NCBI GenBank assembly: GCA_018830295.1 | Contig: JAHJSM010000001.1 | Location: 65,980-129,979 of the forward strand | Reading direction: 5' to 3' | Source of the DNA: Patescibacteria group bacterium | GTDB taxonomy: Bacteria > Patescibacteriota > Minisyncoccia > Portnoybacterales > UBA2143 | DNA length: 64,000 nucleotides | Shown: positions 1 through 64,000 of the stretch, one piece after another | How the letters are laid out: every line of letters starts with the position of its first letter | Position numbering within the stretch: the stretch's first letter is position 1 | The notes under the pieces: model-generated | What the model was told of the DNA's origin: nothing | What the model saw: only the letters and a program-made list of their open reading frames with translations | Databases searched by the model: none | Program-made: the position numbers and the translations under genes

Positions 1-390
1 TGTCTTCGCCGCCGCTTTCTTCTTTCCGCTAACCGCCATGCCGCGGACATTCCCCCTTACTGTCCGAGTATTCGTTTTGCTCCGCTGCCCTCTTGTCGGC
101 AATCCTTTGCTATGCCTTATTCCGCGATAACAGCCAATATCTTTCAACCGCTTAATATTCATCATCTTTTCCTGCCTCAAATCACCCTCAACCATATATT
201 TCTTTTCAATAATCTCCCGTAAATTATTAACCTCGTCATTAGACAACTTATTCGTCCTGGTATCCGGACTGATTTTCAGCTCCGACAAAATCTCCCTGCT
301 TAAAGAAACCCCTATTCCGTAGATATAGGTTAAAGCGATTTCTATTCTTTTGTTTTCCGGAATATTTATTCCCGCAATACGAACTGCCAT
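1..390 (-). CDS. rpsM: 30S ribosomal protein S13 (3' end runs off the window)
   Basis: Minus-strand translation starts [12 protein letters not shown] at 388-390 and reads ...[18 protein letters not shown] to position 1. There is no stop codon in the window. It lies in the conserved infA-rpmJ-rpsM order. Confidence 0.85.
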
Positions 391-407
391 AATATCAATA
401 TTTAAAA

Positions 408-521
408 TTATCCCTGCCTTTGCTTGTGTTTAGGGTTTTTGCAAATAACATAAACCCGACCTTTTCGTCGGACTATTTTGCACTGCGCGCATATTTTTTT
501 TACTGAAGCTTTAACTTTCAT
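408..521 (-). CDS. rpmJ: 50S ribosomal protein L36
   Basis: 38-codon [40 protein letters not shown], missed by the ORF track because it is short. It has the C-x2-C...C-x4-H zinc ribbon typical of L36 and sits between infA and rpsM. Confidence 0.85.
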
Positions 522-523
522 AC

Positions 524-748
524 TTATTTATCTCGATAAACAATTCTTCCTTTGGTCTTGTCGTAAGGACTTACTTCCAATCTAACCCTGTCTCCAATCA
601 AGACCTTAATGCGATACAACCGCATCTTCCCAGCAAGGTGAGCCAAAATCTCTTCCTCGCTCTCATTCAATTTAACTCTAAAAACCGCGTTAGGCAAACA
701 CTCTAAAACCACACCCTCTTTTGTGATTGTATCTTTTTCTTTTACCAC
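524..748 (-). CDS. infA: translation initiation factor IF-1
   Basis: 74 aa, [72 protein letters not shown]. This is a canonical IF-1 S1-like fold sequence. Confidence 0.9.
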
Positions 749-794
749 CCCCGTATGATAAACGATACGCTCAAATTAGTCAAATCTTTTTCAA

Positions 795-825
795 GGGGAC
801 AGTCCCTGCCGCGGGGACTGTCCCC
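795..825. repeat. REP-B hairpin: GGGGACAGTCCC-tgccgc-GGGGACTGTCCCC
   Basis: Two 13 nt GC palindromic units separated by 6 nt. It is one of six copies in the window and lies just 3' of the minus-strand gene 872..1480. Confidence 0.8.
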
Positions 826-837
826 GTCATAGTTCTG

Positions 838-858
838 TTCGGCTATCGGATAGCCGAA
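838..858. repeat. REP-A palindrome TTCGGCTATCGGATAGCCGAA
   Basis: Perfect 21 bp palindrome. It is one of seven copies or variants in the window. Confidence 0.8.
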
Positions 859-871
859 TTATTTTTATTTT

Positions 872-1480
872 TTATCTCCCGCAAATTCTTTTTATCTCAC
901 TAACTAATTCTGGAAATTCTGACTGATTAAAATGACCTCTATCCTTAAATATCCTTGCGGTCATGTCGGGCAAATCTTTTTGATATTTCTCGAGGTTAAG
1001 ATAAGGGACAACAGGATCATCTTCGCTATGATAAATAAATATCTTACCACCTTGCTTTTTAAACCTTTTTAAATCATTTAATATGGCAAAACCTCCTAAT
1101 GATTCTTCGATATCGCTTTCTTTATACGGCGGAGCGATTAGAATCGAAGCGCGAATTTTTTTGGGAAACTTATTTTCCGAAAGATATTTTGCTAAAAACA
1201 CTCCACCTAAAGAATGACCAATTAAAACAACATTATTATCTAACAGACGAGCGATTTTTCTAAACAATATCTTCCATTCGGCATATTTAGAATTCATCGG
1301 ATTTGGCATTTTCAATAACAAAACATCAAATCTATTCCCAAGTTCTTTCCGCAAAGAATCATTCCAATTTGTCTTTCTGTATTTATCCAAATCAACCTTC
1401 AAAAACTTCAAAAACGACAGATAATCTTTATCTGTTTCAAAAGAATTTCCACCATGAATTACAACAACTTGCTTTTTCAT
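872..1480 (-). CDS. alpha/beta-fold serine hydrolase (esterase/lipase-like)
   Basis: 202 aa. It has the nucleophile elbow LIGHSLGG and C-terminal Asp/His candidates (HSEDDP, DRGHF). Its size fits small RBBP9/YdeN-like hydrolases. Confidence 0.55.
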   Translation of the reverse strand: MKKQVVVIHGGNSFETDKDYLSFLKFLKVDLDKYRKTNWNDSLRKELGNRFDVLLLKMPNPMNSKYAEWKILFRKIARLLDNNVVLIGHSLGGVFLAKYLSENKFPKKIRASILIAPPYKESDIEESLGGFAILNDLKRFKKQGGKIFIYHSEDDPVVPYLNLEKYQKDLPDMTARIFKDRGHFNQSEFPELVSEIKRICGR

Positions 1481-1547
1481 AATATTTTCAGCAGATAAAA
1501 GACTATTAGAGCCTTTTTATCTTACCTTTTTATTTAACCTAAAAAAT

Positions 1548-1576
1548 TTGACATGTGTATAACTATTTGCTATACT
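1548..1576 (+). promoter_or_regulatory. near-consensus sigma70-like promoter (TTGACA-17-TATACT) with no plus-strand gene downstream
   Basis: TTGACA at 1548-1553, a 17 nt spacer and TATACT at 1571-1576. A compound GC hairpin (1591-1625) follows and then a T-run. Both neighbouring genes are on the minus strand. Confidence 0.3.
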
Positions 1577-1633
1577 TTGACCATATTTGGAAAAGGCGTT
1601 GGCTCGATTGGCCAATGGCCTTTTTCTTTTTGC

Positions 1634-2440
1634 CTACTTTTTATTATTTTCAACTTTTTTACCCTCGCTCTTTAAATCTTCTATATCTCCGTCATTTTTA
1701 TGAAAATGAATATTAAAACTATAATTTCTAAAATCTCGCGTTAAACTATTGACGCCTATCCCTTTTTTAAATTCCTCAACAAATTCCCATTTATATCGCG
1801 ATGGCGAACTTATCACTTTTTCTTTTAGGAGTAATTCATAATTTATTGAACCGATAATCAAATCTGCCATTTGTAATAAATCATTCGTTTTAGAATCTAA
1901 TCGGCAAACACCAGCAATGGCCAATCTTTTAAATTTATTATTCGTATGGTTTTTGACATTTACTTCAAATTTATTTCTTTTGGGAGCAACAAGATTATCA
2001 GCTAACACAATTAGCACTTCATTCTTCTTTAAATTACCCTCTAACAAATGTTTAGTAATTTGTTCATAAGCGACAAACGGGTCGCTATGAAATTCATTTT
2101 TAAAATACTGACTGCGTTTATCAATTGTATAGGACGAAAACCAAACACTGCGCGTTTGGAAAAAGGCGTCCAGAATTTCTTTAGCGGTTTTAATTTTAAC
2201 CTTATTTAAACCGCTAAATTTTAATTCCCACCAAAATCTATTTTTCTCTCTGATATATCGTATTTTTTGTTGTAAATAATACGGTTGCGAACATTTTATC
2301 ATTCCAACTGTAAAATATGGCTGGGTTTTAATATCTAATGTCCCTGATTCATCTAAAAAACAAAATGGCGTCCAGATTTTTTTATAATCAGACAATGTTA
2401 AATTATGATTATTTGCTTTTTTAAAAAATTTTTCTAACAT
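1634..2440 (-). CDS. hypothetical protein, possible DUF3800-like
   Basis: 268 aa. The N-terminal FCFLDESGTL resembles the DESG motif I recall from DUF3800. It has no transmembrane segment. Confidence 0.35.
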   Translation of the reverse strand: MLEKFFKKANNHNLTLSDYKKIWTPFCFLDESGTLDIKTQPYFTVGMIKCSQPYYLQQKIRYIREKNRFWWELKFSGLNKVKIKTAKEILDAFFQTRSVWFSSYTIDKRSQYFKNEFHSDPFVAYEQITKHLLEGNLKKNEVLIVLADNLVAPKRNKFEVNVKNHTNNKFKRLAIAGVCRLDSKTNDLLQMADLIIGSINYELLLKEKVISSPSRYKWEFVEEFKKGIGVNSLTRDFRNYSFNIHFHKNDGDIEDLKSEGKKVENNKK

Positions 2441-2565
2441 ATTTTTTAATTATTTTTTACTCTTGTTTGTATTTGCCATTATCCCATAAATTATATTCTT
2501 AATCAACCACCAACACAAATCAATCAAAAAAACCTCTTGGGAGGCGAAGTTTTTCCTTATCTCAA

Positions 2566-2596
2566 GGGGGACTGTCCCCTCTTAGGGACAGTCCCC
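2566..2596. repeat. REP-B hairpin: GGGGGACTGTCCCC-tcttag-GGACAGTCCCC
   Basis: Same palindromic unit pair as at 795-825. It lies 3' of the minus-strand gene 2620..4302. Confidence 0.8.
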
Positions 2597-2619
2597 AAAT
2601 TACAGCCCCTTCGGATATT

Positions 2620-4302
2620 TTAATACTCCTCCGCGTAGTCGTCTATTGTTATTTCAATCTTCTCTAACCGCGTTGGGATTTTTTTGACCCAGAATGGCCA
2701 GAAAGAAACCCTGGCTGTTTCAATTGTTGGCTGGCTGGATAAATATTTTCTGACTTCCACTTCGCTTTGTCCGGCTAAATCAGTTTTGAGCGACTGAACA
2801 TCAACCTTAAATGCCAAGTCCTCCGCGATGCTCAAAGAAAATTCCGCTTCTCCTTTGCCCCAATCAACTTCCACTTCGCTCCACGATATTTGCTGGCTGT
2901 TAGTCAAAGGCGTTTTATCTCCCGAAATCATTGAAATTAAATTGAAATCAATTAATTGTTTTAATTCTTCTTCGTTAAAAAGATAAGCGCTGATGACGGA
3001 CTTCATTTCAAGAGTAAATTTTTCCGCTTGTTCGCCCGCTTCGGTCGTCAAGGAAACTGTCTCTGTCTCTTCTCTTAAACTCTCTTCTATAATTTTTAAG
3101 TCCGATGGGATTTGCTCTTGGAACGCTTTTCTAATCGCATTTTTCAAATCCTCGCTTAAAATTTCTTCCGCTTTTTGAATATCCTCGGCGGAGACGACTT
3201 TCGCTTTCCCGACAATCCCGCCTGTCATCGCGTTTTCTGACTTGCCGTAAAAGCCAGCGAATTTGGAAGTTCCCTTAAATCCGGGAATTGTAAAATTAGT
3301 CGCGCCAATATTGTATTCCGCGCCCGGCTGGTCGGCGGTTACTTCCACTTCAAGAACACTTGCGATAATTTTTCCGTCCTCTATTTTAGCGCCAGGCACT
3401 GTCACGCCCGCGGAAATCCTGAAAACTTTTCCATCAGGCGATTCAAATCTTGTCCTCGCGACCAACGGCTGGGGCTCGGAACTATACTCGTTGTAAATGG
3501 TAATCACGCCTTTGGCTTTTTTAGTTAACTCCCTTTCGTCCGTCGCTAGAAATTCTCGGCTCTTTGTTTTTTCAACGCTAATTTCTTTAAGAGGAATTTT
3601 ATTTAAACTTTCGTCCGTTTGGGAAATGTCTCTCGCGCCGATAACTAAAAGGTCAAAATCAACTTTCTCTCTTTTAGGGAAAACAGTTATTTCCGTCGTC
3701 GGCAAAACTTGGTAGCCGACTGCGATTGCCGCCGCAAAAGATAAAATGATAAAAGCAGCGAAAATTTTAGGCCATTTTGAAGATGCTGATTTTTTCGCAA
3801 AAATTGGAGGCAGATTTTTCTTCTCGTTTTTAGTGCTGAAAACATTAACTTTAACTTCTTCTTTTTTTTCTTTTTTCACTTCTTCTTCTGTGTTAACAAT
3901 ATCAGCCATTCTTTTTTGGGGAGCGCTCGCGAACGAGAAAAACGAATTGGCTGATTCTTTATCCGATTCCAGACCTTCCGCCAAAAAGTCAATCATATCA
4001 TCTTTCATTTTGGGCTGGTTTTCGTTTTTCTGAATCGCTAACTCCGCCGAAAAATCGCCATCTTGTTTGATATTAAAACCGATTTTTTCAGCCATTTCCG
4101 CGTTCAAATCGCTTGCCACAACAAACGAAACATTTTTCCCAAGATTGTCCGCCTCCCGCTTAAGCAGTTTCAAATTAATTGAACTCTGCCAAATCTGCGC
4201 TCCCGAAGGAACGATCATATTAACTTGGTCGTCATCCGCCTGAACAAGGCGGTCAATGACTGAAATAATTTCCTCATCCGGCTCAAGATAAATATTTTTC
4301 AT
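2620..4302 (-). CDS. hypothetical single-pass membrane protein (cytoplasmic N-domain, one TM, ~360 aa outside domain)
   Basis: 560 aa. A hydrophobic helix WPKIFAAFIILSFAAAIAVGYQVL lies near residue 180, and a K/E-rich linker precedes it. It is immediately downstream of the ftsA-like gene. I could not recognise a family. Confidence 0.5.
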   Translation of the reverse strand: MKNIYLEPDEEIISVIDRLVQADDDQVNMIVPSGAQIWQSSINLKLLKREADNLGKNVSFVVASDLNAEMAEKIGFNIKQDGDFSAELAIQKNENQPKMKDDMIDFLAEGLESDKESANSFFSFASAPQKRMADIVNTEEEVKKEKKEEVKVNVFSTKNEKKNLPPIFAKKSASSKWPKIFAAFIILSFAAAIAVGYQVLPTTEITVFPKREKVDFDLLVIGARDISQTDESLNKIPLKEISVEKTKSREFLATDERELTKKAKGVITIYNEYSSEPQPLVARTRFESPDGKVFRISAGVTVPGAKIEDGKIIASVLEVEVTADQPGAEYNIGATNFTIPGFKGTSKFAGFYGKSENAMTGGIVGKAKVVSAEDIQKAEEILSEDLKNAIRKAFQEQIPSDLKIIEESLREETETVSLTTEAGEQAEKFTLEMKSVISAYLFNEEELKQLIDFNLISMISGDKTPLTNSQQISWSEVEVDWGKGEAEFSLSIAEDLAFKVDVQSLKTDLAGQSEVEVRKYLSSQPTIETARVSFWPFWVKKIPTRLEKIEITIDDYAEEY

Positions 4303-4315
4303 AGATATAATTTCT

Positions 4316-4488
4316 AATTATCAATTTCCAATTTTCAATTATCAAACAATTTCTTAATTTTCAAATAATATTTTAATTTCTAAATTCATTATCTTCTTCT
4401 CTTGTTTTTTCTTGTTTTTTCTTGTTTGAAAAATTAGTAAATTAATTCATTGAAAATTTTTTGAAAATTGATAATTGAAAATTGAAAA
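4316..4488. promoter_or_regulatory. structured intergenic region with inverted heptamer arrays and a (CTTGTTTTTT)x3 core
   Basis: Four tandem TTWTCAA heptamers lie at 4318-4345, with one more at 4358-4364. Tandem TTGAWAA heptamers lie at 4450-4488; these are the reverse complement. Between them, 4401-4430 is tcttgttttttcttgttttttcttgtttg. The region sits between the ftsA stop and the start of gene 2620..4302. Confidence 0.5.
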
Positions 4489-4496
4489 TTAATATT

Positions 4497-5816
4497 TTAC
4501 CTCATCATTCTGACCACTCTTCTTAAAATGGGAGGCAGGACTTTCTTTTTGTCGGTTGATATTTCCAATGTTAACCCCGCTAAAGCCAAAGGCGTAATAT
4601 TTTCAGGCCCCTCCAAAATATTTGTTTGGTCGGTTATGTTAATAATCTGGTCCGGCGTAATAAAATTAACTTGCGGCATTTGGCTAAACGGAAATTTTTT
4701 CAGCCACTCGTCGCTTGCCACTTTTTTGCTCAAAATATTTTTTATACCGCTCAATAAACTCCCTCCCCCACAAAGATAAATCGCGGACGGAAAATATTCG
4801 GTCTGACCAAATTCCTCCAAAACTATTTCCACGCCGCTCAACCATGTTTCTATGTCTTTTTTTAAAATTTGCCTGATTTTTCTCCGAACTCCTAAACTTA
4901 ATTTTTTTTGAGAATATCTGATTTTAACCTCTTCCGCTTCGGCGAAATTAAGACCTAAAGCCGACGATAGTCGTTTGGTAAATGTTCTTCCCGCCAAAGC
5001 AAAACTCTTAATTCCTTCCACTCTCCCTTGCCTTGCCAAAGCAACATCTGTCGTTCCTCCGCCGATATCAATAAAAATGGCGCCTGATTTTTGATTAAAT
5101 CCTGAAAGTTTGGTTAATGCGTAAGGCTCGGCCGCGACTGAAAGCAAATCCAAATTCAATTTTGAAGCGATACTCTCCAACGCCCGCAAATGAACCATGG
5201 GCGCATAAACATTAAAAATACTGATAAATATTTCTTTGCCTTGAAAATCAAGCGGGTTTGTCACTTGGTACCCGTCAATTCTAATTTCGGTAATTAAAGC
5301 GTTGACTAATCGTATCTCAATTTCCGAACGGCCCGTCTCCCAAGCCAGTTGCGCGCGAACCTGATTAAACGCCTTCCATTGCGCTTTTTGAATAATATTT
5401 TTAAGTTCGGATAAATCAATTTCTTCTTCTGGTTTTTCTCTTTGACAGACAAAATCTGTTGTGGCGCCTTTGATAAATTCTCCCGCCGCCCCGATGACCG
5501 CTTTTTTGGGCGTAATCCGCGCCATCTTCACAGCCCGATTAATCGCCCTTTGACACGAAGACGCAACACCCTCAATATCCGCCACTGCCCCAGCAAACAT
5601 ATGCCCCGATGACTGCTTCGCCCGCCCAACGCCGACGACAATCCCCTGGTCCTCCGTTTGGTCGTCAAAAAAACCGCTTTCAGCTCTAAAAATCACTGCT
5701 TTAACGAATTCCGTTCCAATATCCAAAGCCAGCAAATAGTCCTTCGCTCTCCTTTTTCCGCCCCACCTCCATAAATTATTTTTAAAAAATTTAATCAACG
5801 AACCCATTTCCCGCAT
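4497..5816 (-). CDS. ftsA: cell division protein FtsA-like (actin-fold ATPase, FtsA/PilM family)
   Basis: 439 aa. Motifs LALDIGTEFVKAVIF, VGVGRAKQSSGHMFAGAVADIEGVASSCQRAINRA, IDIGGGTTDVAL and LCGGGSLLSGI are present. Its length and extra subdomain fit FtsA better than PilM. Confidence 0.65.
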   Translation of the reverse strand: MREMGSLIKFFKNNLWRWGGKRRAKDYLLALDIGTEFVKAVIFRAESGFFDDQTEDQGIVVGVGRAKQSSGHMFAGAVADIEGVASSCQRAINRAVKMARITPKKAVIGAAGEFIKGATTDFVCQREKPEEEIDLSELKNIIQKAQWKAFNQVRAQLAWETGRSEIEIRLVNALITEIRIDGYQVTNPLDFQGKEIFISIFNVYAPMVHLRALESIASKLNLDLLSVAAEPYALTKLSGFNQKSGAIFIDIGGGTTDVALARQGRVEGIKSFALAGRTFTKRLSSALGLNFAEAEEVKIRYSQKKLSLGVRRKIRQILKKDIETWLSGVEIVLEEFGQTEYFPSAIYLCGGGSLLSGIKNILSKKVASDEWLKKFPFSQMPQVNFITPDQIINITDQTNILEGPENITPLALAGLTLEISTDKKKVLPPILRRVVRMMR

Positions 5817-5867
5817 TATACACTATTTCCGCTTTTCAGACAAATAACTACAGCAACTCCTAACTCC

Positions 5868-5902
5868 GGGGACAGTCCCCATTCTGAATGGGGACTGTCC
5901 CC
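5868..5902. repeat. REP-B hairpin: GGGGACAGTCCCC-attctgaat-GGGGACTGTCCCC
   Basis: 13-14 bp perfect stem. It lies 3' of the minus-strand gene 5915..7321. Confidence 0.8.
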
Positions 5903-5914
5903 TATTATAATTTC

Positions 5915-7321
5915 TTACACTAGCGGTTCCATTTCCTCTATATTATCCTCCTTTTCTTTCGGCAGTTCCTCGTCTTTCAATTTCTCTTTTACGCTTTCCA
6001 AAGAAAGAGCGTATTTCTCGCGGCTTTGATTCATGATTTCCTTTTTGTAAGAAAGATGCCCCGACGGCAAAACCTTAAGCGTTTCGGCAGAGAAAGGATC
6101 AAACGCTTCGCCATCAATGGTCATTTTGATATAAAATTCCCGCGCGCCTAAATTAATCATGTCCTCCGCCTGAAAAATCGGCGTCATTTCCATGGCCAAT
6201 TTCGCGGCGTCATCTCCGCCCACTCTGAAAACAACAATTGTCCCGATATTCCCCAAAACAGTCGCCACAACTTGCTGTAATAATTGCGCCATATATTGAT
6301 GAGCGACCGTGATGCAAAGCCCGTATTTTCTTGATTCGGTAAATAAATTTTCAAAAGTCGTCGTAATTAAATTTTGAAACTCATCCACATAAAGATAAAA
6401 ATCTTTCCTCTTATCTTCCGGCATAGACGCCCTTGCCATGCACGCCTGATAAAGTTTAGTGATAAACATTGAACCAAAAAAACTGCTGTTTTCCTCGCCC
6501 AATTTACCTTTCGCTAAATTGATTAAAAGAATTTTCTTGTCGTTCATAATTTTCTCTAAATCAATTTTGTTTTCTTTCTGCCCAAAAATGCTGCGCAACA
6601 TCGGATTGGAAAGAAATTGGCTCAACTTATTAACCAAAGGAATAATCGCCTCCGTATCAAACTTCTCCGACCAGTCGGCGAACTCAACCGCCCAGAATCT
6701 CTTGACCATATCGTCTTCAATATAGTCAGTAACTTTTTGCCGGTATCGTCTGTCTGTAAGCATAGAAATCATTCCGCGCATCGTCGCGTCAGGGTAATCA
6801 AGTAAAGCCAAAACAGTAAATCTAAAAACATGTTCTAATCGCGGCGTCCAGTTCGCTCCGAATTGCCGCTCCAAAACTTCAATCAACCCTTGGGCGACTT
6901 GGTGTTTTAATTCTGGGACAACATTCAAAAGAGGATTAAAAGAAACGGGAAAATTAATATCCGACGGGTCAATCACAACAATATCATTGATTCTTTCCTT
7001 GGGGATAAAATCCAAAATATTTTCAATCAAATCACCGTGGGGGTCAATCAAACAAACGCCATGCCCATAAGCGATATCCTGTCGGATTAAAAGTTCCAAA
7101 AATTTGGTTTTTCCCACGCCGCTTTTCCCAATAGAATAAATATGCTGTCTCCGGTCCACCCGTTTAATGCCAAAGATAAATTTTTTCGTCTCTAAAGCGG
7201 CCTCGTAATTTGTCCGGCCAAAAAAAGAGCACTCTTTCGCGTCCACATCCGCCGCTCCGTAAACCGGCAATTCCGTCGGAGGAGGCGCGCACTTAATTTT
7301 CCGAATCTTTTCTCTGGTCAT
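5915..7321 (-). CDS. VirD4/TraG/TrwB-like P-loop ATPase (T4SS coupling-protein-like), paralog 2
   Basis: 468 aa. Walker A GKSGVGKT, DPHGD shortly after it, Walker B LYVDEFQN, and a C-terminal AHQYMAQL motif are present. It is paralogous to 10975..12639. Confidence 0.5.
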   Translation of the reverse strand: MTREKIRKIKCAPPPTELPVYGAADVDAKECSFFGRTNYEAALETKKFIFGIKRVDRRQHIYSIGKSGVGKTKFLELLIRQDIAYGHGVCLIDPHGDLIENILDFIPKERINDIVVIDPSDINFPVSFNPLLNVVPELKHQVAQGLIEVLERQFGANWTPRLEHVFRFTVLALLDYPDATMRGMISMLTDRRYRQKVTDYIEDDMVKRFWAVEFADWSEKFDTEAIIPLVNKLSQFLSNPMLRSIFGQKENKIDLEKIMNDKKILLINLAKGKLGEENSSFFGSMFITKLYQACMARASMPEDKRKDFYLYVDEFQNLITTTFENLFTESRKYGLCITVAHQYMAQLLQQVVATVLGNIGTIVVFRVGGDDAAKLAMEMTPIFQAEDMINLGAREFYIKMTIDGEAFDPFSAETLKVLPSGHLSYKKEIMNQSREKYALSLESVKEKLKDEELPKEKEDNIEEMEPLV

Positions 7322-7327
7322 ATTAGT

Positions 7328-7987
7328 TTAACATATATTATTTTTCGTAAGAATTTTTTTCGCGATTCTATTGATAACAGTCCCGACAAAACCAAATCTT
7401 TTGTCGCGGATATAAAAATATCCAAAAAATGAAATAACCAACGCGCCTCCGGCATTAACCATTAAATCCAACATTGTATCCACCAAGCCGGATTTTTGCA
7501 TATTTAATCCAAACATCATATCCGCGCCAAACTCCATCATTTCCCAAATTGTTCCCAAAGACAAAGCGAAACAAAATGAAAAAACGGCAATAGTAATAGG
7601 ACTCGCTTTTATTTTATACTGCTGATAAAGAATAAGGAGCACTAAAAATCCAGCAAATGCTATAACAGTGCTAGACAAAGCGTGCAAGGCGATATCCCAC
7701 CACCAAATTTTAGTATAATAATTACGCGCCTCGCCAAGAAAAATAGCTGCGTAAACAAAAACAGCCACAATAAATTCCAATTCAATCGGCAAGTGAATTT
7801 TATAGTTTCGTTGGATTAAAGCAGGCAAAAAAGTAATGAACAAAACAAGCAAACTCACAAACAAGACCGTCCAATTTTGGAAAATAACTGATTCCGCGAC
7901 AGCCAAAAGCAAAACCAATCTTATAAAATAAGATATCGTCAATTGAATTTTGTCTATAATATCAATGTCTTTAGGAAAAAACAACAT
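7328..7987 (-). CDS. polytopic integral membrane protein (5-6 TM), hypothetical
   Basis: 219 aa and hydrophobic throughout. It lies immediately upstream, in transcription order, of ATPase 5915..7321. Confidence 0.5.
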   Translation of the reverse strand: MLFFPKDIDIIDKIQLTISYFIRLVLLLAVAESVIFQNWTVLFVSLLVLFITFLPALIQRNYKIHLPIELEFIVAVFVYAAIFLGEARNYYTKIWWWDIALHALSSTVIAFAGFLVLLILYQQYKIKASPITIAVFSFCFALSLGTIWEMMEFGADMMFGLNMQKSGLVDTMLDLMVNAGGALVISFFGYFYIRDKRFGFVGTVINRIAKKILTKNNIC

Positions 7988-7992
7988 ATAAT

Positions 7993-9204
7993 TTATCCTA
8001 TCTCATCCTTAGTTAAAAATTCTCTGATATTCATCTGTTTAATTCCTTTATACTCGCCTTTATCTATCATTTCATCCATGGAAACCACTATTTTAGGACA
8101 ATTATCCGGAATTGCCAATAAATTACCGAATTCTCTTTCATAATTTTCTTCGGTAATTTTATAAGCGACCTGAATATACAATCGCTTATTATTTTTTTCG
8201 CAGACAAAATCAACTTCCTTATTGCCAAGCTGTCCAACTGTCACTTTACAGCCAATAATTTGCATATGCAGAAAGACCAAATTTTCCAATATCTTATTAA
8301 TATCGGGCTGTTTATACCCCGCGATTGAATGCCTTAAGCCGAGATCTTCAAAATAATATTTGTCGTTGATTTCAAAAATCTTTTTGCCTTGAATGTCCGA
8401 CCGAGGAACCTTAAAAACAAAAAACGCTTGCGTCAAAAAAGACAAATAATCCAAAACGATATTAGGCGAAATATCTGTTTTTTGCGATTTTATAAAATCG
8501 CTGATTTTCTTGGCTGAAACCAAACTGCCAGTATTGTCAGCCAAATATTCAACCAACCTTTCTAAAAAAGCGGCATTGCGAATTTTGTGCCTATTGACCA
8601 CATCCTTAAAAAGAATTGTGTTATAAACATTTCTTAAATAATCGTAAACTATTGAGTCCTCTAATTCTAAATGAATTAAATAAGGCAGCCCACCGTATTT
8701 TATATATTTTAAAAACGACTCCTGATTATCCGATAATTTATGAAAAAATAAAAATTCTAAATAAGACAAACCGAAAACTTTAAATTCAATATACCTGCCG
8801 CTTAAATATGTCGCTAATTCTCCTGAAAGCAAATTAGCATTGCTGCCCGTGCAATAAATATCATACTTGCCTCTGGCGTTAAGGTCTCTTAATGCCTTCT
8901 CAAACTGTTTAATATCCTGAACTTCATCAATAAATATATAATTTTTTCTTCTCGTTTGAGTATTTCGCTTAACAAAATCTATAAGATCTTTATAGTTTTT
9001 AATTTCGTCAAATTCATTAAGTTCTTTGTTGATATAAATAATATTGGCGTTTTTGTGATTTTTCTTAACTACATCCATAAGTTGAAAAAGAAGATAACTT
9101 TTACCCACTCTCCTTTGCCCAACAATAACCTTAATAAGCCCTTTGTCCATAAAGGGGGCAATTTTTTTTAAGTAATATTTTCTTTTAATATACTTTTTGA
9201 TCAT
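7993..9204 (-). CDS. AAA+ ATPase of the DUF4143/COG1373 family
   Basis: 403 aa. Walker A IVGQRRVGKSYLL and Walker B YIFIDEVQ are present, and the C-terminal region fits DUF4143. A second, divergent copy lies at 32290..33591. Confidence 0.6.
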   Translation of the reverse strand: MIKKYIKRKYYLKKIAPFMDKGLIKVIVGQRRVGKSYLLFQLMDVVKKNHKNANIIYINKELNEFDEIKNYKDLIDFVKRNTQTRRKNYIFIDEVQDIKQFEKALRDLNARGKYDIYCTGSNANLLSGELATYLSGRYIEFKVFGLSYLEFLFFHKLSDNQESFLKYIKYGGLPYLIHLELEDSIVYDYLRNVYNTILFKDVVNRHKIRNAAFLERLVEYLADNTGSLVSAKKISDFIKSQKTDISPNIVLDYLSFLTQAFFVFKVPRSDIQGKKIFEINDKYYFEDLGLRHSIAGYKQPDINKILENLVFLHMQIIGCKVTVGQLGNKEVDFVCEKNNKRLYIQVAYKITEENYEREFGNLLAIPDNCPKIVVSMDEMIDKGEYKGIKQMNIREFLTKDEIG

Positions 9205-9252
9205 AAGATTTTTTGCGAGATATACTTAAAACTTTCTCGTATTCACTCTATG

Positions 9253-9270
9253 TTTTAAGTATACTTAAAA
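9253..9270. promoter_or_regulatory. perfect 18 bp palindrome TTTTAAGTATACTTAAAA with an upstream half-site copy (9220-9236)
   Basis: The sequence is its own reverse complement. The half-site ATATACTTAAAACTTTC repeats 39 bp upstream. Both lie in the 85 bp gap upstream of the DUF4143 ATPase start. Confidence 0.45.
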
Positions 9271-9289
9271 CTTTTCAAATGTCAATATT

Positions 9290-10975
9290 CTACCCCACCT
9301 CTTTAATATAACATCTTTTACAATAAATCTTCAATTCTTTTTGCTTGACTGGCGGGTAGGAGGTCTGTATTTCTTCACCACATTTGTCGCATTTAGTTTT
9401 CCAAAGTTTTGAAGGATTTCTTTTTTGGAACCTTTCCAACATTCTTTGATAGGGGCTCTTGGTTGGGATAGGTAAATGATGCTTTCTGTAAAAATCTAAT
9501 TCTGGTTCAATCAGACGAAATGGCTTGCCGGTAATTTCGCAAACAATCGCTTCGGGGATATCTACTAAATCAATGGGTATTTTGGGCTCATTATACCACT
9601 GCCATCCATTTTTTAAAACCTCGCTTTTTTTCAACGGAAATTCTATCATCGCGTAAGTGTTATTGTATGGATACAAACTCATTGATAAAGGAAAAAACTC
9701 TCCATATTCCCCGCCTTCAAGCATTTTTGTCTTGATTTTGTCCAACAATTTCCAGTATTCTTCTTTTGAATATTTTTTATTAAAAATATGATATTTCTTG
9801 CCGCGAAGTCCAACACAGCCAAAACAATGCTGGCAATTATGGCAAGCAATACAATACTCCAAATCAAGCGACTCCCGAACAAAGAAAGCGAATTTTAGAT
9901 TACTGCTGTTGACCGCTTCAACCGCTTCATAAGACAAAGAAACATTCGGTCCAACATCCCAGAGATCCATGCAATCTTTCGTCCCCGAAACCACATCTAC
10001 GCCGTAGCGGACATTTTCAACCCCGTAATCATTTCTGAAAACTTGATAACAATTTTTTGAATGCCACAATTGGTCGCCGACGCAATTAATATTTCTGCTG
10101 TCAAAATACAAATTTTGTCTGACAGTTTTTTTGAGCAAATCCTCAAATCTTTTTTTGTATCGTTCTAAAATATTCCTATCGCCCAAATTAATTTCTCTAA
10201 TTTTTTCTAAATATTCTTTTTTAGAATATTGTTTATTAAAAAAGCAATATGATTTATGCCTTAAATGCGTACAACCAAAACAACTCTGGCAATTGCGACA
10301 ATCGTAAAGAAAATATCCGTCAACACATTCTTCAGATCCGTGGCAAAAATGGCAGTTGTAAGAAGCGTAACAGTCAATCAATTCGTAACAATTCTCGCAA
10401 TGCGATGTGTTTAACAAGTCAAGGCAATCCTTAGAAGCGCCGACCCAGTAGGCATAATGAACATTTTCAAGACGCGCGGCGATCGAGACCAAATAGCAAT
10501 TTTTCAAATTAACGCCAGCGATTGTATAGGGGCTGTTAATCACGCCCTTCCAATAGTGAGTAATCGCCGGATGAGGAACGGAAAGATTTAAATTATCAAA
10601 TTGGTTAAAAAACGATTTTGAAAAATCGTATTCTCGGGCGCAGTCCTCGCCGCCCCATTGGTCCGACCACCAATATTTAAGGTCATAAATTTTATGACGA
10701 CTCTCTGGATGGAGAGTAGAAATAATTTCTTTGCCTGTCCGCGCGTCTTGTTTTTTGTAAAATTTTAGAACGGTGTTATAAAATCCGAACCTCCTTTGTT
10801 TTCGGCATTCAGGACACAATTTCGGAGGAGGAACCAGAAGTTTTTTGTAAAGCGCGATATCCTCTTTAAATATCTCAAACTTATTCTCGCATTGCTGACA
10901 TCTTACCTTTTGCGGTATAAAATTTTCTAAAATCCCCCCAAGCGCCTTATCAAAATTTGGTGTTGTGAATAACAT
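9290..10975 (-). CDS. large Cys-rich protein with internal duplication and terminal zinc ribbons, hypothetical
   Basis: 561 aa. An N-terminal ribbon (CQQC...CPEC) and two repeated modules are present, ending ...CRNCQSCFGCTHLRHKSYCFFNKQYSKKEY and ...CIACHNCQHCFGCVGLRGKKYHIFNKKYSKEEY. The C-terminal ribbon is CDKCGEEIQ...IYCKRCY. Confidence 0.5.
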   Translation of the reverse strand: MLFTTPNFDKALGGILENFIPQKVRCQQCENKFEIFKEDIALYKKLLVPPPKLCPECRKQRRFGFYNTVLKFYKKQDARTGKEIISTLHPESRHKIYDLKYWWSDQWGGEDCAREYDFSKSFFNQFDNLNLSVPHPAITHYWKGVINSPYTIAGVNLKNCYLVSIAARLENVHYAYWVGASKDCLDLLNTSHCENCYELIDCYASYNCHFCHGSEECVDGYFLYDCRNCQSCFGCTHLRHKSYCFFNKQYSKKEYLEKIREINLGDRNILERYKKRFEDLLKKTVRQNLYFDSRNINCVGDQLWHSKNCYQVFRNDYGVENVRYGVDVVSGTKDCMDLWDVGPNVSLSYEAVEAVNSSNLKFAFFVRESLDLEYCIACHNCQHCFGCVGLRGKKYHIFNKKYSKEEYWKLLDKIKTKMLEGGEYGEFFPLSMSLYPYNNTYAMIEFPLKKSEVLKNGWQWYNEPKIPIDLVDIPEAIVCEITGKPFRLIEPELDFYRKHHLPIPTKSPYQRMLERFQKRNPSKLWKTKCDKCGEEIQTSYPPVKQKELKIYCKRCYIKEVG

Positions 10976-12639
10976 TATTTCTTCCCTATCGCCTCGTCTA
11001 ATGTTTTTCTTAAATCTTTGAGATCAACTTTCACTCTTTTTTTTCTAAACGGGGTCGCTTCTTTTTTAAGAGCGTCCTCCAAAGAAACAGTTTCAAACTC
11101 TATTCCCAATTCTTTCAATTCTGTTTGCTGTCCTTGTTGTCGCGCTGGCTGTTCTTTTGGCCGTTCCGCGACTTGCGCTGTTTTGGGCTTAAAACCAAGA
11201 GAAACATTCTCGCCCGCTCTCACTTTTTCAAAACATGTTTTGCAGTAAATAGGTCTCTTACCGTCCGGCTCAAAACCAACTTCCGTTTCCTGCCCACAAC
11301 TCCAACAAGCGGTCTTATGCTTCGCTAAAGACGGCTCTTTTGACTCCTCCGCCGCCATACCACTCCACTTAATGATTTTTTCCTCAACCTCCTCCCGCGA
11401 ATTGGCGTATCTCTCTCTTGAAACGCCAATAATTTTATCCCTTTGACCCTTAACCCCATCCATCTCCATCGGCGGCAAAGTAGTCGCCGAAAAAGGACGG
11501 CTGCTAACTCCGTCTATCATTAATTTTAAATAGATATTATAATTTTCTAAATTAACCAAATCCTGAATCAAAAATTCCGGCGTAAATTCTTTTTCCAAAA
11601 ATTCCGCGTCAGCCGCGCCAACCCGAAAAGAAATAAGCGTGCCGACATTGCCAAAAACAGCGTCTCTGACCGTCGTCGTCGCGTCGCCTACTAATTGCCC
11701 AATATATTGATGGGCGATCGTTAAATTCAAACGATACTTTCTCGCCTCCGATAAAATATTGGCGAACGAATCGGTTGCAAAGTTCTGGAATTCGTCAACA
11801 TAGAGATAAAAATCTTTTCGTTCTTCTTCTGGAATTCTCACCCTCTCCATCGCCGCCAACTGAATTTTAGTAATAATCATCGCCCCCAGAAGCGCCGAAT
11901 TATCTTCTCCAATTCTTCCCTTAGCGACATTAACCAAAAGAATTTTATTGCTGTTCATTATTTCCGCGATATTAATCGTGCTTTTTGACTGACCAACAAT
12001 ATTGCGAATTAAAGAAGTTGAAAGAAACTGCCCAACCTTATTTTGAATTGCGGAAATCGCTTCATTTCTAAACTGTTCTTTCCAGCTGGCGTATTCGTTA
12101 ATCCAAAAAGACCGGACAACTGGGTCTTTAACATTGTCTATGATTTTTTGACGGTAATCTTTGTCAACCAAAATTTTCATAATCCCCAAAAGGGTCGTCC
12201 CAGGAGTATCCAAAAGCGCCAAAATACAATTACTCAAAATGTATTCCATTCGCGCCGACCAAACATTAGCCCAAATCTTTGTGAAAATTCCCATCAAGTC
12301 AGAGGAGACCAAATGCTTGTATTTAGGGTCTGATACCTGCAGAACATTAAAGCCAACTGGATAATCCATGTCTTCTGGATTAAAATAAATCACATCATTG
12401 ATTCTATGAGATGGAATTTTATCAATGACTTCCTCAACAAATTCTCCGTGAGGGTCAACAATACAAACTCCGTGGCCATTCTTAATATCCTGCAAAGCCA
12501 TATTTTTCAAAAGAACGGTCTTACCCACGCCCGTTTTTCCGATAACATAAGTATGCTGCCGTCGGTCAGGCGTCTTAATCCCAAAAACCTTCTCCCCCCC
12601 CCGAAAATTTGTCTTAGCAAAAATGTTTATATTAGACAT
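10975..12639 (-). CDS. VirD4/TraG/TrwB-like P-loop ATPase with C-terminal zinc ribbon and basic tail, paralog 1
   Basis: 554 aa. Walker A GKTGVGKT, DPHGE, Walker B LYVDEFQN and AHQYIGQL are present. The C-terminus carries CWSCGQETEVGFEPDGKRPIYCKTCF followed by a K/R-rich tail. Confidence 0.5.
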   Translation of the reverse strand: MSNINIFAKTNFRGGEKVFGIKTPDRRQHTYVIGKTGVGKTVLLKNMALQDIKNGHGVCIVDPHGEFVEEVIDKIPSHRINDVIYFNPEDMDYPVGFNVLQVSDPKYKHLVSSDLMGIFTKIWANVWSARMEYILSNCILALLDTPGTTLLGIMKILVDKDYRQKIIDNVKDPVVRSFWINEYASWKEQFRNEAISAIQNKVGQFLSTSLIRNIVGQSKSTINIAEIMNSNKILLVNVAKGRIGEDNSALLGAMIITKIQLAAMERVRIPEEERKDFYLYVDEFQNFATDSFANILSEARKYRLNLTIAHQYIGQLVGDATTTVRDAVFGNVGTLISFRVGAADAEFLEKEFTPEFLIQDLVNLENYNIYLKLMIDGVSSRPFSATTLPPMEMDGVKGQRDKIIGVSRERYANSREEVEEKIIKWSGMAAEESKEPSLAKHKTACWSCGQETEVGFEPDGKRPIYCKTCFEKVRAGENVSLGFKPKTAQVAERPKEQPARQQGQQTELKELGIEFETVSLEDALKKEATPFRKKRVKVDLKDLRKTLDEAIGKK

Positions 12640-12648
12640 AAAATAAAA

Positions 12649-14055
12649 TTACCCAATTGGTAGTCCCTTGGGGGGCTCGGCCTTTTTCGCTTCAACCTTT
12701 GGCACCAAAGGCGCTTTAACCGAGAAACTTGGATAATGATAAATCGTCGCCAGTTCCTCTATGCTTAAAACAAATGGTTTGCTCCTGATAAAAAACCAAT
12801 TTAAAACAGGAAACCGCTCAAATAAAAGCGGTTTAAAATATGAAATCACCTCCGAGTGCTGAACAAAATCTCTTTTTTTGTAATCGGCCAAAACTCTTTT
12901 CTTGCGATACGCCTCTCTGATTTTTTTGAATTGAATCGCGTAATCAATTTTAGTGGTTATTTTGCTGTTGGGCTTAAAACCATTAAGATTTTGGCTAGCG
13001 AATTGCTTATAACATCCAAAAACCGCCGCGATATTGGCTGGCCTAAAAGCTTCCTTCGGCGCCAAATACAAAAACCTGATAATTGTTTCGTATCCGATTT
13101 TTGATATATTTTCCTCAATCGCGTTAATGACACCCTGCTCCGCCTTGGTCGTTATCATTGAAAAGGGCTGTGGCTTCTCTTCTTTCTTTTCGCCCGCGCT
13201 CTCTCCCTCGCCGCCGCTAACCATTTTATTAGCTACATCAACAACCGCATCTCTCCACGCGGAAACTTCTTTAATGATTAAACTCTCTTTCTTCTTTTCT
13301 TCCCTCCCAATGAGTTTATCGCGCAATTTTTCGCCTGTTTCTTTCCATTTATCATCCACAGGTCTAACTAATGTTTGAATCCAAATCTGCTCCCCGTCCG
13401 ATATCTTATTCATCACTTCCAACAAAGAAGACATTGGGTCAACTCTTTGCTCCTCCGCTTTGGCTTCTTTTTCAAAAGCGGGATAGGTTTTAATTGGATA
13501 AGCGTCCTCTTTGGTTAAAATAAGTTCCGTCCCCCAAAGATCATAATTCTTGTTGGGAATATCAGAAGGAACAGAATTAACATAATCGTCAGTTTGCCTA
13601 ATCTCGGCTTCTGGATATTGCGCGTAAATATGCGCTTCAACCATATCGCGAAACGACGCGATAACCCTAATTAAAAAATGAATTTCTCCGCCCAAACTCA
13701 CAATTTCCAAACTAAACCATTTCTGAAATTCGCCTTTGATCTGTTTCTCTCGCCAGTTGGGACCGCCTTGAATCGCGTGCATGCCCGCGAAAAATTGCTC
13801 CATCGCTTGGGGAGTTTTTTGAACCTCGCGGGGAGGTCTAACTTCCAATAAAACCCATTCTAATTTGTTAACAAAATTTTGTCTTTGATGTTTAAACCAT
13901 AAATCCCTGGCAAGAATCAGAAGAAACCAGGGAACATAAATCCACCAGAGAGATAATAAAAACCCTCCAATTAGATAAGCGCCATTTAAGACAGTTAAAG
14001 AAATTTCTAAATAATTAGGCATAATCGCCGTAAAACTACAACTACTTCGCCACAC
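12649..14055 (-). CDS. hypothetical membrane-anchored protein (N-terminal TM hairpin plus ~400 aa soluble domain)
   Basis: 468 aa. The N-terminal hydrophobic segments are GAYLIGGFLLSLWWIYVPWFLLILA. It overlaps the upstream gene by 14 nt. A later start at MPNYL (14022) is possible. I could not recognise a family. Confidence 0.45.
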   Translation of the reverse strand: MWRSSCSFTAIMPNYLEISLTVLNGAYLIGGFLLSLWWIYVPWFLLILARDLWFKHQRQNFVNKLEWVLLEVRPPREVQKTPQAMEQFFAGMHAIQGGPNWREKQIKGEFQKWFSLEIVSLGGEIHFLIRVIASFRDMVEAHIYAQYPEAEIRQTDDYVNSVPSDIPNKNYDLWGTELILTKEDAYPIKTYPAFEKEAKAEEQRVDPMSSLLEVMNKISDGEQIWIQTLVRPVDDKWKETGEKLRDKLIGREEKKKESLIIKEVSAWRDAVVDVANKMVSGGEGESAGEKKEEKPQPFSMITTKAEQGVINAIEENISKIGYETIIRFLYLAPKEAFRPANIAAVFGCYKQFASQNLNGFKPNSKITTKIDYAIQFKKIREAYRKKRVLADYKKRDFVQHSEVISYFKPLLFERFPVLNWFFIRSKPFVLSIEELATIYHYPSFSVKAPLVPKVEAKKAEPPKGLPIG

Positions 14056-15064
14056 TATAAATATCGCCCTCTTTAGTAAAAAGCTGTCTATTCTGAAGAT
14101 TGATTAAAACAGTGTTTTTCTTAACTAAACGACTTTTAAGAACCTCATTCAAAATATCCTCCTTAGCCAAAGGTCCTTTATCCTTTAATGTTTGAATAAT
14201 GACATCTTTAATCGTGCCTGGCTGATAACCCCACTCTTTCAAAGCATAAGTTCCGCGGCCAACTAAAATAAAGCGAGCATCTTTAATGAGTTCGTTATGA
14301 ACTGTCTGCGCTTGAGCAAGATTAGTCCCCAATTTCGCTTCGTTAATTAAGTCCGCAACTTCTCTAAAATGCAATGGTCGTTTTTGGTCTTTGAAAACAA
14401 TATAGGCCTTGTCTTTGGCGCCGCGTGGATTAATTTCAGGCCATTTGCTTAAACCAAATCGTCCAAAATTATTTTGACTGATTTGCTTAGTCGCGTCGAG
14501 ATAAGAGCATAACACCTTTTTGTCTATCTGCGCGTTTGCTTCTTTAGAAAAATCAATAATATTATTTAATAAAACTGTCTCTTTGTTCCCTTCTATTCTC
14601 TCAACTAAATAGTCAACCACTAATTGCGCTTGCGACAAAGCGTCTTTAGAATTAACCCAAAGAGAATAAAATTTATCCGATTCAACTAATCGCTGATACG
14701 GATCGCCTAACGAAAGAATAAAAAAAACAGCTCCCTTAGAAGAATCGGGGGTCTCGCATCCAGACAAAGCGGAAAGCAACCGTTCTTCGCGAACGACTCT
14801 TCCTTCGCGATTAAAAAAAGCGTCAATTGAACGAAAGGCCGGCTTAAAAATATTGATTGAGGCGGGTCTTCTCAAGTCCGAAAGAGTGGCCTCTTCTATT
14901 TGGCGAACTCGCTCCCTGGTAATTCCGTAGTTCTTGCCAATACTTTCAAGCGTCTGTCGTTGTCCATCGTCCAAGCCAAAACGCAAACGAACAATCTCGC
15001 GCGTCCGATCATTAGAAACACCCTTTAAGGCGTCAAAGACCAATTTTTCATATTTAATGCTCAT
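14042..15064 (-). CDS. sigma-70 region 4 domain protein with C-terminal HARE-HTH-like domains
   Basis: 340 aa. REIVRLRFGLDDGQRQTLESIGKNYGITRERVRQIEEATLSDLRRP matches sigma70 region 4.2. The C-terminal DARFILVGRGTYALKEWGY and FGRFGLSKW resemble the HARE-HTH (RNAP delta N-domain) signature. Confidence 0.55.
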   Translation of the reverse strand: MSIKYEKLVFDALKGVSNDRTREIVRLRFGLDDGQRQTLESIGKNYGITRERVRQIEEATLSDLRRPASINIFKPAFRSIDAFFNREGRVVREERLLSALSGCETPDSSKGAVFFILSLGDPYQRLVESDKFYSLWVNSKDALSQAQLVVDYLVERIEGNKETVLLNNIIDFSKEANAQIDKKVLCSYLDATKQISQNNFGRFGLSKWPEINPRGAKDKAYIVFKDQKRPLHFREVADLINEAKLGTNLAQAQTVHNELIKDARFILVGRGTYALKEWGYQPGTIKDVIIQTLKDKGPLAKEDILNEVLKSRLVKKNTVLINLQNRQLFTKEGDIYSVAK

Positions 15065-15112
15065 ATATTTAAATTAAACCTACCACACTTTTTACCAGGT
15101 GTCAAATGGAAA

Positions 15113-15973
15113 TTACCTCCCCTTCCAAGAAACAATTAGCGAACTCGTGATAAAGATAGAAGAATATGTGCCGACAATAATGCCGACGATTAAAGCCAAC
15201 GAGAAATATTTAATACTTTCGCCTCCCAAGAAAAATATCGCCGACAAAACAATCAGAGTCGTCAGAGAAGTGTTCAAGCATCGCGTCAAACTTTGGTTGA
15301 CGCTTTGGTCAATTGTTTCTCCAAAATTATTCCAGTCGGTCTTCAAAAGATTCTCTCTAGCGCGGTCAAAAATAACTATACTATTATTAACAGAATAACC
15401 TAAGATTGTCAAGAAGGCGGCGACAAAAGGCAGCCCGATTTCAATTTGATTGAAATGCCCTAAGAGCGCGAAGAAGCCAACTGTGATAAAAACATCATGG
15501 AAAAGCGCGATAATCGCCACAATGGCGTACTGCCAAGAAGCGACTGGCTGGGAAACTTTTCGGAAGGCCCACGCAATGTAAACAATAATCGCGAAGAGCG
15601 CGACCACAATCGCCCAAAGCGCTTTACTTTTTAGTTCATCGCCAATGAGCGGCCCGATTGATTCAAATCTATCTTCTTTTGGGCTGCCTAATTTCTTGAG
15701 AATTTCCTGATGGGTCTCTTCATCAATTTCCCGAAGGCGCAAAATGACACCTCGTTCCCCTGTTGGTTGGATATTAATATCGGATATCTCGGCTAATTTA
15801 TCCTGAATTTCTTGGTTGCTCAACCGCGTCTCGGAAAATTCAACTTCCATCAATGTTCCGCCCGTAAAGTCAATTCCCAATTTCAAACCACAAAAAATCA
15901 AACTCGCCAAACTAACCAACATCAAAATGATAGACACAGAAAAATAAATTTTACGATATTTAATGATTTTCAT
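15113..15973 (-). CDS. secF: protein-export membrane protein SecF
   Basis: The start is taken at MKIIKYRKIYFSVSIILMLVSL (ATG at 15971-15973), just after the secD stop at 15984. The GIDFTGGT motif and multiple TM segments are present. The ORF-track N-terminal extension to 16024 overlaps secD and is unlikely. Confidence 0.8.
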   Translation of the reverse strand: MKIIKYRKIYFSVSIILMLVSLASLIFCGLKLGIDFTGGTLMEVEFSETRLSNQEIQDKLAEISDINIQPTGERGVILRLREIDEETHQEILKKLGSPKEDRFESIGPLIGDELKSKALWAIVVALFAIIVYIAWAFRKVSQPVASWQYAIVAIIALFHDVFITVGFFALLGHFNQIEIGLPFVAAFLTILGYSVNNSIVIFDRARENLLKTDWNNFGETIDQSVNQSLTRCLNTSLTTLIVLSAIFFLGGESIKYFSLALIVGIIVGTYSSIFITSSLIVSWKGR

Positions 15974-15983
15974 AATATTAAGG

Positions 15984-17432
15984 TTATCCCCAGATCTTTC
16001 TCTTCCCCTCCAATCGCCCCCCAATAAACAACCTTAAAAAACTCTTCGTCACAACAATCGCGCTAAACATACTGATAACAACCCCAATTCCTAATGTCAA
16101 AGCAAACCCCTTCACTAATCCTGTAGCGAAAATATATAAAATCAAACAAGTAATAATTGTTGAAATATTGCCGTCACGAATAGCCGACCAAGCGCGGCGG
16201 AAGCCCTCGTCAATACTGCCTCCCAGACCTTTGCCTTTTCTAAATTCTTCCTTAAATCTTTCAAATATTAAAATATTCGCGTCAACCGCCATTCCGATTG
16301 ATAAAATAAAGCCAGCGATGCCCGCCAAAGAAAGCGTGACTGGAATTAGTTTAAAAACAGCCAAAACCAAAGCGACATAAATAATTAAAGAGAAACAAGA
16401 AATCAAACCAAGTAAACGGTAATAAAAAATCATAAAAAGCAAAACCGCCAAAAATCCCCAAATCGCCGCTTGAAGCGATTTGTCCAAAGAAACCTGCCCC
16501 AAGCTCGCGCCGACCGTTTGCTGGCTAACTAAATTTATCGGTACGGGCAAAGCGCCCGCGTTCAATCGCTGGACCAATGTTTTCGCTTCTTCTAATGTAA
16601 AGTCACCCGTAATTTGCGCCTTACCTCCAGAAATCGCCTCTTGAACCATCGGCGCGCTAATCGCTTCTCCGTCCAAATAAATAGCCATTCTTTTCCCGAC
16701 ATTCTTTCTTGTTAAGTCCTCAAACATTTTGCTTCCCTCGTCGTCAAACTCCAAACCAATTTGCGATTGATATGTTTGCTGGTCAAACTGCATTTGAGCG
16801 CCCTCTAAATATCGCCCCGTTAAAAGCGTCGGCTTGAAGTATGGGTCCTCAAATAAAAGCGCTTGTTCCTCTTCGGTTATTTCCGTCCCCGCGTTAATTT
16901 TCGCGACAATTTCTTTTTGAGCGGCTAAAATATTTTCTGTTTCTGAACTATCTTTTTCCTCGCGAAAATCCAAAAAAGGCGTCTGACCAATCATTTCAAT
17001 CGCCTGATGAGTGTCCTTGATTCCCGCCAATTCAACAATTAAACGGTATCTGTCGCCCACCTTATTAATCTGAACGACCGGCTCAGCAACGCCAAAAAGA
17101 TTAACCCGCCTTTCAATCACATCGCGCGCGCCTTCCATTGAATCCATTCTGTCACCCGAAACGACATTGGAAAAATCCGCCTCGTAAATCAAATGCGCTC
17201 CACCCATCAAATCAAGTCCGAGATGAAATGGTTTATTATAAAAATGAGGCAGGATTGTTGTCCCCGCCTGATAATTAACCCAATCAGCGCCCTTGTCCCA
17301 AACATTGGGATAAATAAAAAAGCCCGCCAAAGCGCCCATAATTAAAATCAAAAAAACAGTCCAATATATTCTCCTTGAACCAATTTTTTTTCTCCGCGGT
17401 TTTTCGCTTGTATTTTTAACAAAAATCCCCAT
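15984..17432 (-). CDS. secD: protein-export membrane protein SecD
   Basis: 482 aa. An N-terminal TM segment, a periplasmic domain and C-terminal 6-TM RND-like region are present (LGLDLMGG, AGIAGFILSIGMAVDANILIFER). Confidence 0.85.
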   Translation of the reverse strand: MGIFVKNTSEKPRRKKIGSRRIYWTVFLILIMGALAGFFIYPNVWDKGADWVNYQAGTTILPHFYNKPFHLGLDLMGGAHLIYEADFSNVVSGDRMDSMEGARDVIERRVNLFGVAEPVVQINKVGDRYRLIVELAGIKDTHQAIEMIGQTPFLDFREEKDSSETENILAAQKEIVAKINAGTEITEEEQALLFEDPYFKPTLLTGRYLEGAQMQFDQQTYQSQIGLEFDDEGSKMFEDLTRKNVGKRMAIYLDGEAISAPMVQEAISGGKAQITGDFTLEEAKTLVQRLNAGALPVPINLVSQQTVGASLGQVSLDKSLQAAIWGFLAVLLFMIFYYRLLGLISCFSLIIYVALVLAVFKLIPVTLSLAGIAGFILSIGMAVDANILIFERFKEEFRKGKGLGGSIDEGFRRAWSAIRDGNISTIITCLILYIFATGLVKGFALTLGIGVVISMFSAIVVTKSFLRLFIGGRLEGKRKIWG

Positions 17433-17494
17433 AAAAAAATATTAAATAATTATTACCCCCAATCTACCTCATCACCGCTAATTTGTCAAAAAAA

Positions 17495-17525
17495 GGGGGC
17501 TGCCCCCGCAACGGGGGCAGCCCCC
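17495..17525. repeat. REP-B variant hairpin GGGGGCTGCCCCC-gcaac-GGGGGCAGCCCCC, terminator-like
   Basis: 13 bp stem. On the minus strand a run of U follows it (plus strand aaaaaaa at 17488-17494). It lies 3' of gene 17529..17852. Confidence 0.7.
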
Positions 17526-17528
17526 ATC

Positions 17529-17852
17529 TTAGTTCAAACCTAGCTCCCTTAAAATGTCATCCGGAATAAAAATCGGTTCGCCCTTCGGACTAATCCCCGG
17601 GTAACGCCAAGCCGAAATCATTTTTTTCTTCTTCCCGACCTGCTGATACATCAACCAAATCTCGCTCGGCTTCTTCGTGTCGGCGCGGCACATCAAAGCA
17701 ACCGTCTCCGGCGCAATCCCAACCTCGCTTCTCTGCGGACGCCGCAAAATCCGCCGCAACCGTCCCTCGCTAAGACGATAATACATCATCTTCTCCTTAA
17801 TATGCCGCGTCCAACAAATCTCCTTAGTGTCCTTCGGCCCCTCAAAAAACAT
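17529..17852 (-). CDS. hypothetical small protein, possible DUF4258-like
   Basis: 107 aa and basic. I have only a weak recollection of similarity to DUF4258. Confidence 0.3.
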   Translation of the reverse strand: MFFEGPKDTKEICWTRHIKEKMMYYRLSEGRLRRILRRPQRSEVGIAPETVALMCRADTKKPSEIWLMYQQVGKKKKMISAWRYPGISPKGEPIFIPDDILRELGLN

Positions 17853-17873
17853 AATATTTATTGTTAATGGCTA

Positions 17874-17894
17874 TTCGGCTATCGGATAGCCGAA
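17874..17894. repeat. REP-A palindrome TTCGGCTATCGGATAGCCGAA
   Basis: Perfect 21 bp palindrome lying 3' of the HD-domain gene. Confidence 0.8.
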
Positions 17895-17900
17895 TGATAT

Positions 17901-18917
17901 TTATCTGCTGAATTTTATGAAATACTCCTTTGGTTTGGATTCTTTCTCAACAAATTCCGCCCACCCTCCGTCAACCTCTGAAAGTCGTTTTATTGAATCG
18001 CTCTCTTTAAACAACGGGTCAACTATTCTTGATTTACAAAAAACCCGAGCATAATAATCGTTCGGATTATTTTCAAAAGATATTTTATTATTCATTCTAT
18101 CTAAAAACAAACTCATTTTGAGGTCTTTCTCCTTATATTTCTCAACCTTAGCCAAGACCTCATCTTCGGTCGTCCACAAATCATCTTTGGAAATATATTC
18201 CTTTTCTATAGCGTGCTTCATCGCATCACCAACCGTTCTAAACATAATCGCCGACGATAATCCCGCATAATAATTTTTATTTAAATTTGAAAACAACAAC
18301 GCGTATTTTTTAGCGCTTTTCAAATCGTTAAAAACCCACCTATTATTTTCAATCGCCAAACTATCTAAAAAATATTTTATTTCTTTGGTGTTCGTCTCTT
18401 GAAAATGCGTAGCTGACCTTAATGAATAATCAATTCTATCAGCGCATAAATCAGGTAATTTTTTCTCTAATAAAGGAAAATTTTCTTCATTCAAAATATA
18501 GTCCAAATCAAAATTATATTTTTCCAAAATGCTTGGAATTTTTGTCGTTCTAACAAAGTCCGCGAAGATATCGTCTTGATAACTTTGTTCTGTCTCCGAG
18601 CCCTCGTCAAAAACATAGTCAATACAATGAGAAAAAGCGGAATGCGAAAGGTCGTGAAGCAAACCAGACACCTGTTCCTCAAGAGAGGCGTTAAATTTTT
18701 TAAGCAGAATAAAAACGCCCACTGAATGGTCAAAACGGTTATGCTGCAATTGGCTCAAAGGAAGTGATTTAGGATTGGCGTAAAGAGGCAAATACCCCGC
18801 TTGGTCTATCCCCTTCAACCGCCGAAAACAAGCCGCCTCCATAATCTCCAAAACCAACGGCTCCCCAATCTCAACCCCTCCATAAACTTTATCAATATAT
18901 TTCATAATTTTCCCCAA
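17901..18917 (-). CDS. HD-domain metal-dependent phosphohydrolase
   Basis: 338 aa. HD-domain motifs are present: RFDHSVGV, LLHDLSHSAFSH and CADRIDYSLRSA. Confidence 0.6.
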   Translation of the reverse strand: MGKIMKYIDKVYGGVEIGEPLVLEIMEAACFRRLKGIDQAGYLPLYANPKSLPLSQLQHNRFDHSVGVFILLKKFNASLEEQVSGLLHDLSHSAFSHCIDYVFDEGSETEQSYQDDIFADFVRTTKIPSILEKYNFDLDYILNEENFPLLEKKLPDLCADRIDYSLRSATHFQETNTKEIKYFLDSLAIENNRWVFNDLKSAKKYALLFSNLNKNYYAGLSSAIMFRTVGDAMKHAIEKEYISKDDLWTTEDEVLAKVEKYKEKDLKMSLFLDRMNNKISFENNPNDYYARVFCKSRIVDPLFKESDSIKRLSEVDGGWAEFVEKESKPKEYFIKFSR

Positions 18918-18927
18918 TTTATTACAG

Positions 18928-18998
18928 TCGGCTTTACCAAAGCCGAATACTCTAACTTATGGCAATTGGCTATTCGGCTTTGGTAAAGCCGAATAGCC
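18928..18998. repeat. REP-A2 doublet: two inverted copies of TCGGCTTT(ACC/GGT)AAAGCCGA
   Basis: Element a lies at 18928-18949 and element b at 18968-18998 (GGCTATTCGGCTTTGGTAAAGCCGAATAGCC). They share the stem TTCGGCT/AGCCGAA with REP-A. Element b encodes the C-terminus (LFGFTKAE) and the stop codon of the RAYT gene. Confidence 0.75.
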
Positions 18999-19614
18999 AT
19001 TCCGTGAAATCTTTTTTAAATTGTTTTTTGTCTGCGATAAATAACTCAAAAAATTTATTTTGATTAGTGACAAATGAAAAATTATCTTTTCCAATAATAT
19101 CTAAATAACTTGACCATTTATAATCTTCTAAAAATTTTATCGTTTGTTTCTGATTGCTTAGACCGTTTTCCTTCCAATTTTTATCAATTAATTGAATTGG
19201 ATTAGCAAAAATATAAAATGGTAAATACGTAAAATGATTATCTTTCTTTATAAGGATTATTTTTGACTTACCTTGAAATAAAACTCCGCTTCGTTCGTTT
19301 TTCAAATTAAAATATTGAGTATAGCTACTATTTACTTTCTTAGAAAACATACTTGCGCCGCCGTCGCGCTTCTCTCGAACTAAAATATGATAATGATTAG
19401 ACATCAAGCACCAACACAAAACATCCACCAACCCATCATCATCGCTGGTCGGCTTTCGGATAGCCGACCGTCGTTTGTGGTATGACATAAATGTTTCGTT
19501 TTTATTGTTAAAGTCGTAGAGATTATGAACAAAACGCAAATAATCTCTTTCATCAAGAAAAATTTTACGCTTATCTACACCTCTATTTAAGATATGATAA
19601 ATATCTCCCTTCAT
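18970..19614 (-). CDS. IS200/IS605-family Y1 transposase of the REP-associated (RAYT, TnpA_REP) type
   Basis: 214 aa. YHILNRGVDKRKIF...LMSNHYHILV is the HuH motif, SSYTQYFN carries the candidate catalytic Tyr, and FQGKSK and YKWSSY follow. This pattern matches E. coli RAYT and IS200 TnpA. REP-A family palindromes flank it on both sides. Confidence 0.75.
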   Translation of the reverse strand: MKGDIYHILNRGVDKRKIFLDERDYLRFVHNLYDFNNKNETFMSYHKRRSAIRKPTSDDDGLVDVLCWCLMSNHYHILVREKRDGGASMFSKKVNSSYTQYFNLKNERSGVLFQGKSKIILIKKDNHFTYLPFYIFANPIQLIDKNWKENGLSNQKQTIKFLEDYKWSSYLDIIGKDNFSFVTNQNKFFELFIADKKQFKKDFTEWLFGFTKAE

Positions 19615-19617
19615 AAT

Positions 19618-20112
19618 TTATTTGTCTGTTCGGCTATCCGATAGCCGAATGATTGTATGAGTCAATATTTGAATAATTTTTCTTTTTGGTTTACCTTTTT
19701 TGTTTTTGCCGTAAGTATAGTGATGAATTGACGGAACGCCATTTTTTGAAGAGTTGCTAATCGCTTTGCCATCGCCTAAATAAAATCCTATGTGTCGATG
19801 TAATATTTCATCAACACCCTTTCTTTCTTCCCAAACAAGAACATTGCCTGGAACTAATTTCTTAGTTTTCTCCCATCCATTTTCGAGCATATCTTTAACT
19901 GTACTTTTGACTGTGGCATGGGGCGATAAAATCAAGCCGAAAAAATTTAAAATAGACGAAACATGATAGGCGCAAGAAAGATTGCCATTTTTAAGAATGT
20001 CTCTTTTCTTGCCGTTTTCTAAAACATAAAGCCGCCGAAACATTTTACAGCCCCGACTCGCCCTAATCGCCTCTAAATAATTTTGATAAACAAGAATTTT
20101 AAGTTTTGACAT
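19618..20112 (-). CDS. hypothetical protein, possible Cys/His hydrolase-like
   Basis: 164 aa. The last 11 residues are encoded by REP-A. Cys (LSCAYH) and His (HRHIGFYLG) positions could form a catalytic dyad. I could not assign a family. Confidence 0.35.
19629..19649. repeat. REP-A palindrome TTCGGCTATCCGATAGCCGAA
   Basis: Perfect 21 bp palindrome 15 bp upstream of the RAYT start. It also encodes the C-terminal [10 protein letters not shown] of ORF 19618..20112. Confidence 0.8.
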
Positions 20113-22045
20113 TTAAAAATTTGGCGTTAATAGCCACAATTACCGTGGAAAGCGACATCGATAATGCGCCGAGGGCGGGACTTAAAAGAACGCCCCAATT
20201 ATAAAAGACGCCGGCGGCGACTGGAATGGCGATAAGATTATAACCCGTCGCCCAAATTAAATTTTGAATCATCTTGCTATACGACGCGCGCGCCAAAAAG
20301 ACGACGCCGACAAGAGCCAAAGGGTTGCTTTTAACTAAAATCACATCAGCGGCCTCAATCGCCACATCCGTCCCTGCGCCCACCGCAATTCCAACATCGG
20401 CTTGAGCCAAAGCCGGCGCGTCGTTCACGCCATCGCCCGTCATCGCCACAATCAAACCGCGAGATTGAATCTCTTTAATTTTGGTCAACTTATCTTGAGG
20501 CAGAACCTCTGCCATAAACTCATCCAACCCTATTTCTTCAGCCACCCGTTCCGCGACCTGCCGATTATCCCCCGTCAGCATTATGCTTTTAATGCCCATC
20601 TTCCTCAACATCGCGACGGCCTCTTTTGATTCCGCCCTGACGACATCCGCCAAAGCGACCGCGCCAATCGGCTTGTTATCCGCCAAAACATAAACAATCG
20701 TCTTGCCCTCTTTTTTTATTTCCCCAATCTCTTTATTCTCCACCGTCACGCCCAACTCTTTCAAATATCCAAAACTGGCGACTGTTATTTTCCTGCCCAT
20801 AACCATTCCGCGCGCGCCTTTGCCCGGAATAGATTTAAAATCCGAAACAGCGTAAATTTCTCGAGCCGAAGCCGCGACGCTCTTGGCGATCGGATGGCTG
20901 GAATGGGAATCAACCGAAGCAGCCAAGTTCAAAACCTCGTCTTTGCTTAAATTTTCAAAAAAACTAATTATATCCGTCACTCCAAATTCACCTTTTGTTA
21001 AAGTACCCGTCTTGTCAAAAACAACCGTATTTATTTTTCTCATCTGCTCAAAGGCCGCTCTGTTCCTAATTAAAAATCCGTTGCTGGCGGCCAAAGAAAT
21101 TGAAACCGCCACGACCAAAGGAACGGCCAAACCCAAAGCGTGCGGACAAGCAATGACCATGACTGTCACCGCTCGCTCAATGGCAAAAAACAATTCTTTT
21201 TCAGAAAACATCAGCCATGAAAATAAAGTGAGCGCGCCGACAGACAAAGCGCCGACCGTCAGCCACAAAGCGGCCTTGTTCGCCAAATCCTGCGTTTTTG
21301 ACTTGCTCTCCTGGGCTTGGCGGACCAAATCAATTACTTGGGATAAATACGAATCCTTGCCCATCTTTTCCGCCCTGACAGTAATCGCCCCCTCGCCATT
21401 GACCGAAGCGCCAATGATTTTATCGCCAACTTTTTTGAAAACCGGTTCCGATTCGCCCGTGAGCATGGATTCATTGACTGATGTTTCTCCACTTATGACA
21501 ACGCCATCAACTGGCGCCTTCTCGCCCGGCTTAATTAATATCTTATCGCCCGCCTTCAAATTTTCAATCGCCACTTCTTCAAGCCCTCCATCTTCTTTGA
21601 CTTTATGCGCGGTGGAAGGCATTAATTTCGCCAATTCCTCCAAAGCCCGTCCAGCCCCCATAACAGACCTCATTTCAATCCAATGCCCCAAAAGCATAAT
21701 ATCTATCAAGGTGACTAACTCCCAAAAAAACAGATGCCCTGTCAAGCCAAAAACAACAGCCGAACTATACCCATAAGCGGTCGTAATCGCGACCGCGACC
21801 AAAGTCATCATCCCCGGCGTTTTCTTTTTCGCCTCGTCTAAAAACCCTTTCAAAAAAGGCCAGCCGCCGTAAAAATATATGATTGAAGACAAAGTAAATA
21901 AGACATATAAATTCTTATCCATCGACGAAAGCGCCAAAACAGGCAACGACAAAACCAAACAAACAAAAAACCGCCACCCAAAACCCCCCGCCGAATGAGC
22001 GCGATGATTCTGATGCCCCTTATGATTTTGATGATTCATATCCAT
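20099..22045 (-). CDS. P1B-type heavy-metal ATPase, CopB-like (CPH motif, His-rich N-terminus)
   Basis: 648 aa. The N-terminus [18 protein letters not shown] is His-rich. TM CPH ([11 protein letters not shown]), [21 protein letters not shown] and a TGES-like actuator are present. There is no N-terminal HMA domain. Confidence 0.75.
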
Positions 22046-22064
22046 ACTATTGATCCCCCTCTAT

Positions 22065-22097
22065 GGGGACAGTCCCCCGTCCGCGGGGGCTGCCCCC
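22065..22097. repeat. REP-B hairpin (mixed units GGGGACAGTCCCC / GGGGGCTGCCCCC)
   Basis: Same family as 795-825; this copy combines the two unit variants. Confidence 0.7.
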
Positions 22098-22114
22098 GTC
22101 ATCTTTCTCGGCTC

Positions 22115-22143
22115 AAGTGTTCAACCCTGAAGGTTGAACACTT
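22115..22143. other. 12 bp perfect hairpin AAGTGTTCAACC-ctga-GGTTGAACACTT abutting the higA stop
   Basis: Seen directly. A T-run follows it only on the plus strand. Confidence 0.4.
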
Positions 22144-22446
22144 TTACATCGCGGGCTGTAAAATCTTGACTTCGTAACGCAATTTTTCGGATAGTTGTTC
22201 TGTTTGCGTTTCTAACTCGTATCGCGATTGGAGATTGAGCCAAAATTGCGGAGACACGCCAAAATATCTGCCCAAACGCAGAGCTGTATTCGCCGTAATC
22301 GCCCTTGTTCCGTGGACAATTTCATTTATTCTTCGCGGCGAAACACTAATATCTTTCGCCAAACGATACTGTGTAATATTAAATGGCTTCAGAAATTCTT
22401 CTGAAAGAATTTCCCCCGGATGAATAGGTTGTATTTTTTTAGACAT
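22144..22446 (-). CDS. higA: HigA-family antitoxin (XRE-type HTH)
   Basis: 100 aa. IHPGEILSEEFLKPFNITQYRLAKDISVSPRRINEIVHGTRAITANTALRLGRYFGVSPQFWLNLQ matches the HigA signature. It lies directly downstream of higB. Confidence 0.8.
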   Translation of the reverse strand: MSKKIQPIHPGEILSEEFLKPFNITQYRLAKDISVSPRRINEIVHGTRAITANTALRLGRYFGVSPQFWLNLQSRYELETQTEQLSEKLRYEVKILQPAM

Positions 22447-22449
22447 AAT

Positions 22450-22731
22450 TTAGTGATAATCAATTATTTCCACATTATACGCGTCTCCCTGACGCCATTC
22501 AAAACAAATTCTCCATTTCTTATTAATGCGAATGCTGTGTTGTTTTTTTCTTTTCCCGCTTAATTTTTCAAGATGATTTGACGGAGGAATTCTTAAATCG
22601 TTTAGAAACATCGCGGCATCTATAATCCAAAGTTTACGCATAGCCACTCTTTGTATTGAACGAGAAAAACCGCGCGAATAATTCCTTTCAAATATTTTTC
22701 GCGTTTCTTTACATTGAAAACTTTTAATCAT
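22450..22731 (-). CDS. higB: HigB toxin (RelE/ParE superfamily)
   Basis: 93 aa. MIKSF...RKLWIIDAA...LRIPPSNHLEKLSGKRKKQHSIRINKKWRICFEWRQGDAYNVEIIDYH is classic HigB. Confidence 0.8.
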   Translation of the reverse strand: MIKSFQCKETRKIFERNYSRGFSRSIQRVAMRKLWIIDAAMFLNDLRIPPSNHLEKLSGKRKKQHSIRINKKWRICFEWRQGDAYNVEIIDYH

Positions 22732-22797
22732 GTATCATATTAACGCGTTGCGTTAGTAGTGTCAAGTATAGAATAGCTGAATTATACTTCTATTATT

Positions 22798-23178
22798 TTA
22801 TTTCAAGTTTTTTAAATATTCCTTTATTCTCTCCCGATTCTCGTTCTCCTTGTTTCCTTTGAAATATATCTCAATAAATTCAATCCCAATCATTTCTATT
22901 GTTTGATGATTTTCAATATAGGCGTAAATAATTCTTAAATCCTTTTTCTTTAAACTTCTGCAAAAAAATCTTGCTTTAATAATGTAAATAAAATCATTTT
23001 TCGCAATTACATTAAAATGTTTGCCAATCCCCAAGGGCGCCGCGCTCAAAACCTTTTTAAATTCGGTTAAATCATCATCCGTGGTCTTGAATTTTTTAGA
23101 TAATTTCTTAAAATCTTTTTGAAATTCCTCCGTATTTTTAAAGTTCATCGTCATAGTTTCTGACCGAGTGGTCATCAT
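22798..23178 (-). CDS. RelE/YafQ-like toxin paired with the Panacea-domain antitoxin
   Basis: 126 aa. The C-terminal KKDLRIIYAYIENHQTIEMIGIEFIEIY resembles the RelE/YafQ core. It overlaps the upstream antitoxin gene. The likely start is an internal Met (MNFKN, about 23148). Confidence 0.45.
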   Translation of the reverse strand: MMTTRSETMTMNFKNTEEFQKDFKKLSKKFKTTDDDLTEFKKVLSAAPLGIGKHFNVIAKNDFIYIIKARFFCRSLKKKDLRIIYAYIENHQTIEMIGIEFIEIYFKGNKENENRERIKEYLKNLK

Positions 23179-23923
23179 CGCGATAAAAAACGGTTTCGTA
23201 ACTAATTTCTTCGCCCGCCTCGTGAACTCTCCACGGAGTGTCCGAGTGCGAGTATTCGCTTAATTCTTTGGCATTTTTCCACGCCAAACGATTCAAAACA
23301 TTGTCAATGTGCTGGATTTCTTGGGCGGACAAAATTTTTAAATCAGCGGAACATCGCGGCAAATATTTTTTTTGTTCGTATTGAAAATGCTTGCTTTTTA
23401 CTTTTTCAATTTCCCCGTTAGCAATCATTCTGTCGGTTATTTTTTTAAACTCAATCGGCGTCGGACCAAAATGATTTTTAATATATTTGGCGCCAATCAA
23501 CTGCTCTTCAAACTTTTCGTAATAATCAAAATCAATAAAATAAAGCAACTTATATATCGCTGTCTCGCCGATATTCGGACGAGCGCCGACTTTTTCAAGA
23601 AGATAAAGTAAAACCTCTTTAAACTTTTGCGCATTCGCGCGCGGCATAATAATTCTCATCTCCGGTTTTGCTATTTTTTTTATTTTCTTTTCTTTCGCCA
23701 GTTCGGTTTCTATTTTCTTTTTTCCTTCGCTCAAAAAATCATTCAAAGACATACTAAAAAGAGACGCCAATTTTTGCGCCTCCAAAACGGTCAACTCCCG
23801 CCCGCCTTTTTCTATTTGCGTATAAGTCGGCCGCGACATCTTTAATTTTTCCGCCAAATACCCTTGTGAAAAATTATTTTCTTCGCGCAATAGTTTAATT
23901 TTCTTGAATAAATCCTTAACCAT
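23138..23923 (-). CDS. XRE-HTH plus Panacea (DUF4065) domain protein, PanA-like antitoxin
   Basis: 261 aa. The N-terminal HTH is GYLAEKLKMSRPTYTQIEKGGRELTVLEAQKLASLF. The C-terminal AIYKLLYFIDFDYY...GPTP pattern matches DUF4065/Panacea as I recall it. Confidence 0.55.
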   Translation of the reverse strand: MVKDLFKKIKLLREENNFSQGYLAEKLKMSRPTYTQIEKGGRELTVLEAQKLASLFSMSLNDFLSEGKKKIETELAKEKKIKKIAKPEMRIIMPRANAQKFKEVLLYLLEKVGARPNIGETAIYKLLYFIDFDYYEKFEEQLIGAKYIKNHFGPTPIEFKKITDRMIANGEIEKVKSKHFQYEQKKYLPRCSADLKILSAQEIQHIDNVLNRLAWKNAKELSEYSHSDTPWRVHEAGEEISYETVFYRDDDHSVRNYDDEL

Positions 23924-23994
23924 ATACCTCTATTATATATCCTGTAAAGAATTCTTGTCAAGTGGATAAGTAAGAATGCTTAACACCAGAATAA

Positions 23995-24015
23995 TTCGGC
24001 TATCCGATAGCCGAA
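23995..24015. repeat. REP-A palindrome (extended form AATTCGGCTATCCGATAGCCGAATT)
   Basis: Perfect palindrome 5 bp after the secA stop. Confidence 0.8.
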
Positions 24016-24019
24016 TTGT

Positions 24020-26572
24020 TTATTGCCCGCAGCATTTTTTGAATTTTTTTCCGGAGCCGCAGGGGCAGGGGTCGTTTCGGCCTGCTTTTGTCGCGGAGGC
24101 CGTTTTGGGGACAGTCCCCGCAACGGGGACTGTCCCCAAGGGTTGATGCGCTATTGGAGCGTTGGGCGAAATAGAGACCTTGTAAATCATATTAACGACT
24201 GTTGATTGGATTGCCGCCATTAATCTTTGAAAAAGACGAATCCCCTCGTTTTTGTATTCCACCAACGGATCTTTTTGCCCGTAAGCGCGCAAGCGGACGC
24301 TGTCTCGCAAGTGGTCCATATTGTCCAAGTGGTCCATCCAAAGCGTGTCCAGAGAACGCAAGAGAACATATTTTTCAACGCGACGCGCGTTATCTTCGCC
24401 CAAATCATCTTCCTTTTTTTTGTACGCCTCCTCGGCTAATTTAATTAAATAATCAGAAACCTCGCCCTCGCTTTTCAGTTCCGCCAACGCCCGCGGCAAT
24501 TCCTCTGTTTGAAAAATACTCCCAATGATTTGACTAACTTCTTCGCGAGCGGCAATTTTCTTAATTTCATCCTTAATCATTTCCACCACTTCCGTTCTGA
24601 CATTCTTTTCTCTCAAAACCGCTTTTCGTTTTTTGTAAATCGTCTCCCTCTGCTTATTCATAACATCATCGTATTCCAAAATATGCTTCCGCGCGTCAAG
24701 ATTATATCCCTCAATCCTGCCCTGCGCCGATTCAATCGCTTTGGAAACCAACTTGTTTTCAAGCGGTTGGTCTTCAGGCACTTTCAGCATCTCCATCATT
24801 GACTTAACCCTGTCCCCGCCAAAAACGCGCATCAAATCGTCTTCCAAGGAAACGAAAAATTGACTGGAACCGGGGTCGCCCTGCCGTCCCGCTCTTCCCC
24901 GCAACTGGTCGTCAATCCGCCTCGCCTCGTGCCTCTCCGTCCCGATAACATGGAGACCGCCCAGCCCCGCCACTTCGTCATGCTTCGCCTCCTTTTCGCT
25001 TTCCTCCAAATCCCGCCCGCCTAAAATAATATCAACGCCCCGACCTGCCATATTGGTCGCGACTGTCACCGCCCCCTTCTGCCCCGCTTGAGCAAGAATT
25101 CGCGCTTCCTGTTCGTGGTTTTTCGCGTTAAGAATTTGGTGAGGGATGCCTTCTTTTCCTAAATAAGCCGAAAGCAGTTCGTTTTTTTCAATAGAAACCG
25201 TTCCCACTAAAACGGGCTGTCCCGCCTGGTATCTCTTTTTAATATCCCCAACAATCGCCCGCAATTTCCCATTCTCGTTTTTGTAAATGCTATCCGGCAA
25301 ATCCTCTCGGATCGCCGGCTTGTTGGTCGGAACCTCAACCACTTTTAATTTGTAAACCTTGTCAAACTCCTCGGCGGAAGTCAGAGCCGTTCCCGTCATT
25401 CCCGAAAGTTTTTCATACATCCGAAAATAGTTTTGAAAAGTAATAGAAGCAAGCGTGCGGCTTTCCTGTTGAACGCGGACATTTTCTTTCGCCTCAAGCG
25501 CCTGATGTAAACCGTCCGAATATCTTCGTCCTGGCATTAAACGCCCCGTGAATTCATCAACGATAATCACCTGCCCGTCTTTAACAACATAATCCCTGTC
25601 TTTTTTGAAAATAACCTCCGCCCGAAGCGCCTGTTCCAAATGGTGAACATAACGAATGCCGCCTTCTTCATAAATATTGTCCATTCCCAATATTTTTTCC
25701 ACCTTGTCAGTGCCTTCCTCCGTCAGAGTCACCGCTTTCATTTTTTCGTCCAAATTGTAATCGGCGTTCTCTTTCAACTGTGGCGTAATCCGACAAAACT
25801 GCTCATACATTTTCGTTGACTCCGCGTCAGGCATGGAAATAATCAGAGGCGTTCGCGCTTCATCAATTAAAATGCTGTCTATCTCGTCAACAATCGCGAA
25901 ATACGGCTCGCGTTGAGCCATCGCCTCCAAAGAAGGCGCCATATTATCCCGCAAATAATCAAAACCGAATTCGTTGTTCGTCCCGTAGGTAATATCCGCC
26001 AAATACGCCTCTTTGCGGACGACCTCCTTAAGGTTTTCCATTTCAACCGTAATTTCGTTTTCGTCAGGCGCTGTTTGCGGTTCAAAAATAAATGACTTTT
26101 CGTGATTAAGACAGGCAACGGAAATTCCCAAAAGATGGAAAATCGGACCCATCCAGTTGGCGTCTCTTCGGGATAAATAGTCGTTAACTGTGACAATATG
26201 AACGCCCTTGCCCGTAAGCGCGTTTAAGTAGGCCGCCAAAACAGAGGACAAGGTTTTACCCTCGCCCGTTTTCATCTCGGCGATCTGCCCCCGATGCAAA
26301 ACAACCCCGCCAATTAATTGAACATCAAAATGCCTCTGTCCAAGAGTTCTTTTTGCCGCCTCGCGCGCCAAAGCAAACGCCTCGGGAAGCAAATCATCCA
26401 ACGACTCGCCTTTCTCTAAGCGCGCCTTAAATTCCGCCGTCTTATCCTTCAACTCCCCATCGGGAAGAGAAGCAAACTCCTTTTCAAGTTCGTTAATCCT
26501 CTCAACTAACGGCCCAACATCCCTCAAATTCTTCTCATTAGCATCCCCAAAAATTTTAGTAAAAAATGACAT
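24020..26572 (-). CDS. secA: preprotein translocase ATPase SecA
   Basis: 850 aa. The N-terminus MSFFTKIFGD...KTGEGKT is present. The C-terminal zinc-binding tail is CPCGSGKKFKKCCGQ. Confidence 0.9.
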   Translation of the reverse strand: MSFFTKIFGDANEKNLRDVGPLVERINELEKEFASLPDGELKDKTAEFKARLEKGESLDDLLPEAFALAREAAKRTLGQRHFDVQLIGGVVLHRGQIAEMKTGEGKTLSSVLAAYLNALTGKGVHIVTVNDYLSRRDANWMGPIFHLLGISVACLNHEKSFIFEPQTAPDENEITVEMENLKEVVRKEAYLADITYGTNNEFGFDYLRDNMAPSLEAMAQREPYFAIVDEIDSILIDEARTPLIISMPDAESTKMYEQFCRITPQLKENADYNLDEKMKAVTLTEEGTDKVEKILGMDNIYEEGGIRYVHHLEQALRAEVIFKKDRDYVVKDGQVIIVDEFTGRLMPGRRYSDGLHQALEAKENVRVQQESRTLASITFQNYFRMYEKLSGMTGTALTSAEEFDKVYKLKVVEVPTNKPAIREDLPDSIYKNENGKLRAIVGDIKKRYQAGQPVLVGTVSIEKNELLSAYLGKEGIPHQILNAKNHEQEARILAQAGQKGAVTVATNMAGRGVDIILGGRDLEESEKEAKHDEVAGLGGLHVIGTERHEARRIDDQLRGRAGRQGDPGSSQFFVSLEDDLMRVFGGDRVKSMMEMLKVPEDQPLENKLVSKAIESAQGRIEGYNLDARKHILEYDDVMNKQRETIYKKRKAVLREKNVRTEVVEMIKDEIKKIAAREEVSQIIGSIFQTEELPRALAELKSEGEVSDYLIKLAEEAYKKKEDDLGEDNARRVEKYVLLRSLDTLWMDHLDNMDHLRDSVRLRAYGQKDPLVEYKNEGIRLFQRLMAAIQSTVVNMIYKVSISPNAPIAHQPLGTVPVAGTVPKTASATKAGRNDPCPCGSGKKFKKCCGQ
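24107..24137. repeat. REP-B hairpin embedded in-frame in the secA C-terminal linker
   Basis: GGGGACAGTCCCC-gcaac-GGGGACTGTCCCC. Translated on the minus strand in the secA frame it gives GTVPVAGTVP. It lies 29 codons before the stop, between the body and the zinc-finger tail. Confidence 0.75.
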
Positions 26573-26634
26573 AAAGTTATTGTTATATCCTCACTATAAA
26601 ACGAATCGCCCCAAAAATCAATTATAAATTTTGT

Positions 26635-26662
26635 TTGACACAAATTTTTGATTTGTTATACT
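26635..26662 (+). promoter_or_regulatory. sigma70-like promoter for hicBA (TTGACA-16-TATACT)
   Basis: TTGACA at 26635-26640 and TATACT at 26657-26662, 7 nt before the hicB ATG at 26670. Confidence 0.45.
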
Positions 26663-26669
26663 GGGTTAT

Positions 26670-26915
26670 ATGAAGAAAACTAAGAAAAAAATTTATCATT
26701 TCCCAGTTGTTATTGAACAAGACGAAATGGGGTATTATATCGGCAAAGTTCCCGCTTTAAGAAGTTGCTACACCCAAGCCAAAACATTGCCCGAATTATA
26801 TAAACGCTTAAATGAAGTAGTTGGTCTTTGTGTTGAAGTTGAAAAAGAAAATTTTTCCCAAAGAATTGAACAAAACAAATTTATAGGCGTCCAACAATTA
26901 GAATTTTCTAGATAA
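26670..26915 (+). CDS. hicB: HicB-family antitoxin (UPF0150)
   Basis: 81 aa. YHFPVVIEQDEMGYYIGKVPALRSCYTQAKTLPELYKRLNEVVGLCVE matches the HicB N-domain signature. Confidence 0.7.
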   Translation: MKKTKKKIYHFPVVIEQDEMGYYIGKVPALRSCYTQAKTLPELYKRLNEVVGLCVEVEKENFSQRIEQNKFIGVQQLEFSR

Positions 26916-26921
26916 TCATAC

Positions 26922-27158
26922 ATGCCTAAACTTAATTTACTGCCAGCGAAAAAAATGGTAAAAATCTTAAAATGTTTGGGCTTCCAGAATATTAGAACAA
27001 AAGGCAGTCATTATTTTTTCTTCAATTCAACAACCAACAAAACCGCGACCGTCCCAGTTCACGGAAACGAATATTTAAGCATCGGAATTCTCAAGGAAAT
27101 TTTAAGAGATATTGAATTAAGCGTTGAGGAATATGAAAAGTTAAGAAGGAAAATTTAA
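26922..27158 (+). CDS. hicA: HicA toxin (YcfA-like mRNA interferase)
   Basis: 78 aa. KILKCLGFQNIRTKGSHYFF...VPVHGNEYLSIGILKEILRD matches the HicA signature. Confidence 0.7.
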   Translation: MPKLNLLPAKKMVKILKCLGFQNIRTKGSHYFFFNSTTNKTATVPVHGNEYLSIGILKEILRDIELSVEEYEKLRRKI

Positions 27159-27180
27159 AATTACTGTTATTTTTTAAATC

Positions 27181-27210
27181 AAAAAACAACCTTTATGGGT
27201 TGTTTTTTTT
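27181..27210. terminator. bidirectional intrinsic terminator between hicA(+) and hpf(-)
   Basis: AAAAACAACC-tttatg-GGTTGTTTTT is a 10 bp stem, flanked by an A-run upstream and a T-run downstream. Confidence 0.65.
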
Positions 27211-27226
27211 GGTTTATCATCACCCC

Positions 27227-27646
27227 CTAATCTTCATCCTCTTCCACCACATCCCCAACTTTGGAGGAACGGAACCTTGCCATAGGGTTGAACTGCCAAA
27301 ACTTTTTCCACGACCTCGCGCCGCGAATTTCTTTTGTTTCTTTTTTATGAGTGTATTGCCTGATTTTTCTCCTTAATTCATCTTTGACCAAATCAACCGC
27401 CGCGTGGAGCGAATGCCCTGTTTCCTCCGCCCGCAAAAGTTTCCCGCCAAGATTTAAATTTACTTCCGCCCTGAAAATCTCGCCCTGTCTCTGCCCTTTC
27501 TTGATTCTCCCGACCTCTACTCTCGCTTCCACTGTTTCGGGGTCAAATTTCCCCAAAAGTTTCTCCAGCCCGCCAATTTTCTCCTCGATGTATTGATTAA
27601 CACTTTGAGAAATATCCACATCTTTTGTCTTAATAATTATTTTCAT
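27227..27646 (-). CDS. hpf: ribosome hibernation promoting factor (HPF/RaiA family)
   Basis: 139 aa. MKIIIKTKDVDISQSVNQYIEEKIGGLEKL...VEVG...GEIFRAEVNLNLGGKLLRAEE...LHAAVDLVKDELRRKIRQY is present, followed by an acidic C-terminal tail. Confidence 0.75.
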   Translation of the reverse strand: MKIIIKTKDVDISQSVNQYIEEKIGGLEKLLGKFDPETVEARVEVGRIKKGQRQGEIFRAEVNLNLGGKLLRAEETGHSLHAAVDLVKDELRRKIRQYTHKKETKEIRGARSWKKFWQFNPMARFRSSKVGDVVEEDED

Positions 27647-27706
27647 AAAATTATATTGCTTATATCTTCATTTTAACAGATATATAAATTAACGCAAACC
27701 GCATTA

Positions 27707-27943
27707 TTATTTGTATGTATTATCAGATCGTCTTTCCACAGTCAAAAGAGTTATTTTTCTGTCTTGAACTCTATATATAATTCTAATATCGCCCCTTCTA
27801 ATTCTATACACATCGCGCCGCGTTTTTAATTTTTTGATTTTCAAGTCCTCAAAATCGCCTTTTTTAATTTTTTCTAAAATTACCTTAATCGCTTTTCGCT
27901 CTTTGGCAGAAAATTTTTTTAGCGCTTTGGCGATTTTATCCAT
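27707..27943 (-). CDS. RelE/ParE-family toxin
   Basis: 78 aa. YRIRRGDIRIIYRVQDRKITLLTVERR matches the RelE/ParE core. Confidence 0.65.
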   Translation of the reverse strand: MDKIAKALKKFSAKERKAIKVILEKIKKGDFEDLKIKKLKTRRDVYRIRRGDIRIIYRVQDRKITLLTVERRSDNTYK

Positions 27944-27946
27944 ATC

Positions 27947-28174
27947 TTATAAGCGGGATATTACATCATCAATATCAACGCCGCCTTTTTTAATTTTAGT
28001 AAAATCAACTACCTCTTCCCATTTCGCGCTTTTCTCAATTGGGCAAATTCTAAATAAAGGTTTTGACCTTTTGAAAATAATAAAAGAAGCGCCTTTTGCC
28101 ACCTTTTTAGCGTATTTAGGCATATTCACACGCAATTCTTTTAAATTTATAATATTTTCCATAAATTTTAACAA
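27947..28174 (-). CDS. Phd/YefM-like antitoxin
   Basis: 75 aa. LRVNMPKYAKKVAKGASFIIFKRSKPLFRICP resembles the Phd/YefM N-terminus. It lies directly upstream of the RelE-like toxin with a 3 nt gap. Confidence 0.5.
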   Translation of the reverse strand: MLKFMENIINLKELRVNMPKYAKKVAKGASFIIFKRSKPLFRICPIEKSAKWEEVVDFTKIKKGGVDIDDVISRL

Positions 28175-28238
28175 GTTTAAAGATTAACTAAAGTTTAACA
28201 AAAGATAATCTATGCGTCAAGGGTAGTGTTATCTATTA

Positions 28239-29018
28239 TCAAAACCCCACTCTCTCTATCTCTTCTTTTAAATCCAAACCGAATTTTTTCTTAACTTCTG
28301 TTTTCGCCAAAGCGATGAGCGCCGCGATATCTTTCGCTCGCGCGCCTCCAAGGTTGATAATGAAATTAGCGTGCTTTTTTGAAATCTCCGCTTCGCCCAT
28401 TCGCTCTCCTTTCAGCCCGCAATCATCAATCAGTTTTCCCGCGAAGCGCCCCGGCGGATTTTTAAAAATGCATCCCGCCGAAGGATAATTCAACGGCTGC
28501 GTTTCTTTTCTTTTTATAAAATATTCTCTAATTAATTTTTCGCTTTTTTCTTTGTCGCCTTTTTTTAATTCTAATTCAACCGAAAAAATAATATTGTCTT
28601 CTTTTTCAATATTTTTAACTAATTGAGAAATATCCGAACCAAAAGCATGCGCGTTAACTTTAACCGCTCCGCCAATTGTTCCTGGAATGCCAACAGCCCA
28701 TTCCAGCCCCGTCAAACCATTTTCCACGGACAACCTGACTAAATCGGATAATTTAACCCCTGCCTCACTCTTAATTATATTTTTACTCACTCTTCGCTGT
28801 TCATTGTTCGCCAATATCACCGTCCCATCAAACCCCTCGTCGCTCACCAAAAGGTTGCTCCCGCCGCCTAAAATAAAAAAAGGCAGTCCTTTCTCCTTCG
28901 CAAAGAAGACCGCCCTAACCAAATCGTCCTTATCCCGCGCGTCAAAAAAATACCTCGCCGCCCCGCCAACTCGAAACGAAGTCTGCCCCGCCAAAGAAAC
29001 ATTTTCTTGAATTTTCAT
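28239..29018 (-). CDS. murB: UDP-N-acetylenolpyruvoylglucosamine reductase (short form)
   Basis: 259 aa. TSFRVGGAARYFFDARDKDDLVRAVFFAKEKGLPFFILGGGSNLLVSDEGFDGTVI is an FAD-binding MurB N-domain. Confidence 0.7.
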   Translation of the reverse strand: MKIQENVSLAGQTSFRVGGAARYFFDARDKDDLVRAVFFAKEKGLPFFILGGGSNLLVSDEGFDGTVILANNEQRRVSKNIIKSEAGVKLSDLVRLSVENGLTGLEWAVGIPGTIGGAVKVNAHAFGSDISQLVKNIEKEDNIIFSVELELKKGDKEKSEKLIREYFIKRKETQPLNYPSAGCIFKNPPGRFAGKLIDDCGLKGERMGEAEISKKHANFIINLGGARAKDIAALIALAKTEVKKKFGLDLKEEIERVGF

Positions 29019-29028
29019 AAACGCGCCA

Positions 29029-29049
29029 TTCGGCTATCCGATAGCCGAA
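29029..29049. repeat. REP-A palindrome TTCGGCTATCCGATAGCCGAA
   Basis: Perfect 21 bp palindrome between the metalloprotease gene 3' end and the murB start. Confidence 0.8.
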
Positions 29050-29060
29050 TATTACGGCTA

Positions 29061-30824
29061 CTACCCCTTATACATCACATCCGCGCCTGTTTGGTAGAGG
29101 TCTCTTTCGGATGTGTTGATAATATAAACCATATCCCACAGACGGCCCGTGATGGAAAATTGCTCCGCCGTCATATTGAGCCAGTGTTTCGTTCCATCGC
29201 CGTTGACTTCGTAGACCCTCTTATCTCCGTCAGCCCGTATTAACCAACTCTCTCGATAACCCGACAATTCCTCTCGGCTCACTTCAATGATGCTTTCCCA
29301 ATTCAAATGCCCATAGTAATCAAAAATTTTCGAGTTTTGGATCCATCGCTTGTATCCGCCGTTGATAATATAAACTTTGTAATCGCCCTTCGCCCGAATT
29401 AAACTTCCGTCAGGATAATTAACGATTGGCTCAATAATTTCTTCCTCTTCAATAACCGGAACTTCGCTTTCTGTTACGCTTGAAGCAGTAAAAGAAAAAG
29501 AGACCGACACATCATTACTGCCAAAACCGCTCTTCTTGTATTGATTGAAAGGAATCATCACAACTGACTTGCCTAAACTGCTAAAATTAGGAATGTACGC
29601 TGTTCCTTTTTGATTATTTAGGGAAATAAATTGAACCGTTGACTCCCCGTTTTGGTCCGTCACAATATAGGGCGCTCTAAAATCGCCACGCAATTCCGAA
29701 CCAACAAATTCCAACTTCAAAGTATCGCGATCCGTCGCCTGCGCCGTTCCCTGTTTAAACTCATACCAATACGGCGACCAATCCTTGGAAGAACTACTCC
29801 GCGAAACAATCAAATTTGGGAACCCGCTATAACTCGCCGACTCGTCAACATTCAACCGCTGATAAGTTAAATTCTTATTAAGATAACAATAATCGCCTTC
29901 ACCAATCTCGCAATCGTTCAGATAATTAGCAACTGACCAATCGGCGAAAATATCCGAAAATGTTTCGGAAAAGCCCAAATCAGATAAAGCCGCGCTCACG
30001 CTCGCGATACCAACCTCATTATTAAGCGTCATCCGAGTAATCGCGTTCACCCCGTAATGGTCAACCAAATAATGCAAGAACAGACCAACTGCCCCGTAAT
30101 CCGACACATTGTTTTTCCACTCGCCCAACGGGTCAGAGGGCTCGTCCAAAAATGTATCCACCCGCTCGGCGAGATAACTGCCTTTGTAATTATCATTATA
30201 TCCGCAAACTGTCGGAGCGTATTCCGAACGCGCCTCATTCAACCAGACCTCTTCTTCTATCCCGTATAAAACCGTTTTTTGATAAAACGAAATTAAATGC
30301 TGAAATTCATGCGCCAAAACCGACTTCGCTTTCACATTAAAAATACCAAGCGCGTTAATATAAAACATCTCCCTCTCGTTGGAATTAGAAAATTGCGAAC
30401 GAGGATACTCATCGTTAATCTTAACATAACCACCAGCGCTATTAGTCAATTCACTCACCAAAACCGTAATTCTTTTATCGCCATCAATTCCAGGACTCCA
30501 TTCCGAACCAAAAACCGCTCTTTCTTTTGGATAAATTACCTTATCAAATTCATCGGCCAATTCTTCTAATTTTTCCCTCAACCCATTTTTATCCGTCCCG
30601 CTTAAATTATTCCAATAATAGTTATCAACATAAAAATAAATATTCTCGCCAATCGCCTTAAGCGAAGCCGTCAATTGAGAACGGTCTTGCGCGTCATACC
30701 CAGAATCAACATAAAAATTCACTTGTTCCTCCAAAACCGCCGCGCTCGCTCCCAAAGTGAAAACAAAAAAACCTCCCGCTAACAGGATTGTCAGACCAAA
30801 ATTGTAAATAAATCGCTTCTTCAT
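29061..30824 (-). CDS. secreted HExxH zinc metallopeptidase-like protein with C-terminal tandem ~40 aa repeats
   Basis: 587 aa. The N-terminus is a signal peptide (MKKRFIYNFGLTILLAGGFFVFTLGASA). HEFQH is present. The C-terminal repeats are LIRAKGDYKVYIINGGYKRWIQN and LIRADGDKRVYEVNGDGTKHWLN. Confidence 0.5.
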   Translation of the reverse strand: MKKRFIYNFGLTILLAGGFFVFTLGASAAVLEEQVNFYVDSGYDAQDRSQLTASLKAIGENIYFYVDNYYWNNLSGTDKNGLREKLEELADEFDKVIYPKERAVFGSEWSPGIDGDKRITVLVSELTNSAGGYVKINDEYPRSQFSNSNEREMFYINALGIFNVKAKSVLAHEFQHLISFYQKTVLYGIEEEVWLNEARSEYAPTVCGYNDNYKGSYLAERVDTFLDEPSDPLGEWKNNVSDYGAVGLFLHYLVDHYGVNAITRMTLNNEVGIASVSAALSDLGFSETFSDIFADWSVANYLNDCEIGEGDYCYLNKNLTYQRLNVDESASYSGFPNLIVSRSSSSKDWSPYWYEFKQGTAQATDRDTLKLEFVGSELRGDFRAPYIVTDQNGESTVQFISLNNQKGTAYIPNFSSLGKSVVMIPFNQYKKSGFGSNDVSVSFSFTASSVTESEVPVIEEEEIIEPIVNYPDGSLIRAKGDYKVYIINGGYKRWIQNSKIFDYYGHLNWESIIEVSREELSGYRESWLIRADGDKRVYEVNGDGTKHWLNMTAEQFSITGRLWDMVYIINTSERDLYQTGADVMYKG

Positions 30825-30843
30825 ACAATCATTTTACTCTAAC

Positions 30844-30868
30844 CACCTTGATTTATCAAGCCAAGGTG
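30844..30868. promoter_or_regulatory. nested palindrome CACCTTGATTTATCAAGCCAAGGTG over the putative promoter of the glycan locus
   Basis: The inner palindrome is CTTGAT-TT-ATCAAG and the outer arms are CACCTTG/CAAGGTG. It lies 14 nt upstream of the PGT ATG and overlaps TTGATT-16-TAGAAT. Confidence 0.4.
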
Positions 30869-30881
30869 ATAGAATAAAAAT

Positions 30882-32213
30882 ATGCCAAATATAAAACGAC
30901 TAGCCCTCATCTTAGGCGACATCGCCGTTTTGTACTTATCCCTCTGGTTCACCCTCTTTATTCGCTATGGGATTAGTTTTGATTTTCGTATCTGGCAACA
31001 GCACTTTTGGCCATTCACGATTATTTATCTCCTTTGGCTGACCATTTTCTATATCGCTGGCCTCTATGAATTAACTTTAGCCAGAAACAGTATTGATTTC
31101 TATTCCACTCTCTTGCGAGGAATGCTCATTAACATCGGACTCGCGATCGCCTTTTTTTACTTTATCCCATACTTCGGCATCGCCCCCAAAACAAACCTCT
31201 TTATAAATTTAGCCGTTTTCGCCCTGCTCTTTTCCGGCTGGCGGCAGTTATATAATCATTCCGTCAGAACATTCGCCTTCGCAAGCAATGTTTTAATCAT
31301 TGGCAAAAACAAAGAAATTGACCAAACAATCGCGGTTATTAAAAAAAATCCCCAACTGGGCTACAAAGTCATCAAACACATCGGACCCGAAGACATCCAA
31401 ACGCCCTTTGACCTTCTGGAAATGGCGACGCAAAAAAATATTAAAACAATTATCACGGCGATTGACCCCCACAAAAACAACCGATTAGTCCGAAGTTTGT
31501 ATCAATGCCTCCCTTTAAAAATCAGTTTCAGCGACCTGCCTTCTTTTTACGAAAAAATATTAGGCAAAGTGCCTGTTTCCGGCATCGGCGAAATTTGGTT
31601 TTTGGAAAATTTGACCGAGAGCCGAAAAAATTTCTACGAAGCGTTCAAACGCGTTTGCGATATGAGCGGCGCTTGTATCTTTGGCGCGATTAGTTTAATT
31701 TTTTATCCATTTATCGCCTTAGCGATTAAAATCGACAGCAAAGGACCAGTTTTTTATAAACAAATCAGAACAGGACAAGACGGACAAATTTTCAAAGTAA
31801 TCAAATTTCGTTCCATGATTGAAGAAGCGGAAAAAGACGGCGCCCAGTGGGCTGACCAGCAAGACCACCGCATCACGCGCGTCGGCAAGTTTATGAGAAA
31901 AACCCGCCTGGACGAACTGCCTCAATTGTGGAATGTCCTTGTCGGACAAATGAGTTTTATCGGACCCCGCCCCGAAAGAATAGAATTCGCCCAGCAATTG
32001 GAAAAAGAAATTCCCTACTACCAAATCCGCCACATCGTCAAACCGGGCCTAACCGGCTGGGCGCAAGTCAACTTTCGCTACGGCGCCTCCGTCGCAGACA
32101 GCATGGAAAAACTCCAATACGAACTCTACTACATCAAACACCGCTCCCTCGTCTTGGATTTAAGCATTCTTTTAAGAACGATTAAAATTATTTTGGGAGG
32201 ATTGGGAAGATAA
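30882..32213 (+). CDS. initiating polyprenyl-phosphate sugar-phosphate transferase (WbaP/Bac_transf family)
   Basis: 443 aa. N-terminal TM helices are present. The C-terminal GPVFYKQIRTGQDGQIFKVIKFRSM...DELPQLWNVLVGQMSFIGPRPE matches the bacterial sugar transferase domain. Confidence 0.8.
   Translation: MPNIKRLALILGDIAVLYLSLWFTLFIRYGISFDFRIWQQHFWPFTIIYLLWLTIFYIAGLYELTLARNSIDFYSTLLRGMLINIGLAIAFFYFIPYFGIAPKTNLFINLAVFALLFSGWRQLYNHSVRTFAFASNVLIIGKNKEIDQTIAVIKKNPQLGYKVIKHIGPEDIQTPFDLLEMATQKNIKTIITAIDPHKNNRLVRSLYQCLPLKISFSDLPSFYEKILGKVPVSGIGEIWFLENLTESRKNFYEAFKRVCDMSGACIFGAISLIFYPFIALAIKIDSKGPVFYKQIRTGQDGQIFKVIKFRSMIEEAEKDGAQWADQQDHRITRVGKFMRKTRLDELPQLWNVLVGQMSFIGPRPERIEFAQQLEKEIPYYQIRHIVKPGLTGWAQVNFRYGASVADSMEKLQYELYYIKHRSLVLDLSILLRTIKIILGGLGR
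32172..32211. repeat. 40 bp direct repeat, left copy (TTAAGAACGATTAAAATTATTTTGGGAGGATTGGGAAGAT)
   Basis: Identical at all 40 positions to 33598-33637. It encodes the last 13 codons of the PGT gene. Confidence 0.9.
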
Positions 32214-33597
32214 TCCTGTCCCCTAAATACTTGCAACCAAATCTTATTTATTATACTATAAGCAGTATAATAAATGTAATTATTATACTATGGATAATAT
32301 TATAAAAACAATCTTATACGAATGGCGAGAGCATAAACTTCCAAAAATAATTCGCAGAGAAACAGATTTAACAAAATATCTGAATTTAAAAACGCCTAAA
32401 ATTATAACCATAACCGGATTTAGAAGAGTGGGAAAAACTTATTTAATTTTTGATTTAATTGAAGAATTGTTAAAAACTCACCATAAAGAGGAAGTCGTTT
32501 ATATTAATTTTGAAGACGAGAGAATTCCAAGCGATATAAAAGTTCTAACACAATTAATCCCAACAATCAATGAAACATACAACCACACTACTAAATACTT
32601 ATTTTTAGATGAAATACAAAATATTCCAAACTGGAGCCAGTGGGTCAGACGAATTTATGATCAAGAAAATATAAAAATATTTATAACTGGTTCTTCGTCT
32701 AAATTATCATCAAAAGAGATTCCCACTGAATTAAGGGGTCGATGTATTGAAAAAACCATTATGCCATTGTCTTTTAGGGAATTTTTGCTTTTCAAGAACA
32801 TTAAAATAGACCTTGCGTCCCTTCCTTATTTAGACAAAGAAAAATCAAAAACCAATAAAGCATTAGAAGAATATCTTTATTATGGAGGACTGCCCGAAAT
32901 TGTATTAACAAGCAAGGAACATAAATTTGAAATTTTGCAGCAATATTATAAAACGGTGATAAGCCAAGACATAATGGACCGATTTAAAATAAAAAACGAA
33001 ACAATGTTAAAAGCGCTTTTAATGCTTCTTTTGAATTCCACGATTTATTCTATAAGTAAAATATACAAAACACTAAGAAGCGCTGGGCATAAAATAGGTC
33101 CAACCACTGTAATGAAATATATCTCATATATAGAAAATTCTTATTTTTTAAACAATCTTTTTATTTTTTCATACACAGTCAAAGACCGCCTTCAATATCC
33201 TAAAAAAATATATTTTATTGACAACGGTTTTATAAACGCGCTATCTTCAACTTTTTCTAAAAACACCGGGAGATTATTTGAAAATATTGTTTTTAATAAA
33301 ATAAAAAGCGAATTAAAAATTAATGAAGAATTGTTCTATTGGCAAGATAAAAGGCAAAAAGAAGTTGATTTTGTTGTTAAAAAGGGAAACAAAATAATAA
33401 ATTTAATCCAAGTATCGTCTAATTTAGATAATATCGGAACAAAAGAAAGGGAAATAAATAACCTTCTTAAAGCCGATAAAGAATTGAATTGCAATAATTT
33501 AACAATAATTAACAAAGACATAGACAGCAAGGAAAAAATAGGCGGTCAAACAATAAAATTTACTCCGCTTTATAAATTCTTGTTAGAATAAAACAAA
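32212..33597 (+). mobile_element. 1.39 kb insertion carrying a single DUF4143 AAA ATPase gene, bounded by the 40 bp direct repeats
   Basis: Deleting one repeat copy and the intervening segment would give a PGT stop overlapping the GT2 ATG (ATGA), with the GGGAGG Shine-Dalgarno intact. No recombinase gene lies in the segment. Confidence 0.45.
32290..33591 (+). CDS. AAA+ ATPase of the DUF4143/COG1373 family (second copy)
   Basis: 433 aa. Walker A ITGFRRVGKTYLI and Walker B YLFLDEIQ are present. It is divergent from 7993..9204. Confidence 0.6.
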   Translation: MDNIIKTILYEWREHKLPKIIRRETDLTKYLNLKTPKIITITGFRRVGKTYLIFDLIEELLKTHHKEEVVYINFEDERIPSDIKVLTQLIPTINETYNHTTKYLFLDEIQNIPNWSQWVRRIYDQENIKIFITGSSSKLSSKEIPTELRGRCIEKTIMPLSFREFLLFKNIKIDLASLPYLDKEKSKTNKALEEYLYYGGLPEIVLTSKEHKFEILQQYYKTVISQDIMDRFKIKNETMLKALLMLLLNSTIYSISKIYKTLRSAGHKIGPTTVMKYISYIENSYFLNNLFIFSYTVKDRLQYPKKIYFIDNGFINALSSTFSKNTGRLFENIVFNKIKSELKINEELFYWQDKRQKEVDFVVKKGNKIINLIQVSSNLDNIGTKEREINNLLKADKELNCNNLTIINKDIDSKEKIGGQTIKFTPLYKFLLE

Positions 33598-33637
33598 TTA
33601 AGAACGATTAAAATTATTTTGGGAGGATTGGGAAGAT
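33598..33637. repeat. 40 bp direct repeat, right copy
   Basis: Identical to 32172-32211. It supplies the RBS and the first two nucleotides of the GT2 start codon at 33636. Confidence 0.9.
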
Positions 33638-34502
33638 GAAAAAAATATCAGTCGTTATACCAGTTTACAATGAAGCGACAACCGTTGAAAAGGTGATTCA
33701 AGACCTGCGGTTGGTTTTGAGCGCGACTGCTGTTGATTATGAAATCATAGCCGTTGACGACGCCTCAAAAGACCAAAGCGGCGACATTCTTGAACAAATA
33801 AAAGACATTACTGTTATCCGCCATTCCGAAAATCAGGGCTATGGAGCGTCAATCAAAACCGGCGCTAAATCGGCGACCGGCGAATATATTTTGATTATTG
33901 ACGGCGACGCGACCTACCCCACCGAAGCCATTCCACGAATGATTGAACATATTGACCATTACGATCTGGTTTCTGGAGAACGCCGCGGGAAAAACTTTGA
34001 CGCGCGCTGGCTGTATTTGCAAAGAGTCGGAAAATTTGTTTTAAGAATGATTGCCAGTTATATCACACAACATAAAATCCCCGATATCAATTGCGGTTTA
34101 AGAATCTACAGAAAAGAAACATTTGATAAATTCCTATATTTATATCCAAATCAATTTTCCCTCACCACCACTTCATTGGTCGCCTTTTTGTCTAACAACT
34201 ATCGGGTTAAATTTATCCCGATTGATTATCATAAAAGAACTGGCAAATCAACGCTTAAGCCCCTCAAAAGTTTCGGACAATTTATCGGTCTACTTTTGAA
34301 AATTTCCCTTTTCTTCAAACCAATCAGAATTTTTCTACCGTTGAGCATGCTCTTGTTGTTGTCGGCCATATCAATCGCTTTCTATAGTTTATATTTCCAA
34401 GATATTTTTTACGACACAACAACCATTCTTCTCGCGACAACCGCCCTCCAAACCTTTTTCTTCGGCCTCTTGGCTGAAATCATCGTTCATAACCGCAGAT
34501 AA
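33636..34502 (+). CDS. GT2 glycosyltransferase, polyprenyl-phosphate sugar synthase-like (DPM1/GtrB/ArnC type) with C-terminal TM helices
   Basis: 288 aa. ISVVIPVYNEATTVEKV...YEIIAVDDASKDQS is present, with the DxD region at IIDGDATYP and two C-terminal TM segments. Confidence 0.7.
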   Translation: MKKISVVIPVYNEATTVEKVIQDLRLVLSATAVDYEIIAVDDASKDQSGDILEQIKDITVIRHSENQGYGASIKTGAKSATGEYILIIDGDATYPTEAIPRMIEHIDHYDLVSGERRGKNFDARWLYLQRVGKFVLRMIASYITQHKIPDINCGLRIYRKETFDKFLYLYPNQFSLTTTSLVAFLSNNYRVKFIPIDYHKRTGKSTLKPLKSFGQFIGLLLKISLFFKPIRIFLPLSMLLLLSAISIAFYSLYFQDIFYDTTTILLATTALQTFFFGLLAEIIVHNRR

Positions 34503-34507
34503 ACTCC

Positions 34508-35920
34508 ATGAAAATCCTGTTAATTAATCCTCCAACTTTTAATATGCTTCCAACAATGCTTCCCCGCTCTGTTGATGAAGCCCGCGGATACAATCCCCCT
34601 TTGGGGCTTTTATATTTAGCCGCCTATCTGCAAAAAAACAGCGAACACCAGGTTGAGATACTTGACTGCCAGGTGGAAGAATTGAATTACAAACAGATAG
34701 AAGAAAAAATAAAAGAAAACGCCCCAGACGCTATTGGATTAACCACGATGACTTTTACTTTGATTGATGTTCTTAATATCGTTAAAATAGCGAAAAAAAT
34801 AAATCCCGAAATCAAAACAATCTTAGGCGGTCCGCATGTTGATATTTATCCCGAAGAAACAATCAATCAACCCGGTGTTGATTATTTGGTTTTAGGAGAA
34901 GGTGAAAAACCATTAAAGGGCTTGCTGGATAATATAAATTCTCTTAATAATTTACGGCAAGTTAAAGGCGTTGTTTTTAAGGATAATAATAAAATAGTTA
35001 ATACCGGACGAGCTGAATTAAATCAAGATTTAGATTCCCTGCCTTTCCCCGCCCGCCGCTTAACACCCTACCAAAAATATTCTTCTGTTCTAAGCAAAGT
35101 CAGCCCCGTCACAACCATGTTTACTTCGCGAGGATGCCCTTACAAGTGCCTCTTCTGCGACCGCCCTCATTTAGGAAAATTTTTCAGAGCCCGTTCCGCT
35201 AAAAATGTGGTTGATGAAATGGAAGAATGTCAAAAAATGGGCATCAAAGAAATACTTATCTACGACGACACTTTTACCGTCAAACGGCAAAGGGTCATAG
35301 ATATTTGTTTAGAAATTCAAAAAAGAAATTTGAAAATAGATTGGGATGTCCGCGCTAGAGTGGACACAGTAGACAAAGAACTTCTTGAAATAATGAAAGA
35401 TAGCGGCTGCCAAAGAATTCATTATGGCGTAGAAGCGGGCACCCAAAAAATCCTTAATGTTTTAAGAAAAGGAATTACTTTAGAACAGGTTGAAAAAGCA
35501 TTCAAGTTGAGTAGAAAAATCGGACTTGAAACCCTCGCCTATTTTATGATTGGCTCGCCGACCGAGACAAAAGAAGATATTTTAGAAACAATTAAATTTG
35601 CCAAAAAAATTAATCCTGATTTTACCCACATTACCATTACCACCCCCTTCCCCGCCACCGATTTATATCGCATGGGGCTAGAACAAAAGATTTGGCCTAA
35701 TGACCACTGGCAAAAATTCGCCGAACGCCCGCGCGCCGATTTTCTCCCCCCTGTTTGGGAAAAAAATCTGAATAAAGAAGAACTGGTCTCGCTCAACCAA
35801 AAAGCGTATCGCGCTTTTTACTTCCGACCAAAATACCTTCTCAAAAGATTATTTAAACTAACATCCCTTGAGGAATTAAAAAGAAAAAGCAAAGCCGCCT
35901 GGGGAATGCTAAAAATATAA
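34508..35920 (+). CDS. B12-binding-domain radical SAM protein (class B), copy 1
   Basis: 470 aa. An N-terminal Rossmann-like B12-binding region is present (ILLINPP...GLLYLAAYL...ILGGPH). The cluster motif is TSRGCPYKCLFC (C-x3-C-x2-C). Confidence 0.7.
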   Translation: MKILLINPPTFNMLPTMLPRSVDEARGYNPPLGLLYLAAYLQKNSEHQVEILDCQVEELNYKQIEEKIKENAPDAIGLTTMTFTLIDVLNIVKIAKKINPEIKTILGGPHVDIYPEETINQPGVDYLVLGEGEKPLKGLLDNINSLNNLRQVKGVVFKDNNKIVNTGRAELNQDLDSLPFPARRLTPYQKYSSVLSKVSPVTTMFTSRGCPYKCLFCDRPHLGKFFRARSAKNVVDEMEECQKMGIKEILIYDDTFTVKRQRVIDICLEIQKRNLKIDWDVRARVDTVDKELLEIMKDSGCQRIHYGVEAGTQKILNVLRKGITLEQVEKAFKLSRKIGLETLAYFMIGSPTETKEDILETIKFAKKINPDFTHITITTPFPATDLYRMGLEQKIWPNDHWQKFAERPRADFLPPVWEKNLNKEELVSLNQKAYRAFYFRPKYLLKRLFKLTSLEELKRKSKAAWGMLKI

Positions 35921-36861
35921 TGAAAAAATATTCTTTTTTAATCGGCATCATAATTTTTATTTTAATAATCGCCCGATTAGATTTCCGCGAACTGATTATT
36001 GTTTTAAGCGATATCAATTATTTTTATCTTTTTTTAGGGTTTCTGTTGTTGTTTCCTATAATAACGACCAAAGTTTATCGTTGGAATTATTTAATGAAAA
36101 AGCAGAATATTAATTATTCTTTTAAGGAAGCTCTTTTAATGTACGGTTCTGGAATGTATATAGGAATTATTACGCCCGGCCGCGTAGGCGACTTTACCAA
36201 AATCGCTTATTTAAAAAACGACCATTGCTCTTTGGGAAAATCGGCCGTAAGCGTTATTTTAGACCGAGTGTTTGATTTGCTTTTTTTAGCGATATTCGGT
36301 TATCTGGGTCTTTTTTTATTTTTTTCGCTTTTTAAGAATCTTATTTTTATATTAACTTTCATTTTAATTTTTGGTTTAATTTTATTAATTATCTTTTTAA
36401 GGACTGACTCCCATAAAACGCTTCTTAAAAAAATGTTTAATTTAATAGTTCCCGTTAAATATCAAAATTCATGGAGAGTCAATTTACGGGACTTTATTAA
36501 CGGATTAAAGGTTTACAAAGTTTATAATTATCTGTTTGTCTTTTTAATCACTGGTTTTTCTTGGTTGATTTATTATTTCCAAACATTTCTTTTGATTAAA
36601 AGCGTTCATATTAATAACATTTCTTTTCTGTACGCGTCTGTCGCCATAAGCATCGTCGGATTAGCCGGTCTTTTGCCTATTTCAATTTTGGGGGTGGGCA
36701 CCCGAGAAGCTATTTTAATTTTGCTTTTTTCGTTTTTTTCCATTAGTCAGGAAACAACTGTCAGTTTTGCTCTTTTAACCTTATTAATAGCCGTCTCAAC
36801 TGGACTAATCTGCTCTATCTGCTGGTTGATTAAACCTATCCAGTTTTCTAAAATATGTTAA
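35920..36861 (+). CDS. UPF0104 / lysylphosphatidylglycerol-synthase-TM-like flippase-like membrane protein
   Basis: 313 aa with 7-8 TM segments. The architecture is typical of LPG_synthase_TM proteins that accompany GT2 genes. Confidence 0.5.
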   Translation: MKKYSFLIGIIIFILIIARLDFRELIIVLSDINYFYLFLGFLLLFPIITTKVYRWNYLMKKQNINYSFKEALLMYGSGMYIGIITPGRVGDFTKIAYLKNDHCSLGKSAVSVILDRVFDLLFLAIFGYLGLFLFFSLFKNLIFILTFILIFGLILLIIFLRTDSHKTLLKKMFNLIVPVKYQNSWRVNLRDFINGLKVYKVYNYLFVFLITGFSWLIYYFQTFLLIKSVHINNISFLYASVAISIVGLAGLLPISILGVGTREAILILLFSFFSISQETTVSFALLTLLIAVSTGLICSICWLIKPIQFSKIC

Positions 36862-37727
36862 ATAATCTCTCAAAAATACTTTGTTCGAAAGATTATAAAA
36901 TTATAGATGGTGTTTTTGTTTTTGAGAAAGAAAAGATTAAAGAATACAAAATTCTTGAAAAAGCGCCATCCGACAATCCATTTAAATATTCTCTTCATTT
37001 TTGGCTTTATAAGAAATATTTAAGGAATTATTTAAAAGCAAAACCTAATGATTTAATCTTAGACATCGGTTGCGGAATAGGACACTCCTTGGATTATTTA
37101 AGCCGATTTTCAAATAATTTAGTCGGCATAGATACCGACCTGACTTCTCTGCTCTACGCGCGAAAAACAACTCAAGCCAAATATGTTTTAACCAAGGCGG
37201 AAAAACTACCATTCAAAGACAATACTTTCGACAAAATAATCAGTTTTAATGTTTTAGAGCATATTAATAATGACCAAGAAGCCATCAAAGAAATGAGAAG
37301 AGTCGCGAAAAACGGAGCAGAAATATTAATTTGGGTCCCATCTCTTGAAGGACCAAGAACAGATTCAAAATTAAAAAAATTAATGCACGAAGAAGAAAGT
37401 GGCGACGAAAAACATTTCAGAGATGGCTATTATATGAACGACCTTAAAAAACTTTTAATTAAAAATGGTATTGAAGTTATAAAGTCCCGTCATACTATAT
37501 TTCTTTTTGCCGAACTTTTCACGGAACTGACTAAATTTTTTTATTCAAAGAAACAAAAAAAATACCAGCGTCAAACTGATATATTTAATGTCACGGAAAG
37601 CAAACTTTTTGCTTTTTACAAAACAATTATGCCCCTAATAGCGCGAGTCGCGTTATTAGAAGATTTTTTATTTTCTTATTCTAAAAAAGGACATGCCTTG
37701 GTGGTTAAAGGAATAGTTAATAAATAA
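36855..37727 (+). CDS. class I SAM-dependent methyltransferase
   Basis: 290 aa. LDIGCGIGHSL (motif I), FDKIISFNVLEHI and a post-motif region are present. Confidence 0.65.
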   Translation: MLNNLSKILCSKDYKIIDGVFVFEKEKIKEYKILEKAPSDNPFKYSLHFWLYKKYLRNYLKAKPNDLILDIGCGIGHSLDYLSRFSNNLVGIDTDLTSLLYARKTTQAKYVLTKAEKLPFKDNTFDKIISFNVLEHINNDQEAIKEMRRVAKNGAEILIWVPSLEGPRTDSKLKKLMHEEESGDEKHFRDGYYMNDLKKLLIKNGIEVIKSRHTIFLFAELFTELTKFFYSKKQKKYQRQTDIFNVTESKLFAFYKTIMPLIARVALLEDFLFSYSKKGHALVVKGIVNK

Positions 37728-37728
37728 T

Positions 37729-39447
37729 TTACTTAACTAAATTCATTAGCCACCCCTTGTTCGCGGAAACTTCTATTTCTATTGGTTCAATTGAATTAGA
37801 AGCAATACTTATAACATCACTATAATTAGTGATTTTTTTATTTAATTCGTCGCTATATCCTAAAATATATTTCACTCCGAATTTTTCAAAGGCCTCGTTC
37901 AATTTGTTTTCTTCCAATAAATCCTCTACTGTTTTTTCTTGAAACGAAATAAGGGACTTATCTGTCATATAGTTCAAGTTATTTATTTCTGACGGATTTA
38001 AATTAACAGCAATAATATCTTCATCAGAAATATTCATCTTTTCTATCTCTTGAGCGTATGACTTAATTACTAAGTTAGTATTATGGTCATAAATATTATT
38101 CCAAACAACATGACCAACCAAAACAAAATTATACGAAACCAACATCACAATCACCGCATAGACAACAATTAATTTTTTGCCTTTTAATCCAAAATAATTT
38201 GCGATAGCTTCGGATAAAGATAATATTCCTAAGGTAATTAGTAAAGACAAAGCCCAGCCAAAATCCATTAAATGTGACCTGCTCACTAAAACAGCATATG
38301 AGAAAATAAGAATGGAGGAAATAATCCAATAGAAAATAAAATAATACAAATCCTTATTTTTTCTTCTAATCGCGGCTCCACCAATTAAAATTAGAAGAAA
38401 AACAAAAGCGCCGCCAATACCTTCTAATGAAAAGAATTTTGATATGTGTTTTGATAGCATCATTGTTCCAACCATTAATCTGTCAAACGGATTAATGCGG
38501 CCAAAAGCCAAATTGCTCATATTTTTTTTAAAGTATACTTCGCTTGATAAATCAAGTTCATTATTTTCTATTTGATTTTGAATGTTTCCTATAAATTCAT
38601 CAAACTTAAAATGATAGGTGTATGGGTCAGGAAAAAGATGTCCGTATGAAGCAAAATCAGAGGATTTAGTTTCTTCCGATGTCTCCGTAAATAGAAGTTT
38701 TATATTCGTATTTTCTGTCGCGCTCGGCAGCCAAAAAACAGCGAAGATAATTACAAAAGGAATAAGAATATATGTTAGGGCTAATTTTTTTTTGTAAAAC
38801 AATAAATAAAAGAATAAAAACGGAACAATCAATAAAAATGTCTCTTTAGACAATCCAGCTAAAGCCAAAAACACTCCCGAAATAACTAAATAAAAATAAT
38901 TTTTATTTTCGTTTGTCCCTAAAAAGTAAAACAAGAAAAACAAAGATGAAAAGAATAAGGCAAACTCATAATTACCGAAATAATACGGCAATTGCCAATT
39001 AAATGGTATGAAAACATAAATTAGAGAAAAAATTAAAGCTGTTTTAATATTAAATAAATAAAGAACAACTATTGTGAATATTAATAAAGTTAAAGCATGG
39101 ATAATAACAGATAACAACAGAAAACGACTCTCGCTTGGAAAACCCGTAAATTTAAAAACTTCAGCGTAAGAAAAAGAAGTCAGTTTGTTGCCAAATCTTG
39201 AAAGATGTCCTTCTTCTTCAACCAAATTTGAAGAAAGCAACACATTCAAATCATTCTCTATTGAAAAAGAATCAACCAAATAAAGGTTTCTGGCAATCAA
39301 CGCGTTGGGAGAAACAGTGTAAGCCGTATATCCCTTAAATAAAGCTGGAGCGCGCCAAACAACCACTGCCGAAACAAACACGGCCGCCAAAAATAAGCCA
39401 ACAAGTAAAAAATGTTTAATTTTGCTATTTAAAATTTTTTGTGACAT
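37729..39447 (-). CDS. polytopic membrane protein, putative GT-C-fold glycosyltransferase or polymerase
   Basis: 572 aa. There are about 11 TM segments and a C-terminal ~130 aa soluble domain, as in ArnT/PMT-like proteins. Confidence 0.4.
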   Translation of the reverse strand: MSQKILNSKIKHFLLVGLFLAAVFVSAVVVWRAPALFKGYTAYTVSPNALIARNLYLVDSFSIENDLNVLLSSNLVEEEGHLSRFGNKLTSFSYAEVFKFTGFPSESRFLLLSVIIHALTLLIFTIVVLYLFNIKTALIFSLIYVFIPFNWQLPYYFGNYEFALFFSSLFFLFYFLGTNENKNYFYLVISGVFLALAGLSKETFLLIVPFLFFYLLFYKKKLALTYILIPFVIIFAVFWLPSATENTNIKLLFTETSEETKSSDFASYGHLFPDPYTYHFKFDEFIGNIQNQIENNELDLSSEVYFKKNMSNLAFGRINPFDRLMVGTMMLSKHISKFFSLEGIGGAFVFLLILIGGAAIRRKNKDLYYFIFYWIISSILIFSYAVLVSRSHLMDFGWALSLLITLGILSLSEAIANYFGLKGKKLIVVYAVIVMLVSYNFVLVGHVVWNNIYDHNTNLVIKSYAQEIEKMNISDEDIIAVNLNPSEINNLNYMTDKSLISFQEKTVEDLLEENKLNEAFEKFGVKYILGYSDELNKKITNYSDVISIASNSIEPIEIEVSANKGWLMNLVK

Positions 39448-39448
39448 T

Positions 39449-40357
39449 TTATTTTGTCGCTTTCTTTATTCCTTGAACGCGATAATAATCTAAAATTTTG
39501 ACATAAATTATTTTGGGCAAGGGAATAAGCAACTTATCTAAAAAACAAATAATTTCGGTCGTTAAAAACATTATTGGCTTACTAAAAATAAGTTTTTTAA
39601 AAAATAATCTTATCGGATTCTTAGTTTCTTTATATTTAGACTTATATTCAAGTGCTGGGATTTTTTGAGCAAGAATAATAGATGATTGTCCTTTGTTAAA
39701 CATTGTTTTTTGATAACTCTTAAAATTAATTGGATGATTGTGATAAGCGACTGCCTTTTTATTAAAAACTGTTCTCATCCCATTTTTAAATAATCTATAT
39801 CCCAATTCTGAATCTTCGTAGGCGGCATACGGAAATTCTTCGTCAAATAATTCTGTTTTTTCTAAAAATTTTTTACGAATAGAAACATTAGAGGTATAAA
39901 AATATCCCCAATCAACATTGTTTTCATCGTTAATAGACGGATAAGCGAAATGATAATCGGTAATATATTTTCTAAAAGGAGTTATTCTGATTTGAGGCGC
40001 CCATTTAGTATAACCCAAAACTGATATATTCTCATTTGCTGTTCTGTGAATATTAATATGTTCCTCAAGTAAATTTTCTGAAGGAATTATGTCATCTCCT
40101 GTGAAAAAAATAATTTCGTTTTTTGCTTGTTTGATGCCAAGATTTCGAGCGCTGGCAGGACCTTTATTCTGTTGGAAAATATATTTTATTTTGAGAGACA
40201 AATTTATCCCTTTAACAACCTCCTCTGTCCCATCAGTGCTTCCATCGTCCACAATAATAATTTCAAAATTTTTGTATGATTGTCGAGAAAATGCTTTAAG
40301 CGTTTCAATTAAAGTATCTCTTCTATTGTAAGTTGGGATAACTACACTTAATTTCAT
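39449..40357 (-). CDS. GT2 glycosyltransferase
   Basis: 302 aa. LSVVIPTYNRRDTLIETLKAFSRQSYKNFEIIIVDDGSTDGT and a DDI motif are present. Confidence 0.75.
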   Translation of the reverse strand: MKLSVVIPTYNRRDTLIETLKAFSRQSYKNFEIIIVDDGSTDGTEEVVKGINLSLKIKYIFQQNKGPASARNLGIKQAKNEIIFFTGDDIIPSENLLEEHINIHRTANENISVLGYTKWAPQIRITPFRKYITDYHFAYPSINDENNVDWGYFYTSNVSIRKKFLEKTELFDEEFPYAAYEDSELGYRLFKNGMRTVFNKKAVAYHNHPINFKSYQKTMFNKGQSSIILAQKIPALEYKSKYKETKNPIRLFFKKLIFSKPIMFLTTEIICFLDKLLIPLPKIIYVKILDYYRVQGIKKATK

Positions 40358-41442
40358 TAATATTCACCTTTAATAATTTTGAAAATCATTTTTGGGCTTA
40401 AATAAATATTTGGAATTTGGTAGCATGAATGCGCGCAATAACATTCTTTTTTTCTAATTGATTTTCTCATTCTTTTTGCTTCTTCTGATTGCCAGATTTC
40501 AGTCAAATCATAATCAAATTCTCTTAAGTTGCCAATTTTTTTTCTGTTTTCGCAAGGGTAAACATTACCCAAGGCGTCAACCACTGGATAAAAAGCGGAT
40601 ATGCGGCAAGAGATAATTTGCTTTTTTTTTCTCAAAATATCCAAAGATAATCTGTGATAAATCGGAATAATCACTCTTTTATAAAAATTATTTTCGTTTT
40701 TATTTTCTTTTTTTAATATCTCTACAACTTGGGCAAATTTGTTCAAATCCGCTTCCTTTACTTTACTTTGATTATAATCCCCTCTCAATAACTCTAATCC
40801 GCCATAAATATCCGCCTCTGGTAGATTGTTTTCAACATATTTTACTAAATCAACAACTTTATCAATGTTTAAGTTAAAAACCGTCGTACATATTCTTAAT
40901 CTTAATTTTGAATATTTTTTCTTTAATTTAGACAGCCCCCTATAGGTTTCCAAGAATTTTTCAAAATTACCTTCAATTCCCCTAATTTTATCATGGTCCT
41001 TGCCAATGCCATCCAATGACAATCCAATCTTAACTCCGCCCTTAAATCTATTTAATATTTCCTCTGTTTTGGTTAAAATTTTATCAACCGATAAACAGTT
41101 GGTCGGAATAGCCACCATCTTAATATTGTTGTTTCTATTAAAACAACCAACGATTTCCACTAAATCATCCCGTAAAAATGGCTCGCCGCCCCCGATAGTT
41201 ACGGTATGCAAATCACCCAATTTTTTAGTAAATTTTTCTATCTCTTTTAGGGTCAACTCTTTATCTATGTCTTTGTTTAAAATTTTCCAATTAAAACAAG
41301 TAACACAACGAGAATTGCAAACATTAGTTATTTGAAAAATCAAACTATAAAAAGGTTTGGATCTCCCAGGCAAAGACCTCAAAAAAAACTTTATATAATC
41401 TGGATTATTTTTATAAAAACTTAACAATGGTCTAAAATTCAT
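40357..41442 (-). CDS. radical SAM protein with C-terminal SPASM/twitch-like Cys cluster, copy A
   Basis: 361 aa. CNSRCVTCFNW (C-x3-C-x2-C) and IGGGEPFLRDD are present. The C-terminal Cys residues are CRISAF..PCE...CYCAHSC. It shares a start/stop nucleotide with GT2 39449..40357 and overlaps GT2 41432..42421. Confidence 0.65.
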   Translation of the reverse strand: MNFRPLLSFYKNNPDYIKFFLRSLPGRSKPFYSLIFQITNVCNSRCVTCFNWKILNKDIDKELTLKEIEKFTKKLGDLHTVTIGGGEPFLRDDLVEIVGCFNRNNNIKMVAIPTNCLSVDKILTKTEEILNRFKGGVKIGLSLDGIGKDHDKIRGIEGNFEKFLETYRGLSKLKKKYSKLRLRICTTVFNLNIDKVVDLVKYVENNLPEADIYGGLELLRGDYNQSKVKEADLNKFAQVVEILKKENKNENNFYKRVIIPIYHRLSLDILRKKKQIISCRISAFYPVVDALGNVYPCENRKKIGNLREFDYDLTEIWQSEEAKRMRKSIRKKECYCAHSCYQIPNIYLSPKMIFKIIKGEY

Positions 41443-42421
41443 AAATGCGCTTTTTAATTATTTTTAACATATACCACGGCGTCCAAACAAGAACCGTCCA
41501 CAAAAATTGAGGAGTAAAAATGAAAACGAATCTAATTAAAAAAGTAATCTTATACTTAAAATTAGCATGTCTTATATAAAAGATAAAGCGGTTTCTGTAA
41601 TGCCTATATTTTTGTCCATTAACATTAGACAAATATCGTCTAATTATTTTTAGGTAAATTTTAATTCTTGCGATTATTTTTTTATTCTCAATCTGCGACA
41701 TTAAATCATCTAAAAAAACATGACTAGCCGTAGCTGACTTAATGTGCCAAACGCCACCAAATGGAATATAGAGAACTTGATAGCCGGCTTTTTTTGCTTT
41801 TTGACACCAATCAGCATCTTCATAAAAAGCAAAGAACACATCATCTAATAATCCAATCTTATCCACTACTTCTTTTTTAATCATTAATGAACAACCCGTA
41901 ATAAAATCGACTTCTTTTTTTGAATCGCCTATCAATTCTTTGTCTGTTAATCCTCTGCCCAAATGGAAACTATCGCTCTTTGCCCAATCTATTTTCCCGC
42001 CAGCAAACCAAATTTCATTTGGCTTGTCCATGAAGTATATTTTTGGACCAACGATGCCCATCTCCGGCGAACTTTCTAACTCCCCAACCAAAACCTCAAT
42101 TAGTTTTGAATGAATTTTTGTGTCATCATTCAATAAAAAAAGAATTTCTCCTTCTGCCTGTTTTATTCCTTCATTATTACCCCCTGTAAAACCTAAGTTT
42201 TTTTCTTTTTTAATCAACCTGACTTCTGGAAATTTTTTACTAATCAATTCTGGCGTTCCATCTTTTGAACCATTATCAACCACGATAATTTCATAATTTG
42301 GATAAGTTGATTTAAGAACCGATTCAAGACAATCAGAGACATGCCGGATGCCATTCCATGTGACAATAATAATGGATACTTTAGGATAATTTTTCATTTT
42401 TAAAAATATTTCTAACAACAA
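41432..42421 (-). CDS. GT2 glycosyltransferase
   Basis: 329 aa. VSIIIVTWNGIRHVSDCLESVLKSTYPNYEIIVVDNGSKDGT and a DDT motif are present. Confidence 0.75.
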   Translation of the reverse strand: MLLEIFLKMKNYPKVSIIIVTWNGIRHVSDCLESVLKSTYPNYEIIVVDNGSKDGTPELISKKFPEVRLIKKEKNLGFTGGNNEGIKQAEGEILFLLNDDTKIHSKLIEVLVGELESSPEMGIVGPKIYFMDKPNEIWFAGGKIDWAKSDSFHLGRGLTDKELIGDSKKEVDFITGCSLMIKKEVVDKIGLLDDVFFAFYEDADWCQKAKKAGYQVLYIPFGGVWHIKSATASHVFLDDLMSQIENKKIIARIKIYLKIIRRYLSNVNGQKYRHYRNRFIFYIRHANFKYKITFLIRFVFIFTPQFLWTVLVWTPWYMLKIIKKRIYEF

Positions 42422-43700
42422 AAAGATGTAACGCCAAAAAGAAAGCAGAACAAAAAATTAAGGATAAAATCACGGCCATTAGAGCGCTATAAATTTTCAC
42501 TAAAATAAATATCAACAAAGCCATTACCGCCACATGGAAAATATTGAGTATAATGGAAATTTTCATTTTATTGACCGTTCTATAAAAAGCGCTCAAACCG
42601 ACGCTAAAACCGGAAAAAATAATTAAAACAGCCAAATAATACACTATCTGGATACTGTGAATATACTCCATCCCATAAAAAAATTTAATTAGATAAGGAG
42701 CTAAAATAATAAAAGGAATAATCAACAGAGCAGAGATAAAACCCGAATAAAAAACTGTTTTGTAAAAATGGTTTTTTAGAGTTTGTAAATTATATGTCTT
42801 AGATTTCGGCAATTGAACAGTCAAAAGACGAGCAACTGGCTCCAAAAGCATTGAGGGAATAGCAATATATCCAAAAGCAATTTTAAAATAACCTACTTCC
42901 TGAACAGAAGCAAAAATACCTAAAAATATAACTGGCAAAATAGAAATAAGATTACCTATATTCTTATCCAAGGCAATTGAAAAACCAAAATTAAAATATT
43001 TCTTTAATCTTATTTGCTTGAAATTAGAAAATATTTGTCTAAAGGTTGGTAAAAGCTCGTCTTTCTTAATTAACGAAAAATAATAGATGATAGATAAAAT
43101 AAAAAGAACAAGAGCAGATATAAAATTACCCCAAACCACTCCAAGCAAACCCCAGCCCAATAAAACAAAAACGATGGGCAACAAACTATAAATGAATTTA
43201 TTAAAGGTCTCTAAAATTGTTAACTCTTTAATTCTGCGAAGAACCTGTAAAACAATTATAAGAAAATTATAAATAACACTCAAAAAAGTAGCTAATAAAA
43301 CCATTCTTGCCCAATGGCCTATCTGACTATTATGATAAAGCAAATTAGTTAAAAAGGGGGCTAAAAAAACGCTTAGTATCCCTACCGCGCCAACAGCCAA
43401 AAGAGTAATTTTTAAAAAATAAGTCAGAACATTCTTAATTTCCTGTTTATCCTTTTTAGCATAGACCCCAGCCAAAAGCGTCAAACCAGCATACATTCCG
43501 CCCCAATTCATAAAAATTCCAACTAAACCAACAAAAGCAAAAATCAAGCCGTAAATTCCATATAATTCAGGACGCAACAAACGAGCCAAAACAACAGAAG
43601 TAGATACGCTCAGAAGAATAGAAAAAAACTTACCCACCTGCAAAATACCGACATCTTGGACAAATGATATTTTAGTAAAATCTTTAAATTTAGAAATCAT
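42381..43700 (-). CDS. Wzx-like oligosaccharide flippase (MOP superfamily polysaccharide biosynthesis protein)
   Basis: 439 aa with about 12 TM segments. The N-terminal VVLARLLRPELYGIYGLIFAF pattern is typical of Wzx. Confidence 0.55.
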   Translation of the reverse strand: MISKFKDFTKISFVQDVGILQVGKFFSILLSVSTSVVLARLLRPELYGIYGLIFAFVGLVGIFMNWGGMYAGLTLLAGVYAKKDKQEIKNVLTYFLKITLLAVGAVGILSVFLAPFLTNLLYHNSQIGHWARMVLLATFLSVIYNFLIIVLQVLRRIKELTILETFNKFIYSLLPIVFVLLGWGLLGVVWGNFISALVLFILSIIYYFSLIKKDELLPTFRQIFSNFKQIRLKKYFNFGFSIALDKNIGNLISILPVIFLGIFASVQEVGYFKIAFGYIAIPSMLLEPVARLLTVQLPKSKTYNLQTLKNHFYKTVFYSGFISALLIIPFIILAPYLIKFFYGMEYIHSIQIVYYLAVLIIFSGFSVGLSAFYRTVNKMKISIILNIFHVAVMALLIFILVKIYSALMAVILSLIFCSAFFLALHLFVVRNIFKNEKLS

Positions 43701-43713
43701 TTTTCGGTCTTCA

Positions 43714-45735
43714 TTAAATTACTTTCCACAGAAAATATCCTTCTTTTTCAAAAATTAATTCAAATAAATCAGGTCTTCCTTTTATTGTGTTAAAAAAATC
43801 TTGCCAAAAAGAACGATGCGCGTTTTCGGTGATATATTTAATATCATTTTTTTGGAAAAGATCATAAATTTCTTGAGCCGTTAAACTGTTGCAAGGCCGC
43901 AAATCATTAGTAACGCGGTAAAGAGTGTGACTATCCGGACCAACTACCTTGTAATTATGGTACCACGCCAAATAAGTGGGGAAAGCCACATAAATATAAA
44001 AATCCTTATTATCACCCTCTATTTCTTTAATTTGACTGGCGACTTCGGGCAAAATGCCATACGCTTCCATTTTAGGAAAAACAAACTGCTTATGATTTAT
44101 AAAAAACATTAAAGCCAACCCAAAAGTATTGATAATTAACAAAATAACAATATATCCGATAACTAACTTTCGTAAAAGTATCCCTTCAAATCGCTGTAAA
44201 TATCTCCAAGTTAGAATAACAAGAATTAAAAATAAAATAGGCAGCCAAATATTGAGCCAACTAATTTGAATTGTGCTTATAGTAACTAAATAAGAACAAA
44301 ATATCAACAAAAAGAGATATGAACAATATTTCTTTTTAGACAATAAAAAATAAAAAAAGAGCGACAACACTATTGCCATAGCCAACCTGTGTTCGTAGAT
44401 GAATTGGCTGAAAACAAAAAAAATGTTTAATGATTTTTCGAAAAGAGCGATAAAATAACTTTTAGATGAATATACCTCCGTTCTTAATATCCCCAAAAGC
44501 GCCAAAAAAAAGAAAAAAGACGAAAGAACTCTTGATTTAAGATGTTCTATGCCAATTAAGCCATAAATTACTAAAATCCCTAAAACTGGATACAAATAAC
44601 GAGTAATCGCGCCTGGGGCAAGAAAAAAGAAATTTGTTAAAAATAAAAATAGCAAAATTAGAAACATATATTGAATTTTCTTCTTTTTCCAAAATCCATA
44701 AAAAGAAAAAAGAACAAAAGGAAAAACAAACAAAAATTCCTTGGCAATAAATCCAAATCTAATAAATATATTATTAAAAGAAGACGGGGTGTATAGAGCA
44801 TACGACGCGCTCGCGGCTTTAATCAATTCATAATACCGCCCTCTAAATAATTCGTTAAAAAAGGCCGCCATCGGATTATCGTAAATAATATAATTTCTAG
44901 CAAGCCAAAAAATAATTGGCAAGAAAATGAAAACAGAATAAGACCAGAAATACTTTCTAATTGCTTTGTCTTTAATGATTATTAGAAGTAACGGCAATAC
45001 TAAAAACAAACCAGTAAATTTTGAAGCAATAGCTAAAACCGAACTAAAAAGCATTAAAAAGAAATAAAATAAATTATTGCTTTGTTGATACTTTTCTAAA
45101 TAATAGAAAAAAGCAGTAAAGAAAAATATAATTAGCGGTTCTTGAATGAGATCCCATCCGTATTTTATTGTCACAGGATTAACCAAAAAAAGCAGAACAA
45201 CAAAAATAAGATATTTTTTAGTTATCCCACTTTCTCGCGCCCATTGATATAACAAAAGAGCCGTTGCCGCCATAAAAAAAAGTGGCACAGCAAAGACAAA
45301 GATTTCTTTAAACGGCAAAAAAACAAAAACTGTTGCGAACAAAAGCGGCAAGAACGGCATCCGACAATTTATAAAAGAGGGGATATTCAATAAAAAGTCC
45401 GGCATTTTACCTTGTAAAACAATTTCCCTTGCCCAAGGCAACCAATAATTCAAAGCATCTCCGGTAAAATATCCCTTAAACAAGAAAAAACCAATAAATA
45501 GTAACGGAACGAAAATAAAAAAATAAAGATAATATTTAGAAAATACAATCCGGCGGTGAAAAACAAAAACAAAAAAAACAGCTACCAAAAAAACCGCGCT
45601 TATCCAGTATTTATTAAATAAGCCCGACAAACTTAGAAACAACAAAACAGAAAAAAGATAATAAGACAAAACAACAATTAGATCTATAAGATCAATTTTA
45701 ATTGTTTCCGAGAAATATTTTTTTATTTTATCCAT
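43714..45735 (-). CDS. large polytopic membrane protein, putative GT-C glycosyltransferase/polymerase with C-terminal periplasmic domain
   Basis: 673 aa. More than 14 TM segments are followed by a ~170 aa soluble C-terminal domain. Confidence 0.4.
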   Translation of the reverse strand: MDKIKKYFSETIKIDLIDLIVVLSYYLFSVLLFLSLSGLFNKYWISAVFLVAVFFVFVFHRRIVFSKYYLYFFIFVPLLFIGFFLFKGYFTGDALNYWLPWAREIVLQGKMPDFLLNIPSFINCRMPFLPLLFATVFVFLPFKEIFVFAVPLFFMAATALLLYQWARESGITKKYLIFVVLLFLVNPVTIKYGWDLIQEPLIIFFFTAFFYYLEKYQQSNNLFYFFLMLFSSVLAIASKFTGLFLVLPLLLIIIKDKAIRKYFWSYSVFIFLPIIFWLARNYIIYDNPMAAFFNELFRGRYYELIKAASASYALYTPSSFNNIFIRFGFIAKEFLFVFPFVLFSFYGFWKKKKIQYMFLILLFLFLTNFFFLAPGAITRYLYPVLGILVIYGLIGIEHLKSRVLSSFFFFLALLGILRTEVYSSKSYFIALFEKSLNIFFVFSQFIYEHRLAMAIVLSLFFYFLLSKKKYCSYLFLLIFCSYLVTISTIQISWLNIWLPILFLILVILTWRYLQRFEGILLRKLVIGYIVILLIINTFGLALMFFINHKQFVFPKMEAYGILPEVASQIKEIEGDNKDFYIYVAFPTYLAWYHNYKVVGPDSHTLYRVTNDLRPCNSLTAQEIYDLFQKNDIKYITENAHRSFWQDFFNTIKGRPDLFELIFEKEGYFLWKVI

Positions 45736-45804
45736 TGTTTCATCTCTTCTTATTCTAATTGAATTGTGGACAAAAAGCCAGAAAACAGATAGAATGGGAT
45801 AAGA

Positions 45805-46488
45805 GTGAATTTAATAATTATGAACCCTTTCGTAATCATTCCGGCTTGCAATGAAGAGAAAACCATATCTCAAGTTATTGAGGGGGTTAGAGAATATACT
45901 GAAAATATTATTGTTATTGACGACGGATCAAATGATAGCACTTATGAATTGGCTCGCAAATCAACCCAAAACATTCAAAACGCCGTTGTCTTAAGACATA
46001 ATGTCAATTTAGGAAAGGGCGCCGCGCTGAAAACAGGATGCCAAGCGGCAATTCAATTAGGTTCCGAGGTAATTGTTTTAATAGACGCCGATGGTCAGCA
46101 CTCTCCTGCAGACATACCAAATTTGGTCAAGAAACTACAAGAAGAAAAATTAGATATTGTTTTTGGGTCAAGAAAAATCAATAGAGAAATTCCTTTTGTA
46201 AGGTTTTTAGGAAACAGATTTTTAACTAAATCAATAAACTTCCTTTCATGTGTGTCAATAACTGATACTCAATCAGGATTTAAAGCATTCAGGTCTGAAA
46301 TTTACCCAAAGATCGCATGGACATCAAGTGATTATAGAGCTGAAACAGAAATGATTATTAATGTAGGGAAAAATAATTTAAAATACGGGCAAACACCAAT
46401 TCAAACAATTTACAAAAACGCTCATAAGGGCGCGACTATTATTGACGGGATAAAAATATTTTTTAATCTTTTGAAGTGGAAGTTATAA
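45805..46488 (+). CDS. GT2 glycosyltransferase (DPM1-like, soluble)
   Basis: 227 aa. VIIPACNEEKTISQVIEGV...IIVIDDGSNDST and DADGQH are present. Confidence 0.7.
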   Translation: MNLIIMNPFVIIPACNEEKTISQVIEGVREYTENIIVIDDGSNDSTYELARKSTQNIQNAVVLRHNVNLGKGAALKTGCQAAIQLGSEVIVLIDADGQHSPADIPNLVKKLQEEKLDIVFGSRKINREIPFVRFLGNRFLTKSINFLSCVSITDTQSGFKAFRSEIYPKIAWTSSDYRAETEMIINVGKNNLKYGQTPIQTIYKNAHKGATIIDGIKIFFNLLKWKL

Positions 46489-46492
46489 TTTT

Positions 46493-46825
46493 ATGATTTT
46501 AGGAATTCAAATTATAGGAATCATTTTCGGCCTTTTAATGATTTATTTTAGTTTTCTGCATTATAAGCGCCAAGAATTTAGCAAGATTCAATTTTTGTTT
46601 TGGGAGATTGTTTGGGGCGTATTTATCTTAATTGTTGTTTTTCCAAAAATAACCAATGGCATTGTTCATAAAATGGGCGTAAATAGAGCGATGGATCTGC
46701 TAACAATTTTAGGGCTTATGTTTATCACCTTTATGACTTTCTATAATTACACTTCAATTTATAGGCTTAAACAAAAATTAGAAGAAAAAGTCAGAAAAGA
46801 AACCTTGAGAGAATTAGACAAATGA
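46493..46825 (+). CDS. small 3-TM membrane protein, DUF2304-like partner of the preceding GT2
   Basis: 110 aa. Its position and size fit the GT2+DUF2304 pairs I recall. Confidence 0.45.
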   Translation: MILGIQIIGIIFGLLMIYFSFLHYKRQEFSKIQFLFWEIVWGVFILIVVFPKITNGIVHKMGVNRAMDLLTILGLMFITFMTFYNYTSIYRLKQKLEEKVRKETLRELDK

Positions 46826-48255
46826 AAATTTTATTACTTAATCCGCCCTTTAAAAAAAGATTTTCTAGGACATCTCGCAGTCCGTCCGTAACCAGAGGTG
46901 GAACAATTTATTATCCATTTTGGCTGGCCTACACGGCCGGCGTTCTTGATAAAGAAGGTTTTGATCTGACTATTATTGACGCTCCTGCCGAAAATTATAA
47001 CTTAAGCCATGTTTTAGAAAAAACAATAAAATTTCAGCCGCAATTAATAGTAATTGACACAAGCACGCCAAGTATTTTTAACGATATTAAAGTAGCGGAG
47101 CGCTTGAAAAAACTCCTGCCCAACGCCTTTATTGTTCTAGTCGGCACGCACCCGTCTGCCGTTCCAGAAGAAACCTTGGGTTTTAGCAACAAAATAGACG
47201 CTGTCGCTAAAGGAGAATACGATTATACGATTAGAGATTTGGCTTATTGTTTAAAAAACAAAGATGGATTAGAAAAAGTTGACGGTTTAATCTTCAGAAA
47301 AAACAGCCAAATAATCATCAATCAGCCACGAATCTTAATCGAAAATCTTGACGAAATCCCCTTTGTTAGTCAAGTTTATAAAAAATACTTTAATATTAAA
47401 AAATATTTTTTCGCCGCTTCTGATTACCCTTTTGTTATGATGATTACCGGCAGAGGATGCCCTTTTCGCTGTTTTTTTTGTGTTTATCCGCAAACATTTC
47501 ATAGTAGAAAATATCGCTTTAGAAGCCCTGAAAATGTAGTTAAAGAATTTGAATATATTGTTGAAAATCTTCCAGAAGTAAAAGAAATAGGCATTGAAGA
47601 CGATACCTTTACAGCTGATCGCAAGAGAACAGTTAAAATTTGCCAACTACTTATTGAAAGACAAATTAAAATGAAATGGTATTGCAATGTCCGAGCCGAC
47701 TTGGATTTAGCAACAATGAAATGGATGAAAAAAGCCGGATGCCATTTGCTGACGATCGGTTTTGAAAGCGGGAATCAAAATGTTCTTAATAATATTCATA
47801 AAGGAATAACCATAGAACAAATCAAGGAATTTACTAAAAACGCAAGAAAAACAGACATTTTAGTTCATGGTTGTTTTATGGCTGGCAATCCAGGAGAGAC
47901 AAAAGAAACATTAGAAGAGACATTAACCCTCGCTAAGGAAATAAATTGCGACAGTATGCAATTTTATCCCTTGATAGTTTACCCGGGAACCGAAGCGTAT
48001 CAATGGGCAAAAGAAAATAAATATTTAATCAGTTCAGATTATAGACAATGGGCAACTAAAGAAGGGATGTACAATTGCATTCTTAATTTCCCCCACTTAA
48101 GCTCTCAAGAAATTCTTAATTACTGCAACCGAGCGACAAGAGAATATTATTTAAGGCCTGCCTATATTTTAATGAAAATCAAACAGATGATTCTCCATCC
48201 TCAAGAAATTGGAAGGACGATAAAGTCAGCTAAAACATTTTTTAAATACCTATGA
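46822..48255 (+). CDS. B12-binding-domain radical SAM protein, copy 2
   Basis: 477 aa. TGRGCPFRCFFC is present. The N-terminal B12-binding-like domain carries VGTHPS. Confidence 0.7.
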   Translation: MKILLLNPPFKKRFSRTSRSPSVTRGGTIYYPFWLAYTAGVLDKEGFDLTIIDAPAENYNLSHVLEKTIKFQPQLIVIDTSTPSIFNDIKVAERLKKLLPNAFIVLVGTHPSAVPEETLGFSNKIDAVAKGEYDYTIRDLAYCLKNKDGLEKVDGLIFRKNSQIIINQPRILIENLDEIPFVSQVYKKYFNIKKYFFAASDYPFVMMITGRGCPFRCFFCVYPQTFHSRKYRFRSPENVVKEFEYIVENLPEVKEIGIEDDTFTADRKRTVKICQLLIERQIKMKWYCNVRADLDLATMKWMKKAGCHLLTIGFESGNQNVLNNIHKGITIEQIKEFTKNARKTDILVHGCFMAGNPGETKETLEETLTLAKEINCDSMQFYPLIVYPGTEAYQWAKENKYLISSDYRQWATKEGMYNCILNFPHLSSQEILNYCNRATREYYLRPAYILMKIKQMILHPQEIGRTIKSAKTFFKYL

Positions 48256-49541
48256 TTCAAGCAGTTATTCTCGCGGGAGGCAAGGGTACGCGACTTAACG
48301 CAAAAACTAAAAAAATCCCCAAACCGATGATAAAAATCGGTTTTTTACCTGTGTTAGAACACCAAATTAACCTGCTCAAAAGATATGGTATAAAAGATAT
48401 TTTTATTTTAACCGGTTACTTGTCGGAAGTTATTGAAAATCATTTTGAAAATAAAAAATTCCCGGGCATAAAAATCACTTGCCTTAAATCAGATGAAAAC
48501 ATTGGACCAGCCGACAGAGTTAAATCAGCTGAAAATTACTTAACTGATGATTTTCTTGTTTTTTACGGAGATGTTATGTTGGATATGGATTTGAAAAAAT
48601 TGCTTGATTTCCACAAAAGCAAAAATGGAATTGCTACTTTAACAATCCATCCAAACGATCATCCCTATGACAGCGATTTAGTTGAAATAGATAATAACCA
48701 ACAAATCGTCGCATTTCACTCAAAACCGCATCAGCCAGGAAAATATTTAAGAAATCTCGATAACGCTTGCGTTTATATATTTTCTAAAAAAATATTCAAA
48801 TATCTTAAACCTCAAAAAAATACTATCTTAGACTTCGGTAAGCATATTTTCCCAAAAATATATAAAAAAGAAAAACTTTTCGGCTATAATACACCAGAAT
48901 ACATTAAAGATATGGGAACTCCAGAACGGTTAAAACAAGTAACCAAGGATTATTTAAGCGGAAAAATTAAAAGATTGAATATAAAGAATAAAAGAAGGGC
49001 TATTTTTTTAGATAGAGATGGAGTCATTAATTATGACCCTGATAATTTGTCAGACATAAATGACTTTAAACTTTTATCAGGCGCGGCAAAAGCCACTAAG
49101 TTAATTAACTCATCCGAGTATTTATCTATTTTAGTCACAAACCAACCGATGGTCGCTAAGGGGTTTATTACTTTTAAGGATTTAGAACAAATACACAAAA
49201 AAATGGAAACTCTTTTAGGAGAAAAAGGAGCGAAATTAGACGGTATTTATTTTTGCCCCCATCATCCAGAAAAAAACTTTCCTGGTGTTCCTAAATTAAG
49301 AATTAAATGCGATTGCAGAAAGCCGAAACCAGGAATGATTTTCAGGGCGCGAAAAGATTACAATATTGATTTAAAAAAATCTTGGATAATTGGAGATTCC
49401 CAAAGAGATATAGAAGCGGGAATAAACGCTGGCATTAAAACAATATTGGTTAAAAAAAACCAAAGAAAATTTGAAGAATGCCAAATAAAGACAAAAAGAA
49501 CAAACAATATTTATTCAGCGGTTAGATATGTATTAAAATGA
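48252..49541 (+). CDS. bifunctional D-glycero-alpha-D-manno-heptose-1-phosphate guanylyltransferase (HddC-like) fused to D,D-heptose-1,7-bisphosphate phosphatase (GmhB)
   Basis: 429 aa. The N-terminal MIQAVILAGGKGTRL is the nucleotidyltransferase signature. The C-terminal AIFLDRDGVIN...CRKPKPGM...GDSQRDIEAG is the HAD-IIIA GmhB signature. Confidence 0.75.
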   Translation: MIQAVILAGGKGTRLNAKTKKIPKPMIKIGFLPVLEHQINLLKRYGIKDIFILTGYLSEVIENHFENKKFPGIKITCLKSDENIGPADRVKSAENYLTDDFLVFYGDVMLDMDLKKLLDFHKSKNGIATLTIHPNDHPYDSDLVEIDNNQQIVAFHSKPHQPGKYLRNLDNACVYIFSKKIFKYLKPQKNTILDFGKHIFPKIYKKEKLFGYNTPEYIKDMGTPERLKQVTKDYLSGKIKRLNIKNKRRAIFLDRDGVINYDPDNLSDINDFKLLSGAAKATKLINSSEYLSILVTNQPMVAKGFITFKDLEQIHKKMETLLGEKGAKLDGIYFCPHHPEKNFPGVPKLRIKCDCRKPKPGMIFRARKDYNIDLKKSWIIGDSQRDIEAGINAGIKTILVKKNQRKFEECQIKTKRTNNIYSAVRYVLK

Positions 49542-50512
49542 TAATTTCCAAGACGCCATTAAGAATCAGTTTCGTGGGGGGAGGAACTGATTTAGAAGCA
49601 TTTTACAAACATCATTATGGCATGGTGGTTAACGCCGCGATTAATAAATATATCTATATTTGCGTCCATAGACATTTTGACGGAAACAAATTTTTGCTCA
49701 AATATTCAAAGATAGAAGAAGGGTATGATGTTAATAAAATAAAGAACAACCTCATCAGGGAGGCCATGAAATTGACCAAGGTAAGCGGAGTGGAAATTGT
49801 TTCTATGTCCGATATGCCCGTCACGGGCACAGGGTTGGGGTCTTCAAGCAGTTTTATTGTGGGCGTCCTCAACGCTTTGTACGCTTATAAAGGCGAATAT
49901 AAATCGCCTGAAGAATTAGCAAGGGACGCCTGTAAAATAGAAATTGATATATTAAATAATCCTATTGGAAAGCAAGACCAATATATCGCCGCTTACGGCG
50001 GTTTAAGATCTTTTACATTTCACAAGAACGGACAAGTAAAAATGAAAGAAATTGTATTAAATAAAAATCAAAAAAAAGAGTTGGACTCTAATCTGCTTTT
50101 GTTTTATACTGACAAGACAAGAAAGGCGAATAGCATTTTAAGCAAGCAAAAAGACAAAACGGAAGAAAAAATAAAGTCCCTTCTTAAAATGAGAAATTTG
50201 GCAAAAACAATGAAAGAGTGTATGGATAATTGTCAATTAGATAAATTTGGAGAATTATTGCGTCAAAATTGGATAGAAAAAAGACAATTAGTTGACGGCA
50301 TAACCGACTCAAAAATAGATTATTACTATCAAAAAGCCATAGACAACGGAGCTGTTGGCGGGAAGTTATGCGGCGCGGGAGGAGGCGGGTTTTTGCTTTT
50401 CTATTGCGAAAAAAATAAGCAAAATCGCCTCCGAAAAGCGTTAAGCGACTTAGAGGAAACACCGTTTAGTTTTGAACTAAACGGGAGCAAAATAATACAC
50501 GATATATTATAA
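49538..50512 (+). CDS. hddA: GHMP sugar kinase, probable D-glycero-alpha-D-manno-heptose-7-phosphate kinase
   Basis: 324 aa. PLRISFVGGGTDL and the GHMP motif VTGTGLGSSSSF are present. Context: it lies between HddC-GmhB and GmhA. Confidence 0.6.
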   Translation: MIISKTPLRISFVGGGTDLEAFYKHHYGMVVNAAINKYIYICVHRHFDGNKFLLKYSKIEEGYDVNKIKNNLIREAMKLTKVSGVEIVSMSDMPVTGTGLGSSSSFIVGVLNALYAYKGEYKSPEELARDACKIEIDILNNPIGKQDQYIAAYGGLRSFTFHKNGQVKMKEIVLNKNQKKELDSNLLLFYTDKTRKANSILSKQKDKTEEKIKSLLKMRNLAKTMKECMDNCQLDKFGELLRQNWIEKRQLVDGITDSKIDYYYQKAIDNGAVGGKLCGAGGGGFLLFYCEKNKQNRLRKALSDLEETPFSFELNGSKIIHDIL

Positions 50513-50533
50513 TTAGATAATTTACTTAAAAAA

Positions 50534-51955
50534 ATGAAATTATTTTTAGTGATGCCACCAATTGCTATATCTAAAGGTTATTACTCAACTAATAGTGATT
50601 TTGAGTTTCCTGTGTCTCTCTGCTATATAGCTGCTTTAATGGAAAAAAATGGTAAAAAAGTTAAAGTTTTTGATGGTCGCTTATCCCAAAATTTAGAAGA
50701 AGAATTCTCTAATTTACTTGATAAGAATAATTTTGATGTTATAGGCTTTAGTACGGTTACTCCTTCTATCACAAGCACTATGAGATTGGCAGCATTAGCT
50801 AAACAAAAAAACCCCTGTATTATTACGATTATTGGAGGGGCTCATCCTACGGTGGTTGGACCTAAAGTATTAGAACAATTCCAAGATATTGATATTGCAG
50901 TCTTTGGAGAGGGCGAACAAACCGTAATAGAACTTTTGCAAAATTTAGAAGAAAAAAAGCCATTGGAAAAAGTTTGTGGAATAGCTTTTCGAAAAGATTC
51001 AAAAATAGTGCAAACCGGCAAACGAGAGCTAATTAAAGATTTAGATGCTCTTCCTTATCCAGCTTACCATATGGTAGATCTTTTAAAATATGGAACTAAT
51101 CCCGGATTGTTTTTTGAAAAACCAATAATTGCAATAATTACTTCTCGAGGATGTCCTTTTGACTGTAATTTTTGCGCTGATACACTTATATGGCAAGGCA
51201 AGGTTCGCTTCCGTAGTGCTCAAAAAGTAGTTGACGAGATGCAGCTTTTGGTAAAAGAATATGGAGTTAAAGAGATAAAGTTTTTTGATGATACATTTAC
51301 GATAAATAGAAAGCGGGCAGTAGAAATTTGTAATGAAATTTTAAAGAGAAAGCTAAATGTAATATGGAGATGTGCTTCTAGGGTAGATGCAGTTGATCTT
51401 GAATTGCTGAAATTGATGAAAAAAAGTGGATGTTGTAGTATCTCTTTTGGTCTTGAGTCTGGAAGTGACGAAATTTTAAAAAGGATGAATAAAAGAACAA
51501 CCACTCAACAAGGAAGAGTTGCTGTAAAATTAGCTAAACAGGCAGGCTTATATGTAAACGGTCTTTTTATGTTAAATTATCCTGGAGATACCATAGAAAC
51601 CACTGAACAGACAATACGTTTTTCCCGAGAATTAGATCTTGATTATGCTGGTTTTAATCTAGTTATCCCACATTTTGGCACCAAAATGTATAAAGAAATA
51701 AAAGACAACTATAGAGTAGAGCCAAAAGTATGGGACAACCCTGATGCACCTTTGGGTAACCAAATTTATTTTTATCAAGATTCTTTGCCATCAGATTACT
51801 TAATAAAGGCTTATCGGAGAGCAAGTTTAGGGTTTTATATGCGACCAAAGATAGTTTTTAAAAGTCTATTACGAATTAAAAATTTTGCAATGCTAAAAAG
51901 TTATATCATTGGCGCATTACAGTTACTTAAGCTTCGGGCTAAAAAAAGCAATTAA
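50534..51955 (+). CDS. B12-binding-domain radical SAM protein, copy 3
   Basis: 473 aa. TSRGCPFDCNFC and IGGAHPT are present. Confidence 0.7.
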   Translation: MKLFLVMPPIAISKGYYSTNSDFEFPVSLCYIAALMEKNGKKVKVFDGRLSQNLEEEFSNLLDKNNFDVIGFSTVTPSITSTMRLAALAKQKNPCIITIIGGAHPTVVGPKVLEQFQDIDIAVFGEGEQTVIELLQNLEEKKPLEKVCGIAFRKDSKIVQTGKRELIKDLDALPYPAYHMVDLLKYGTNPGLFFEKPIIAIITSRGCPFDCNFCADTLIWQGKVRFRSAQKVVDEMQLLVKEYGVKEIKFFDDTFTINRKRAVEICNEILKRKLNVIWRCASRVDAVDLELLKLMKKSGCCSISFGLESGSDEILKRMNKRTTTQQGRVAVKLAKQAGLYVNGLFMLNYPGDTIETTEQTIRFSRELDLDYAGFNLVIPHFGTKMYKEIKDNYRVEPKVWDNPDAPLGNQIYFYQDSLPSDYLIKAYRRASLGFYMRPKIVFKSLLRIKNFAMLKSYIIGALQLLKLRAKKSN

Positions 51956-51976
51956 TACAACAATACACAATGAACA

Positions 51977-52564
51977 ATGAAAAAATTAACCGAAAATTAC
52001 TTCAGTGAAATTAAGCAAACGCTGGATAAAATACCTCTTAAAGATATAGAAAAATTTGCTTCAACGCTTTATAATGTCTATCTAAAGGGAGGACATATTT
52101 TTATTATGGGCAACGGAGGAAGCGCTTCAACCGCCTCGCATTTCGCTTGCGATTTAAGCAAGGGCGTTTTATCTCCGAAAAATCATAAAAAGATTAAAAG
52201 ATTAAAAGTAACATCTTTAACGGACAACATGGCAACCATTACCGCGTGGAGCAATGATCTTAGTTATGAAAAAATTTTTTCGGAACAATTAAACAACTTG
52301 TCGCGCGAAGGCGACGCGGTCATAGGAATTAGCGCTAGTGGCAATTCCCCTAATATTATAGACGCCATAAAAACAGCGAAAAAGAAAAAAACGATTACTC
52401 TTGGTTTGGCTGGATTTAATGGAGGAAAATTGGCTAAAATGGCTGATATTTGTATCACAGCAAAAGTAGATAAATATGATATCGCGGAAGATATTCATTT
52501 AATGTTGGCGCACATTATTACCCGACATTTTTTTAATTTAATAAATAAAAAAAATTATGAGTAA
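51977..52564 (+). CDS. gmhA: sedoheptulose-7-phosphate isomerase (SIS domain)
   Basis: 195 aa. IFIMGNGGSASTASHFACDL and GISASGNSPNIIDAI...LGLAGFNGGKLAKMAD match the GmhA signature. Confidence 0.8.
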   Translation: MKKLTENYFSEIKQTLDKIPLKDIEKFASTLYNVYLKGGHIFIMGNGGSASTASHFACDLSKGVLSPKNHKKIKRLKVTSLTDNMATITAWSNDLSYEKIFSEQLNNLSREGDAVIGISASGNSPNIIDAIKTAKKKKTITLGLAGFNGGKLAKMADICITAKVDKYDIAEDIHLMLAHIITRHFFNLINKKNYE

Positions 52565-53243
52565 AGAAAACACAAAAGAAGGATGGGGAGGACATTGGGG
52601 TTCTAAAGATGTGATTAAAAGATTAAAAGAAGCAAATACGGCATATCCAGAAGTTGTTAAATTGCTTCTAAATTTAAGCGATGAAAATTCAAATTGTATT
52701 GAACTCGGCTGTGGCAGTGGAACTTACGCCATTGAATTATTAGCCAATAACAGAAAATGCATCGCCTCGGATTTTTCCGAAGACGCGTTAAAATTAACTA
52801 AAAAAAGAGGATTGAAACTTCATAATATAGATGTCCCAACCCAATTGATAAATATATATAATATCCCCTATCCTGATAATTCGTTTGATTTAATTTTCTC
52901 TGATGGGGTTATTGAACATCTTGATATTCCAAAAGCGTTAAAAGAGATGAAAAGAGTATTAAAACCAAACGGATGGATGATCGCGAAAGTCCCTAGTGGG
53001 TCTCTATTGTATAGAATTATTTTCCATTTATTAAGTCCAATAGAAAATCGTCCTTATGAAGCATGGTTTTGTAAAAAAGATTGGCAAAAGTTAGTCGTTA
53101 ACGAAAATTATCAAAATGTTGATATTTCTAAATGCGGTAGCGTTTTGACAGGATTCGCAATGAGGATTCATAAAATGAAAAATCTATTGAGTCGCTTACC
53201 ATCTATCGGAAGAATCTATTTTCTAATTAAGGCGCAAAAATAA
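52557..53243 (+). CDS. class I SAM-dependent methyltransferase
   Basis: 228 aa. IELGCGSGTYA and FDLIFSDGVIEHL are present. Confidence 0.65.
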   Translation: MSKENTKEGWGGHWGSKDVIKRLKEANTAYPEVVKLLLNLSDENSNCIELGCGSGTYAIELLANNRKCIASDFSEDALKLTKKRGLKLHNIDVPTQLINIYNIPYPDNSFDLIFSDGVIEHLDIPKALKEMKRVLKPNGWMIAKVPSGSLLYRIIFHLLSPIENRPYEAWFCKKDWQKLVVNENYQNVDISKCGSVLTGFAMRIHKMKNLLSRLPSIGRIYFLIKAQK

Positions 53244-53245
53244 TT

Positions 53246-54682
53246 ATGAAAATATTGATTGTTTGGCCAAATATTGAAAGCAATGCCCGTTACGAAGTTA
53301 ATATGGGTATTTGTTTAATTTCTTCAATCTTAAAAAAGGCGGGACATCAAACTCTTTTTTTTAATCCAAATACTTTCTCTAAAAAAGAATTTATTTCAAT
53401 AATCAATAGATTTAACCCTGACTTGGTTGGTTTTTCGGTTACCACTCATCAATTTAAATACGCTATTGAATATGCGAAAGTTGCGAAACAAACCAGAGAT
53501 GTCCTTACAATTTTCGGCGGTTTTCATCCAACTCTTTCTCCTGAAAGCGCGATATCAAACCCGTATGTAGATATTGTTTGTCGAGGCGAAGGCGAATTCG
53601 CTGTCCTTGAATTAGTCAACGCCTTGGAGAAAAAAGAAGATTACACAAAAATTCCTAATCTTTGGGTCAAAAAGAACGGAAAAATTATCAAAAATAATTT
53701 ACGCCGATTAGTAGAAAACCTTGACTCGCTCCCCTTCCCCGACAGAGAGTTTATTAATCAAGAGGAAATCCTTAAAAATAATGGCTTCCGCTTAGACATA
53801 GCCATCGGACGCGGTTGTCCTTATAATTGTCCTTACTGCTGTAATTCGGCTCTTCGTAAAATTTACCAAAATAACGGACAATTTATCCGCTTAAGAAGCG
53901 TGGATAATGTTCTAACTGAGTTAAACAATATTTTAAAAAAATATCGCGTTAATGAAATTCATTTTCAAGACGATATGTTCTTACTTAACAAAGAATGGAT
54001 AAGAGAGTTTGCGGATAAATATTCCGCAAGCTGCCAAATCCCATTTCATATTAGCGCGAGAATCGAACATATTGACGAAGAGGCGGTAAAATTATTAAAA
54101 AGGGCCAATTGTGTGAGTGTCACCGTGGGGGTAGAAAGCGGAAATGAATGGCTTAGAAAAACAATTCTCAACAAAAAAACAAGCAACGAAGAAATATTAA
54201 AAGCCAGGGCATTATTAAAAGATGCTGGTATTAAAATTTGTTCTTTAAATATGGTTGGCATTCCCGAAGAAACACCAGAGATGATTAGAGAAACGATAAA
54301 CTTCAATAAGAAATTAGATCCCGATTGGTTGGCTTGTTCTATTTTTTCTCCATACCCAGGAACAGATCTCTATAATCTTTGCAAAGAAAAAAAATTTATT
54401 AAAAAAGATTTTATGCATTTTTCCTCAAGTTATTTGAATGAAAAAAGCGCTTCAATTTTAAAATTGCCAACAATCTCGGAAAAGGAAGTTATCACTGGCC
54501 ACCGCCAATTTATGAATTTTGCCATTAAAAAATATATTGAAGAAAAATATCCGCTATTGCTTCCTTTTTTTATTATCATTTCTCCGTTGTTAAAAACGCC
54601 ATTAAGGGGATATATTATTAAAGTTGGAACATTTTTAATTTTTGACAAAGGCATATTTAGAAAAAAAGCGAATAATTCTTAA
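53246..54682 (+). CDS. B12-binding-domain radical SAM protein, copy 4
   Basis: 478 aa. IGRGCPYNCPYC and FGGFHPT are present. Confidence 0.7.
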   Translation: MKILIVWPNIESNARYEVNMGICLISSILKKAGHQTLFFNPNTFSKKEFISIINRFNPDLVGFSVTTHQFKYAIEYAKVAKQTRDVLTIFGGFHPTLSPESAISNPYVDIVCRGEGEFAVLELVNALEKKEDYTKIPNLWVKKNGKIIKNNLRRLVENLDSLPFPDREFINQEEILKNNGFRLDIAIGRGCPYNCPYCCNSALRKIYQNNGQFIRLRSVDNVLTELNNILKKYRVNEIHFQDDMFLLNKEWIREFADKYSASCQIPFHISARIEHIDEEAVKLLKRANCVSVTVGVESGNEWLRKTILNKKTSNEEILKARALLKDAGIKICSLNMVGIPEETPEMIRETINFNKKLDPDWLACSIFSPYPGTDLYNLCKEKKFIKKDFMHFSSSYLNEKSASILKLPTISEKEVITGHRQFMNFAIKKYIEEKYPLLLPFFIIISPLLKTPLRGYIIKVGTFLIFDKGIFRKKANNS

Positions 54683-54688
54683 AAATAT

Positions 54689-56104
54689 ATGAAAACGCGC
54701 TTGAATGGAAATAAAAAAAACGCAAAAGTTCTTTTAGTCCAACCTAATTATTCCCAGCAAAAAAAATATACGAGATACAGTATTAGTCCGCCATTGGGAC
54801 TGGCGTATATCGCGGCTACTTTGGAAAAAAATGGAATATGTGTTGAAATACTTGACGCTAATGCGTTGAATTTAAGTGTTCAAGATGTTGTCCGGAAAGT
54901 AAAAGAAATTCAAGCCGATATCGTTGGCGTAAGTATTTTAATGACTGGATATAAATACGGCGTAGAAATCGCGAGGAAAATTCCAAAAAATATTTTATCT
55001 GTTTGCGGAGGAGCTTATCCAAGCAGTGTTCCAGAACAAATCATAAAAGATGGCTTTGATATTGCCGTTAAAGGAAGAGGGGAGCAGCCGATGTTGGACT
55101 TGGCTTTAGGCAAAAAAATAGAGGATATTCCTGGTATATATTATCAAAAAGATAAAAAAATAAACCATAATCCTCCGCATGCCGCAAATAACCTTAAATC
55201 AGACCCCTTGCCCTTGCCTGCCAGACATTTATTAATTAATAACGGAGTAAATTTACCCTACCAGTTGGCTGGAACAATGTACTTCCCTTGGTCGCCTATA
55301 TTTACAAGTATCGGATGTCCTTACCAATGTTATTATTGTAGCAAGCAAGTTTTTGATAGATTTATGCCCAGAAGTCCAGAAGATATTTTCAATGAGATAG
55401 AATTTTTAGTAAAACAATATCAAGTAAAAGAAATTGATGTTTATGATGACTGTTTTAATGCCGACATTAATAGAGCCGAAAAAATTCTTGATTTGATTAT
55501 TAAAAGCGGATTAGATATAAAACTACGATTTCCAAATGGAATTAGAGCGAATAATGTTAATGAATTATTCATTAAGAAAATGAAAAAAGCCGGTTGCGTC
55601 GAGATAGCCTACGGTATTGAATCTGGGAATCAAGAGGTCTTAAACAAAATACCAAAAGCGCTCTTATTGGAAGATGTGAGAAAAGCAGTTCAATACACTA
55701 AAAAAGAAAATATTTTAACTATTGGTTTTTTTATTTTAGGTCTCCGCGGAGATAACGAAAAAAGTATGCAAGAAACAATTGATTTTGCTAAAGAACTTAG
55801 CGTAGATGTCCCATTTTTTAGCATCCTTACTCCATATCCAGGAACGCCGCTTTGGAAAACAATTGAAGAAAATGGAGAATTCCTAATTGAAGACTATGAC
55901 GACCTTCATCAAAGCAGCGGAAAAATGATTTTTTCCCATCCTGATTTTCCATCACCCGAGTTGGTTGAAAAAATGTATAAAAAAGCGTATCGCGAAATAT
56001 ATTTTTCATTTAAATATATATTTCAAACTATATCAAAATTAACACGGAAACAATTCGTCTTAGGTGTTAAAGGATTGCCAAGCATAATTAAAAATTCTTT
56101 TTAA
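54689..56104 (+). CDS. B12-binding-domain radical SAM protein, copy 5
   Basis: 471 aa. TSIGCPYQCYYC and CGGAYPS are present. Confidence 0.7.
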   Translation: MKTRLNGNKKNAKVLLVQPNYSQQKKYTRYSISPPLGLAYIAATLEKNGICVEILDANALNLSVQDVVRKVKEIQADIVGVSILMTGYKYGVEIARKIPKNILSVCGGAYPSSVPEQIIKDGFDIAVKGRGEQPMLDLALGKKIEDIPGIYYQKDKKINHNPPHAANNLKSDPLPLPARHLLINNGVNLPYQLAGTMYFPWSPIFTSIGCPYQCYYCSKQVFDRFMPRSPEDIFNEIEFLVKQYQVKEIDVYDDCFNADINRAEKILDLIIKSGLDIKLRFPNGIRANNVNELFIKKMKKAGCVEIAYGIESGNQEVLNKIPKALLLEDVRKAVQYTKKENILTIGFFILGLRGDNEKSMQETIDFAKELSVDVPFFSILTPYPGTPLWKTIEENGEFLIEDYDDLHQSSGKMIFSHPDFPSPELVEKMYKKAYREIYFSFKYIFQTISKLTRKQFVLGVKGLPSIIKNSF

Positions 56105-56110
56105 AAACCA

Positions 56111-57193
56111 ATGAATAAAATTTATTACTTAATTTATCGAATCGGACTTACTTTTAAATATGGTTTCTTATGGAGAAAACCATTCTTTTTAGCAAAAGCG
56201 ATAAAAAATACTCTTCTTCACCGATTAAATTTAAAAAAAACATTTACTTTGCGCTCTTTATGTTTGGCTATCACTTATGCCTGTAATTACAATTGCCCTT
56301 ACTGTCTTACTAGGGAAATGATGAAAAAAAGAGGCAAGGAAGAATTTTTAAAGTTGACTGACTATAAAAGAATCTCCAAAGAAGCAAAAAAAATGGGGGC
56401 TATCTCTTACGCCTTTCAAGGGGGAGAAATTTGGCTTCGTAAAGATTTTAGAGAAATTATTCAGGCCTTTGAACCAAAAAAAAATTACATAACTATTACT
56501 ACTAATGGAACCTTTCTTAATGAAAAAGAAATCCAAAAATTGGTAGATTTGAAAATTGATAAGATATTATTTAGTTTAGAAAGTGGCTTGCCTTATGAAC
56601 ATGATAAGGCAGTCCATCAACCTGGAGCCTACGATGCTATTATGAAGGTCATCAATCTCACCTTAAAGAATAAAATAAAGGTTGGAATTAATTTAACTTT
56701 ATCAAAAAGAAACCTTTATTCTGAAGGATTTAAAAAGCTAATAGAATTTTGCGATCAACAAAAAATACTCTTAAACATTATTTTTGGCTGCGCTTTGGGT
56801 AATTGGAAGAAATATCGAAGCGCAATGTTATCTGAAAAAGATATAGAATATTATAATAAAAATATAGTCCCCCTTTCTCCGTGTCTTAATAGGCATTTAA
56901 ATTTTAATTATAACGGTCATTATGGTTGTCCAGCCGCTAAGGAGATTTTTTATATTAACCCTTGGGGAGATGTCTTAGCTTGTCCTTTTAACCACACATT
57001 TTTTGGCAGCCTCAAAAAAGACTCTTTAAGAAAAATTCATAATCGTGTTTCAAAAATTAAATGGTTTAGTCATTTTCACCCCCGATGTTTAGTCGCCGAA
57101 GAAAAAGCCTTTATGGATGATTATTATCCATCTTTGGGCCAAAGCCAGTACGGCTATATCGACTATACTCACTGGATAAAAAAACAAAAATGA
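56111..57193 (+). CDS. radical SAM protein with C-terminal SPASM/twitch-like Cys cluster, copy B
   Basis: 360 aa. CNYNCPYCL and FQGGEIWLRKD are present. The C-terminal Cys residues are SPCLN...GCPA...ACPF...RCL. Its 3' end overlaps the start of GT2 57190..58158. Confidence 0.65.
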   Translation: MNKIYYLIYRIGLTFKYGFLWRKPFFLAKAIKNTLLHRLNLKKTFTLRSLCLAITYACNYNCPYCLTREMMKKRGKEEFLKLTDYKRISKEAKKMGAISYAFQGGEIWLRKDFREIIQAFEPKKNYITITTNGTFLNEKEIQKLVDLKIDKILFSLESGLPYEHDKAVHQPGAYDAIMKVINLTLKNKIKVGINLTLSKRNLYSEGFKKLIEFCDQQKILLNIIFGCALGNWKKYRSAMLSEKDIEYYNKNIVPLSPCLNRHLNFNYNGHYGCPAAKEIFYINPWGDVLACPFNHTFFGSLKKDSLRKIHNRVSKIKWFSHFHPRCLVAEEKAFMDDYYPSLGQSQYGYIDYTHWIKKQK

Positions 57194-58158
57194 ATAAAAA
57201 AACAACTATTTTAGTGGCTGTTTTTAATAAAAAAGAAACAATTGTAAATTGCGTGGAATCTTTACTGAATCTCGATTCTCCTCCCGCAAGACTTTTATTT
57301 CTTGATGGCGGTTCAACTGATGGAACTTATCAAATTTTAGAAAAGGAATATAAAAATAAGATAGATTTAATCCAACTTCCTATAAGCCATTCTGAAAGAA
57401 TGAATTGGGCGTTAGATAATATTAATACAGAATATACCGCCTTAACGGACGCTGATTGCGTAGTTGAACCGGATTGGCTTACCGAGTTATTGAAAGGATT
57501 TTCTGAAGAAAAAAATATTGTCGCTACTGCCGGTTATTGCGGTACTCCAAAAAAGACTTCATTTCTCCAAAAATTAATCGGGATGGATATGGATAATAGA
57601 TTTGATAACCTTCCTCGTTATTTATGCCGCGCGCCAACTATGAATTTATGTTTTAGAACTGATATAGCGAGAAATGTTAAATTTGATGAAAAACAAAAAG
57701 TAGCGATAGAAACAGATTTTGGATTTAGATTAAGCAAACACGGTAAAATACTTTATGTTCCAAAATCCAAAGTTTGGCATTATCACCGAAGCGACTTAAA
57801 AAGTTATTTTAATCAACAAAAAAATCAGGCCAAATGGGGCCCGAGATTAATTCTTAAACATAAACAGAGAGCTATTTCGGATCCAATTACCGGATTAGGT
57901 ATGACTATCCAAATTCCGCTTTTAATGGCGGGGATTGTTTTTTTGTTTTTATCTTTGTTTAATCAAATATTTATTTATTTTGCTATAGTTTCTTTCTCGA
58001 TTCTTCTTTCAATTTATATAAAAAATATTGTCAAAATAAACCCCTCTCCTCTGTATTACTTAATTTTACCATTTTTCTTTCTTTATCGAACATTTGCTTG
58101 GACAATTGGCGTAATTGAGGGGTCTTTTCTTTTACTTTTAGACAAATCCTTAAGATAA
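57190..58158 (+). CDS. GT2 glycosyltransferase with C-terminal TM helices
   Basis: 322 aa. TILVAVFNKKETIVNCVESL...FLDGGSTDGT, TDADC and two C-terminal TM helices are present. Confidence 0.7.
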   Translation: MNKKTTILVAVFNKKETIVNCVESLLNLDSPPARLLFLDGGSTDGTYQILEKEYKNKIDLIQLPISHSERMNWALDNINTEYTALTDADCVVEPDWLTELLKGFSEEKNIVATAGYCGTPKKTSFLQKLIGMDMDNRFDNLPRYLCRAPTMNLCFRTDIARNVKFDEKQKVAIETDFGFRLSKHGKILYVPKSKVWHYHRSDLKSYFNQQKNQAKWGPRLILKHKQRAISDPITGLGMTIQIPLLMAGIVFLFLSLFNQIFIYFAIVSFSILLSIYIKNIVKINPSPLYYLILPFFFLYRTFAWTIGVIEGSFLLLLDKSLR

Positions 58159-59235
58159 CGGCTTTCTTCTAAAAAAACCTATTAAAATATGAAAAAGGTG
58201 GCGGGGATTAAATAAAGTATTTGAGGTCATAGCGCATTCAAAGGTGCAAAAACATTTGCTTTTTCTTATTTTTTTCCTAACCGTCTCTGATTTTTTAGAA
58301 AACCATAGTTTTTTTAAATTAAAATCAAAATCTTTAAGATTGCCCATTTTGTTACTCAACATTTCACACGGATAAACATCTCCGTTTTCTTTTAAAATCG
58401 CTAATAAATTACCAGCATAACAGGGAGTAATATATTTTTTTTCCGAATATATTCTACTTAAAATCCGCGAACCATAATATTGCCTTGATGAAAGAATTCT
58501 CTCTATCCATGAGGGATTTTTTTTGTAAGTCTTTTCTAAAAAATCATTCCTTAATTTAAACATAATGTTGTCATAATGTTTTATATCCAACTCTTTTAAG
58601 GACATATCCCTAACCTCTGAACGAATTATGTTTACCCCAACATTCTCAACGCCTAAATCTTTCTCCAAAAAATCAACTATTTCCCCTACTTCTTCTTGAT
58701 TATCTTTGGTAATAGTAACTATATTGCCAAGGCGAAAGTTACTAAATTCTTTTTCTAACTCTTTAAGTTTTTTTATTGTTTTTACCGCTTTTTCAAAACA
58801 ACCGTCAACCTGCCTGATTTGATTATGTTTTTCTCCTAAATTATCTATGGAAATGCCAACAGCAACCCTGATATCTTTGCGACAAACTTCCAAAATATTT
58901 TTAGTTGTCCTAAATATACGGTCTGTTAAAATTCCATTCGTCGGTATTTGGAGATTAGCTACTTTAGTAAACCGACTAAAAATAGAAGCCACTTCAACTA
59001 AGTTATCCCTTAAAAATGGTTCTCCCCCAGTTAAAGTAACTGTGAGAAGGTCGGGCGCGCTTTTCGCGACTTTTTCTATTTCAAGCAAACTTAACTCATC
59101 TTTAATTGTATTAATTTTTTGCCAATAAAAACAATGCCTGCATTTGGCGTTGCATTTGGAAGTAACAAAAAATATTAAATTAAGCGGCATCCCTCGTTTT
59201 ATAAAAACACGAGAAATTTGTTTTAATAGACACAT
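58150..59235 (-). CDS. radical SAM protein with C-terminal SPASM/twitch-like Cys cluster, copy C (close paralog of copy A)
   Basis: 361 aa. CNAKCRHCFYW, LTGGEPFLRDN and the C-terminal PCYAG...PCE...CFCTFEC are present. It is collinear with 40357..41442 throughout. Confidence 0.65.
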   Translation of the reverse strand: MCLLKQISRVFIKRGMPLNLIFFVTSKCNAKCRHCFYWQKINTIKDELSLLEIEKVAKSAPDLLTVTLTGGEPFLRDNLVEVASIFSRFTKVANLQIPTNGILTDRIFRTTKNILEVCRKDIRVAVGISIDNLGEKHNQIRQVDGCFEKAVKTIKKLKELEKEFSNFRLGNIVTITKDNQEEVGEIVDFLEKDLGVENVGVNIIRSEVRDMSLKELDIKHYDNIMFKLRNDFLEKTYKKNPSWIERILSSRQYYGSRILSRIYSEKKYITPCYAGNLLAILKENGDVYPCEMLSNKMGNLKDFDFNLKKLWFSKKSETVRKKIRKSKCFCTFECAMTSNTLFNPRHLFHILIGFFRRKPLS

Positions 59236-59239
59236 ATAA

Positions 59240-60253
59240 TTAATTTTTTATTTTGAAATATATTTGAAAATAAAGCCCGCAGACAGCGGCAAAAAACATT
59301 TCAATTGCGGAAAACAACACAGACAAAACAGCAAAAAAAACGCCCTTTCTTCTCTTGAAATATTTAAAAAACTCTGTTTGAACCCAAAAAAACATTAAAA
59401 CCGAAAATAAAAAACCGAAAATAAAAAACCAGTAGATAAATGATAAAATAAGAAAGATAGATGCCAAAATTATTGGATACAGCGATTTGCCTGAAGATGA
59501 TTTAGACATATTTAAATATGTCTTCCGAAGTTCCTTCTCTTGGATAATTCTAACAATACTCCCTATTCTTAAACAATTCGTCCTTAAAAGAGATTTTAGA
59601 TTGTGTTTTTTATGATGCTCCCCTTTTATTCTGTTATCTTGTAAAATCTTTTTATTTTCATTTAAAGACAATCTTAAAGTAAATTCTATGTCTTCCGCCG
59701 TCGCCCCAAGATAATTCTCATTAAATCCGTTCGCTTTAAAAAACATTTCTCTGGGTATAGCTAATATGGCCGAATCGGCGGCAAAATTAAATTTTGAAGC
59801 AATTTTTTTCCCTAAACACATGTACAAATGCTTGTAGGTGCTGAAAAAATCGCTGAAAACTATTCTTTCGTCATAAACACCGGAAACTCCGCATACATCA
59901 AATGATTTAAAATCATCTTTGATATGTTTAATAATATCCCTGGAAGACAAAACAATATCGCTATCAACAAAAAGCAATATCTCGCCTTTTGCATTTTTAG
60001 CGCCTAAATTGCGAGTAGCGGCAACTCCCTTGTTCACTGGGTTAGAAACAACTTTAACTCCATGTTTTTTGGCGATTAGAACGGAAGTATCAACTGAAGC
60101 GTCATTGGCTACAATTAGTTCGCATTTTTCAAAATCTTTTATTTTAGTTATTGCCTCCAAGCATTTATCTAAAGTCTTCTCGCCGTTAAAGACAGGAACA
60201 ATAATAGATAAAAAGATTGATGGCCTTTCTTTGTCTGTCATAAAATTACTCAA
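59240..60253 (-). CDS. GT2 glycosyltransferase with C-terminal TM helices
   Basis: 337 aa. LSIIVPVFNGEKTLDKCLEAI...ELIVANDASVDTS, VDSD and C-terminal TM helices are present. Confidence 0.7.
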   Translation of the reverse strand: MSNFMTDKERPSIFLSIIVPVFNGEKTLDKCLEAITKIKDFEKCELIVANDASVDTSVLIAKKHGVKVVSNPVNKGVAATRNLGAKNAKGEILLFVDSDIVLSSRDIIKHIKDDFKSFDVCGVSGVYDERIVFSDFFSTYKHLYMCLGKKIASKFNFAADSAILAIPREMFFKANGFNENYLGATAEDIEFTLRLSLNENKKILQDNRIKGEHHKKHNLKSLLRTNCLRIGSIVRIIQEKELRKTYLNMSKSSSGKSLYPIILASIFLILSFIYWFFIFGFLFSVLMFFWVQTEFFKYFKRRKGVFFAVLSVLFSAIEMFFAAVCGLYFQIYFKIKN

Positions 60254-60287
60254 AAAAATTATTCATTTATCGATTTTTTAAAAATCT

Positions 60288-61397
60288 TTAAATCTTGAAA
60301 TCATAAACCTGAATATATTGTTCAACCATATTAGGCCAATCCATTTTTTGGGCCTGCTTCAATCCATTTTGACTTAATTTTTCAGCTAAACTTGGATTAT
60401 CTAAAATATTTAAAATAGCTTGGCTAGTTTTTTCTATATCATTTTGAGGAACCAATAATCCATTAAACCCATCTATAATTGCATCTTCGGCGCCACAACC
60501 ATAAGTACCAATAACTGGTTTCCCGCAAGCATTGGCTTCCAAATAAACTAAACCAAATCCTTCAAAATTATTATCAATATTCACGGGTGTAAGTAGAAAC
60601 AAATCTGCTTGATGATAAAGTTTTAATAATTTTCGTTCTGAAATGTTTTGCAAAAAAACTATATTATCCTCTAAATTATATTTTTTAACCAAATCTTTAA
60701 GTTGAGAAAAATATTTTTTGTTCTTTTGGTTTCCGACAATGTAATATTTTAAATTTGAGTATTTTTTTACAACTTTTCCAACGGCTGAAATGGCAATATA
60801 GTATCCCTTGCGAAAAACTAATGCCCCAACGCTAATAATTTTTTTATTATTATTTTTTGTTTTTCTTTCGTCTTGATACATTCGGAACTTTTTATAATCA
60901 ATACCATTATTAATAACTATAGTATTATCAACTTGAACTTTTTTTAAGAATACTTGTTGAGTAAATCTGCTAACACAAATTATTTTTTTAGCATTTTTAT
61001 AAACCCTCTTGTACAATCCCCTTAAATACCACTTATTTAAGGCATCTACGGCATAAGTTCCATGTAAAGTGATTAACGTTGGACGCTTCCGACATGTCCA
61101 ATAAGAGATTAGACTATACGGTTCAGCTAAAATATGAACCATGTCCGCCGATTGGATAAATTTCCTAATTTGATAAAAATTCTTTATTAAAAAATATATT
61201 TTTATCCAACGACTAACAAATAATGGAGGTAGAATTTTATAATCCTTAATTGAAGATAAGTCATTTTGCTGGCTTCGCGTTGACGACAAAACCAAACAAT
61301 CAACACCTTGTTTTGACAAATGTTCAATTAAATTAACTGCGTAACTCCCCCATCCATCCCTAGAAGATAATTGATTAACCAAAAAACAAATTTTCAT
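60288..61397 (-). CDS. GT4-family (GT-B fold) glycosyltransferase
   Basis: 369 aa. EGFGLVYLEANACGKPVIGTYGCGAEDAI contains the E-x7-E motif region. Confidence 0.7.
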   Translation of the reverse strand: MKICFLVNQLSSRDGWGSYAVNLIEHLSKQGVDCLVLSSTRSQQNDLSSIKDYKILPPLFVSRWIKIYFLIKNFYQIRKFIQSADMVHILAEPYSLISYWTCRKRPTLITLHGTYAVDALNKWYLRGLYKRVYKNAKKIICVSRFTQQVFLKKVQVDNTIVINNGIDYKKFRMYQDERKTKNNNKKIISVGALVFRKGYYIAISAVGKVVKKYSNLKYYIVGNQKNKKYFSQLKDLVKKYNLEDNIVFLQNISERKLLKLYHQADLFLLTPVNIDNNFEGFGLVYLEANACGKPVIGTYGCGAEDAIIDGFNGLLVPQNDIEKTSQAILNILDNPSLAEKLSQNGLKQAQKMDWPNMVEQYIQVYDFKI

Positions 61398-62776
61398 AAT
61401 TGTTTAGCTAAACGATAAACCGGCTTCCCTATTTTGTAAAGCAAGGGCGTTGAAATAATAAATTTTTTAATACTTCTCATTTTTTCTTGAATAGCCCTTT
61501 TAACATTATACTGCCTATAAACATTATATTCAAAATTCCTGACCGCCTTTTTTATTTGATTAGAACTCAAACCAGGCAGTTCTAAAACCGACTCATCCAT
61601 ATAAGAATCAATATGATCTTTAGTGATTAACCCTTGTTCAATACATTTTTGACCCAATAGTGTTTCAGGGTAAGGATAAAAAGCAGTTACTTGCATAAAA
61701 TCAGGCTTAATTTTAGCATTTAAATTAATTGTTTCTTGAATAGTTTTTTTAGTTTCTCCGGGAATGCCAATCATATTAAAAGAAAAAGTTAAAATACCAA
61801 TCTCTTTGGCCAAATTAAACAATTCAATGACTTGATTATTAGAAATATTCCTTCCTAAAATCTTCTTTCTTAATTTTTCATTGCCCGTTTCTAAACCAAC
61901 TTTGATTAGATTACAACCTGCTTTTTTTAAAGCCACTAAAGTTTCTTTGTCAACCGCGCCAATTCTAACATTACATTCAAAACTCATATTAAACTCTTTT
62001 GAATATTTATGACAGAATTCTAAAACCCAATTCTTATTCAAAGAAAAAGTATCATCATCAATTTTAAAATGTTTAAAATTATATTGCTTCTTCAAATCCC
62101 TAATTTGTTCAATAGCCCAATCAACGCTCATAAATCTTAAATACCGACCATGTCCAAAATAAATTTTCTTAAAAACATGATTACAACAATAAGTACAGTT
62201 AAAAGGGCATCCACGGGAAAATATAAAACGGGGAGTAATCTCTTTTTGACCGGCATTTTTAAAATATTTAAAAATAGAATAATCAGGAAAGGGTAATTGA
62301 TCTAAATCAATCAACAAAGGACCAATTCTATTCTTAATAACCTTGCCCTGTCGTTTAAACCAAAAATTGTTAATGTCAGTATAGTCCTGTTTTTGCTCAA
62401 TTCGTCTAACTAATTCTAAAAGAGAATCTTCCGCCTCACCAATACAGATACCGTCAAAGCTTTCTTCCTTAATTACTTCTTCTGGTCTAATAGTAGCATG
62501 AACTCCTCCTAAAAATATTGCAATATCAAACTCTGATTTGATTCTTTTAGCTATCTCAACTGCGTGAATATATTGATGAGAATTTACTGATAAACAAATA
62601 ATTTGCGGCTGATACGATTCAACAAAAGAATTGATCTGATCAATTTCTTTTTTGTCTTCTATTTCCAACAACTCAATCTGATACCCATCTTTTTTTAAAA
62701 CAGCCGAAAGAAAAGATACTCCAACCAACCACTTCGCTTGTGAGCCAATTTTAGGAACAATAAATAAGACTTTCAT
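61394..62776 (-). CDS. B12-binding-domain radical SAM protein, copy 6
   Basis: 460 aa. FSRGCPFNCTYC and LGGVHAT are present. Confidence 0.7.
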   Translation of the reverse strand: MKVLFIVPKIGSQAKWLVGVSFLSAVLKKDGYQIELLEIEDKKEIDQINSFVESYQPQIICLSVNSHQYIHAVEIAKRIKSEFDIAIFLGGVHATIRPEEVIKEESFDGICIGEAEDSLLELVRRIEQKQDYTDINNFWFKRQGKVIKNRIGPLLIDLDQLPFPDYSIFKYFKNAGQKEITPRFIFSRGCPFNCTYCCNHVFKKIYFGHGRYLRFMSVDWAIEQIRDLKKQYNFKHFKIDDDTFSLNKNWVLEFCHKYSKEFNMSFECNVRIGAVDKETLVALKKAGCNLIKVGLETGNEKLRKKILGRNISNNQVIELFNLAKEIGILTFSFNMIGIPGETKKTIQETINLNAKIKPDFMQVTAFYPYPETLLGQKCIEQGLITKDHIDSYMDESVLELPGLSSNQIKKAVRNFEYNVYRQYNVKRAIQEKMRSIKKFIISTPLLYKIGKPVYRLAKQL

Positions 62777-62833
62777 AATAGGGTTAAATAAATACGTTAA
62801 AAGAATTAGAGAATAAAAAAATTATTAATTTTA

Positions 62834-64000
62834 TCATTTTAATTTAAAAACTTTAAATTCATTAATTTCATAAATTTGCTCAAAAAATGAATATTGCTCA
62901 ATCTTCCATTGAGGATATTTTAAAGTATCCCAAAGTAAATAATCTGTCTGATATTTTCTCAAGATATTCTCCAAAGGAATAGCCAAAAATTCTCTATATT
63001 TATCAACAAAAAAATAAAGTTTTTCATCTGGAATTAATTCATAACCACCCATTCGCTTTCGATAATATTCACCATAAACCTTTAAAGAAAGATCTGCTTT
63101 ATTTTCAAAAAAATATTTATATAAAATCTCGTCATTTCCTTTTAACCCATTAAAGCGAAGTATTAGAAATATTCTTTCTAATAATTGTTTTTCATCAGCT
63201 GCTAACGAATGACGCCCATCCTCACAATTAACTACATTAAGTGGAGTATAAGTAGCAATTGAATAAGAATTAATTTCATCTCCCACAATTACTTGATCTT
63301 TTTGAGTATTATTACGCAACCATTCAAAAATTGGTCCATAGCGCTGATTCTCAATGGCTATAGGTTTTTGACGATCATAAAGAGAAACTTGAAGCACCCA
63401 AGCATTATAAAAATTAATAAATAAAATCAATATAATCAAACTTAACCAGCTTATTTTTTTTAAAAAAGAATTATTAATTTTCTTTTCAAGCAATTCAAAA
63501 ACAATTATTATAATAAAAATAATCGCTAAGGGACTATGAAAATACCAATGATAATGATCTGGAATCATAATCATTCCAGTAATAATCTGTTGATTAAGAA
63601 CAACAAAAGGCGTTAAAATAAGACTTAGGCAAAAATAATATCTATCTTTCCACTCTCGTGAAAAAAACAATAAAAAAACAGCTAAAAGAATTAGGACCAA
63701 TGCTCCCACCTGAGGAGAATGTGTTTTCATTAAACCAAAACGAGAAGCTACCTCTGAATACAATGGATGCTGCATCGCTTGCCATAAATTCCAAAAATAA
63801 GGAATAGCTATTAATAAAGCAATAAAAGCGATCAAAATAATATCTTTAATTTTAGTCCATTCTTTCTTCCAAAGAAAAATAAGTATCAAACAGCCAAGGA
63901 ATGCAAAAATAAATGTCCAAGTATAAGGATATTCGTAAAAAGAAAGACCCAAAAGAACACCACTAGAAATACCATAAATCCATTGTCTTTTTTGTAAAAA
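62834..64000 (-). CDS. polytopic membrane protein with C-terminal soluble domain, putative GT-C-like (5' end runs off the window)
   Basis: The frame stays open to position 64000, and the first in-window start is TTG at 63952. About 9 TM segments are followed by a ~170 aa soluble domain. Confidence 0.4.
   Translation of the reverse strand, partial: FLQKRQWIYGISSGVLLGLSFYEYPYTWTFIFAFLGCLILIFLWKKEWTKIKDIILIAFIALLIAIPYFWNLWQAMQHPLYSEVASRFGLMKTHSPQVGALVLILLAVFLLFFSREWKDRYYFCLSLILTPFVVLNQQIITGMIMIPDHYHWYFHSPLAIIFIIIIVFELLEKKINNSFLKKISWLSLIILILFINFYNAWVLQVSLYDRQKPIAIENQRYGPIFEWLRNNTQKDQVIVGDEINSYSIATYTPLNVVNCEDGRHSLAADEKQLLERIFLILRFNGLKGNDEILYKYFFENKADLSLKVYGEYYRKRMGGYELIPDEKLYFFVDKYREFLAIPLENILRKYQTDYLLWDTLKYPQWKIEQYSFFEQIYEINEFKVFKLK

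Follow-up and report, generated by a model that had tools for sequence, protein, structure and literature searches.

A putative REP-RAYT system with lineage-specific hairpins in a Patescibacteria genome

The window analyzed here, a continuous stretch of 64,000 nt from a Patescibacteria (Portnoybacteria-like) genome, very probably carries a REP-type repeat, family A, together with its single-copy, vertically inherited RAYT gene (ORF 18970..19614, minus strand), as well as an unrelated repeat of the GGGGWSAS class, family B. Family A and the RAYT gene would constitute a REPtron, for which we infer catalysis and recognition of single-stranded DNA (ssDNA) by analogy with characterized systems. REP-RAYT systems are well known in Proteobacteria. 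Patescibacteria are bacteria with tiny genomes, and no published description of a REP-RAYT system was found for them. The first-pass annotation of the window had proposed two REP-like palindrome families, one of them tied to a RAYT-type transposase. Both families are indeed far above chance, with no family A match in shuffled sequence and 12 family B units versus 0.23 expected.

The core of family A is TTCGGCTATCSGATAGCCGAA, a perfect palindrome of 21 bp. Five exact copies with the pattern TTCGGCTATC[C/G]GATAGCCGAA were found at 838, 17874, 19629, 23995 and 29029, along with a copy with three mismatches at 19448 and variants of the form TTCGGCTTT-ACC/GGT-AAAGCCGA[A/C] at 18927 and 18973. The fold comprises a stem of 9-10 bp and a loop of 3 nt, and the loop region T-[G/C]CG-A is near-invariant. 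The four solo exact copies, located within 18 kb of the RAYT gene, sit between co-directional genes. The copy at 17874..17894 lies 6 nt past the stop of an HD-domain gene, with the next start 21 nt away, the one at 23995..24015 lies 4 nt past the secA stop at the left edge of a 4.3-kb accessory block, and the one at 29029..29049 lies 11 nt past the stop of ORF 29061..30824 and 10 nt before the murB start. At 795..858 (minus strand), 3' of a hydrolase gene (872..1480), family A (838-858), the spacer cagaactatgac and family B (795-825) form an A-B composite. Outside the RAYT locus, family A copies begin 4-13 nt past a stop codon, and the distance to the next start is 10-71 nt. The earlier placement of the repeats at gene 3' ends holds for the solo family A copies, but not for the family B copy at 24107, which is inside secA, or the family A copy at 19448, which is inside the RAYT gene. 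The part of the window from 30 to 64 kb, a region of tightly packed operons, contains zero copies of either family. The motif is also present beyond the window, as the exact 21-mer was found in 15 contigs from about 11 other MAGs, mostly of Patescibacteria, with 1-3 exact copies on separate contigs, mostly 0-13 nt past stops.

Canonical REPs are defined by a 5' GT[AG]G guide tetranucleotide at the hairpin foot. This guide is absent from family A; the flanks of 26 exact copies share just A at -1 and T at +1, which only extend the palindrome. Stem feet of the CTAC...GTAG type are present in the hairpins of loci L148 and L027. Subclasses 2.6 and 3 are known to have atypical REPs that lack GTAG (PMC6006769).

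The RAYT-like gene, present as one copy within the 64-kb window, encodes a protein of 214 aa with the motifs NHYH (residues 72-75), FQG (112-114) and YIFANP (133-138), followed by a C-terminal helical extension. In a test of the HuH and Tyr residues set in advance, H73-Y-H75 and Y133 were found to be invariant in the 25 homologues aligned, and the full motifs N72-H73-Y-H75 and Y133-x3-NP (Y133-IFA-N137-P138) are invariant or nearly so. The class-2 TnpA-REP signature is Y---NP, while IS200 has Y---Q (PMC6006769); the protein carries HuH and Y---NP, i.e., the class-2 TnpA-Y1 signature (PMC6006769). The REP-RAYT match suggested previously was further borne out by the AF2 model (pLDDT 84, pTM 0.83), for which Foldseek returned as predicted best match the E. 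coli RAYT in complex with REP (4er8_A, E = 4e-4, prob 1.00). The IS608, ISDra2 and IS200 transposases came next, in that order. Profile scores were below the curated cut-offs, at 17.9 bits for Pfam Y1_Tnp (PF01797; cut-off 23) and 26.4 bits for NCBIfam REP_Tyr_transpos (NF047646; cut-off 80), and a search of PDB sequences gave no match, even using a profile. A precomputed PF01797 match is present on a few homologues. Judging from its motifs and predicted fold, the product of ORF 18970..19614 is a putative distant HUH/Y1 enzyme.

As originally described, family A flanks this gene on both sides. The 5' hairpin (19629..19649) ends 14 nt before the ATG and codes for the C-terminal tail of the upstream ORF 19618..20112. 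On the 3' side, a 33-nt perfect palindrome, a family A variant with a TTTACCAAA core (18967..18999, including the copy at 18973), spans the final codons of the RAYT gene, including its stop; the copies at 18973 and 19629 are therefore not intergenic, as had been assumed. A second unit (18927..18947) follows 24 nt past the stop with an inverted loop, GGT versus ACC, and the resulting doublet resembles a REPIN. A further hairpin, GGTCGGCTATCCGAAAGCCGACC (19447..19469), lies in frame within the gene and codes for RSAIRKPT in a disordered loop (residues 41-55).

This architecture is shared by the homologues. In all 13 homologue loci the lineage's own hairpin of about 21 nt is found both 5' of the gene (-28 to -130) and at or next to its stop, and in 10-11 of the 13 a third hairpin lies in frame approximately +145 to +160 nt into the gene, L017 and L019/L020 having no clear one. 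Hairpin and protein distances are correlated (Mantel r = 0.61, p = 1e-4). Compensatory changes were observed in 7/9 stem pairs, a count that is partly circular because the input sequences were chosen for being palindromes. The peptides encoded by the internal hairpin are unrelated between lineages (SAIRKP, YGTARS and GHRMS), and conservation at this site is of the DNA palindrome, not of the encoded peptide. In addition, GCA_024653605.1 carries two RAYT paralogues, about 55% identical, each with different hairpins. Loci of 17-20 kb from five other genomes have cognate hairpins at the RAYT gene alone and none dispersed, and dispersal is therefore not universal.

The system resembles the E. coli REPtron (TnpA-REP/RAYT, YafM, PDB 4er8; REP/BIME), assigned to TnpA-Y1 subclasses 2.2 and 2.5 (PMC6006769, PMC3116915), in its single-copy HUH/Y1 gene, cognate palindromes on both sides with some inverted doublets, copies dispersed in intergenic 3' regions (in the window, within 18 kb of the gene), repeat-enzyme co-evolution and vertical inheritance, in addition to the structural match predicted from the model. 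It differs in that the hairpins are perfect palindromes of 21-23 bp lacking the guide, that the protein has the NHYH and FQG motifs, a C-terminal helical extension of 75 aa and sub-cut-off profile scores, and that the host is a patescibacterium (about 38% GC over the 64-kb window) with low observed copy numbers. In subclass 2.4 of Cyanobacteria and Bacteroidetes, REPs are inserted in frame inside tnpA-REP (PMC6006769). Similarly, a cognate REP is found here inside the enzyme's own gene, in a peripheral loop, with the reading frame unbroken. However, the internal copy in the window precedes the HuH motif (residues ~48-55), its position is fixed in the 10-11 loci, and it varies together with the flanking copies.

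On the model of E. coli TnpA-REP and IS608, the family A hairpin would form on ssDNA and could be recognized by the RAYT enzyme, probably via the near-invariant loop region. The enzyme would then use Y133 and the H73/H75 metal site to cut and rejoin DNA at the hairpin foot, and this activity may spread or replace hairpin copies. We infer that dispersal and rearrangement are caused by the enzyme rather than by recombination between copies.

The gene order g587-murB-S30AE-secA-RAYT-...-secD-secF-sigma is common to the window and to loci L024 and L025 (proteins 61-64% identical), and the secA-RAYT adjacency by itself was also found in L012, L020 and L021. This conserved secA-RAYT-secDF position indicates that the RAYT gene is domesticated and is not an active IS200-type element. 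An active IS200/IS605-type insertion sequence, made up of the gene and the hairpins on either side and with the solo palindromes as footprints or miniature derivatives, thus seems improbable, even though subterminal hairpins are found on either side of the Y1 gene and its position relative to g164 differs between the window and L012/L021. The two paralogues of GCA_024653605.1 could also be taken as a sign of transposition, but they are only about 55% identical and their hairpins differ. Furthermore, the Tyr motif is Y---NP (class 2) and not the Y---Q of IS200 (PMC6006769), the 64-kb window holds one gene copy, and the secA-secDF position is kept at 61-64% protein identity. Members of the IS200/IS605 family (IS608, ISDra2) do share the Y1 HUH fold and subterminal hairpins, which in their case are recognized as ssDNA. 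However, their Y---Q motif, multi-copy state, horizontal spread and frequent tnpB were not seen here, and no tnpB-like neighbor of the RAYT gene was observed in the loci examined.

Returning to a domesticated REP-RAYT system, the accessory block of 4.3 kb (19650..23994, minus strand) is bounded by two family A copies in the same orientation. It contains an HTH+SocA/Panacea gene, g126, HigB/HigA-like genes, a P-type ATPase and g164, and five related genomes lack it at the position between secA and the RAYT gene. Hairpins mark every synteny breakpoint near the RAYT gene. Strain L023, which is 96-99% identical to the window, differs from it at hairpin sites. In place of an unrelated palindrome of the window, L023 carries a family A copy. 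The internal hairpin of L023 has been exchanged for another subtype, and the 43 differences in 776 nt are clustered around the internal hairpin. L023 also carries the A-spacer-B composite of window positions 795..858, and it has an intact composite of this kind at the spot corresponding to 22065..22119. Such differences between near-identical strains suggest recent turnover. They lend indirect support to the initial idea of a recently active system, though not in the sense of an active IS200-type element.

A rather unlikely extension of these findings is that Patescibacteria carry an unclassified TnpA-Y1 subclass, in which an obligatory three-hairpin module (upstream, in-frame internal and stop-codon) may let the enzyme regulate or edit its own gene and the REPs may serve as joints where accessory cassettes are inserted, excised or shuffled. 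Such cassettes would include the toxin-antitoxin pairs, the P-type ATPase and the HD protein. If true, streamlined CPR genomes would exchange cassettes by means of a dedicated, domesticated system based on ssDNA.

Family B occurs at six sites (795, 2567, 5868, 17495, 22065 and 24107). Its previous description as a pair of 13-nt palindromes needs to be revised, since at 6/6 sites the two 13-nt units, separated by 5-9 nt, are exact reverse complements, with A at the center of one and T at that of the other. Each site folds as one hairpin with a stem of 12-16 bp and a loop of 3-7 nt. The hairpin at 2567..2596 lies 23 nt past the stop of ORF 2620..4302 with no T-run after it, and that at 5868..5902, with a 16-bp stem, lies 12 nt past the stop of a TrwB-like ORF (5915..7321). 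A variant with GGGGGCTGCCCCC arms (17495..17525, minus strand) is directly followed by TTTTTTT, while at 22065..22119 (minus strand) the hairpin (22065-22097) is preceded by the family A remnant AGCCGAgaaagatgac. Finally, a perfect hairpin at 24107..24137 (minus strand) is in frame in secA (24020..26572, minus strand), where it is translated as GTVPVAGTVP within the linker that precedes the SEC-C zinc finger.

Beyond the window, family B hairpins were detected in more than 117 metagenome contigs. The GC content of these matches ranges from 29 to 75%, a spread that may in part be due to a stable GC-rich stem recurring by chance in so large a database. A GGGGWSAS motif has been described in the TIRs flanking TIRYT genes (PMC3733652). 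The family B arm GGGGACAG fits this motif and is self-complementary, as in some TIR families (PMC3733652). As in TIRtrons (subclass 2.1), B hairpins flank Y1_Tnp-positive genes on both sides in the metagenome contigs L055 and L134, although these are only 2 of 117 loci. The RAYT protein of the window also resembles subclass 2.1 in its length and in having the NH[YF]H and FQ motifs; this subclass has been reported as not REP-associated. Unlike the situation in TIRtrons, no Y1 gene is flanked by family B in the 64-kb window, the local RAYT being flanked by family A. Family B is a second hairpin repeat whose partner gene, if any, would lie outside the window.

It is quite improbable that both families are host RNA elements (terminators, mRNA-stabilizing 3' hairpins or attenuators) of local origin, with only incidental proximity to a Y1 gene. 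Most copies do lie directly past stop codons, their stems are stable, and a consensus scan lists several of them as terminator-like. However, the intrinsic-terminator form (stem-loop plus T-run) is found only at 17495, in one of the six B copies, and no T-run follows the other five or, on the gene strand, any family A copy. Moreover, the same 21-mer recurs at unrelated loci and in the other MAGs, copies precede the next co-directional start by 10-21 nt or are embedded in coding sequence, the hairpins co-vary with the RAYT protein, and an Rfam search gave no match. A secondary host role for the hairpins is possible. As for family A being the double-stranded operator of a dimeric transcription factor whose regulon includes the Y1 gene, the perfect palindrome of 21-23 bp and the copies 10-35 nt 5' of start codons would fit, but this is extremely improbable given that the copies inside the gene and at its stop keep their positions in most of the 13 lineages while differing in sequence, that compensatory changes preserve the stem and not the sequence, and that copy position follows the upstream stop codon and not a promoter.

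Intragenic REPs have also been reported (PMC3733652). Like these and the Rickettsia palindromic elements (RPE), a palindrome of the window is tolerated in frame in a housekeeping gene; compared with RPE, the elements of the window are much shorter and their sequence families are unrelated. In-frame palindromes in our dataset comprise family B in the secA linker and family A in the RAYT loop and the g164 tail.

Family A and the RAYT gene (18970..19614, minus strand, 214 aa) are supported as a REPtron of known kind, i.e., REP repeats together with their cognate RAYT. The REP-RAYT reading put forward in the first-pass annotation thus gains support from the HUH and tyrosine motifs of the protein, the resemblance of its predicted fold to a known RAYT, and the cognate hairpins detected at every locus compared. 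The closest homologues of the ORF, which is present in a single copy in the window, were found in Candidatus Portnoybacteria and other Patescibacteria MAGs, where they are mostly annotated as 'hypothetical' and in a few cases as 'transposase'. The protein matches Pfam Y1_Tnp and NCBIfam REP_Tyr_transpos, both below the cut-offs. Sequence searches of the PDB with the protein and with a 25-sequence profile returned no relative, and therefore fold comparison was used. The AlphaFold model (pLDDT 84) was found to match best the E. coli RAYT bound to its REP hairpin (4er8), followed by the IS608, ISDra2 and IS200 transposases. When 25 homologues were aligned, N72-H73-x-H75 and Y133-x3-N137-P138 proved invariant or almost so. 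The HUH and tyrosine residues expected of such a transposase-derived protein are thus present, and the refuting condition set in the first-pass annotation, their absence, does not apply. The 'Y---NP' motif is the signature of class-2 TnpA-REP proteins, while 'Y---Q' is that of IS200 (Quentin et al., PMC6006769). With the profile, 430 clusters (50% identity) were recovered at E<=1e-30. To our knowledge, what has been characterised of REP-RAYT systems comes almost wholly from complete genomes of Proteobacteria, Cyanobacteria and Bacteroidetes, and full-text literature searches yielded no description of such a system in Patescibacteria/CPR.

Exact copies of the family A palindrome, TTCGGCTATC[C/G]GATAGCCGAA, were located in the window at 838, 17874, 19629, 23995 and 29029, along with a degenerate copy carrying three mismatches at 19448 and two variants at 18927 and 18973 picked up by the looser pattern TCGGCT-N7-AGCCGA. 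Shuffled sequence produced zero matches, so that family A is borne out as a repeat family. The copies fold into hairpins with 9-10 bp in the stem and 3 nt in the loop, and the one that spans the RAYT stop codon is perfectly palindromic over 33 nt (-17 kcal/mol). All genes from 872 to 30824 lie on the minus strand. The proposed location of the repeats at gene 3' ends holds for the solo family A copies, which start 4-13 nt past a stop codon and 10-71 nt ahead of the next start, but three A copies and one B copy in the window overlap coding sequence. A search beside the solo copies for a conserved target or guide sequence recovered nothing beyond an extension of the palindrome by A/T. Nothing in the flanks of the exact copies is conserved except A/T at -1/+1, and therefore family A lacks the canonical GT[AG]G guide. 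Rfam at gathering thresholds gave no match, while a tRNA/tmRNA search and a scan of viral contigs for family A found nothing.

Outside the window, the exact 21-mer was detected on 15 contigs, which belong to about 11 other MAGs, chiefly Patescibacteria. Each MAG has one to three copies, and these are mostly intergenic and 0-13 nt past a stop codon. Three of these contigs are binned elsewhere, namely in Gammaproteobacteria (L003), Nitrospinota (L008) and Acidobacteriaceae (L016). In L003 and L016 the copy falls within an ORF and has GC-rich flanks, and in L008 it is intergenic; these matches may be mis-binned contigs, chance matches or real copies. In five other genomes, cognate hairpins were found at the RAYT gene itself and nowhere else in the surrounding 17-20 kb.

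The RAYT locus was compared between the window and the contigs of twelve homologues with 52-94% identity. All 13 loci carry a hairpin of their own, of ~21 nt, both ahead of the start codon and at the stop codon or beside it. Another, in frame and ~145-160 nt into the gene, is present in 10-11 of the loci; L017 and L019/L020 show no clear internal copy. The hairpin reads TTCGGCTAT-CSG-ATAGCCGAA in the window, L012, L023 and L024, GTCGGACGT-GCG in L017, GTTGGCCAT-GCG in L025, TTTGGACAT-GCG in L026, CTTGGCTAT-GCG in L145 and CTACGGAAGT-GCG-ACGTCCGTAG in L148 and L027. Compensatory changes affect seven of the nine stem pairs; since most of the hairpins were found as palindromes, high pairing is to be expected, and what carries information is the presence of different palindromes at homologous positions. 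In the loop, the closing T...A pair is invariant, the two 3' bases (CG) are nearly so, and the first base is G or C. Furthermore, hairpin distance correlates with protein distance (Mantel r=0.61, p=1e-4). The internal hairpin falls in the sole disordered part of the RAYT model (residues 41-55), and the peptides it encodes are unrelated between lineages; it is thus the palindrome in the DNA that is kept. Its variation in concert with the flanking copies makes a testable case of a RAYT gene carrying the putative substrate of its own enzyme. The unusual features of the system, namely the absent GTAG guide, the below-threshold protein similarity and the nearly fixed in-frame internal copy that changes with the flanking ones, each have some precedent. 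With its short perfect palindromes at fixed positions, it could offer a clean natural experiment in the co-evolution of a protein and a DNA hairpin.

The window backbone (g587-murB-S30AE-secA-...-secD-secF-sigma) matches those of L024 and L025, in which the RAYT gene comes directly after secA, and this adjacency is also found in L012, L020 and L021. One genome carries two RAYT paralogues, ~55% identical, each with its own hairpin. The conserved position, the single copy in the window and the paralogue-specific hairpins agree with the properties described for RAYTs (PMC5581495); the gene is best read as domesticated and not as an active IS.

Compared with L012, L021 and L024, the window shows an extra 4.3-kb accessory block between secA and the RAYT gene, a move of g164, otherwise downstream of the RAYT gene, to its upstream side, and an HD-domain gene between the RAYT gene and g107. 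Every rearrangement junction has a family A copy (23995, 19629, 18927/18973 and 17874), and the tail of g164 reads through a hairpin. The accessory block (19650-23994) lies between two family A copies of the same orientation, comprises an HTH+SocA/Panacea gene, g126, a HigB/HigA-like pair, a P-type ATPase and g164; five related genomes have no such block between secA and the RAYT gene. The REP-RAYT system may help to explain local changes of gene order in very small genomes. Strain L023 shares 96-99% identity with the window across 6.9 kb. It has an intact A-cagaactatgac-B composite of which only a remnant is left at the counterpart in the window, where the composite is also found at 795-858. 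The RAYT genes of the two differ at 43 of 776 nt, with the differences clustered around the internal hairpin, which in L023 is swapped to the TTTGGTAAA subtype. As read from sequence, these differences indirectly suggest recent turnover at hairpins. The earlier view of a recently active system is supported only indirectly, by these differences at hairpin sites, which do not identify the enzyme or process that caused them.

Additional differences from L023 were observed. At 22116-22140 the window has an unrelated palindrome, GTGTTCAACCTTCAGGGTTGAACAC, where L023 has a family A copy and a 39-codon ORF with a hairpin-encoded tail at its end. The HigB-like toxin gene of the window (22450-22731) is cleanly absent from L023 (1635-1640), with its HTH partner left. 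The 12-kb contig L021 (JAYEKG010000065.1) is a mirror-image fold-back whose hinge (6068-6118) is a family-A-like hairpin doublet. The hairpins probably seeded this fold-back as an artefact of the assembly or the library, and the case could serve as a practical warning for MAG assembly.

Regarding family B, GGGGACWGTCCCC and its GGGGGCWGCCCCC variant account for 12 units at six sites in the window versus 0.23 expected, which confirms it as a repeat family. It had been described as a pair of palindromic units; this was not borne out. The units are exact reverse complements at every site, one with centre A and the other with centre T, and therefore each site forms a single long hairpin, whose stem is 12-16 bp and whose folding energy as DNA is -14 to -21 kcal/mol (z -4 to -8). 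A role as intrinsic terminators was rejected for five of the six copies, which lack a 3' T-run; only the copy at 17495 has one. The perfect hairpin at 24107-24137 lies in frame in secA and is read as GTVPVAGTVP, in a flexible linker that precedes the SEC-C zinc finger. A fresh insertion was considered here, but at the corresponding position the related SecA of L021 has a decayed sequence that resembles it, GAVPTASGVVP, and the copy is thus probably old. More than 117 metagenome contigs, of 29-75% GC, carry exact B hairpins; among them are low-GC contigs that bear the GGGGGCWGCCCCC variant as well, and one contig with genes homologous to those of the window. The family B arm GGGGACAG fits GGGGWSAS, a motif common to the inverted repeats flanking TIRYT genes (PMC3733652; PMC6006769). 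A search of the B-containing contigs with the RAYT profile recovered two Y1_Tnp-positive genes (NHFH, WQGRYKSF, RYVERNPV), both with B hairpins on each side; no second Y1 gene that could act as partner was found in the window. Given these two B-flanked genes and the fit of the arm, family B is best read as a repeat of another Y1 lineage.

In addition, about 20 mid-GC metagenome contigs (L028, L039, L041, L048, L066, L083, L103, L108, L124, L142, L143 and others) share one extended family B element with conserved flanks, ctaagaagGGGGACAGTCCCCCTTCCGGAAAGGGGACTGTCCCCttttggttgcgg, which suggests a conserved terminator-like element of one abundant lineage. A TrwB/TraG-like coupling ATPase (5915-7321) and a DUF3800 gene (1634-2440) adjoin family B copies in the window, and a DUF87/TrwB gene is present in the same backbone of L024 and L025. 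Finally, the region 30882-64000 contains no copies of families A and B. It has a low GC content (~0.30) and very short intergenic gaps, and encodes a sugar transferase, at least five B12-binding radical-SAM paralogues (34508, 46822, 50534, 54689 and 61394) and a SPASM radical-SAM protein (40357).

Follow-up and report, generated by a model that had tools for sequence, protein, structure and literature searches.

A conserved split, membrane-anchored VirD4-like ATPase cassette in Patescibacteria, a candidate stand-alone nucleic-acid translocase

Introduction

What are two ATPases resembling the coupling proteins of type IV secretion systems (T4SS) doing in a bacterial chromosome region where the rest of such a system is not in evidence? 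The question is raised by a 64,000-nucleotide stretch of a Patescibacteria contig (JAHJSM010000001.1, positions 65,980 to 129,979), hereafter the window. An initial annotation, made from the sequence alone, had described duplicated modules of a membrane protein plus a VirD4/TraG-like ATPase, accompanied by a Cys-rich and a helix-turn-helix (HTH) protein, and had suggested a stand-alone translocation system. All seven minus-strand open reading frames on which it was based are present (Table 1). As argued below, the region consists of a core cassette, a second motor paralog beside the Cys-rich protein Cys561, and two unrelated inserted genes encoding a DUF4143 ATPase and a DUF2238/YjdF-family protein.

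Table 1. Coordinates of the features discussed, given as positions in the window
Feature	Position	Strand	Description
HTH protein	14042-15064	minus	340 aa; Sigma70_r4 + HARE-HTH; first gene of cassette
DUF8128 (PF26449) membrane anchor	12649-14055	minus	468 aa; N-terminal helical hairpin + alpha/beta domain
ATPase1	10975-12639	minus	554 aa; soluble T4CP/VirD4-family P-loop motor; third gene of cassette
Walker A of ATPase1	12517-12540	minus	GKTGVGKT, residues 34-41
Zinc ribbon zf_Tbcl_2 of ATPase1	11221-11319	minus	CxxC-x17-CxxC, residues 441-473
Cys561	9290-10975	minus	Cys-rich 561 aa protein, 31 Cys
AAA_14/DUF4143 ATPase	7993-9204	minus	Pfam; PADLOC candidate PDC-S01
DUF2238/YjdF-family (PF09997) polytopic membrane protein	7328-7987	minus	219 aa
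ATPase2	5915-7321	minus	468 aa; T4CP-like motor, ATPase1 paralog
secD-secF	15113-17432	minus	upstream of cassette; context only
Hairpin, perfect 16-bp stem	5868-5902		terminator-like scan; between ATPase2 and ftsA-like gene

Results

ATPase1 and ATPase2 share 45% identity over 422 aa (E 2e-139) and are true paralogs. The motifs quoted in the initial annotation can be read in both, namely Walker A (GKSGVGKT in ATPase2), DPHGE in ATPase1 and DPHGD in ATPase2, Walker B YLYVDEFQN (residues 278-286 of ATPase1) and AHQY, and the Walker A of ATPase1 is kept in 67 orthologues. Comparison with HMMs, as had been proposed, bore out their placement with VirD4/TraG/TrwB rather than with VirB4 or HerA. The Pfam model TrwB_AAD_bind was the best ATPase-domain match of both (ATPase1, 4.7e-12, 45.9 bits against a cutoff of 20.5; ATPase2, 2.1e-11), exceeding the gathering score in each case and lying four to five orders of magnitude ahead of DUF87 (7.8e-8 and 5e-6, respectively), whereas VirB4 models reached just 1e-4 to 1e-2 against the two proteins; ATPase1 also gave weaker matches to T4SS-DNA_transf (3e-6) and TraG-D_C (1.5e-5). 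FtsK_SpoIIIE was not returned in the Pfam search of either protein. TrwB was the best PDB sequence match of ATPase1. Among NCBIfam models, ATPase1 matched SXT_TraD (1.2e-14) and VirD4-like CD1115 (2.6e-10) and ATPase2 matched the latter (3.6e-15), but their 40-56 bits are far below the TraD/VirD4 equivalog cut-offs of 250-650 bits, and the ATPases are therefore placed in a separate lineage.

The C-terminal zinc ribbon and basic tail previously ascribed to ATPase1 were likewise recovered, the former by PF23477 (zf_Tbcl_2, 4.3e-13) and TIGR04272 (7.9e-13), the latter as a Lys/Arg-rich extension; the zinc ribbon columns are filled in ~70-80% of the ATPase1 orthologues. ATPase2 lacks the zinc ribbon, any transmembrane (TM) segment and the DUF8128 domain while retaining a 'PPxxLP' linker (residues 13-19), and represents a soluble paralog type.

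The first gene of the cassette encodes the sigma70-region-4/HARE-HTH protein of the earlier description (Sigma70_r4, 1.7e-12; HARE-HTH, 9.6e-10), with an N-terminal domain resembling region 4 of primary sigma factors, for which SigA/RpoD region 4 provided the closest PDB sequences (E 4e-15), and the HARE-HTH at the C-terminus. In the structure model of DUF8128, two N-terminal helices (residues 15-64) are read as a putative transmembrane hairpin, and the cytoplasmic alpha/beta domain resembles the fold of the VirB4 N-terminal domain. The true start of this protein is probably the ATG at 14022 (M12). The supposed duplication of membrane protein plus ATPase holds for the ATPases and fails for the membrane proteins, as DUF8128 and the DUF2238 protein are unrelated (BLASTP E 5).

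Several observations connect DUF8128 and ATPase1 beyond their adjacency. Within the window, 9 nt lie between the stop codon of DUF8128 and the start codon of ATPase1, and the two reading frames coincide. The N-terminal half of the phage protein family phrog_5156 (824 positions) corresponds to DUF8128 (E 3e-16) and its C-terminal half to the ATPase, ATPase1 matching positions 402-817 (E 3e-62) and ATPase2 giving E 2e-59. One Patescibacteria locus (L004) carries both domains in a single 810-aa gene. Among the loci centred on the Cys561 family, L117, L119 and L153 contain fused chains of about 747 aa; in L117, L119/L120 and L153, three distinct ATPases are joined to a TM-less DUF8128-like domain by a linker that aligns with residues 10-26 of ATPase2. 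Furthermore, hhalign supports homology to DUF8128 for the N-terminus of Bacillus phage G gp156 (probability 97%, E 6e-11). Because of phrog_5156, these fusions, the gp156 N-terminus and the 9-nt same-frame gap, the two genes are taken to encode the halves of a single split protein. The gp156 chain joins a DUF8128-like N-terminal portion to the ATPase portion seen in the cassette, but is fused. Identity to the phage homologues is 22-29%, and their neighbours differ from those of the cassette: gp156 adjoins a VirB4/TraG-P-loop protein, and SPO1 gp27.4, a match to the ATPase part whose length would leave room for an N-terminal extension, adjoins a Replic_Relax-family (relaxase-family) nickase.

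Conservation of the neighbourhood was assessed in 80 GTDB species loci centred on DUF8128. The order HTH protein, DUF8128, ATPase1 recurs, with a co-oriented HTH gene immediately preceding DUF8128 in 73/75 species loci and an ATPase gene following it in 67/71; 76 of 77 ATPases in these loci are nearer to ATPase1 than to ATPase2. DUF8128 is thus a genuine, near-obligate partner of ATPase1, and it is highly probable that the core cassette, with the architecture described, is conserved across many Patescibacteria lineages. By tblastn synteny, secD-secF lies immediately upstream in 41/61 loci; in L001-L004 it also carries Pfam labels.

The remaining genes, which the initial annotation had grouped with these three, are not conserved with them. 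The DUF4143 ATPase was found in 0/80 related loci; it matches PADLOC PDC-S01 (1.4e-147), has a GC content of 0.33 against ~0.40 in the flanks, a promoter-like site of its own (9285-9258) and a paralog at 32290-33591, and is an unrelated insertion. The DUF2238 protein, assigned through a precomputed PF09997 match on a 100%-identical protein, was also absent from all 80 loci and is possibly inserted as well. Its homologues occur in DPANN archaea, Deltaproteobacteria and Methanococcoides, and no T4CP-like gene was present near those in L005-L007. As a membrane partner of ATPase2 it was rejected on both counts. A Cys561-like gene occurs in 1/45 core loci, and Cys561 was accordingly dropped as a core cassette member. 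The hairpin downstream of ATPase2 is a possible end of the transcription unit.

The start of the Cys561 gene shares 1 nt with the stop of ATPase1. Cys561 has N- and C-terminal zinc ribbons flanking a beta-solenoid-like core and ends in a Lys-rich CxxC-x17-CxxC module. It belongs to a large Patescibacteria family forming tandem arrays beside ATPase2-type genes, the paralogs being diverged and devoid of a signal peptide or hydrophobic segment. A T4CP-like gene is present in 21/79 metagenome loci centred on this family; 20 of these 21 have it no more than 1 kb from a Cys paralog, and 20 of 21 have it on the strand of the nearest one. ATPase genes amount to 5.8 per 100 kb of flank in these loci, ~20-fold above a rough background of ~0.2-0.3 per 100 kb derived from an estimated ~2 copies per 0.7-1 Mb genome, and 18 of 28 are closer to ATPase2. 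The Cys-rich family is clearly linked to the ATPase2-type paralog. Since 44/45 core loci lack a Cys561-like gene and no ATPase accompanies many of the Cys arrays, the core branch and the Cys/ATPase2 branch may be functionally separate.

Discussion

The best overall explanation of the locus, to which we assign a probability of about 0.55, is a split, membrane-anchored ATPase cassette of the VirB4/VirD4 superfamily acting as a stand-alone nucleic-acid translocase. DUF8128 would anchor ATPase1 at the cytoplasmic membrane by way of the segment corresponding to the covalent linker of the fused homologues. The motor would oligomerise as do other FtsK/HerA/VirB4/VirD4 ATPases and drive ATP-dependent movement of a polymer, most likely nucleic acid, at this membrane with no VirB channel of its own. 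Selection or loading of the substrate, or control of the operon, would fall to the HTH protein, although it might just be a transcription factor retained in synteny. The ATPase2-type motors would act on the Cys-rich proteins, or be targeted by them, as clients or adaptors. Nucleic acid is hinted at by the Replic_Relax neighbour in SPO1, the VirB4/TraG-P-loop neighbour of gp156, the conserved HTH protein, and the zinc ribbon with its basic tail. Independence from a T4SS is suggested by a Pfam scan of 37 of the 50 open reading frames of at least 150 aa in the window, which detected neither T4SS channel genes nor a relaxase, in keeping with the initial view that other T4SS components are lacking, and by the genomic survey discussed below. 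While a stand-alone translocation system is a reasonable inference, nucleic-acid translocation independent of a T4SS is put forward tentatively.

Known systems resemble the cassette in part. The VirD4/TraG/TraD/TrwB coupling proteins (PF10412, PF02534, PF12696) provide the best-matching P-loop motor for both ATPases, the Pfam alignment running from Walker A through the all-alpha domain region to the TraG-D_C part. Here, however, the ATPase chain has no N-terminal TM domain, the anchor being a separate protein with a VirB4-N-terminal-domain-like fold, ATPase1 carries a C-terminal treble-clef zinc ribbon, and the genes are chromosomal and syntenic with secDF, with neither relaxase nor VirB genes nearby. 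VirB4/TrwK and the VirB3-VirB4 fusions likewise combine a membrane-associated N-terminal domain with an FtsK/HerA-superfamily ATPase, and the fused forms of the cassette (about 750-825 aa) are of VirB4 size. In contrast to VirB4, the motor half fits T4CP models 6-10 orders of magnitude better than VirB4 models and gives no CagE_TrbE_VirB match, the protein is divided between two genes in the window, VirB3, VirB6 and VirB8 neighbours are absent at the cassette, and a separate, bona fide VirB4 clade is described for Patescibacteria by Quinonero-Coronel et al. (2025; PMC12102498). EccE/EccC of ESX type VII secretion is more distant, its match being much weaker than that to VirB4, its ATPase family different and other ESX components absent.

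The ATPases could instead be the missing coupling proteins of the T4SS of Patescibacteria, encoded at a distance from its other genes, with DUF8128 docking the motor at the VirB channel, as the VirB4 N-terminal domain does on VirB3/VirB8, and the Cys-rich arrays serving as effectors whose basic zinc-ribbon C-termini would mediate recruitment. The best matches being T4CP HMMs, the fold of DUF8128, the terminal Lys-rich module of Cys561 and the diverged tandem Cys paralogs beside ATPase2-type genes, which in our reading might be expected of effector sets, all agree with this. Nevertheless, we consider it unlikely, as the core cassette is syntenic with secDF and not with T4SS genes. To our knowledge, tightly folded zinc proteins would also be awkward T4SS cargo. 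The genomic survey of Quinonero-Coronel et al. (2025) bears on both sides: t4cp genes are often far from virB4, which would suit distal coupling proteins, but VirD4-type homologues occur in 2,918 of 3,035 Patescibacteria genomes (96%) against 2,417 with VirB4, and just 148 of 5,713 t4cp genes lie near virB4 (PMC12102498). Tn-seq data cited there indicate that the t4cp of S. epibionticum is dispensable whereas its T4SS is essential, and no recognisable coupling protein was seen in that T4SS (Wang et al., 2023).

An FtsK/SpoIIIE-like DNA pump for chromosome segregation or division, guided by a sequence-specific HTH protein much as FtsK is by its gamma domain, would account for the near-universal, chromosomal, housekeeping-like conservation and for the membrane anchor together with an HTH protein. 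Pointing the same way, an ftsA-like gene follows at a distance of 3.5-8 kb in the window and in several loci (among them L009, L011, L012, L024 and L077). This reading is improbable, since ftsA is nearby in a minority of loci, FtsK_SpoIIIE is absent from the Pfam matches, and an ftsK gene is annotated in TM7x, and thus in at least one Patescibacterium (TM7x_00370; PMC10768705). The dispensability of the t4cp homologue in S. epibionticum (cited in PMC12102498) also weighs, if that gene is of the DUF8128-linked type, against a central housekeeping function, in this lineage at any rate.

From the secA-secD-secF synteny, an accessory protein-export motor working with the Sec machinery could be envisaged, and this synteny could indeed reflect a protein-export role: besides secD-secF, secA lies not far off, both in the window (24020-26572) and in L001 and L004, and the genes are co-directional and closely packed. 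The synteny is, however, missing in a third of the loci, and nucleic acid is favoured by the HTH protein, the zinc ribbon and the linkage to a relaxase-family gene in a phage. We know of no homologue in the T4CP-like ATPase superfamily that acts with SecYEG, and hold this explanation to be very improbable.

Least probable of all is that the region represents the remains of a mobile element (ICE or prophage) or an anti-phage defence island, with the ATPases as leftovers or defence NTPases. PADLOC mad8 (1e-15) and weak HerA matches, the match of the DUF4143 gene to the defence candidate PDC-S01, the low GC around that gene, AbiEii downstream of the cassette in L001-L003 and the fused homologue in phage G can be cited for it. 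Against it, the trio keeps its synteny with secDF in dozens of lineages at candidate-phylum level, the inserted look is limited to the DUF4143 and possibly the DUF2238 gene, no integrase, relaxase or flanking repeats were found at the locus and no tRNA genes in the window, and DUF8128 is nearly absent from viruses (2.9 million viral contigs gave one fragmentary match and 50,697 phage genomes gave none). The denial of a conjugative element in the initial annotation is upheld by the scanned open reading frames and by this synteny.

Returning to the stand-alone translocase, its ATPases are almost certainly the same genes as the orphan T4CP homologues reported by Quinonero-Coronel et al. (2025). 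Relative to the available sections of that paper, the DUF8128 partner and the HTH-DUF8128-ATPase-secDF synteny are new, as are the occurrence of both split and fused forms, the distinction of two paralog types and the link to Cys-rich arrays.

A string of seven minus-strand genes with two ATPases

Seven ORFs follow one another on the minus strand between positions 5915 and 15064 of the window, all in the same direction and separated by very short spacers (see table), and every domain and motif that the initial annotation had listed for this stretch was found in the sequence by ORF translation and Pfam analysis. For the gene of the 468-aa membrane protein, the GTG at 14055 is probably too far upstream to be the start and the ATG at 14022 is likelier, because the homologues are 455-458 aa long and align from about residue 12; with this ATG as the start, there is therefore no overlap with the HTH gene. 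Two perfect G+C-rich hairpins, one with a 16-bp stem after ATPase2 and one with a 14-bp stem and a T-run upstream of secD, flank the secDF-to-ATPase2 string and may represent the limits of a transcription unit.

Positions of the features discussed (strand in brackets)
Feature	Position	Remarks
HTH protein	14042-15064 (-)	Sigma-region-4/HARE-HTH
DUF8128 protein	12649-14055 (-)	468 aa; 14-nt overlap with HTH gene if GTG start used
ATPase1	10975-12639 (-)	554 aa; 9-nt spacer to DUF8128
Cys561	9290-10975 (-)	561 aa, Cys-rich; 1-nt overlap with ATPase1
DUF4143 ATPase	7993-9204 (-)	85-nt spacer to Cys561
DUF2238/YjdF protein	7328-7987 (-)	219 aa; 5-nt spacer to DUF4143
ATPase2	5915-7321 (-)	468 aa; 6-nt spacer to DUF2238
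secD-secF	15113-17432	Upstream of the seven-ORF string
secA	24020-26572	Further upstream than secD-secF
ftsA-like gene	4497-5816	Downstream of the string
GlxA-barrel protein gene		Downstream of the string
Hairpin after ATPase2	5868-5902	
Hairpin upstream of secD	17495-17525	
Promoter-like site	9285-9258	TTGACA-16-TATACT
AAA_14/DUF4143 paralog	32290-33591 (+)	
B12-binding radical SAM paralogs (six)	34508-35920, 46822-48255, 50534-51955, 53246-54682, 54689-56104, 61394-62776	
Other radical SAM genes (three)	40357-41442, 56111-57193, 58150-59235	SPASM domain in the first
SocA/Panacea-HTH_3 fusion	23138-23923 (-)	
DUF3800 protein	1634-2440 (-)	
ORFs without Pfam family at the thresholds used	43714-45735 (-), 29061-30824 (-), 62834-63952 (-), 17901-18917 (-)	673, 587, 372 and 338 aa

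Both ATPases are related to type IV coupling proteins

In Pfam, TrwB_AAD_bind was the top ATPase-domain model for ATPase1 (4.7e-12, 45.9 bits) as well as for ATPase2 (2.1e-11, 43.8 bits), in both cases above the gathering score of 20.5 bits; T4SS-DNA_transf and TraG-D_C also exceeded the cutoff, and DUF87/HerA passed its own, though its E-values were 4-5 orders of magnitude worse than those of TrwB_AAD_bind. The NCBIfam ranking placed TraD and VirD4-like models at the top (1e-14 to 1e-15) and VirB4 models at the bottom (1e-4 to 1e-2), TIGR00929 giving E 0.009 and 14 bits against a cutoff of 643; the Pfam model AAA_10 gave 17.3 bits against 27.5, and CagE_TrbE_VirB was not matched in Pfam or NCBIfam. 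The closest solved structure by sequence was TrwB. The proposal that these ATPases are VirD4-like rather than members of the HerA or VirB4 families withstood the refutation test named with it, as models of type IV coupling proteins (T4CPs) scored best for both.

Neither protein reached an equivalog or subfamily cutoff of a TraD or VirD4 model in NCBIfam, the scores being 53.7 bits against 366 for SXT_TraD, 39.7 and 55.8 against 250 for conju_CD1115 and 36-46 against 648 for TOL_TraD. ATPase1 and ATPase2 are 45% identical over 422 residues, and in both the Walker A and B motifs are intact, Walker A starting at residue 34 in ATPase1 and at about residue 64 in ATPase2. No transmembrane segment was detected in either (19-mer Kyte-Doolittle maxima of 1.48 and 1.75 versus 1.93-2.67 in the membrane proteins), in contrast to canonical T4CPs, which carry an N-terminal transmembrane domain in the same chain, and the anchor of ATPase1 would be supplied in trans by DUF8128. 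The TrwB_AAD_bind alignment covers profile positions 14-311 of 387, a range that includes the all-alpha region, and ATPase1 has in addition a zinc ribbon scoring above cutoff with zf_Tbcl_2 (PF23477; 49.2 bits versus 27) and TIGR04272 (47.9 versus 36). Judged from these sequence comparisons, the two ATPases probably constitute a lineage of their own, set apart from ordinary T4CPs.

DUF8128 has a VirB4-N-terminal-domain-like fold and is fused to the ATPase in other genomes

The 468-aa membrane protein was assigned to DUF8128 by the precomputed PF26449 label that is carried by the 99%-identical P0001 and, among the 120 homologues listed, by 118. This protein, the 219-aa membrane protein and Cys561 were matched by no model in the local Pfam and NCBIfam scans, and the names DUF8128 and DUF2238 were taken solely from precomputed labels of homologues. 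The AlphaFold model of DUF8128 (pLDDT 79, pTM 0.75) starts with two helices at residues 15-35 and 37-64, which are read as a predicted membrane hairpin, followed by alpha/beta domains. When this model was used in Foldseek, the top 13 matches were all chains of TrwK, the VirB4 of type IV secretion systems (T4SS), and the fold corresponds to that of the VirB4 N-terminal domain. Searches of PDB-chain sequences with DUF8128 and Cys561 returned noise alone (uL4, E 0.018; LIM/RUN proteins, E > 0.1). In a library of 1.84 billion proteins, clustering at 50% identity divides the DUF8128 family into 3,318 clusters, and a profile search of the 1.84 billion representatives yielded, among the matches listed, only close relatives of the split form; as it stopped short of VirB4, DUF8128 and VirB4 are not bridged at the sequence level. 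A literature search found no mention of DUF8128.

Comparison with longer proteins indicated how DUF8128 and ATPase1 are related. DUF8128 matches positions 65-311 and the ATPases match positions 388-817 of phrog_5156 (824 positions); a fused 810-aa gene with both Pfam domains is present in one retrieved locus (L004), and in L117, L119/L120 and L153 the two are joined in ORFs of about 747 aa. By hhalign, the N-terminus of gp156 (825 aa) of Bacillus phage G is a homologue of DUF8128 (probability 97%, E 6e-11). The junction of the fused proteins reads '...SDPPQDLPH...GVTNY...', the C-terminus of DUF8128 '...EPPKGLPIG*', the N-terminus of ATPase1 'MSNINIFAKTNF' and that of ATPase2 '...APPPTELPV...GRTNY', and from the comparison of these junctions the split is located in the linker, with ATPase2 corresponding to the motor half with the linker retained. 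DUF8128 and ATPase1 thus appear to be the split form of a single protein that is fused in other genomes, including that of a Bacillus phage. The stop codon (TAA) of DUF8128 and the ATG of ATPase1 share a reading frame and are separated by 9 nt (12640-12651), which is consistent with gene fission in the linker and may be a coincidence; read-through would restore the fused form. Programmed read-through of this TAA is unsupported, since the spacing or overlap between DUF8128 and the ATPase gene differs among orthologues.

In phage G, the gene for gp156, a fused DUF8128-like and T4CP-like ATPase protein, adjoins gp155, which resembles VirB4/TraG P-loop proteins (L171, 88999-96111). In SPO1, gp27.4, which matches the ATPase part, adjoins gp27.3, a 'replication initiation by nicking' protein of the Replic_Relax family, and the partition protein gp27.9 lies four small genes upstream (L172, 89981-97102). 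No match was obtained by tblastn with DUF8128 against 50,697 phage genomes, and a viral-contig scan gave one fragmentary match.

The conserved core comprises the HTH, DUF8128 and ATPase1 genes

When one genome per GTDB species was scanned with a DUF8128 alignment as query, relatives were found in at least 586 genomes, the lineages including Azam-, Portnoy-, Terry-, Yanofsky-, Moran-, Sung-, Niyogi-, Magasanik-, Nealson-, Kerfeld-, Doudna- and Wolfebacteria. Synteny was determined by tblastn of the window proteins on the best 80 of these loci, with the testable loci as denominators. A T4CP-like ATPase gene lay directly downstream of DUF8128 on the same strand in 67 of 71 loci (L015, L044, L054 and L059 lacking it, with three true exceptions and one scaffold gap), the sigma-r4/HARE-HTH gene directly upstream in 73/75, and secF upstream in 41/61. 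The order secA/secD/secF, HTH, DUF8128, zinc-ribbon ATPase was also seen in independent contigs by precomputed Pfam labels. In the HTH protein, the N-terminal domain is closely related to region 4 of primary sigma factors (E 4e-15 against SigA structures); a literature search for HARE-HTH together with sigma found nothing relevant.

A Cys561-like gene was located downstream of DUF8128 in only 1/45 loci, and neither DUF4143 nor DUF2238 occurred anywhere in the locus (0/80 each). The boundaries of the system are redrawn with HTH, DUF8128 and ATPase1 as the core, ATPase2 and Cys561 as an accessory branch and DUF4143 and DUF2238 as passengers. The duplication of membrane-protein plus ATPase modules suggested at the outset had to be abandoned: the 468-aa and 219-aa membrane proteins show no similarity and DUF2238 is absent from the related loci. 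The 219-aa protein belongs to DUF2238/YjdF by the precomputed PF09997 label of the 100%-identical P0121 and of all 120 homologues listed, with no match in the local scan at E <= 0.01; the family is also found in DPANN archaea, Deltaproteobacteria and Methanococcoides, and no T4CP-like neighbour was present beside the homologues examined in other genomes.

The DUF4143 gene looks like an insertion. It was ruled out as a part of the system by its absence from the 80 loci, by a near-consensus promoter-like site just upstream of it, by a dip in GC (0.33 versus about 0.40) and by a paralog elsewhere in the window, the two AAA_14/DUF4143 genes being 29% identical and lying within 25 kb of each other. 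It matches the PADLOC candidate PDC-S01 at 1e-147. AbiEii or tRNA-synthetase genes occupy the site 3' of ATPase1 in other genomes, which marks it as a variable spot.

The ATPase2 branch is associated with a large Cys-rich family

Cys561 contains 31 cysteines and no hydrophobic segment. Its homologues, about 577 aa long, number more than 3,900; all source-named matches among the 120 listed are from Patescibacteria, without a Pfam family. Its scores with zf_Tbcl_2 and TIGR04272 (20.1 and 17.9 bits) are under the cutoff, and a relationship to the CxxC-x17-CxxC family is only likely. Tandem arrays of diverged paralogs are formed by this family, with eight members at 29-48% pairwise identity in L089 (1-15734) and six in L113; across L089, L113, L170 and L117 the arrays hold 6 to 9 or more paralogs of about 560-610 aa with 29-62% pairwise identity. 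The family looks like a large uncharacterised gene-family expansion of Patescibacteria, and a literature search for Cys-rich CPR paralogs found nothing relevant.

A T4CP-like ATPase was encoded in 21 of 79 Cys-centred metagenome loci; in 20 of the 21 a Cys paralog was no more than 1 kb away, and in 20 of the 21 the ATPase gene and its closest Cys paralog shared a strand. This corresponds to an ATPase-gene density of 5.8 per 100 kb of Cys-centred flanks versus a rough background of about 0.2-0.3, our own estimate, which assumes about two copies in a genome of 0.7-1 Mb. Eighteen of 28 ATPases from Cys-centred loci are closer to ATPase2, and 76 of 77 from DUF8128-centred loci closer to ATPase1. 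The window order HTH, DUF8128, ATPase, Cys recurs in four loci (L099, L157, L165 and L169), and in L009, a 60%-identity relative, ATPase1 is followed by an ATPase2-like gene and Cys561. On these sequence and synteny data the Cys-rich protein stands outside the core as part of a real, recurrent accessory association.

Other genes in the window

Positions 30882-63952 form a glycan-biosynthesis island of low GC content (about 0.30-0.34), in which radical SAM genes are unusually numerous and interspersed with Bac_transf, GT2 and GT4 glycosyltransferase, flippase, LPG_synthase_TM and NTP_transferase-HAD genes. The SocA/Panacea-domain antitoxin-HTH_3 fusion and the DUF3800 gene are small accessory genes of conflict type scattered among housekeeping genes. 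None of the four Pfam-less ORFs resembled a protein of the cassette region by tblastn.

Discussion

The cassette described here is a new architectural variant in the VirB4/VirD4 superfamily, near-universal in a major bacterial radiation. It pairs a VirB3/VirB4-N-terminal-domain-like anchor (DUF8128) with a VirD4-like motor (ATPase1), a pairing that canonical T4SS ATPases lack. Its proteins may assemble into a membrane-tethered oligomeric translocase working without a VirB channel of its own, for which nucleic acid would be the most likely substrate because of the ancestry of the family and the conservation of the HTH partner; such a substrate would be favoured further by the basic tail and zinc ribbon of ATPase1 and by the phage neighbours, the Replic_Relax nickase of SPO1 and the VirB4/TraG-like ATPase of phage G. 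Pfam detected no relaxase and no T4SS channel gene (VirB4/B6/B8) among the 37 window ORFs scanned, in agreement with the earlier view that this is not a conjugative element.

We assign a low probability of roughly 0.15 to two related and more far-reaching readings. In one, the cassette would be a Patescibacteria-specific, channel-independent, membrane-anchored pump for nucleic acids; it would represent an early-branching or hybrid VirB4/VirD4 lineage, and might drive import or handling of host-derived DNA or RNA needed by nucleotide-auxotrophic epibionts. In the other, the ATPase2 branch would recruit the tandem Cys-rich beta-solenoid/zinc proteins, which would be a new family of exported effectors.

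The main rival explanation is that the ATPases are the distal coupling proteins of a T4SS, with the Cys-rich arrays as their effectors. The T4SS of S. epibionticum has no recognisable coupling protein or relaxase (Wang et al., 2023), and the available text of PMC12102498 reports that its T4CP homologue is non-essential and its T4SS essential, and that only 148 of 5,713 t4cp genes in Patescibacteria lie near virB4. Weaker rivals are an FtsK-like pump, FtsK_SpoIIIE giving no Pfam match to either ATPase at E <= 0.01, and a motor adjunct to Sec, genes of which lie upstream. A defence island or mobile element is unlikely because of the chromosomal synteny. The ATPases match PADLOC mad8 at 1e-15 and 2e-12, a single-gene similarity, but no other MADS or HerA-partner genes were found by PADLOC and the HerA matches were 1e-7 or weaker. 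As for a complete PADLOC system (MADS mad8, HerA-type or PDC-S01), single-gene similarities alone were found.

Patescibacteria represent a substantial part of bacterial diversity, and their hosts supply nucleotides, lipids and amino acids. According to the available part of PMC12102498, VirD4-type T4CP homologues (5,713 genes) occur in 2,918 of 3,035 Patescibacteria genomes (about 96%) and VirB4 in 2,417, each genome has about two orphan homologues of coupling proteins, counted without functional context, and their exaptation 'cannot be ruled out'. Orphan T4CP ATPases were thus already known; that part of the source does not seem to cover their partners, their architecture or their division into two branches. 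Added here are a fixed ATPase partner, DUF8128, with a membrane anchor and a VirB4-N-terminal-domain-like fold; the conserved HTH companion and secDF synteny; the split and fused relation, which extends to Bacillus phages, in one of them beside a relaxase-type nickase; and a second branch of paralogs that is linked with large arrays of an uncharacterised Cys-rich family. Together they suggest a third architectural lineage next to VirB4 and VirD4, and make what was an oddity of annotation accessible to concrete experiments with genetically tractable Saccharibacteria models. If true, either the pump or the effector reading would give a role to genes present in about 96% of Patescibacteria genomes and would bear on how CPR bacteria obtain host macromolecules, host-RNA uptake having been reported in a 2026 preprint (10.64898/2026.06.21.733656).

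Follow-up and report, generated by a model that had tools for sequence, protein, structure and literature searches.

What might a cysteine-rich protein do whose gene begins on the last base of the gene for a secretion-type motor ATPase? In the window, by which we mean the whole 64 kb stretch of DNA analysed here, the two genes lie on the same strand and meet in the sequence TAATG, with base 10975 common to both. This bears out the 1 nt overlap given in a preliminary description of the locus, the features of which are all present where it placed them (Table 1). The protein is identical to a database entry (MBU2579423.1, ‘hypothetical protein’), and Cys makes up 31 of its 561 aa (5.5%). It belongs to a large unnamed family found only in Patescibacteria (CPR) and often encoded in long arrays beside two secretion-type motor ATPases, so that it offers a concrete lead to what such motors do in these bacteria. 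Our tentative answer is that the Cys-rich protein is a predicted docking subunit or adaptor that acts in the cytoplasm for a split T4CP-like motor, itself membrane-anchored and specific to Patescibacteria.

Table 1. Features of the Cys-rich protein and its gene cluster (window coordinates; residue numbers are those of the protein concerned)
Feature	Coordinates	Strand	Basis
Membrane-anchored partner, 468 aa, hydrophobic N-terminus	12649..14055	-	synteny, fusion
Sigma70_r4 + HARE-HTH DNA-binding protein, first gene of conserved cluster	14042..15064	-	Pfam
ATPase 1, VirD4/TrwB-like (T4CP-like) P-loop ATPase, 554 aa	10975..12639	-	Pfam, PDB
CxxC-x17-CxxC zinc ribbon on ATPase 1, residues 441-474, then charged tail	11218..11319	-	PF23477, TIGR04272
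Cys-rich protein gene, 561 aa, stop codon included	9290..10975	-	ORF list, exact database match
N-terminal helix, residues 1-22, subfamily-specific extension	10910..10975	-	AF2 helix 6-17, pLDDT >83
N-terminal zinc ribbon A, residues 23-64, C26/C29/C54/C57, PF13451-like	10784..10909	-	conservation, pLDDT 93-95
Degenerate ribbon B-like element, N-terminal unit, residues 65-110	10646..10783	-	hhalign
Cys/Ser-ladder repeat module 1, residues 156-262	10190..10510	-	hhalign, autocorrelation, AF2
Inter-module connector, residues 263-304, basic, helical in full-length model	10064..10189	-	AF2
Repeat module 2, residues 305-414, more degenerate copy	9734..10063	-	hhalign, 40% identity to module 1
End of conserved helix with motif MLxxGEYGEFFP (418-428), then variable linker; residues 415-478	9542..9733	-	
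Degenerate ribbon A-like element, C-terminal unit, residues 479-523	9407..9541	-	hhalign
C-terminal zinc ribbon B, residues 524-561, C529/C532/C552/C555, PF23477/TIGR04272-like	9293..9406	-	profiles
ATPase 2, short ATPase 1 paralog (45% identity), without ribbon	5915..7321	-	tblastn, Pfam

ATPase 1 (identical to MBU2579424.1) has a Walker A/B NTPase domain homologous to TrwB/VirD4, with the motifs GKTGVGKT and DEFQ. It matches the Pfam profiles TrwB_AAD_bind (4.7e-12), T4SS-DNA_transf (3.1e-6) and TraG-D_C (1.5e-5), and also DUF87, and TrwB is its closest solved relative by sequence in the PDB (E about 1e-5). It nevertheless falls under every NCBIfam T4CP cut-off (e.g. 53.7 versus 366 bits). 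ATPase 2 matches the same TrwB_AAD_bind, T4SS-DNA_transf and TraG-D_C profiles, and similar short ATPases of ~480-500 aa flank the family arrays in related loci. No membrane segment of its own is found in ATPase 1 (maximum KD19 1.48). The gene directly upstream encodes a membrane protein without a Pfam match. In 11 family loci a homolog of this protein immediately precedes the ATPase, and in six the two are fused; among the 80 ATPase loci it occurs in 47, usually just upstream of the ATPase, and a single profile, phrog_5156, spans both proteins. To judge from these fusions and gene orders, the coupling protein is probably split in two, with the membrane partner supplying the membrane half that ATPase 1 lacks. 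TrwB, VirD4 and TraD carry an N-terminal transmembrane anchor in the same polypeptide and are encoded with VirB4 and further T4SS channel genes or with a relaxase, whereas here the motor is separated from its anchor; ATPase 1 also differs in not being beside virB4. The 18 window proteins scanned against Pfam contain no VirB-type T4SS channel-component domain. The sigma_r4/HARE-HTH gene precedes that of the membrane protein in 11 family loci and again in 35 ATPase loci. The membrane protein, the second ATPase and the sigma_r4/HARE-HTH protein are conserved partners that had previously been passed over.

The association of family and motor recurs well beyond the window. A T4CP-like ATPase is encoded in 33 of 83 non-redundant family loci, and in 26 of the 83 it is the immediate neighbour on the same strand. 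For such direct neighbours the enrichment is about ten-fold over a chance expectation of ~4%, itself a rough estimate based on ~2 such genes per genome (PMC12102498) and an assumed genome of ~1 Mb. The recurring gene order is ATPase, Cys-rich gene in n copies, ATPase, and the junction between ribbon ATPase and Cys-rich gene measures 0-10 nt, both in the window and at several loci from metagenomes. Viewed from the ATPase side, the family is present in only 16 of the 80 loci retrieved with a ribbon ATPase, and the link is therefore not obligatory. Directly downstream of the ribbon ATPase, a family member follows in eight of 60 cases; usually the next gene is a housekeeping one, pgk for example. 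Many family loci have no ATPase within 10 kb.

A second connection between the two proteins is a zinc ribbon. Each terminus of the Cys-rich protein couples a PF13451-like ribbon with a PF23477-like one, a pairing missed when zinc ribbons were first proposed at both ends. The ribbons themselves are real: in each pair one member has lost its Cys, and the one zinc site left intact per end has Cys that are 97-99% conserved in 227 relatives and all-or-none, the four Cys being present together in 219 relatives for ribbon A and in 222 for the C-terminal ribbon B. The window protein has no match to PF13451 (zf_Tbcl) at E <= 0.1; three of 30 homologs match (best 1.2e-4), two homologs carry a precomputed PF13451 annotation, and a BFVD Foldseek search matches ribbon A to a ‘putative zinc-ribbon domain protein’ (E 3e-3). 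The two units resemble each other (residues 26-97 versus 479-552 by hhalign; probability 97.6%, E 2.6e-12) and both are basic (pI 9.3 and 9.5). The N-terminal ribbon B-like element has lost its Cys in the window protein (D77, D98, Y101), and across relatives these Cys are again all-or-none, with four together in 68 of 227 and at most one in 153. Its C-terminal counterpart, the ribbon A-like element, keeps only C479; C507 and C510 occur together in relatives (phi 0.92), and all four Cys are found in 59 of 227.

The C-terminal ribbon B scores below the cut-offs of both relevant profiles, with 20.1 bits for PF23477 (E 5.2e-4; cut-off 27 bits) and 17.9 bits for TIGR04272 (E 1.9e-3; NCBIfam cut-off 36 bits), and its spacing, C529xxC532-x19-C552xxC555, has x19 where the family definition has x17. 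PF23477 matches 17 of 30 homologs of the protein at E <= 0.1 (best 6e-6). By sequence the ribbon is a divergent relative of PF23477/TIGR04272, short of a scoring member. That of ATPase 1 (C445xxC448-x17-C466xxC469) is a full member of TIGR04272/PF23477 (zf_Tbcl_2), above both cut-offs (PF23477, E 4.3e-13 and 49.2 bits; TIGR04272, E 7.9e-13 and 47.9 bits). The proposed resemblance of the two ribbons holds: BLASTP aligns residues 526-558 of the Cys-rich protein with 442-472 of the ATPase at 39% identity (E 1e-4), and an HMM built only from the C-terminal ribbons of the family has ATPase 1 as its sole match in all six frames of the window (E 6e-6). In the reverse test, an HMM of ATPase-type ribbons leaves the Cys-rich protein unmatched at E <= 10. 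Applied to 1,538 + 1,152 ORFs from 166 related loci, the ribbon HMMs match the two families and one other ORF; in related loci, 17 long-type ATPases carry the ATPase ribbon near residue 450, and it is also found in most of the 80 metagenome loci. The ribbon is not a novelty, being an already described domain that binds zinc, as determined by ICP-MS, in small Methanosarcina proteins (PMC12704099). The CxxC-x17-CxxC proteins A00184 and A01980 of M. mazei have the same four-Cys ribbon with the signature CxxCG...P[VI]YC..C; they stand alone, are about 40-60 aa long and have no known function, whereas in the Cys-rich protein an x19 version is one of four ribbon-type elements capping 561 aa.

Between the terminal units lies a genuine internal duplication, two modules of ~107 aa (profile-profile alignment by hhalign; probability 99.85%, E 1.1e-30, 107 columns). 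Module 1 is built of seven ~12-residue units, a CxxCxxCxxC cap (CRNCQSCFGC, residues 226-235) and the tail YCFFNKQYSKKEY (243-255); module 2 has the cap CIACHNCQHCFGC (375-387) and the tail YHIFNKKYSKEEY (395-407). It is conceivable that the C-x2-C runs coordinate several zinc ions or Fe-S clusters, or serve as a store or buffer for metal or thiol equivalents, making the protein a metal or redox factor. The number of Cys (family median 32, range 20-53 in 227 relatives), the presence of all four Cys of the module 1 cap in 131 of 227 members and a weak PDB sequence match to the zinc-rich Rubicon domain (E 0.11) would suit this explanation, which we nonetheless regard as very improbable. Module Cys are only 20-95% conserved, and their loss is graded, the module 2 cap having four, three, two or one Cys in 71, 47, 76 and 32 members; the true ribbon sites are all-or-none. 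Pairs of Cys within modules co-occur with phi <= 0.58, versus 0.92 at a real optional zinc site, and no ferredoxin, radical-SAM or metallothionein profile matches. Single replacements by Ser, Val or Leu, combined with a period of three for Cys/Ser (autocorrelation in module 1, 0.71 at lag 3) and of 12 for Asn/Asp (0.50 at lag 12), thus argue against obligate metal sites. The pattern fits instead a ladder in a beta-repeat, possibly solenoid-like. AF2 run on 117 sequences places a strand every 12 residues (pLDDT 86-94 across residues 145-225); in the full-length model the module regions are of low confidence. A period of 12, Asn/Asp and small-residue (Cys/Ser) ladders and the spacing of the strands recall beta-solenoids such as the pentapeptide-repeat proteins AlbG, QnrB1 and MfpA, right-handed beta-helices and an insect antifreeze protein with 12-residue coils, but there is no sequence similarity, and the best Foldseek matches, all beta-helices, are non-significant (E 0.008-0.08, TM <= 0.15). 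The modules remain without a known family, with no significant match in Pfam, NCBIfam, PADLOC, PDB sequences or Foldseek. Identity as an Fe-S ferredoxin was rejected: the CxxCxxCxxxCP motif and a Fer4 match are absent, and module Cys are not conserved as quartets. One of 30 homologs has a weak match to Fer2_BFD (E 0.042).

Clustered at 90%, the family comprises at least 3,941 full-length homologs, and at 50% identity it still falls into at least 2,500 clusters. Every named source is patescibacterial, across several classes, with the proteins annotated as ‘hypothetical’, and the family core has no match in Pfam, NCBIfam or the PDB. The genome of the window has a single copy, and relatives hold from four to at least 15, in same-strand arrays; a single locus has up to 12 copies and a single contig at least 15. 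These arrays, overlooked before, are old. The best match of 172 of 193 array members lies in another locus, with a median identity of 55% versus 43% within a locus, so by sequence comparison the paralogs are ancient.

Tandem paralogs beside virD4-like genes also raise the thought that family members are the translocated cargo of the motor, resembling effectors or serving to build an external structure, with the C-terminal ribbon and the final residues acting as recognition signal. In the Bartonella Bep arrays beside virB/virD4, tandem same-strand paralogs with a common C-terminal domain neighbour a coupling-protein gene, and the Cys-rich arrays are alike in having such paralogs, such a domain and such a neighbour. 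The extreme C-terminus of the family is kept to its final residues (...CYxxEV[VG]). Bep proteins are recent and lineage-specific, with FIC/BID domains and a charged tail, whereas the Cys-rich paralogs are ancient, evenly conserved and capped by zinc ribbons, any secretion of them being putative. Patescibacteria are epibionts with a non-conjugative, unexplained T4SS function (PMC12102498), which would accommodate cargo; only 148 of 5,713 of their T4CP homologs, however, lie near virB4 (PMC12102498). Stable zinc-bound domains at both ends would impede threading, the same ribbon is found on the motor itself, and neither Pfam, NCBIfam nor PADLOC reveals an enzymatic or toxin domain. We consider cargo unlikely. 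Ancient paralogy, the absence of any hypervariable segment from the conservation profile of 227 relatives, and the position of single-copy orthologs of the window protein's subfamily among ribosomal and cell-division genes all favour core machinery over fast-evolving cargo.

A docking subunit would work as follows. The ribbons would tether the protein to a ligand shared with the ribbon-plus-tail of the ATPase, candidates being nucleic acid, the ATPase tail or the membrane partner, and the C-terminal extension of the motor would be the likely docking site. The two repeat modules may give each paralog a binding surface of its own, so that the cargo or sites presented to the motor would differ from one family member to the next. 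Coupling-protein C-terminal extensions do recruit adaptors: TraD binds TraM, and DotL of Legionella binds IcmS/IcmW/LvgA and DotN, a zinc-binding accessory protein that provides a precedent. No known adaptor resembles the Cys-rich family in sequence or fold, and we know of no parallel to a need for up to 15 or more distinct adaptors. Direct adjacency in 26 of 83 loci against ~4% by chance, and confinement of the ribbon to two families in these neighbourhoods, favour the adaptor role, as do the basic terminal units, the fusions of membrane protein and ATPase, and the lack of a hydrophobic segment (no signal peptide or membrane segment found; maximum KD19 0.95). It is weakened by the 16 of 80 count and the family loci distant from any ATPase, by the sub-cut-off x19 ribbon that the ATPase-type HMM misses, and by the weak profile matches, under all NCBIfam cut-offs, on which the T4CP-like assignment of the ATPases is based. 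The original suggestion of a shared interaction or nucleic-acid-binding module thus gains from conserved synteny and from the restricted distribution of the ribbon and loses in that the link is not obligatory.

Some of these observations would also suit an autonomous nucleic-acid-binding housekeeping factor, for instance an RNA/DNA chaperone or a ribosome or cell-division scaffold, with adjacency to the ATPase reflecting shared regulation or shared DNA binding rather than a complex. The ribbon units are basic, most ribbon-ATPase loci are without the family, the family is kept across several classes, and subfamily orthologs sit between S21/YqeY and YbeY-FtsA-FtsZ and between L7/L12-racemase and MraZ-RsmH-PBP. 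Ten-fold enriched adjacency with overlapping stop and start codons, and a ribbon restricted to the Cys-rich and ATPase families, speak against such a factor, and factors of this kind seldom exist as 12-15 ancient paralogs; we judge it rather unlikely.

A wider proposal would join the Cys-rich family to the membrane protein, both T4CP-like ATPases and the sigma_r4/HARE-HTH protein in a previously unrecognised translocation apparatus specific to Patescibacteria, with the ancient paralogs, up to 15 or more, as its dedicated adaptors or substrates, an idea that we regard as somewhat doubtful. Coupling-protein homologs number about two per patescibacterial genome and are mostly far from virB4 (PMC12102498). 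If the apparatus exists, it would give these ‘orphan’ homologs their first functional partners and might connect them with life as epibionts or with the handling of DNA. Among the anti-phage defence models of PADLOC, the Cys-rich and membrane proteins have no match and the ATPases match the mad8/HerA models weakly.

Conservation within the Cys-rich protein peaks at residues 400-430 (1.76 bits), where the invariant residues include K415, L419, E423, Y424 and G425, and is lowest in the connector (2.54 bits; 227 relatives). In the full-length AF2 model a helix at 267-283 comes after that at 252-261, at the end of module 1, and residues 248-304 have a pI of 9.6 and a net charge of +5. Linker residues 469-474 have pLDDT <50, and the N-terminal helix is seen in only about 42% of the 227 family members.

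The Cys-rich protein of the window, whose sequence is identical to MBU2579423.1, encoded on a contig of 744,622 bp, contains 31 cysteines (5.5%), and its gene starts within the stop codon of the upstream gene for ATPase 1, a VirD4/TrwB-like protein; base 10975 is common to both ORFs, with the stop TAA and the ATG overlapping as TAATG. Two modules within this single chain are 40% identical, and their profiles, made from 30 homologs, match with a probability of 99.85% (E 1.1e-30, 107 columns). This puts the duplication well beyond what chance would give. The two-copy module with its Cys strings and tails, and the 1-nt overlap with the ATPase gene, are all present as the preliminary description had them. 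It had also been unable to assign the modules to a family, and this too stands: Pfam, NCBIfam and PDB contain no relative of the central repeat module. With the whole protein as query, Pfam, NCBIfam, PADLOC and PDB (by sequence) gave just weak ribbon matches, and tblastn against 50,697 phage genomes gave no match. PHROGs contains one weak match to module 1 (Table). Neither a second copy nor a pseudogene remnant of the family was found in the 64 kb window.

The relatives are numerous. In all, 3,941 homologs were retrieved at E <= 1e-3. The top 120 of them are almost all full-length (575-600 aa), and those with a named source are all unnamed or 'hypothetical' Patescibacteria proteins. A profile of the module only, run against 1.84 billion proteins, matched 2,516 representatives of clusters made at 50% identity. 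In the top 150 of these, full-length proteins have ~550-610 aa, many shorter entries are apparently fragments and the module is seen just in proteins of this length or shorter; most match in two stretches, about a third in three or four. Conservation is even along the chain, with the strongest blocks in the ribbons A and B (PF13451-like and PF23477-like, respectively) and in the MLxxGEYGEFFP helix. No description of the family was found in the literature searched.

Table. Positions of the features discussed, in nucleotides of the window unless residues (aa) or another locus are named; L numbers are fetched genome or metagenome loci
Feature	Position	Remarks
Cys-rich gene	9290-10975 (-)	561 aa
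N-terminal / C-terminal unit	aa 26-97 / 479-552	pI 9.3 / 9.5
N-terminal A ribbon	C26, C29, C54, C57	all four Cys in 219/227; nearly universal
N-terminal B-like ribbon		four Cys in 68, <=1 in 153 (of 227); all-or-none
C-terminal A-like ribbon		four Cys in 59, three in 50 (of 227); C507/C510 co-occurrence phi 0.92
C-terminal B ribbon	C529, C532, C552, C555	all four Cys in 222/227; nearly universal
Module 1 / module 2	aa 156-262 / 305-414	
CRNCQSCFGC	aa 226-235	module 1
CIACHNCQHCFGC	aa 375-387	module 2
Module tails	aa 243-255, 395-407	
MLxxGEYGEFFP helix	aa 400-430	
phrog_15341 match (276 positions)	aa 183-238; 10262-10429	E 1.9e-5
ATPase 1 gene	10975-12639 (-)	554 aa, with ribbon
Membrane protein gene	12649-14055 (-)	468 aa
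sigma_r4/HARE-HTH gene	14042-15064 (-)	
sigma_r4/HARE-HTH, membrane protein, ribbon-ATPase trio	12649-15064 (-)	also L092-L166
ATPase 2 gene	5915-7321 (-)	ribbonless paralog
AAA_14/DUF4143 ATPase gene	7993-9204 (-)	GC 0.33 (lower-GC stretch)
Promoter-like site	9285-9258 (-)	sigma-70-like, 11/12
Palindrome, perfect 16-bp stem	5868-5902	GGGGACAGTCCCCATTC...GAATGGGGACTGTCCCC
FtsA/PilM-like gene	4497-5816 (-)	after ATPase 2; also L014
HTH_3 + SocA/Panacea antitoxin-type gene	23138-23923 (-)	
Sizeable ORFs	29061-30824 (-), 17901-20112 (-)	587, 338, 214, 164 aa; no Pfam match at E <= 1e-5
YbeY-FtsA-FtsZ	L005 12209-14662	directly after Cys-rich ortholog
MraZ-RsmH-PBP-Mur	L001 12013-17341	after Cys-rich ortholog
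Ribbon-bearing ORF	L068 14547-15179 (+)	210 aa; CAECGNKCEVPFRPNGRKPVYCLNC
First / second Cys-rich copy	L068 9980-11713 / 15224-17047	ORF ~2.8 kb downstream of first, just upstream of second
Short ATPase form		~480-500 aa, without ribbon
Long ATPase form	ribbon at ~residue 450	at least 544 aa; CxxC-x17-CxxC; 17 cases
Fused form (membrane-protein homolog + ATPase)		619-778 aa; L061, L070, L079, L080, L083, L086, four labelled Peregrinibacteria/Peribacteria

The Cys of the modules and those of the ribbons behave differently. In 227 non-redundant relatives each module Cys is conserved in just 20-95% of members, being individually exchanged for Ser, Val or Leu, and pairwise co-occurrence is weak (phi <= 0.58). 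The CxxCxxCxxC run, or cap, is graded: 4, 3 or 2 Cys in 131, 73 and 20 members for module 1, and 4, 3, 2 or 1 in 71, 47, 76 and 32 for module 2. On these graded counts the reading in which the C-x2-C runs are obligate sites for zinc or Fe-S was rejected, and it is very improbable that the protein serves as a metal or redox protein. Where module 1 keeps all four cap Cys, as 58% of members do, the cap may bind zinc.

Autocorrelation of module 1 gives a Cys/Ser period of 3 (0.71) and an Asn/Asp period of 12 (0.50), with the repeat unit x-[ND]-C-[YF]-x-[CS]-x-x-[CS]-x-x-[CS]; the periodicity was absent from control regions. A strict solenoid of 12 residues per turn, as in insect antifreeze proteins, was suggested by the periodicity. 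In AF2 predictions from 30 full-length sequences (pTM 0.84) the ribbons and helices were confident and the modules low (pLDDT 58-70), while residues 145-425 modelled from 117 sequences reached pLDDT 86-94 over 145-225, with strands of 7-9 residues every 12 residues. Such strands cannot fit a 12-residue coil, so the strict solenoid was rejected and 'beta-repeat, possibly a two-sheet solenoid' was kept. The best Foldseek matches of this model, including pentapeptide-repeat proteins, polygalacturonases and tailspikes, are all beta-helices or solenoids but non-significant (E 0.008-0.08, TM <= 0.15), and no solved relative of the modules was found by PDB sequence search or Foldseek. The full-length model matched nothing in PDB under E 1, and zinc-ribbon proteins alone in BFVD. 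The modules are thus best described as beta-rich repeat domains carrying Cys/Ser and Asn/Asp ladders, possibly solenoid-like in fold.

The terminal units are homologous to each other (probability 97.6%, E 2.6e-12 by profile comparison), from which it follows that each end was originally a ribbon pair, A followed by B. The protein retains A alone at its N-terminus and B alone at its C-terminus. Counts over the four Cys positions of each ribbon in the same 227 relatives (Table) give the all-or-none pattern that real zinc sites would leave as their signature. The preliminary description had noted a ribbon common to the Cys-rich C-terminus and the ATPase, and the resemblance is real: the two are 39% identical over 33 residues (BLASTP E 1e-4), both match PF23477 (zf_Tbcl_2) and TIGR04272 (CxxC-x17-CxxC), and an HMM from family C-terminal ribbons alone matches ATPase 1 (E 6e-6) and nothing more when the window is searched in six frames. 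The ATPase 1 ribbon exceeds the curated cut-offs (E 4e-13); that of the Cys-rich protein, with a spacing of x19, not x17, lies under its cut-off (E 5e-4, 20.1 versus 27 bits). The reverse HMM, from ATPase-type ribbons, did not match the Cys-rich protein, and PDB profile searches with such ribbons gave chance zinc-knuckle matches alone. No other window protein has a CxxC...CxxC pair. Ribbon HMMs found no third family among 1,152 ORFs of ATPase-side loci and one further ORF outside the two families among 1,538 ORFs of family-side loci (in L068; Table), which rules out a ribbon merely common in these proteomes; nearby, it is confined to the Cys-rich family and the ATPases.

Both profile matches and the nearest solved relative mark the ATPases as VirD4/TrwB-like. 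They differ from true coupling proteins in having no membrane anchor of their own, no virB4 neighbourhood and scores below equivalog level. As membrane protein and ATPase are fused elsewhere, in six loci and in phrog_5156, the window has a split version. The phrog_5156 profile of a phage protein family (824 positions) spans both halves. In the passages considered of a 2025 survey (PMC12102498), 5,713 VirD4-like homologs are reported from 2,918 Patescibacteria genomes, 148 of them near virB4; most lie far from virB4 and may be exapted, and the survey left their role open. Those passages do not mention the Cys-rich family.

Among 83 loci counted on the family side (80 genome loci and four long contigs were fetched), the genes commonly form same-strand, tightly packed arrays with a median gap of 18 nt between copies: at least two copies in 53, at least four in 30 and at least seven in ten, the largest having 12. 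The 154 kb contig JALLOO010000001.1 has at least 15 copies in ~31 kb, a large genomic investment, spread over two fetched stretches (6 + 9 copies), with a ribbon-bearing ATPase at the end. A coupling-protein-like ATPase occurs in 33/83 loci and is an immediate same-strand neighbour of the family in 26/83, against a rough chance expectation of ~4% (about two such genes per genome, from passages of PMC12102498, and an assumed ~1 Mb genome). One arrangement that recurs has the sigma_r4/HARE-HTH gene first, then membrane protein, ATPase, n Cys-rich copies and ATPase; the window is its minimal form, with the four upstream genes overlapping or nearly abutting and one Cys-rich copy. From the ATPase side, the dominant context in 80 metagenome loci retrieved with ATPase 1 is the trio of sigma_r4/HARE-HTH protein, membrane protein and ribbon-ATPase. 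The Cys-rich family is in just 16/80 of these loci. In 8/60 cases a family member directly follows the ribbon ATPase; usually the gene there has a housekeeping function (20 times pgk). The family-ATPase link is thus strong, not obligatory.

Arrays beside a virD4-like gene recall the Bep effectors of Bartonella, and the family members could be cargo of the motor. This is unlikely given the zinc-stabilised ends, the ancient, even conservation and the ribbon on the motor itself. The best match of an array member lies in another locus in 172 of 193 cases (median 55% identity versus 43% within the locus); the paralogs are old. Together with the absence of a hypervariable segment in the family, this rules out a recent, fast-evolving expansion of the antigen or effector type.

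The Cys-rich protein, with no hydrophobic segment, is predicted to be cytoplasmic, with zinc ribbons at both ends and two mildly acidic repeat modules between its basic terminal units. Its start overlaps the stop of an ATPase with the same ribbon type and a separate membrane partner, and its paralogy is ancient. In the favoured, still tentative reading, its ribbons would dock on the same ligand as the ribbon-plus-tail of the ATPase, be it nucleic acid, the membrane partner or the ATPase tail. With the modules then presenting a paralog-specific surface, family members would serve a split coupling-protein-like motor as its adaptors. Coupling-protein C-terminal extensions do recruit adaptors: TraM in the case of TraD, and IcmS/IcmW/LvgA together with the zinc protein DotN in that of DotL. 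The basic ribbons, and single-copy orthologs lying among ribosomal and cell-division genes, would also suit an autonomous nucleic-acid-binding housekeeping factor, which we consider rather improbable. Overall, the observation in the preliminary description is confirmed and extended, and its interpretation is supported in part.

The finding is no artefact, and no known family accounts for it. The parts are of known kinds, zinc ribbons and a coupling-protein-like ATPase, and the ribbons probably belong to or derive from the described PF23477/TIGR04272 and PF13451; for the central modules, and for the architecture as a whole, no described counterpart was found. Patescibacteria account for a large part of bacterial diversity, yet no function is known for the majority of their conserved genes. 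An unnamed family able to occupy a large share of a small genome appears tied to motors of acknowledged-open role, and is a candidate set of partners, the first put forward here, for the VirD4-like motors of Patescibacteria. If its proteins bind to the motor or are carried through it, the family would be a route to what the motor does.

Several minor features accompany these genes (Table). The AAA_14/DUF4143 gene lies between the Cys-rich gene and ATPase 2, and just upstream of it is the strong promoter-like site, the region's best match to sigma-70. In the close relatives L010 and L014 the ortholog is directly followed at this place by further Cys-rich paralogs, and the gene looks like an insertion or replacement. 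The palindrome, located between the FtsA/PilM-like gene and that of ATPase 2, may be a bidirectional terminator. The trio is conserved in the majority of the 80 metagenome loci, where housekeeping genes, pgk for example, usually come next, and cell-division genes recur near the family.
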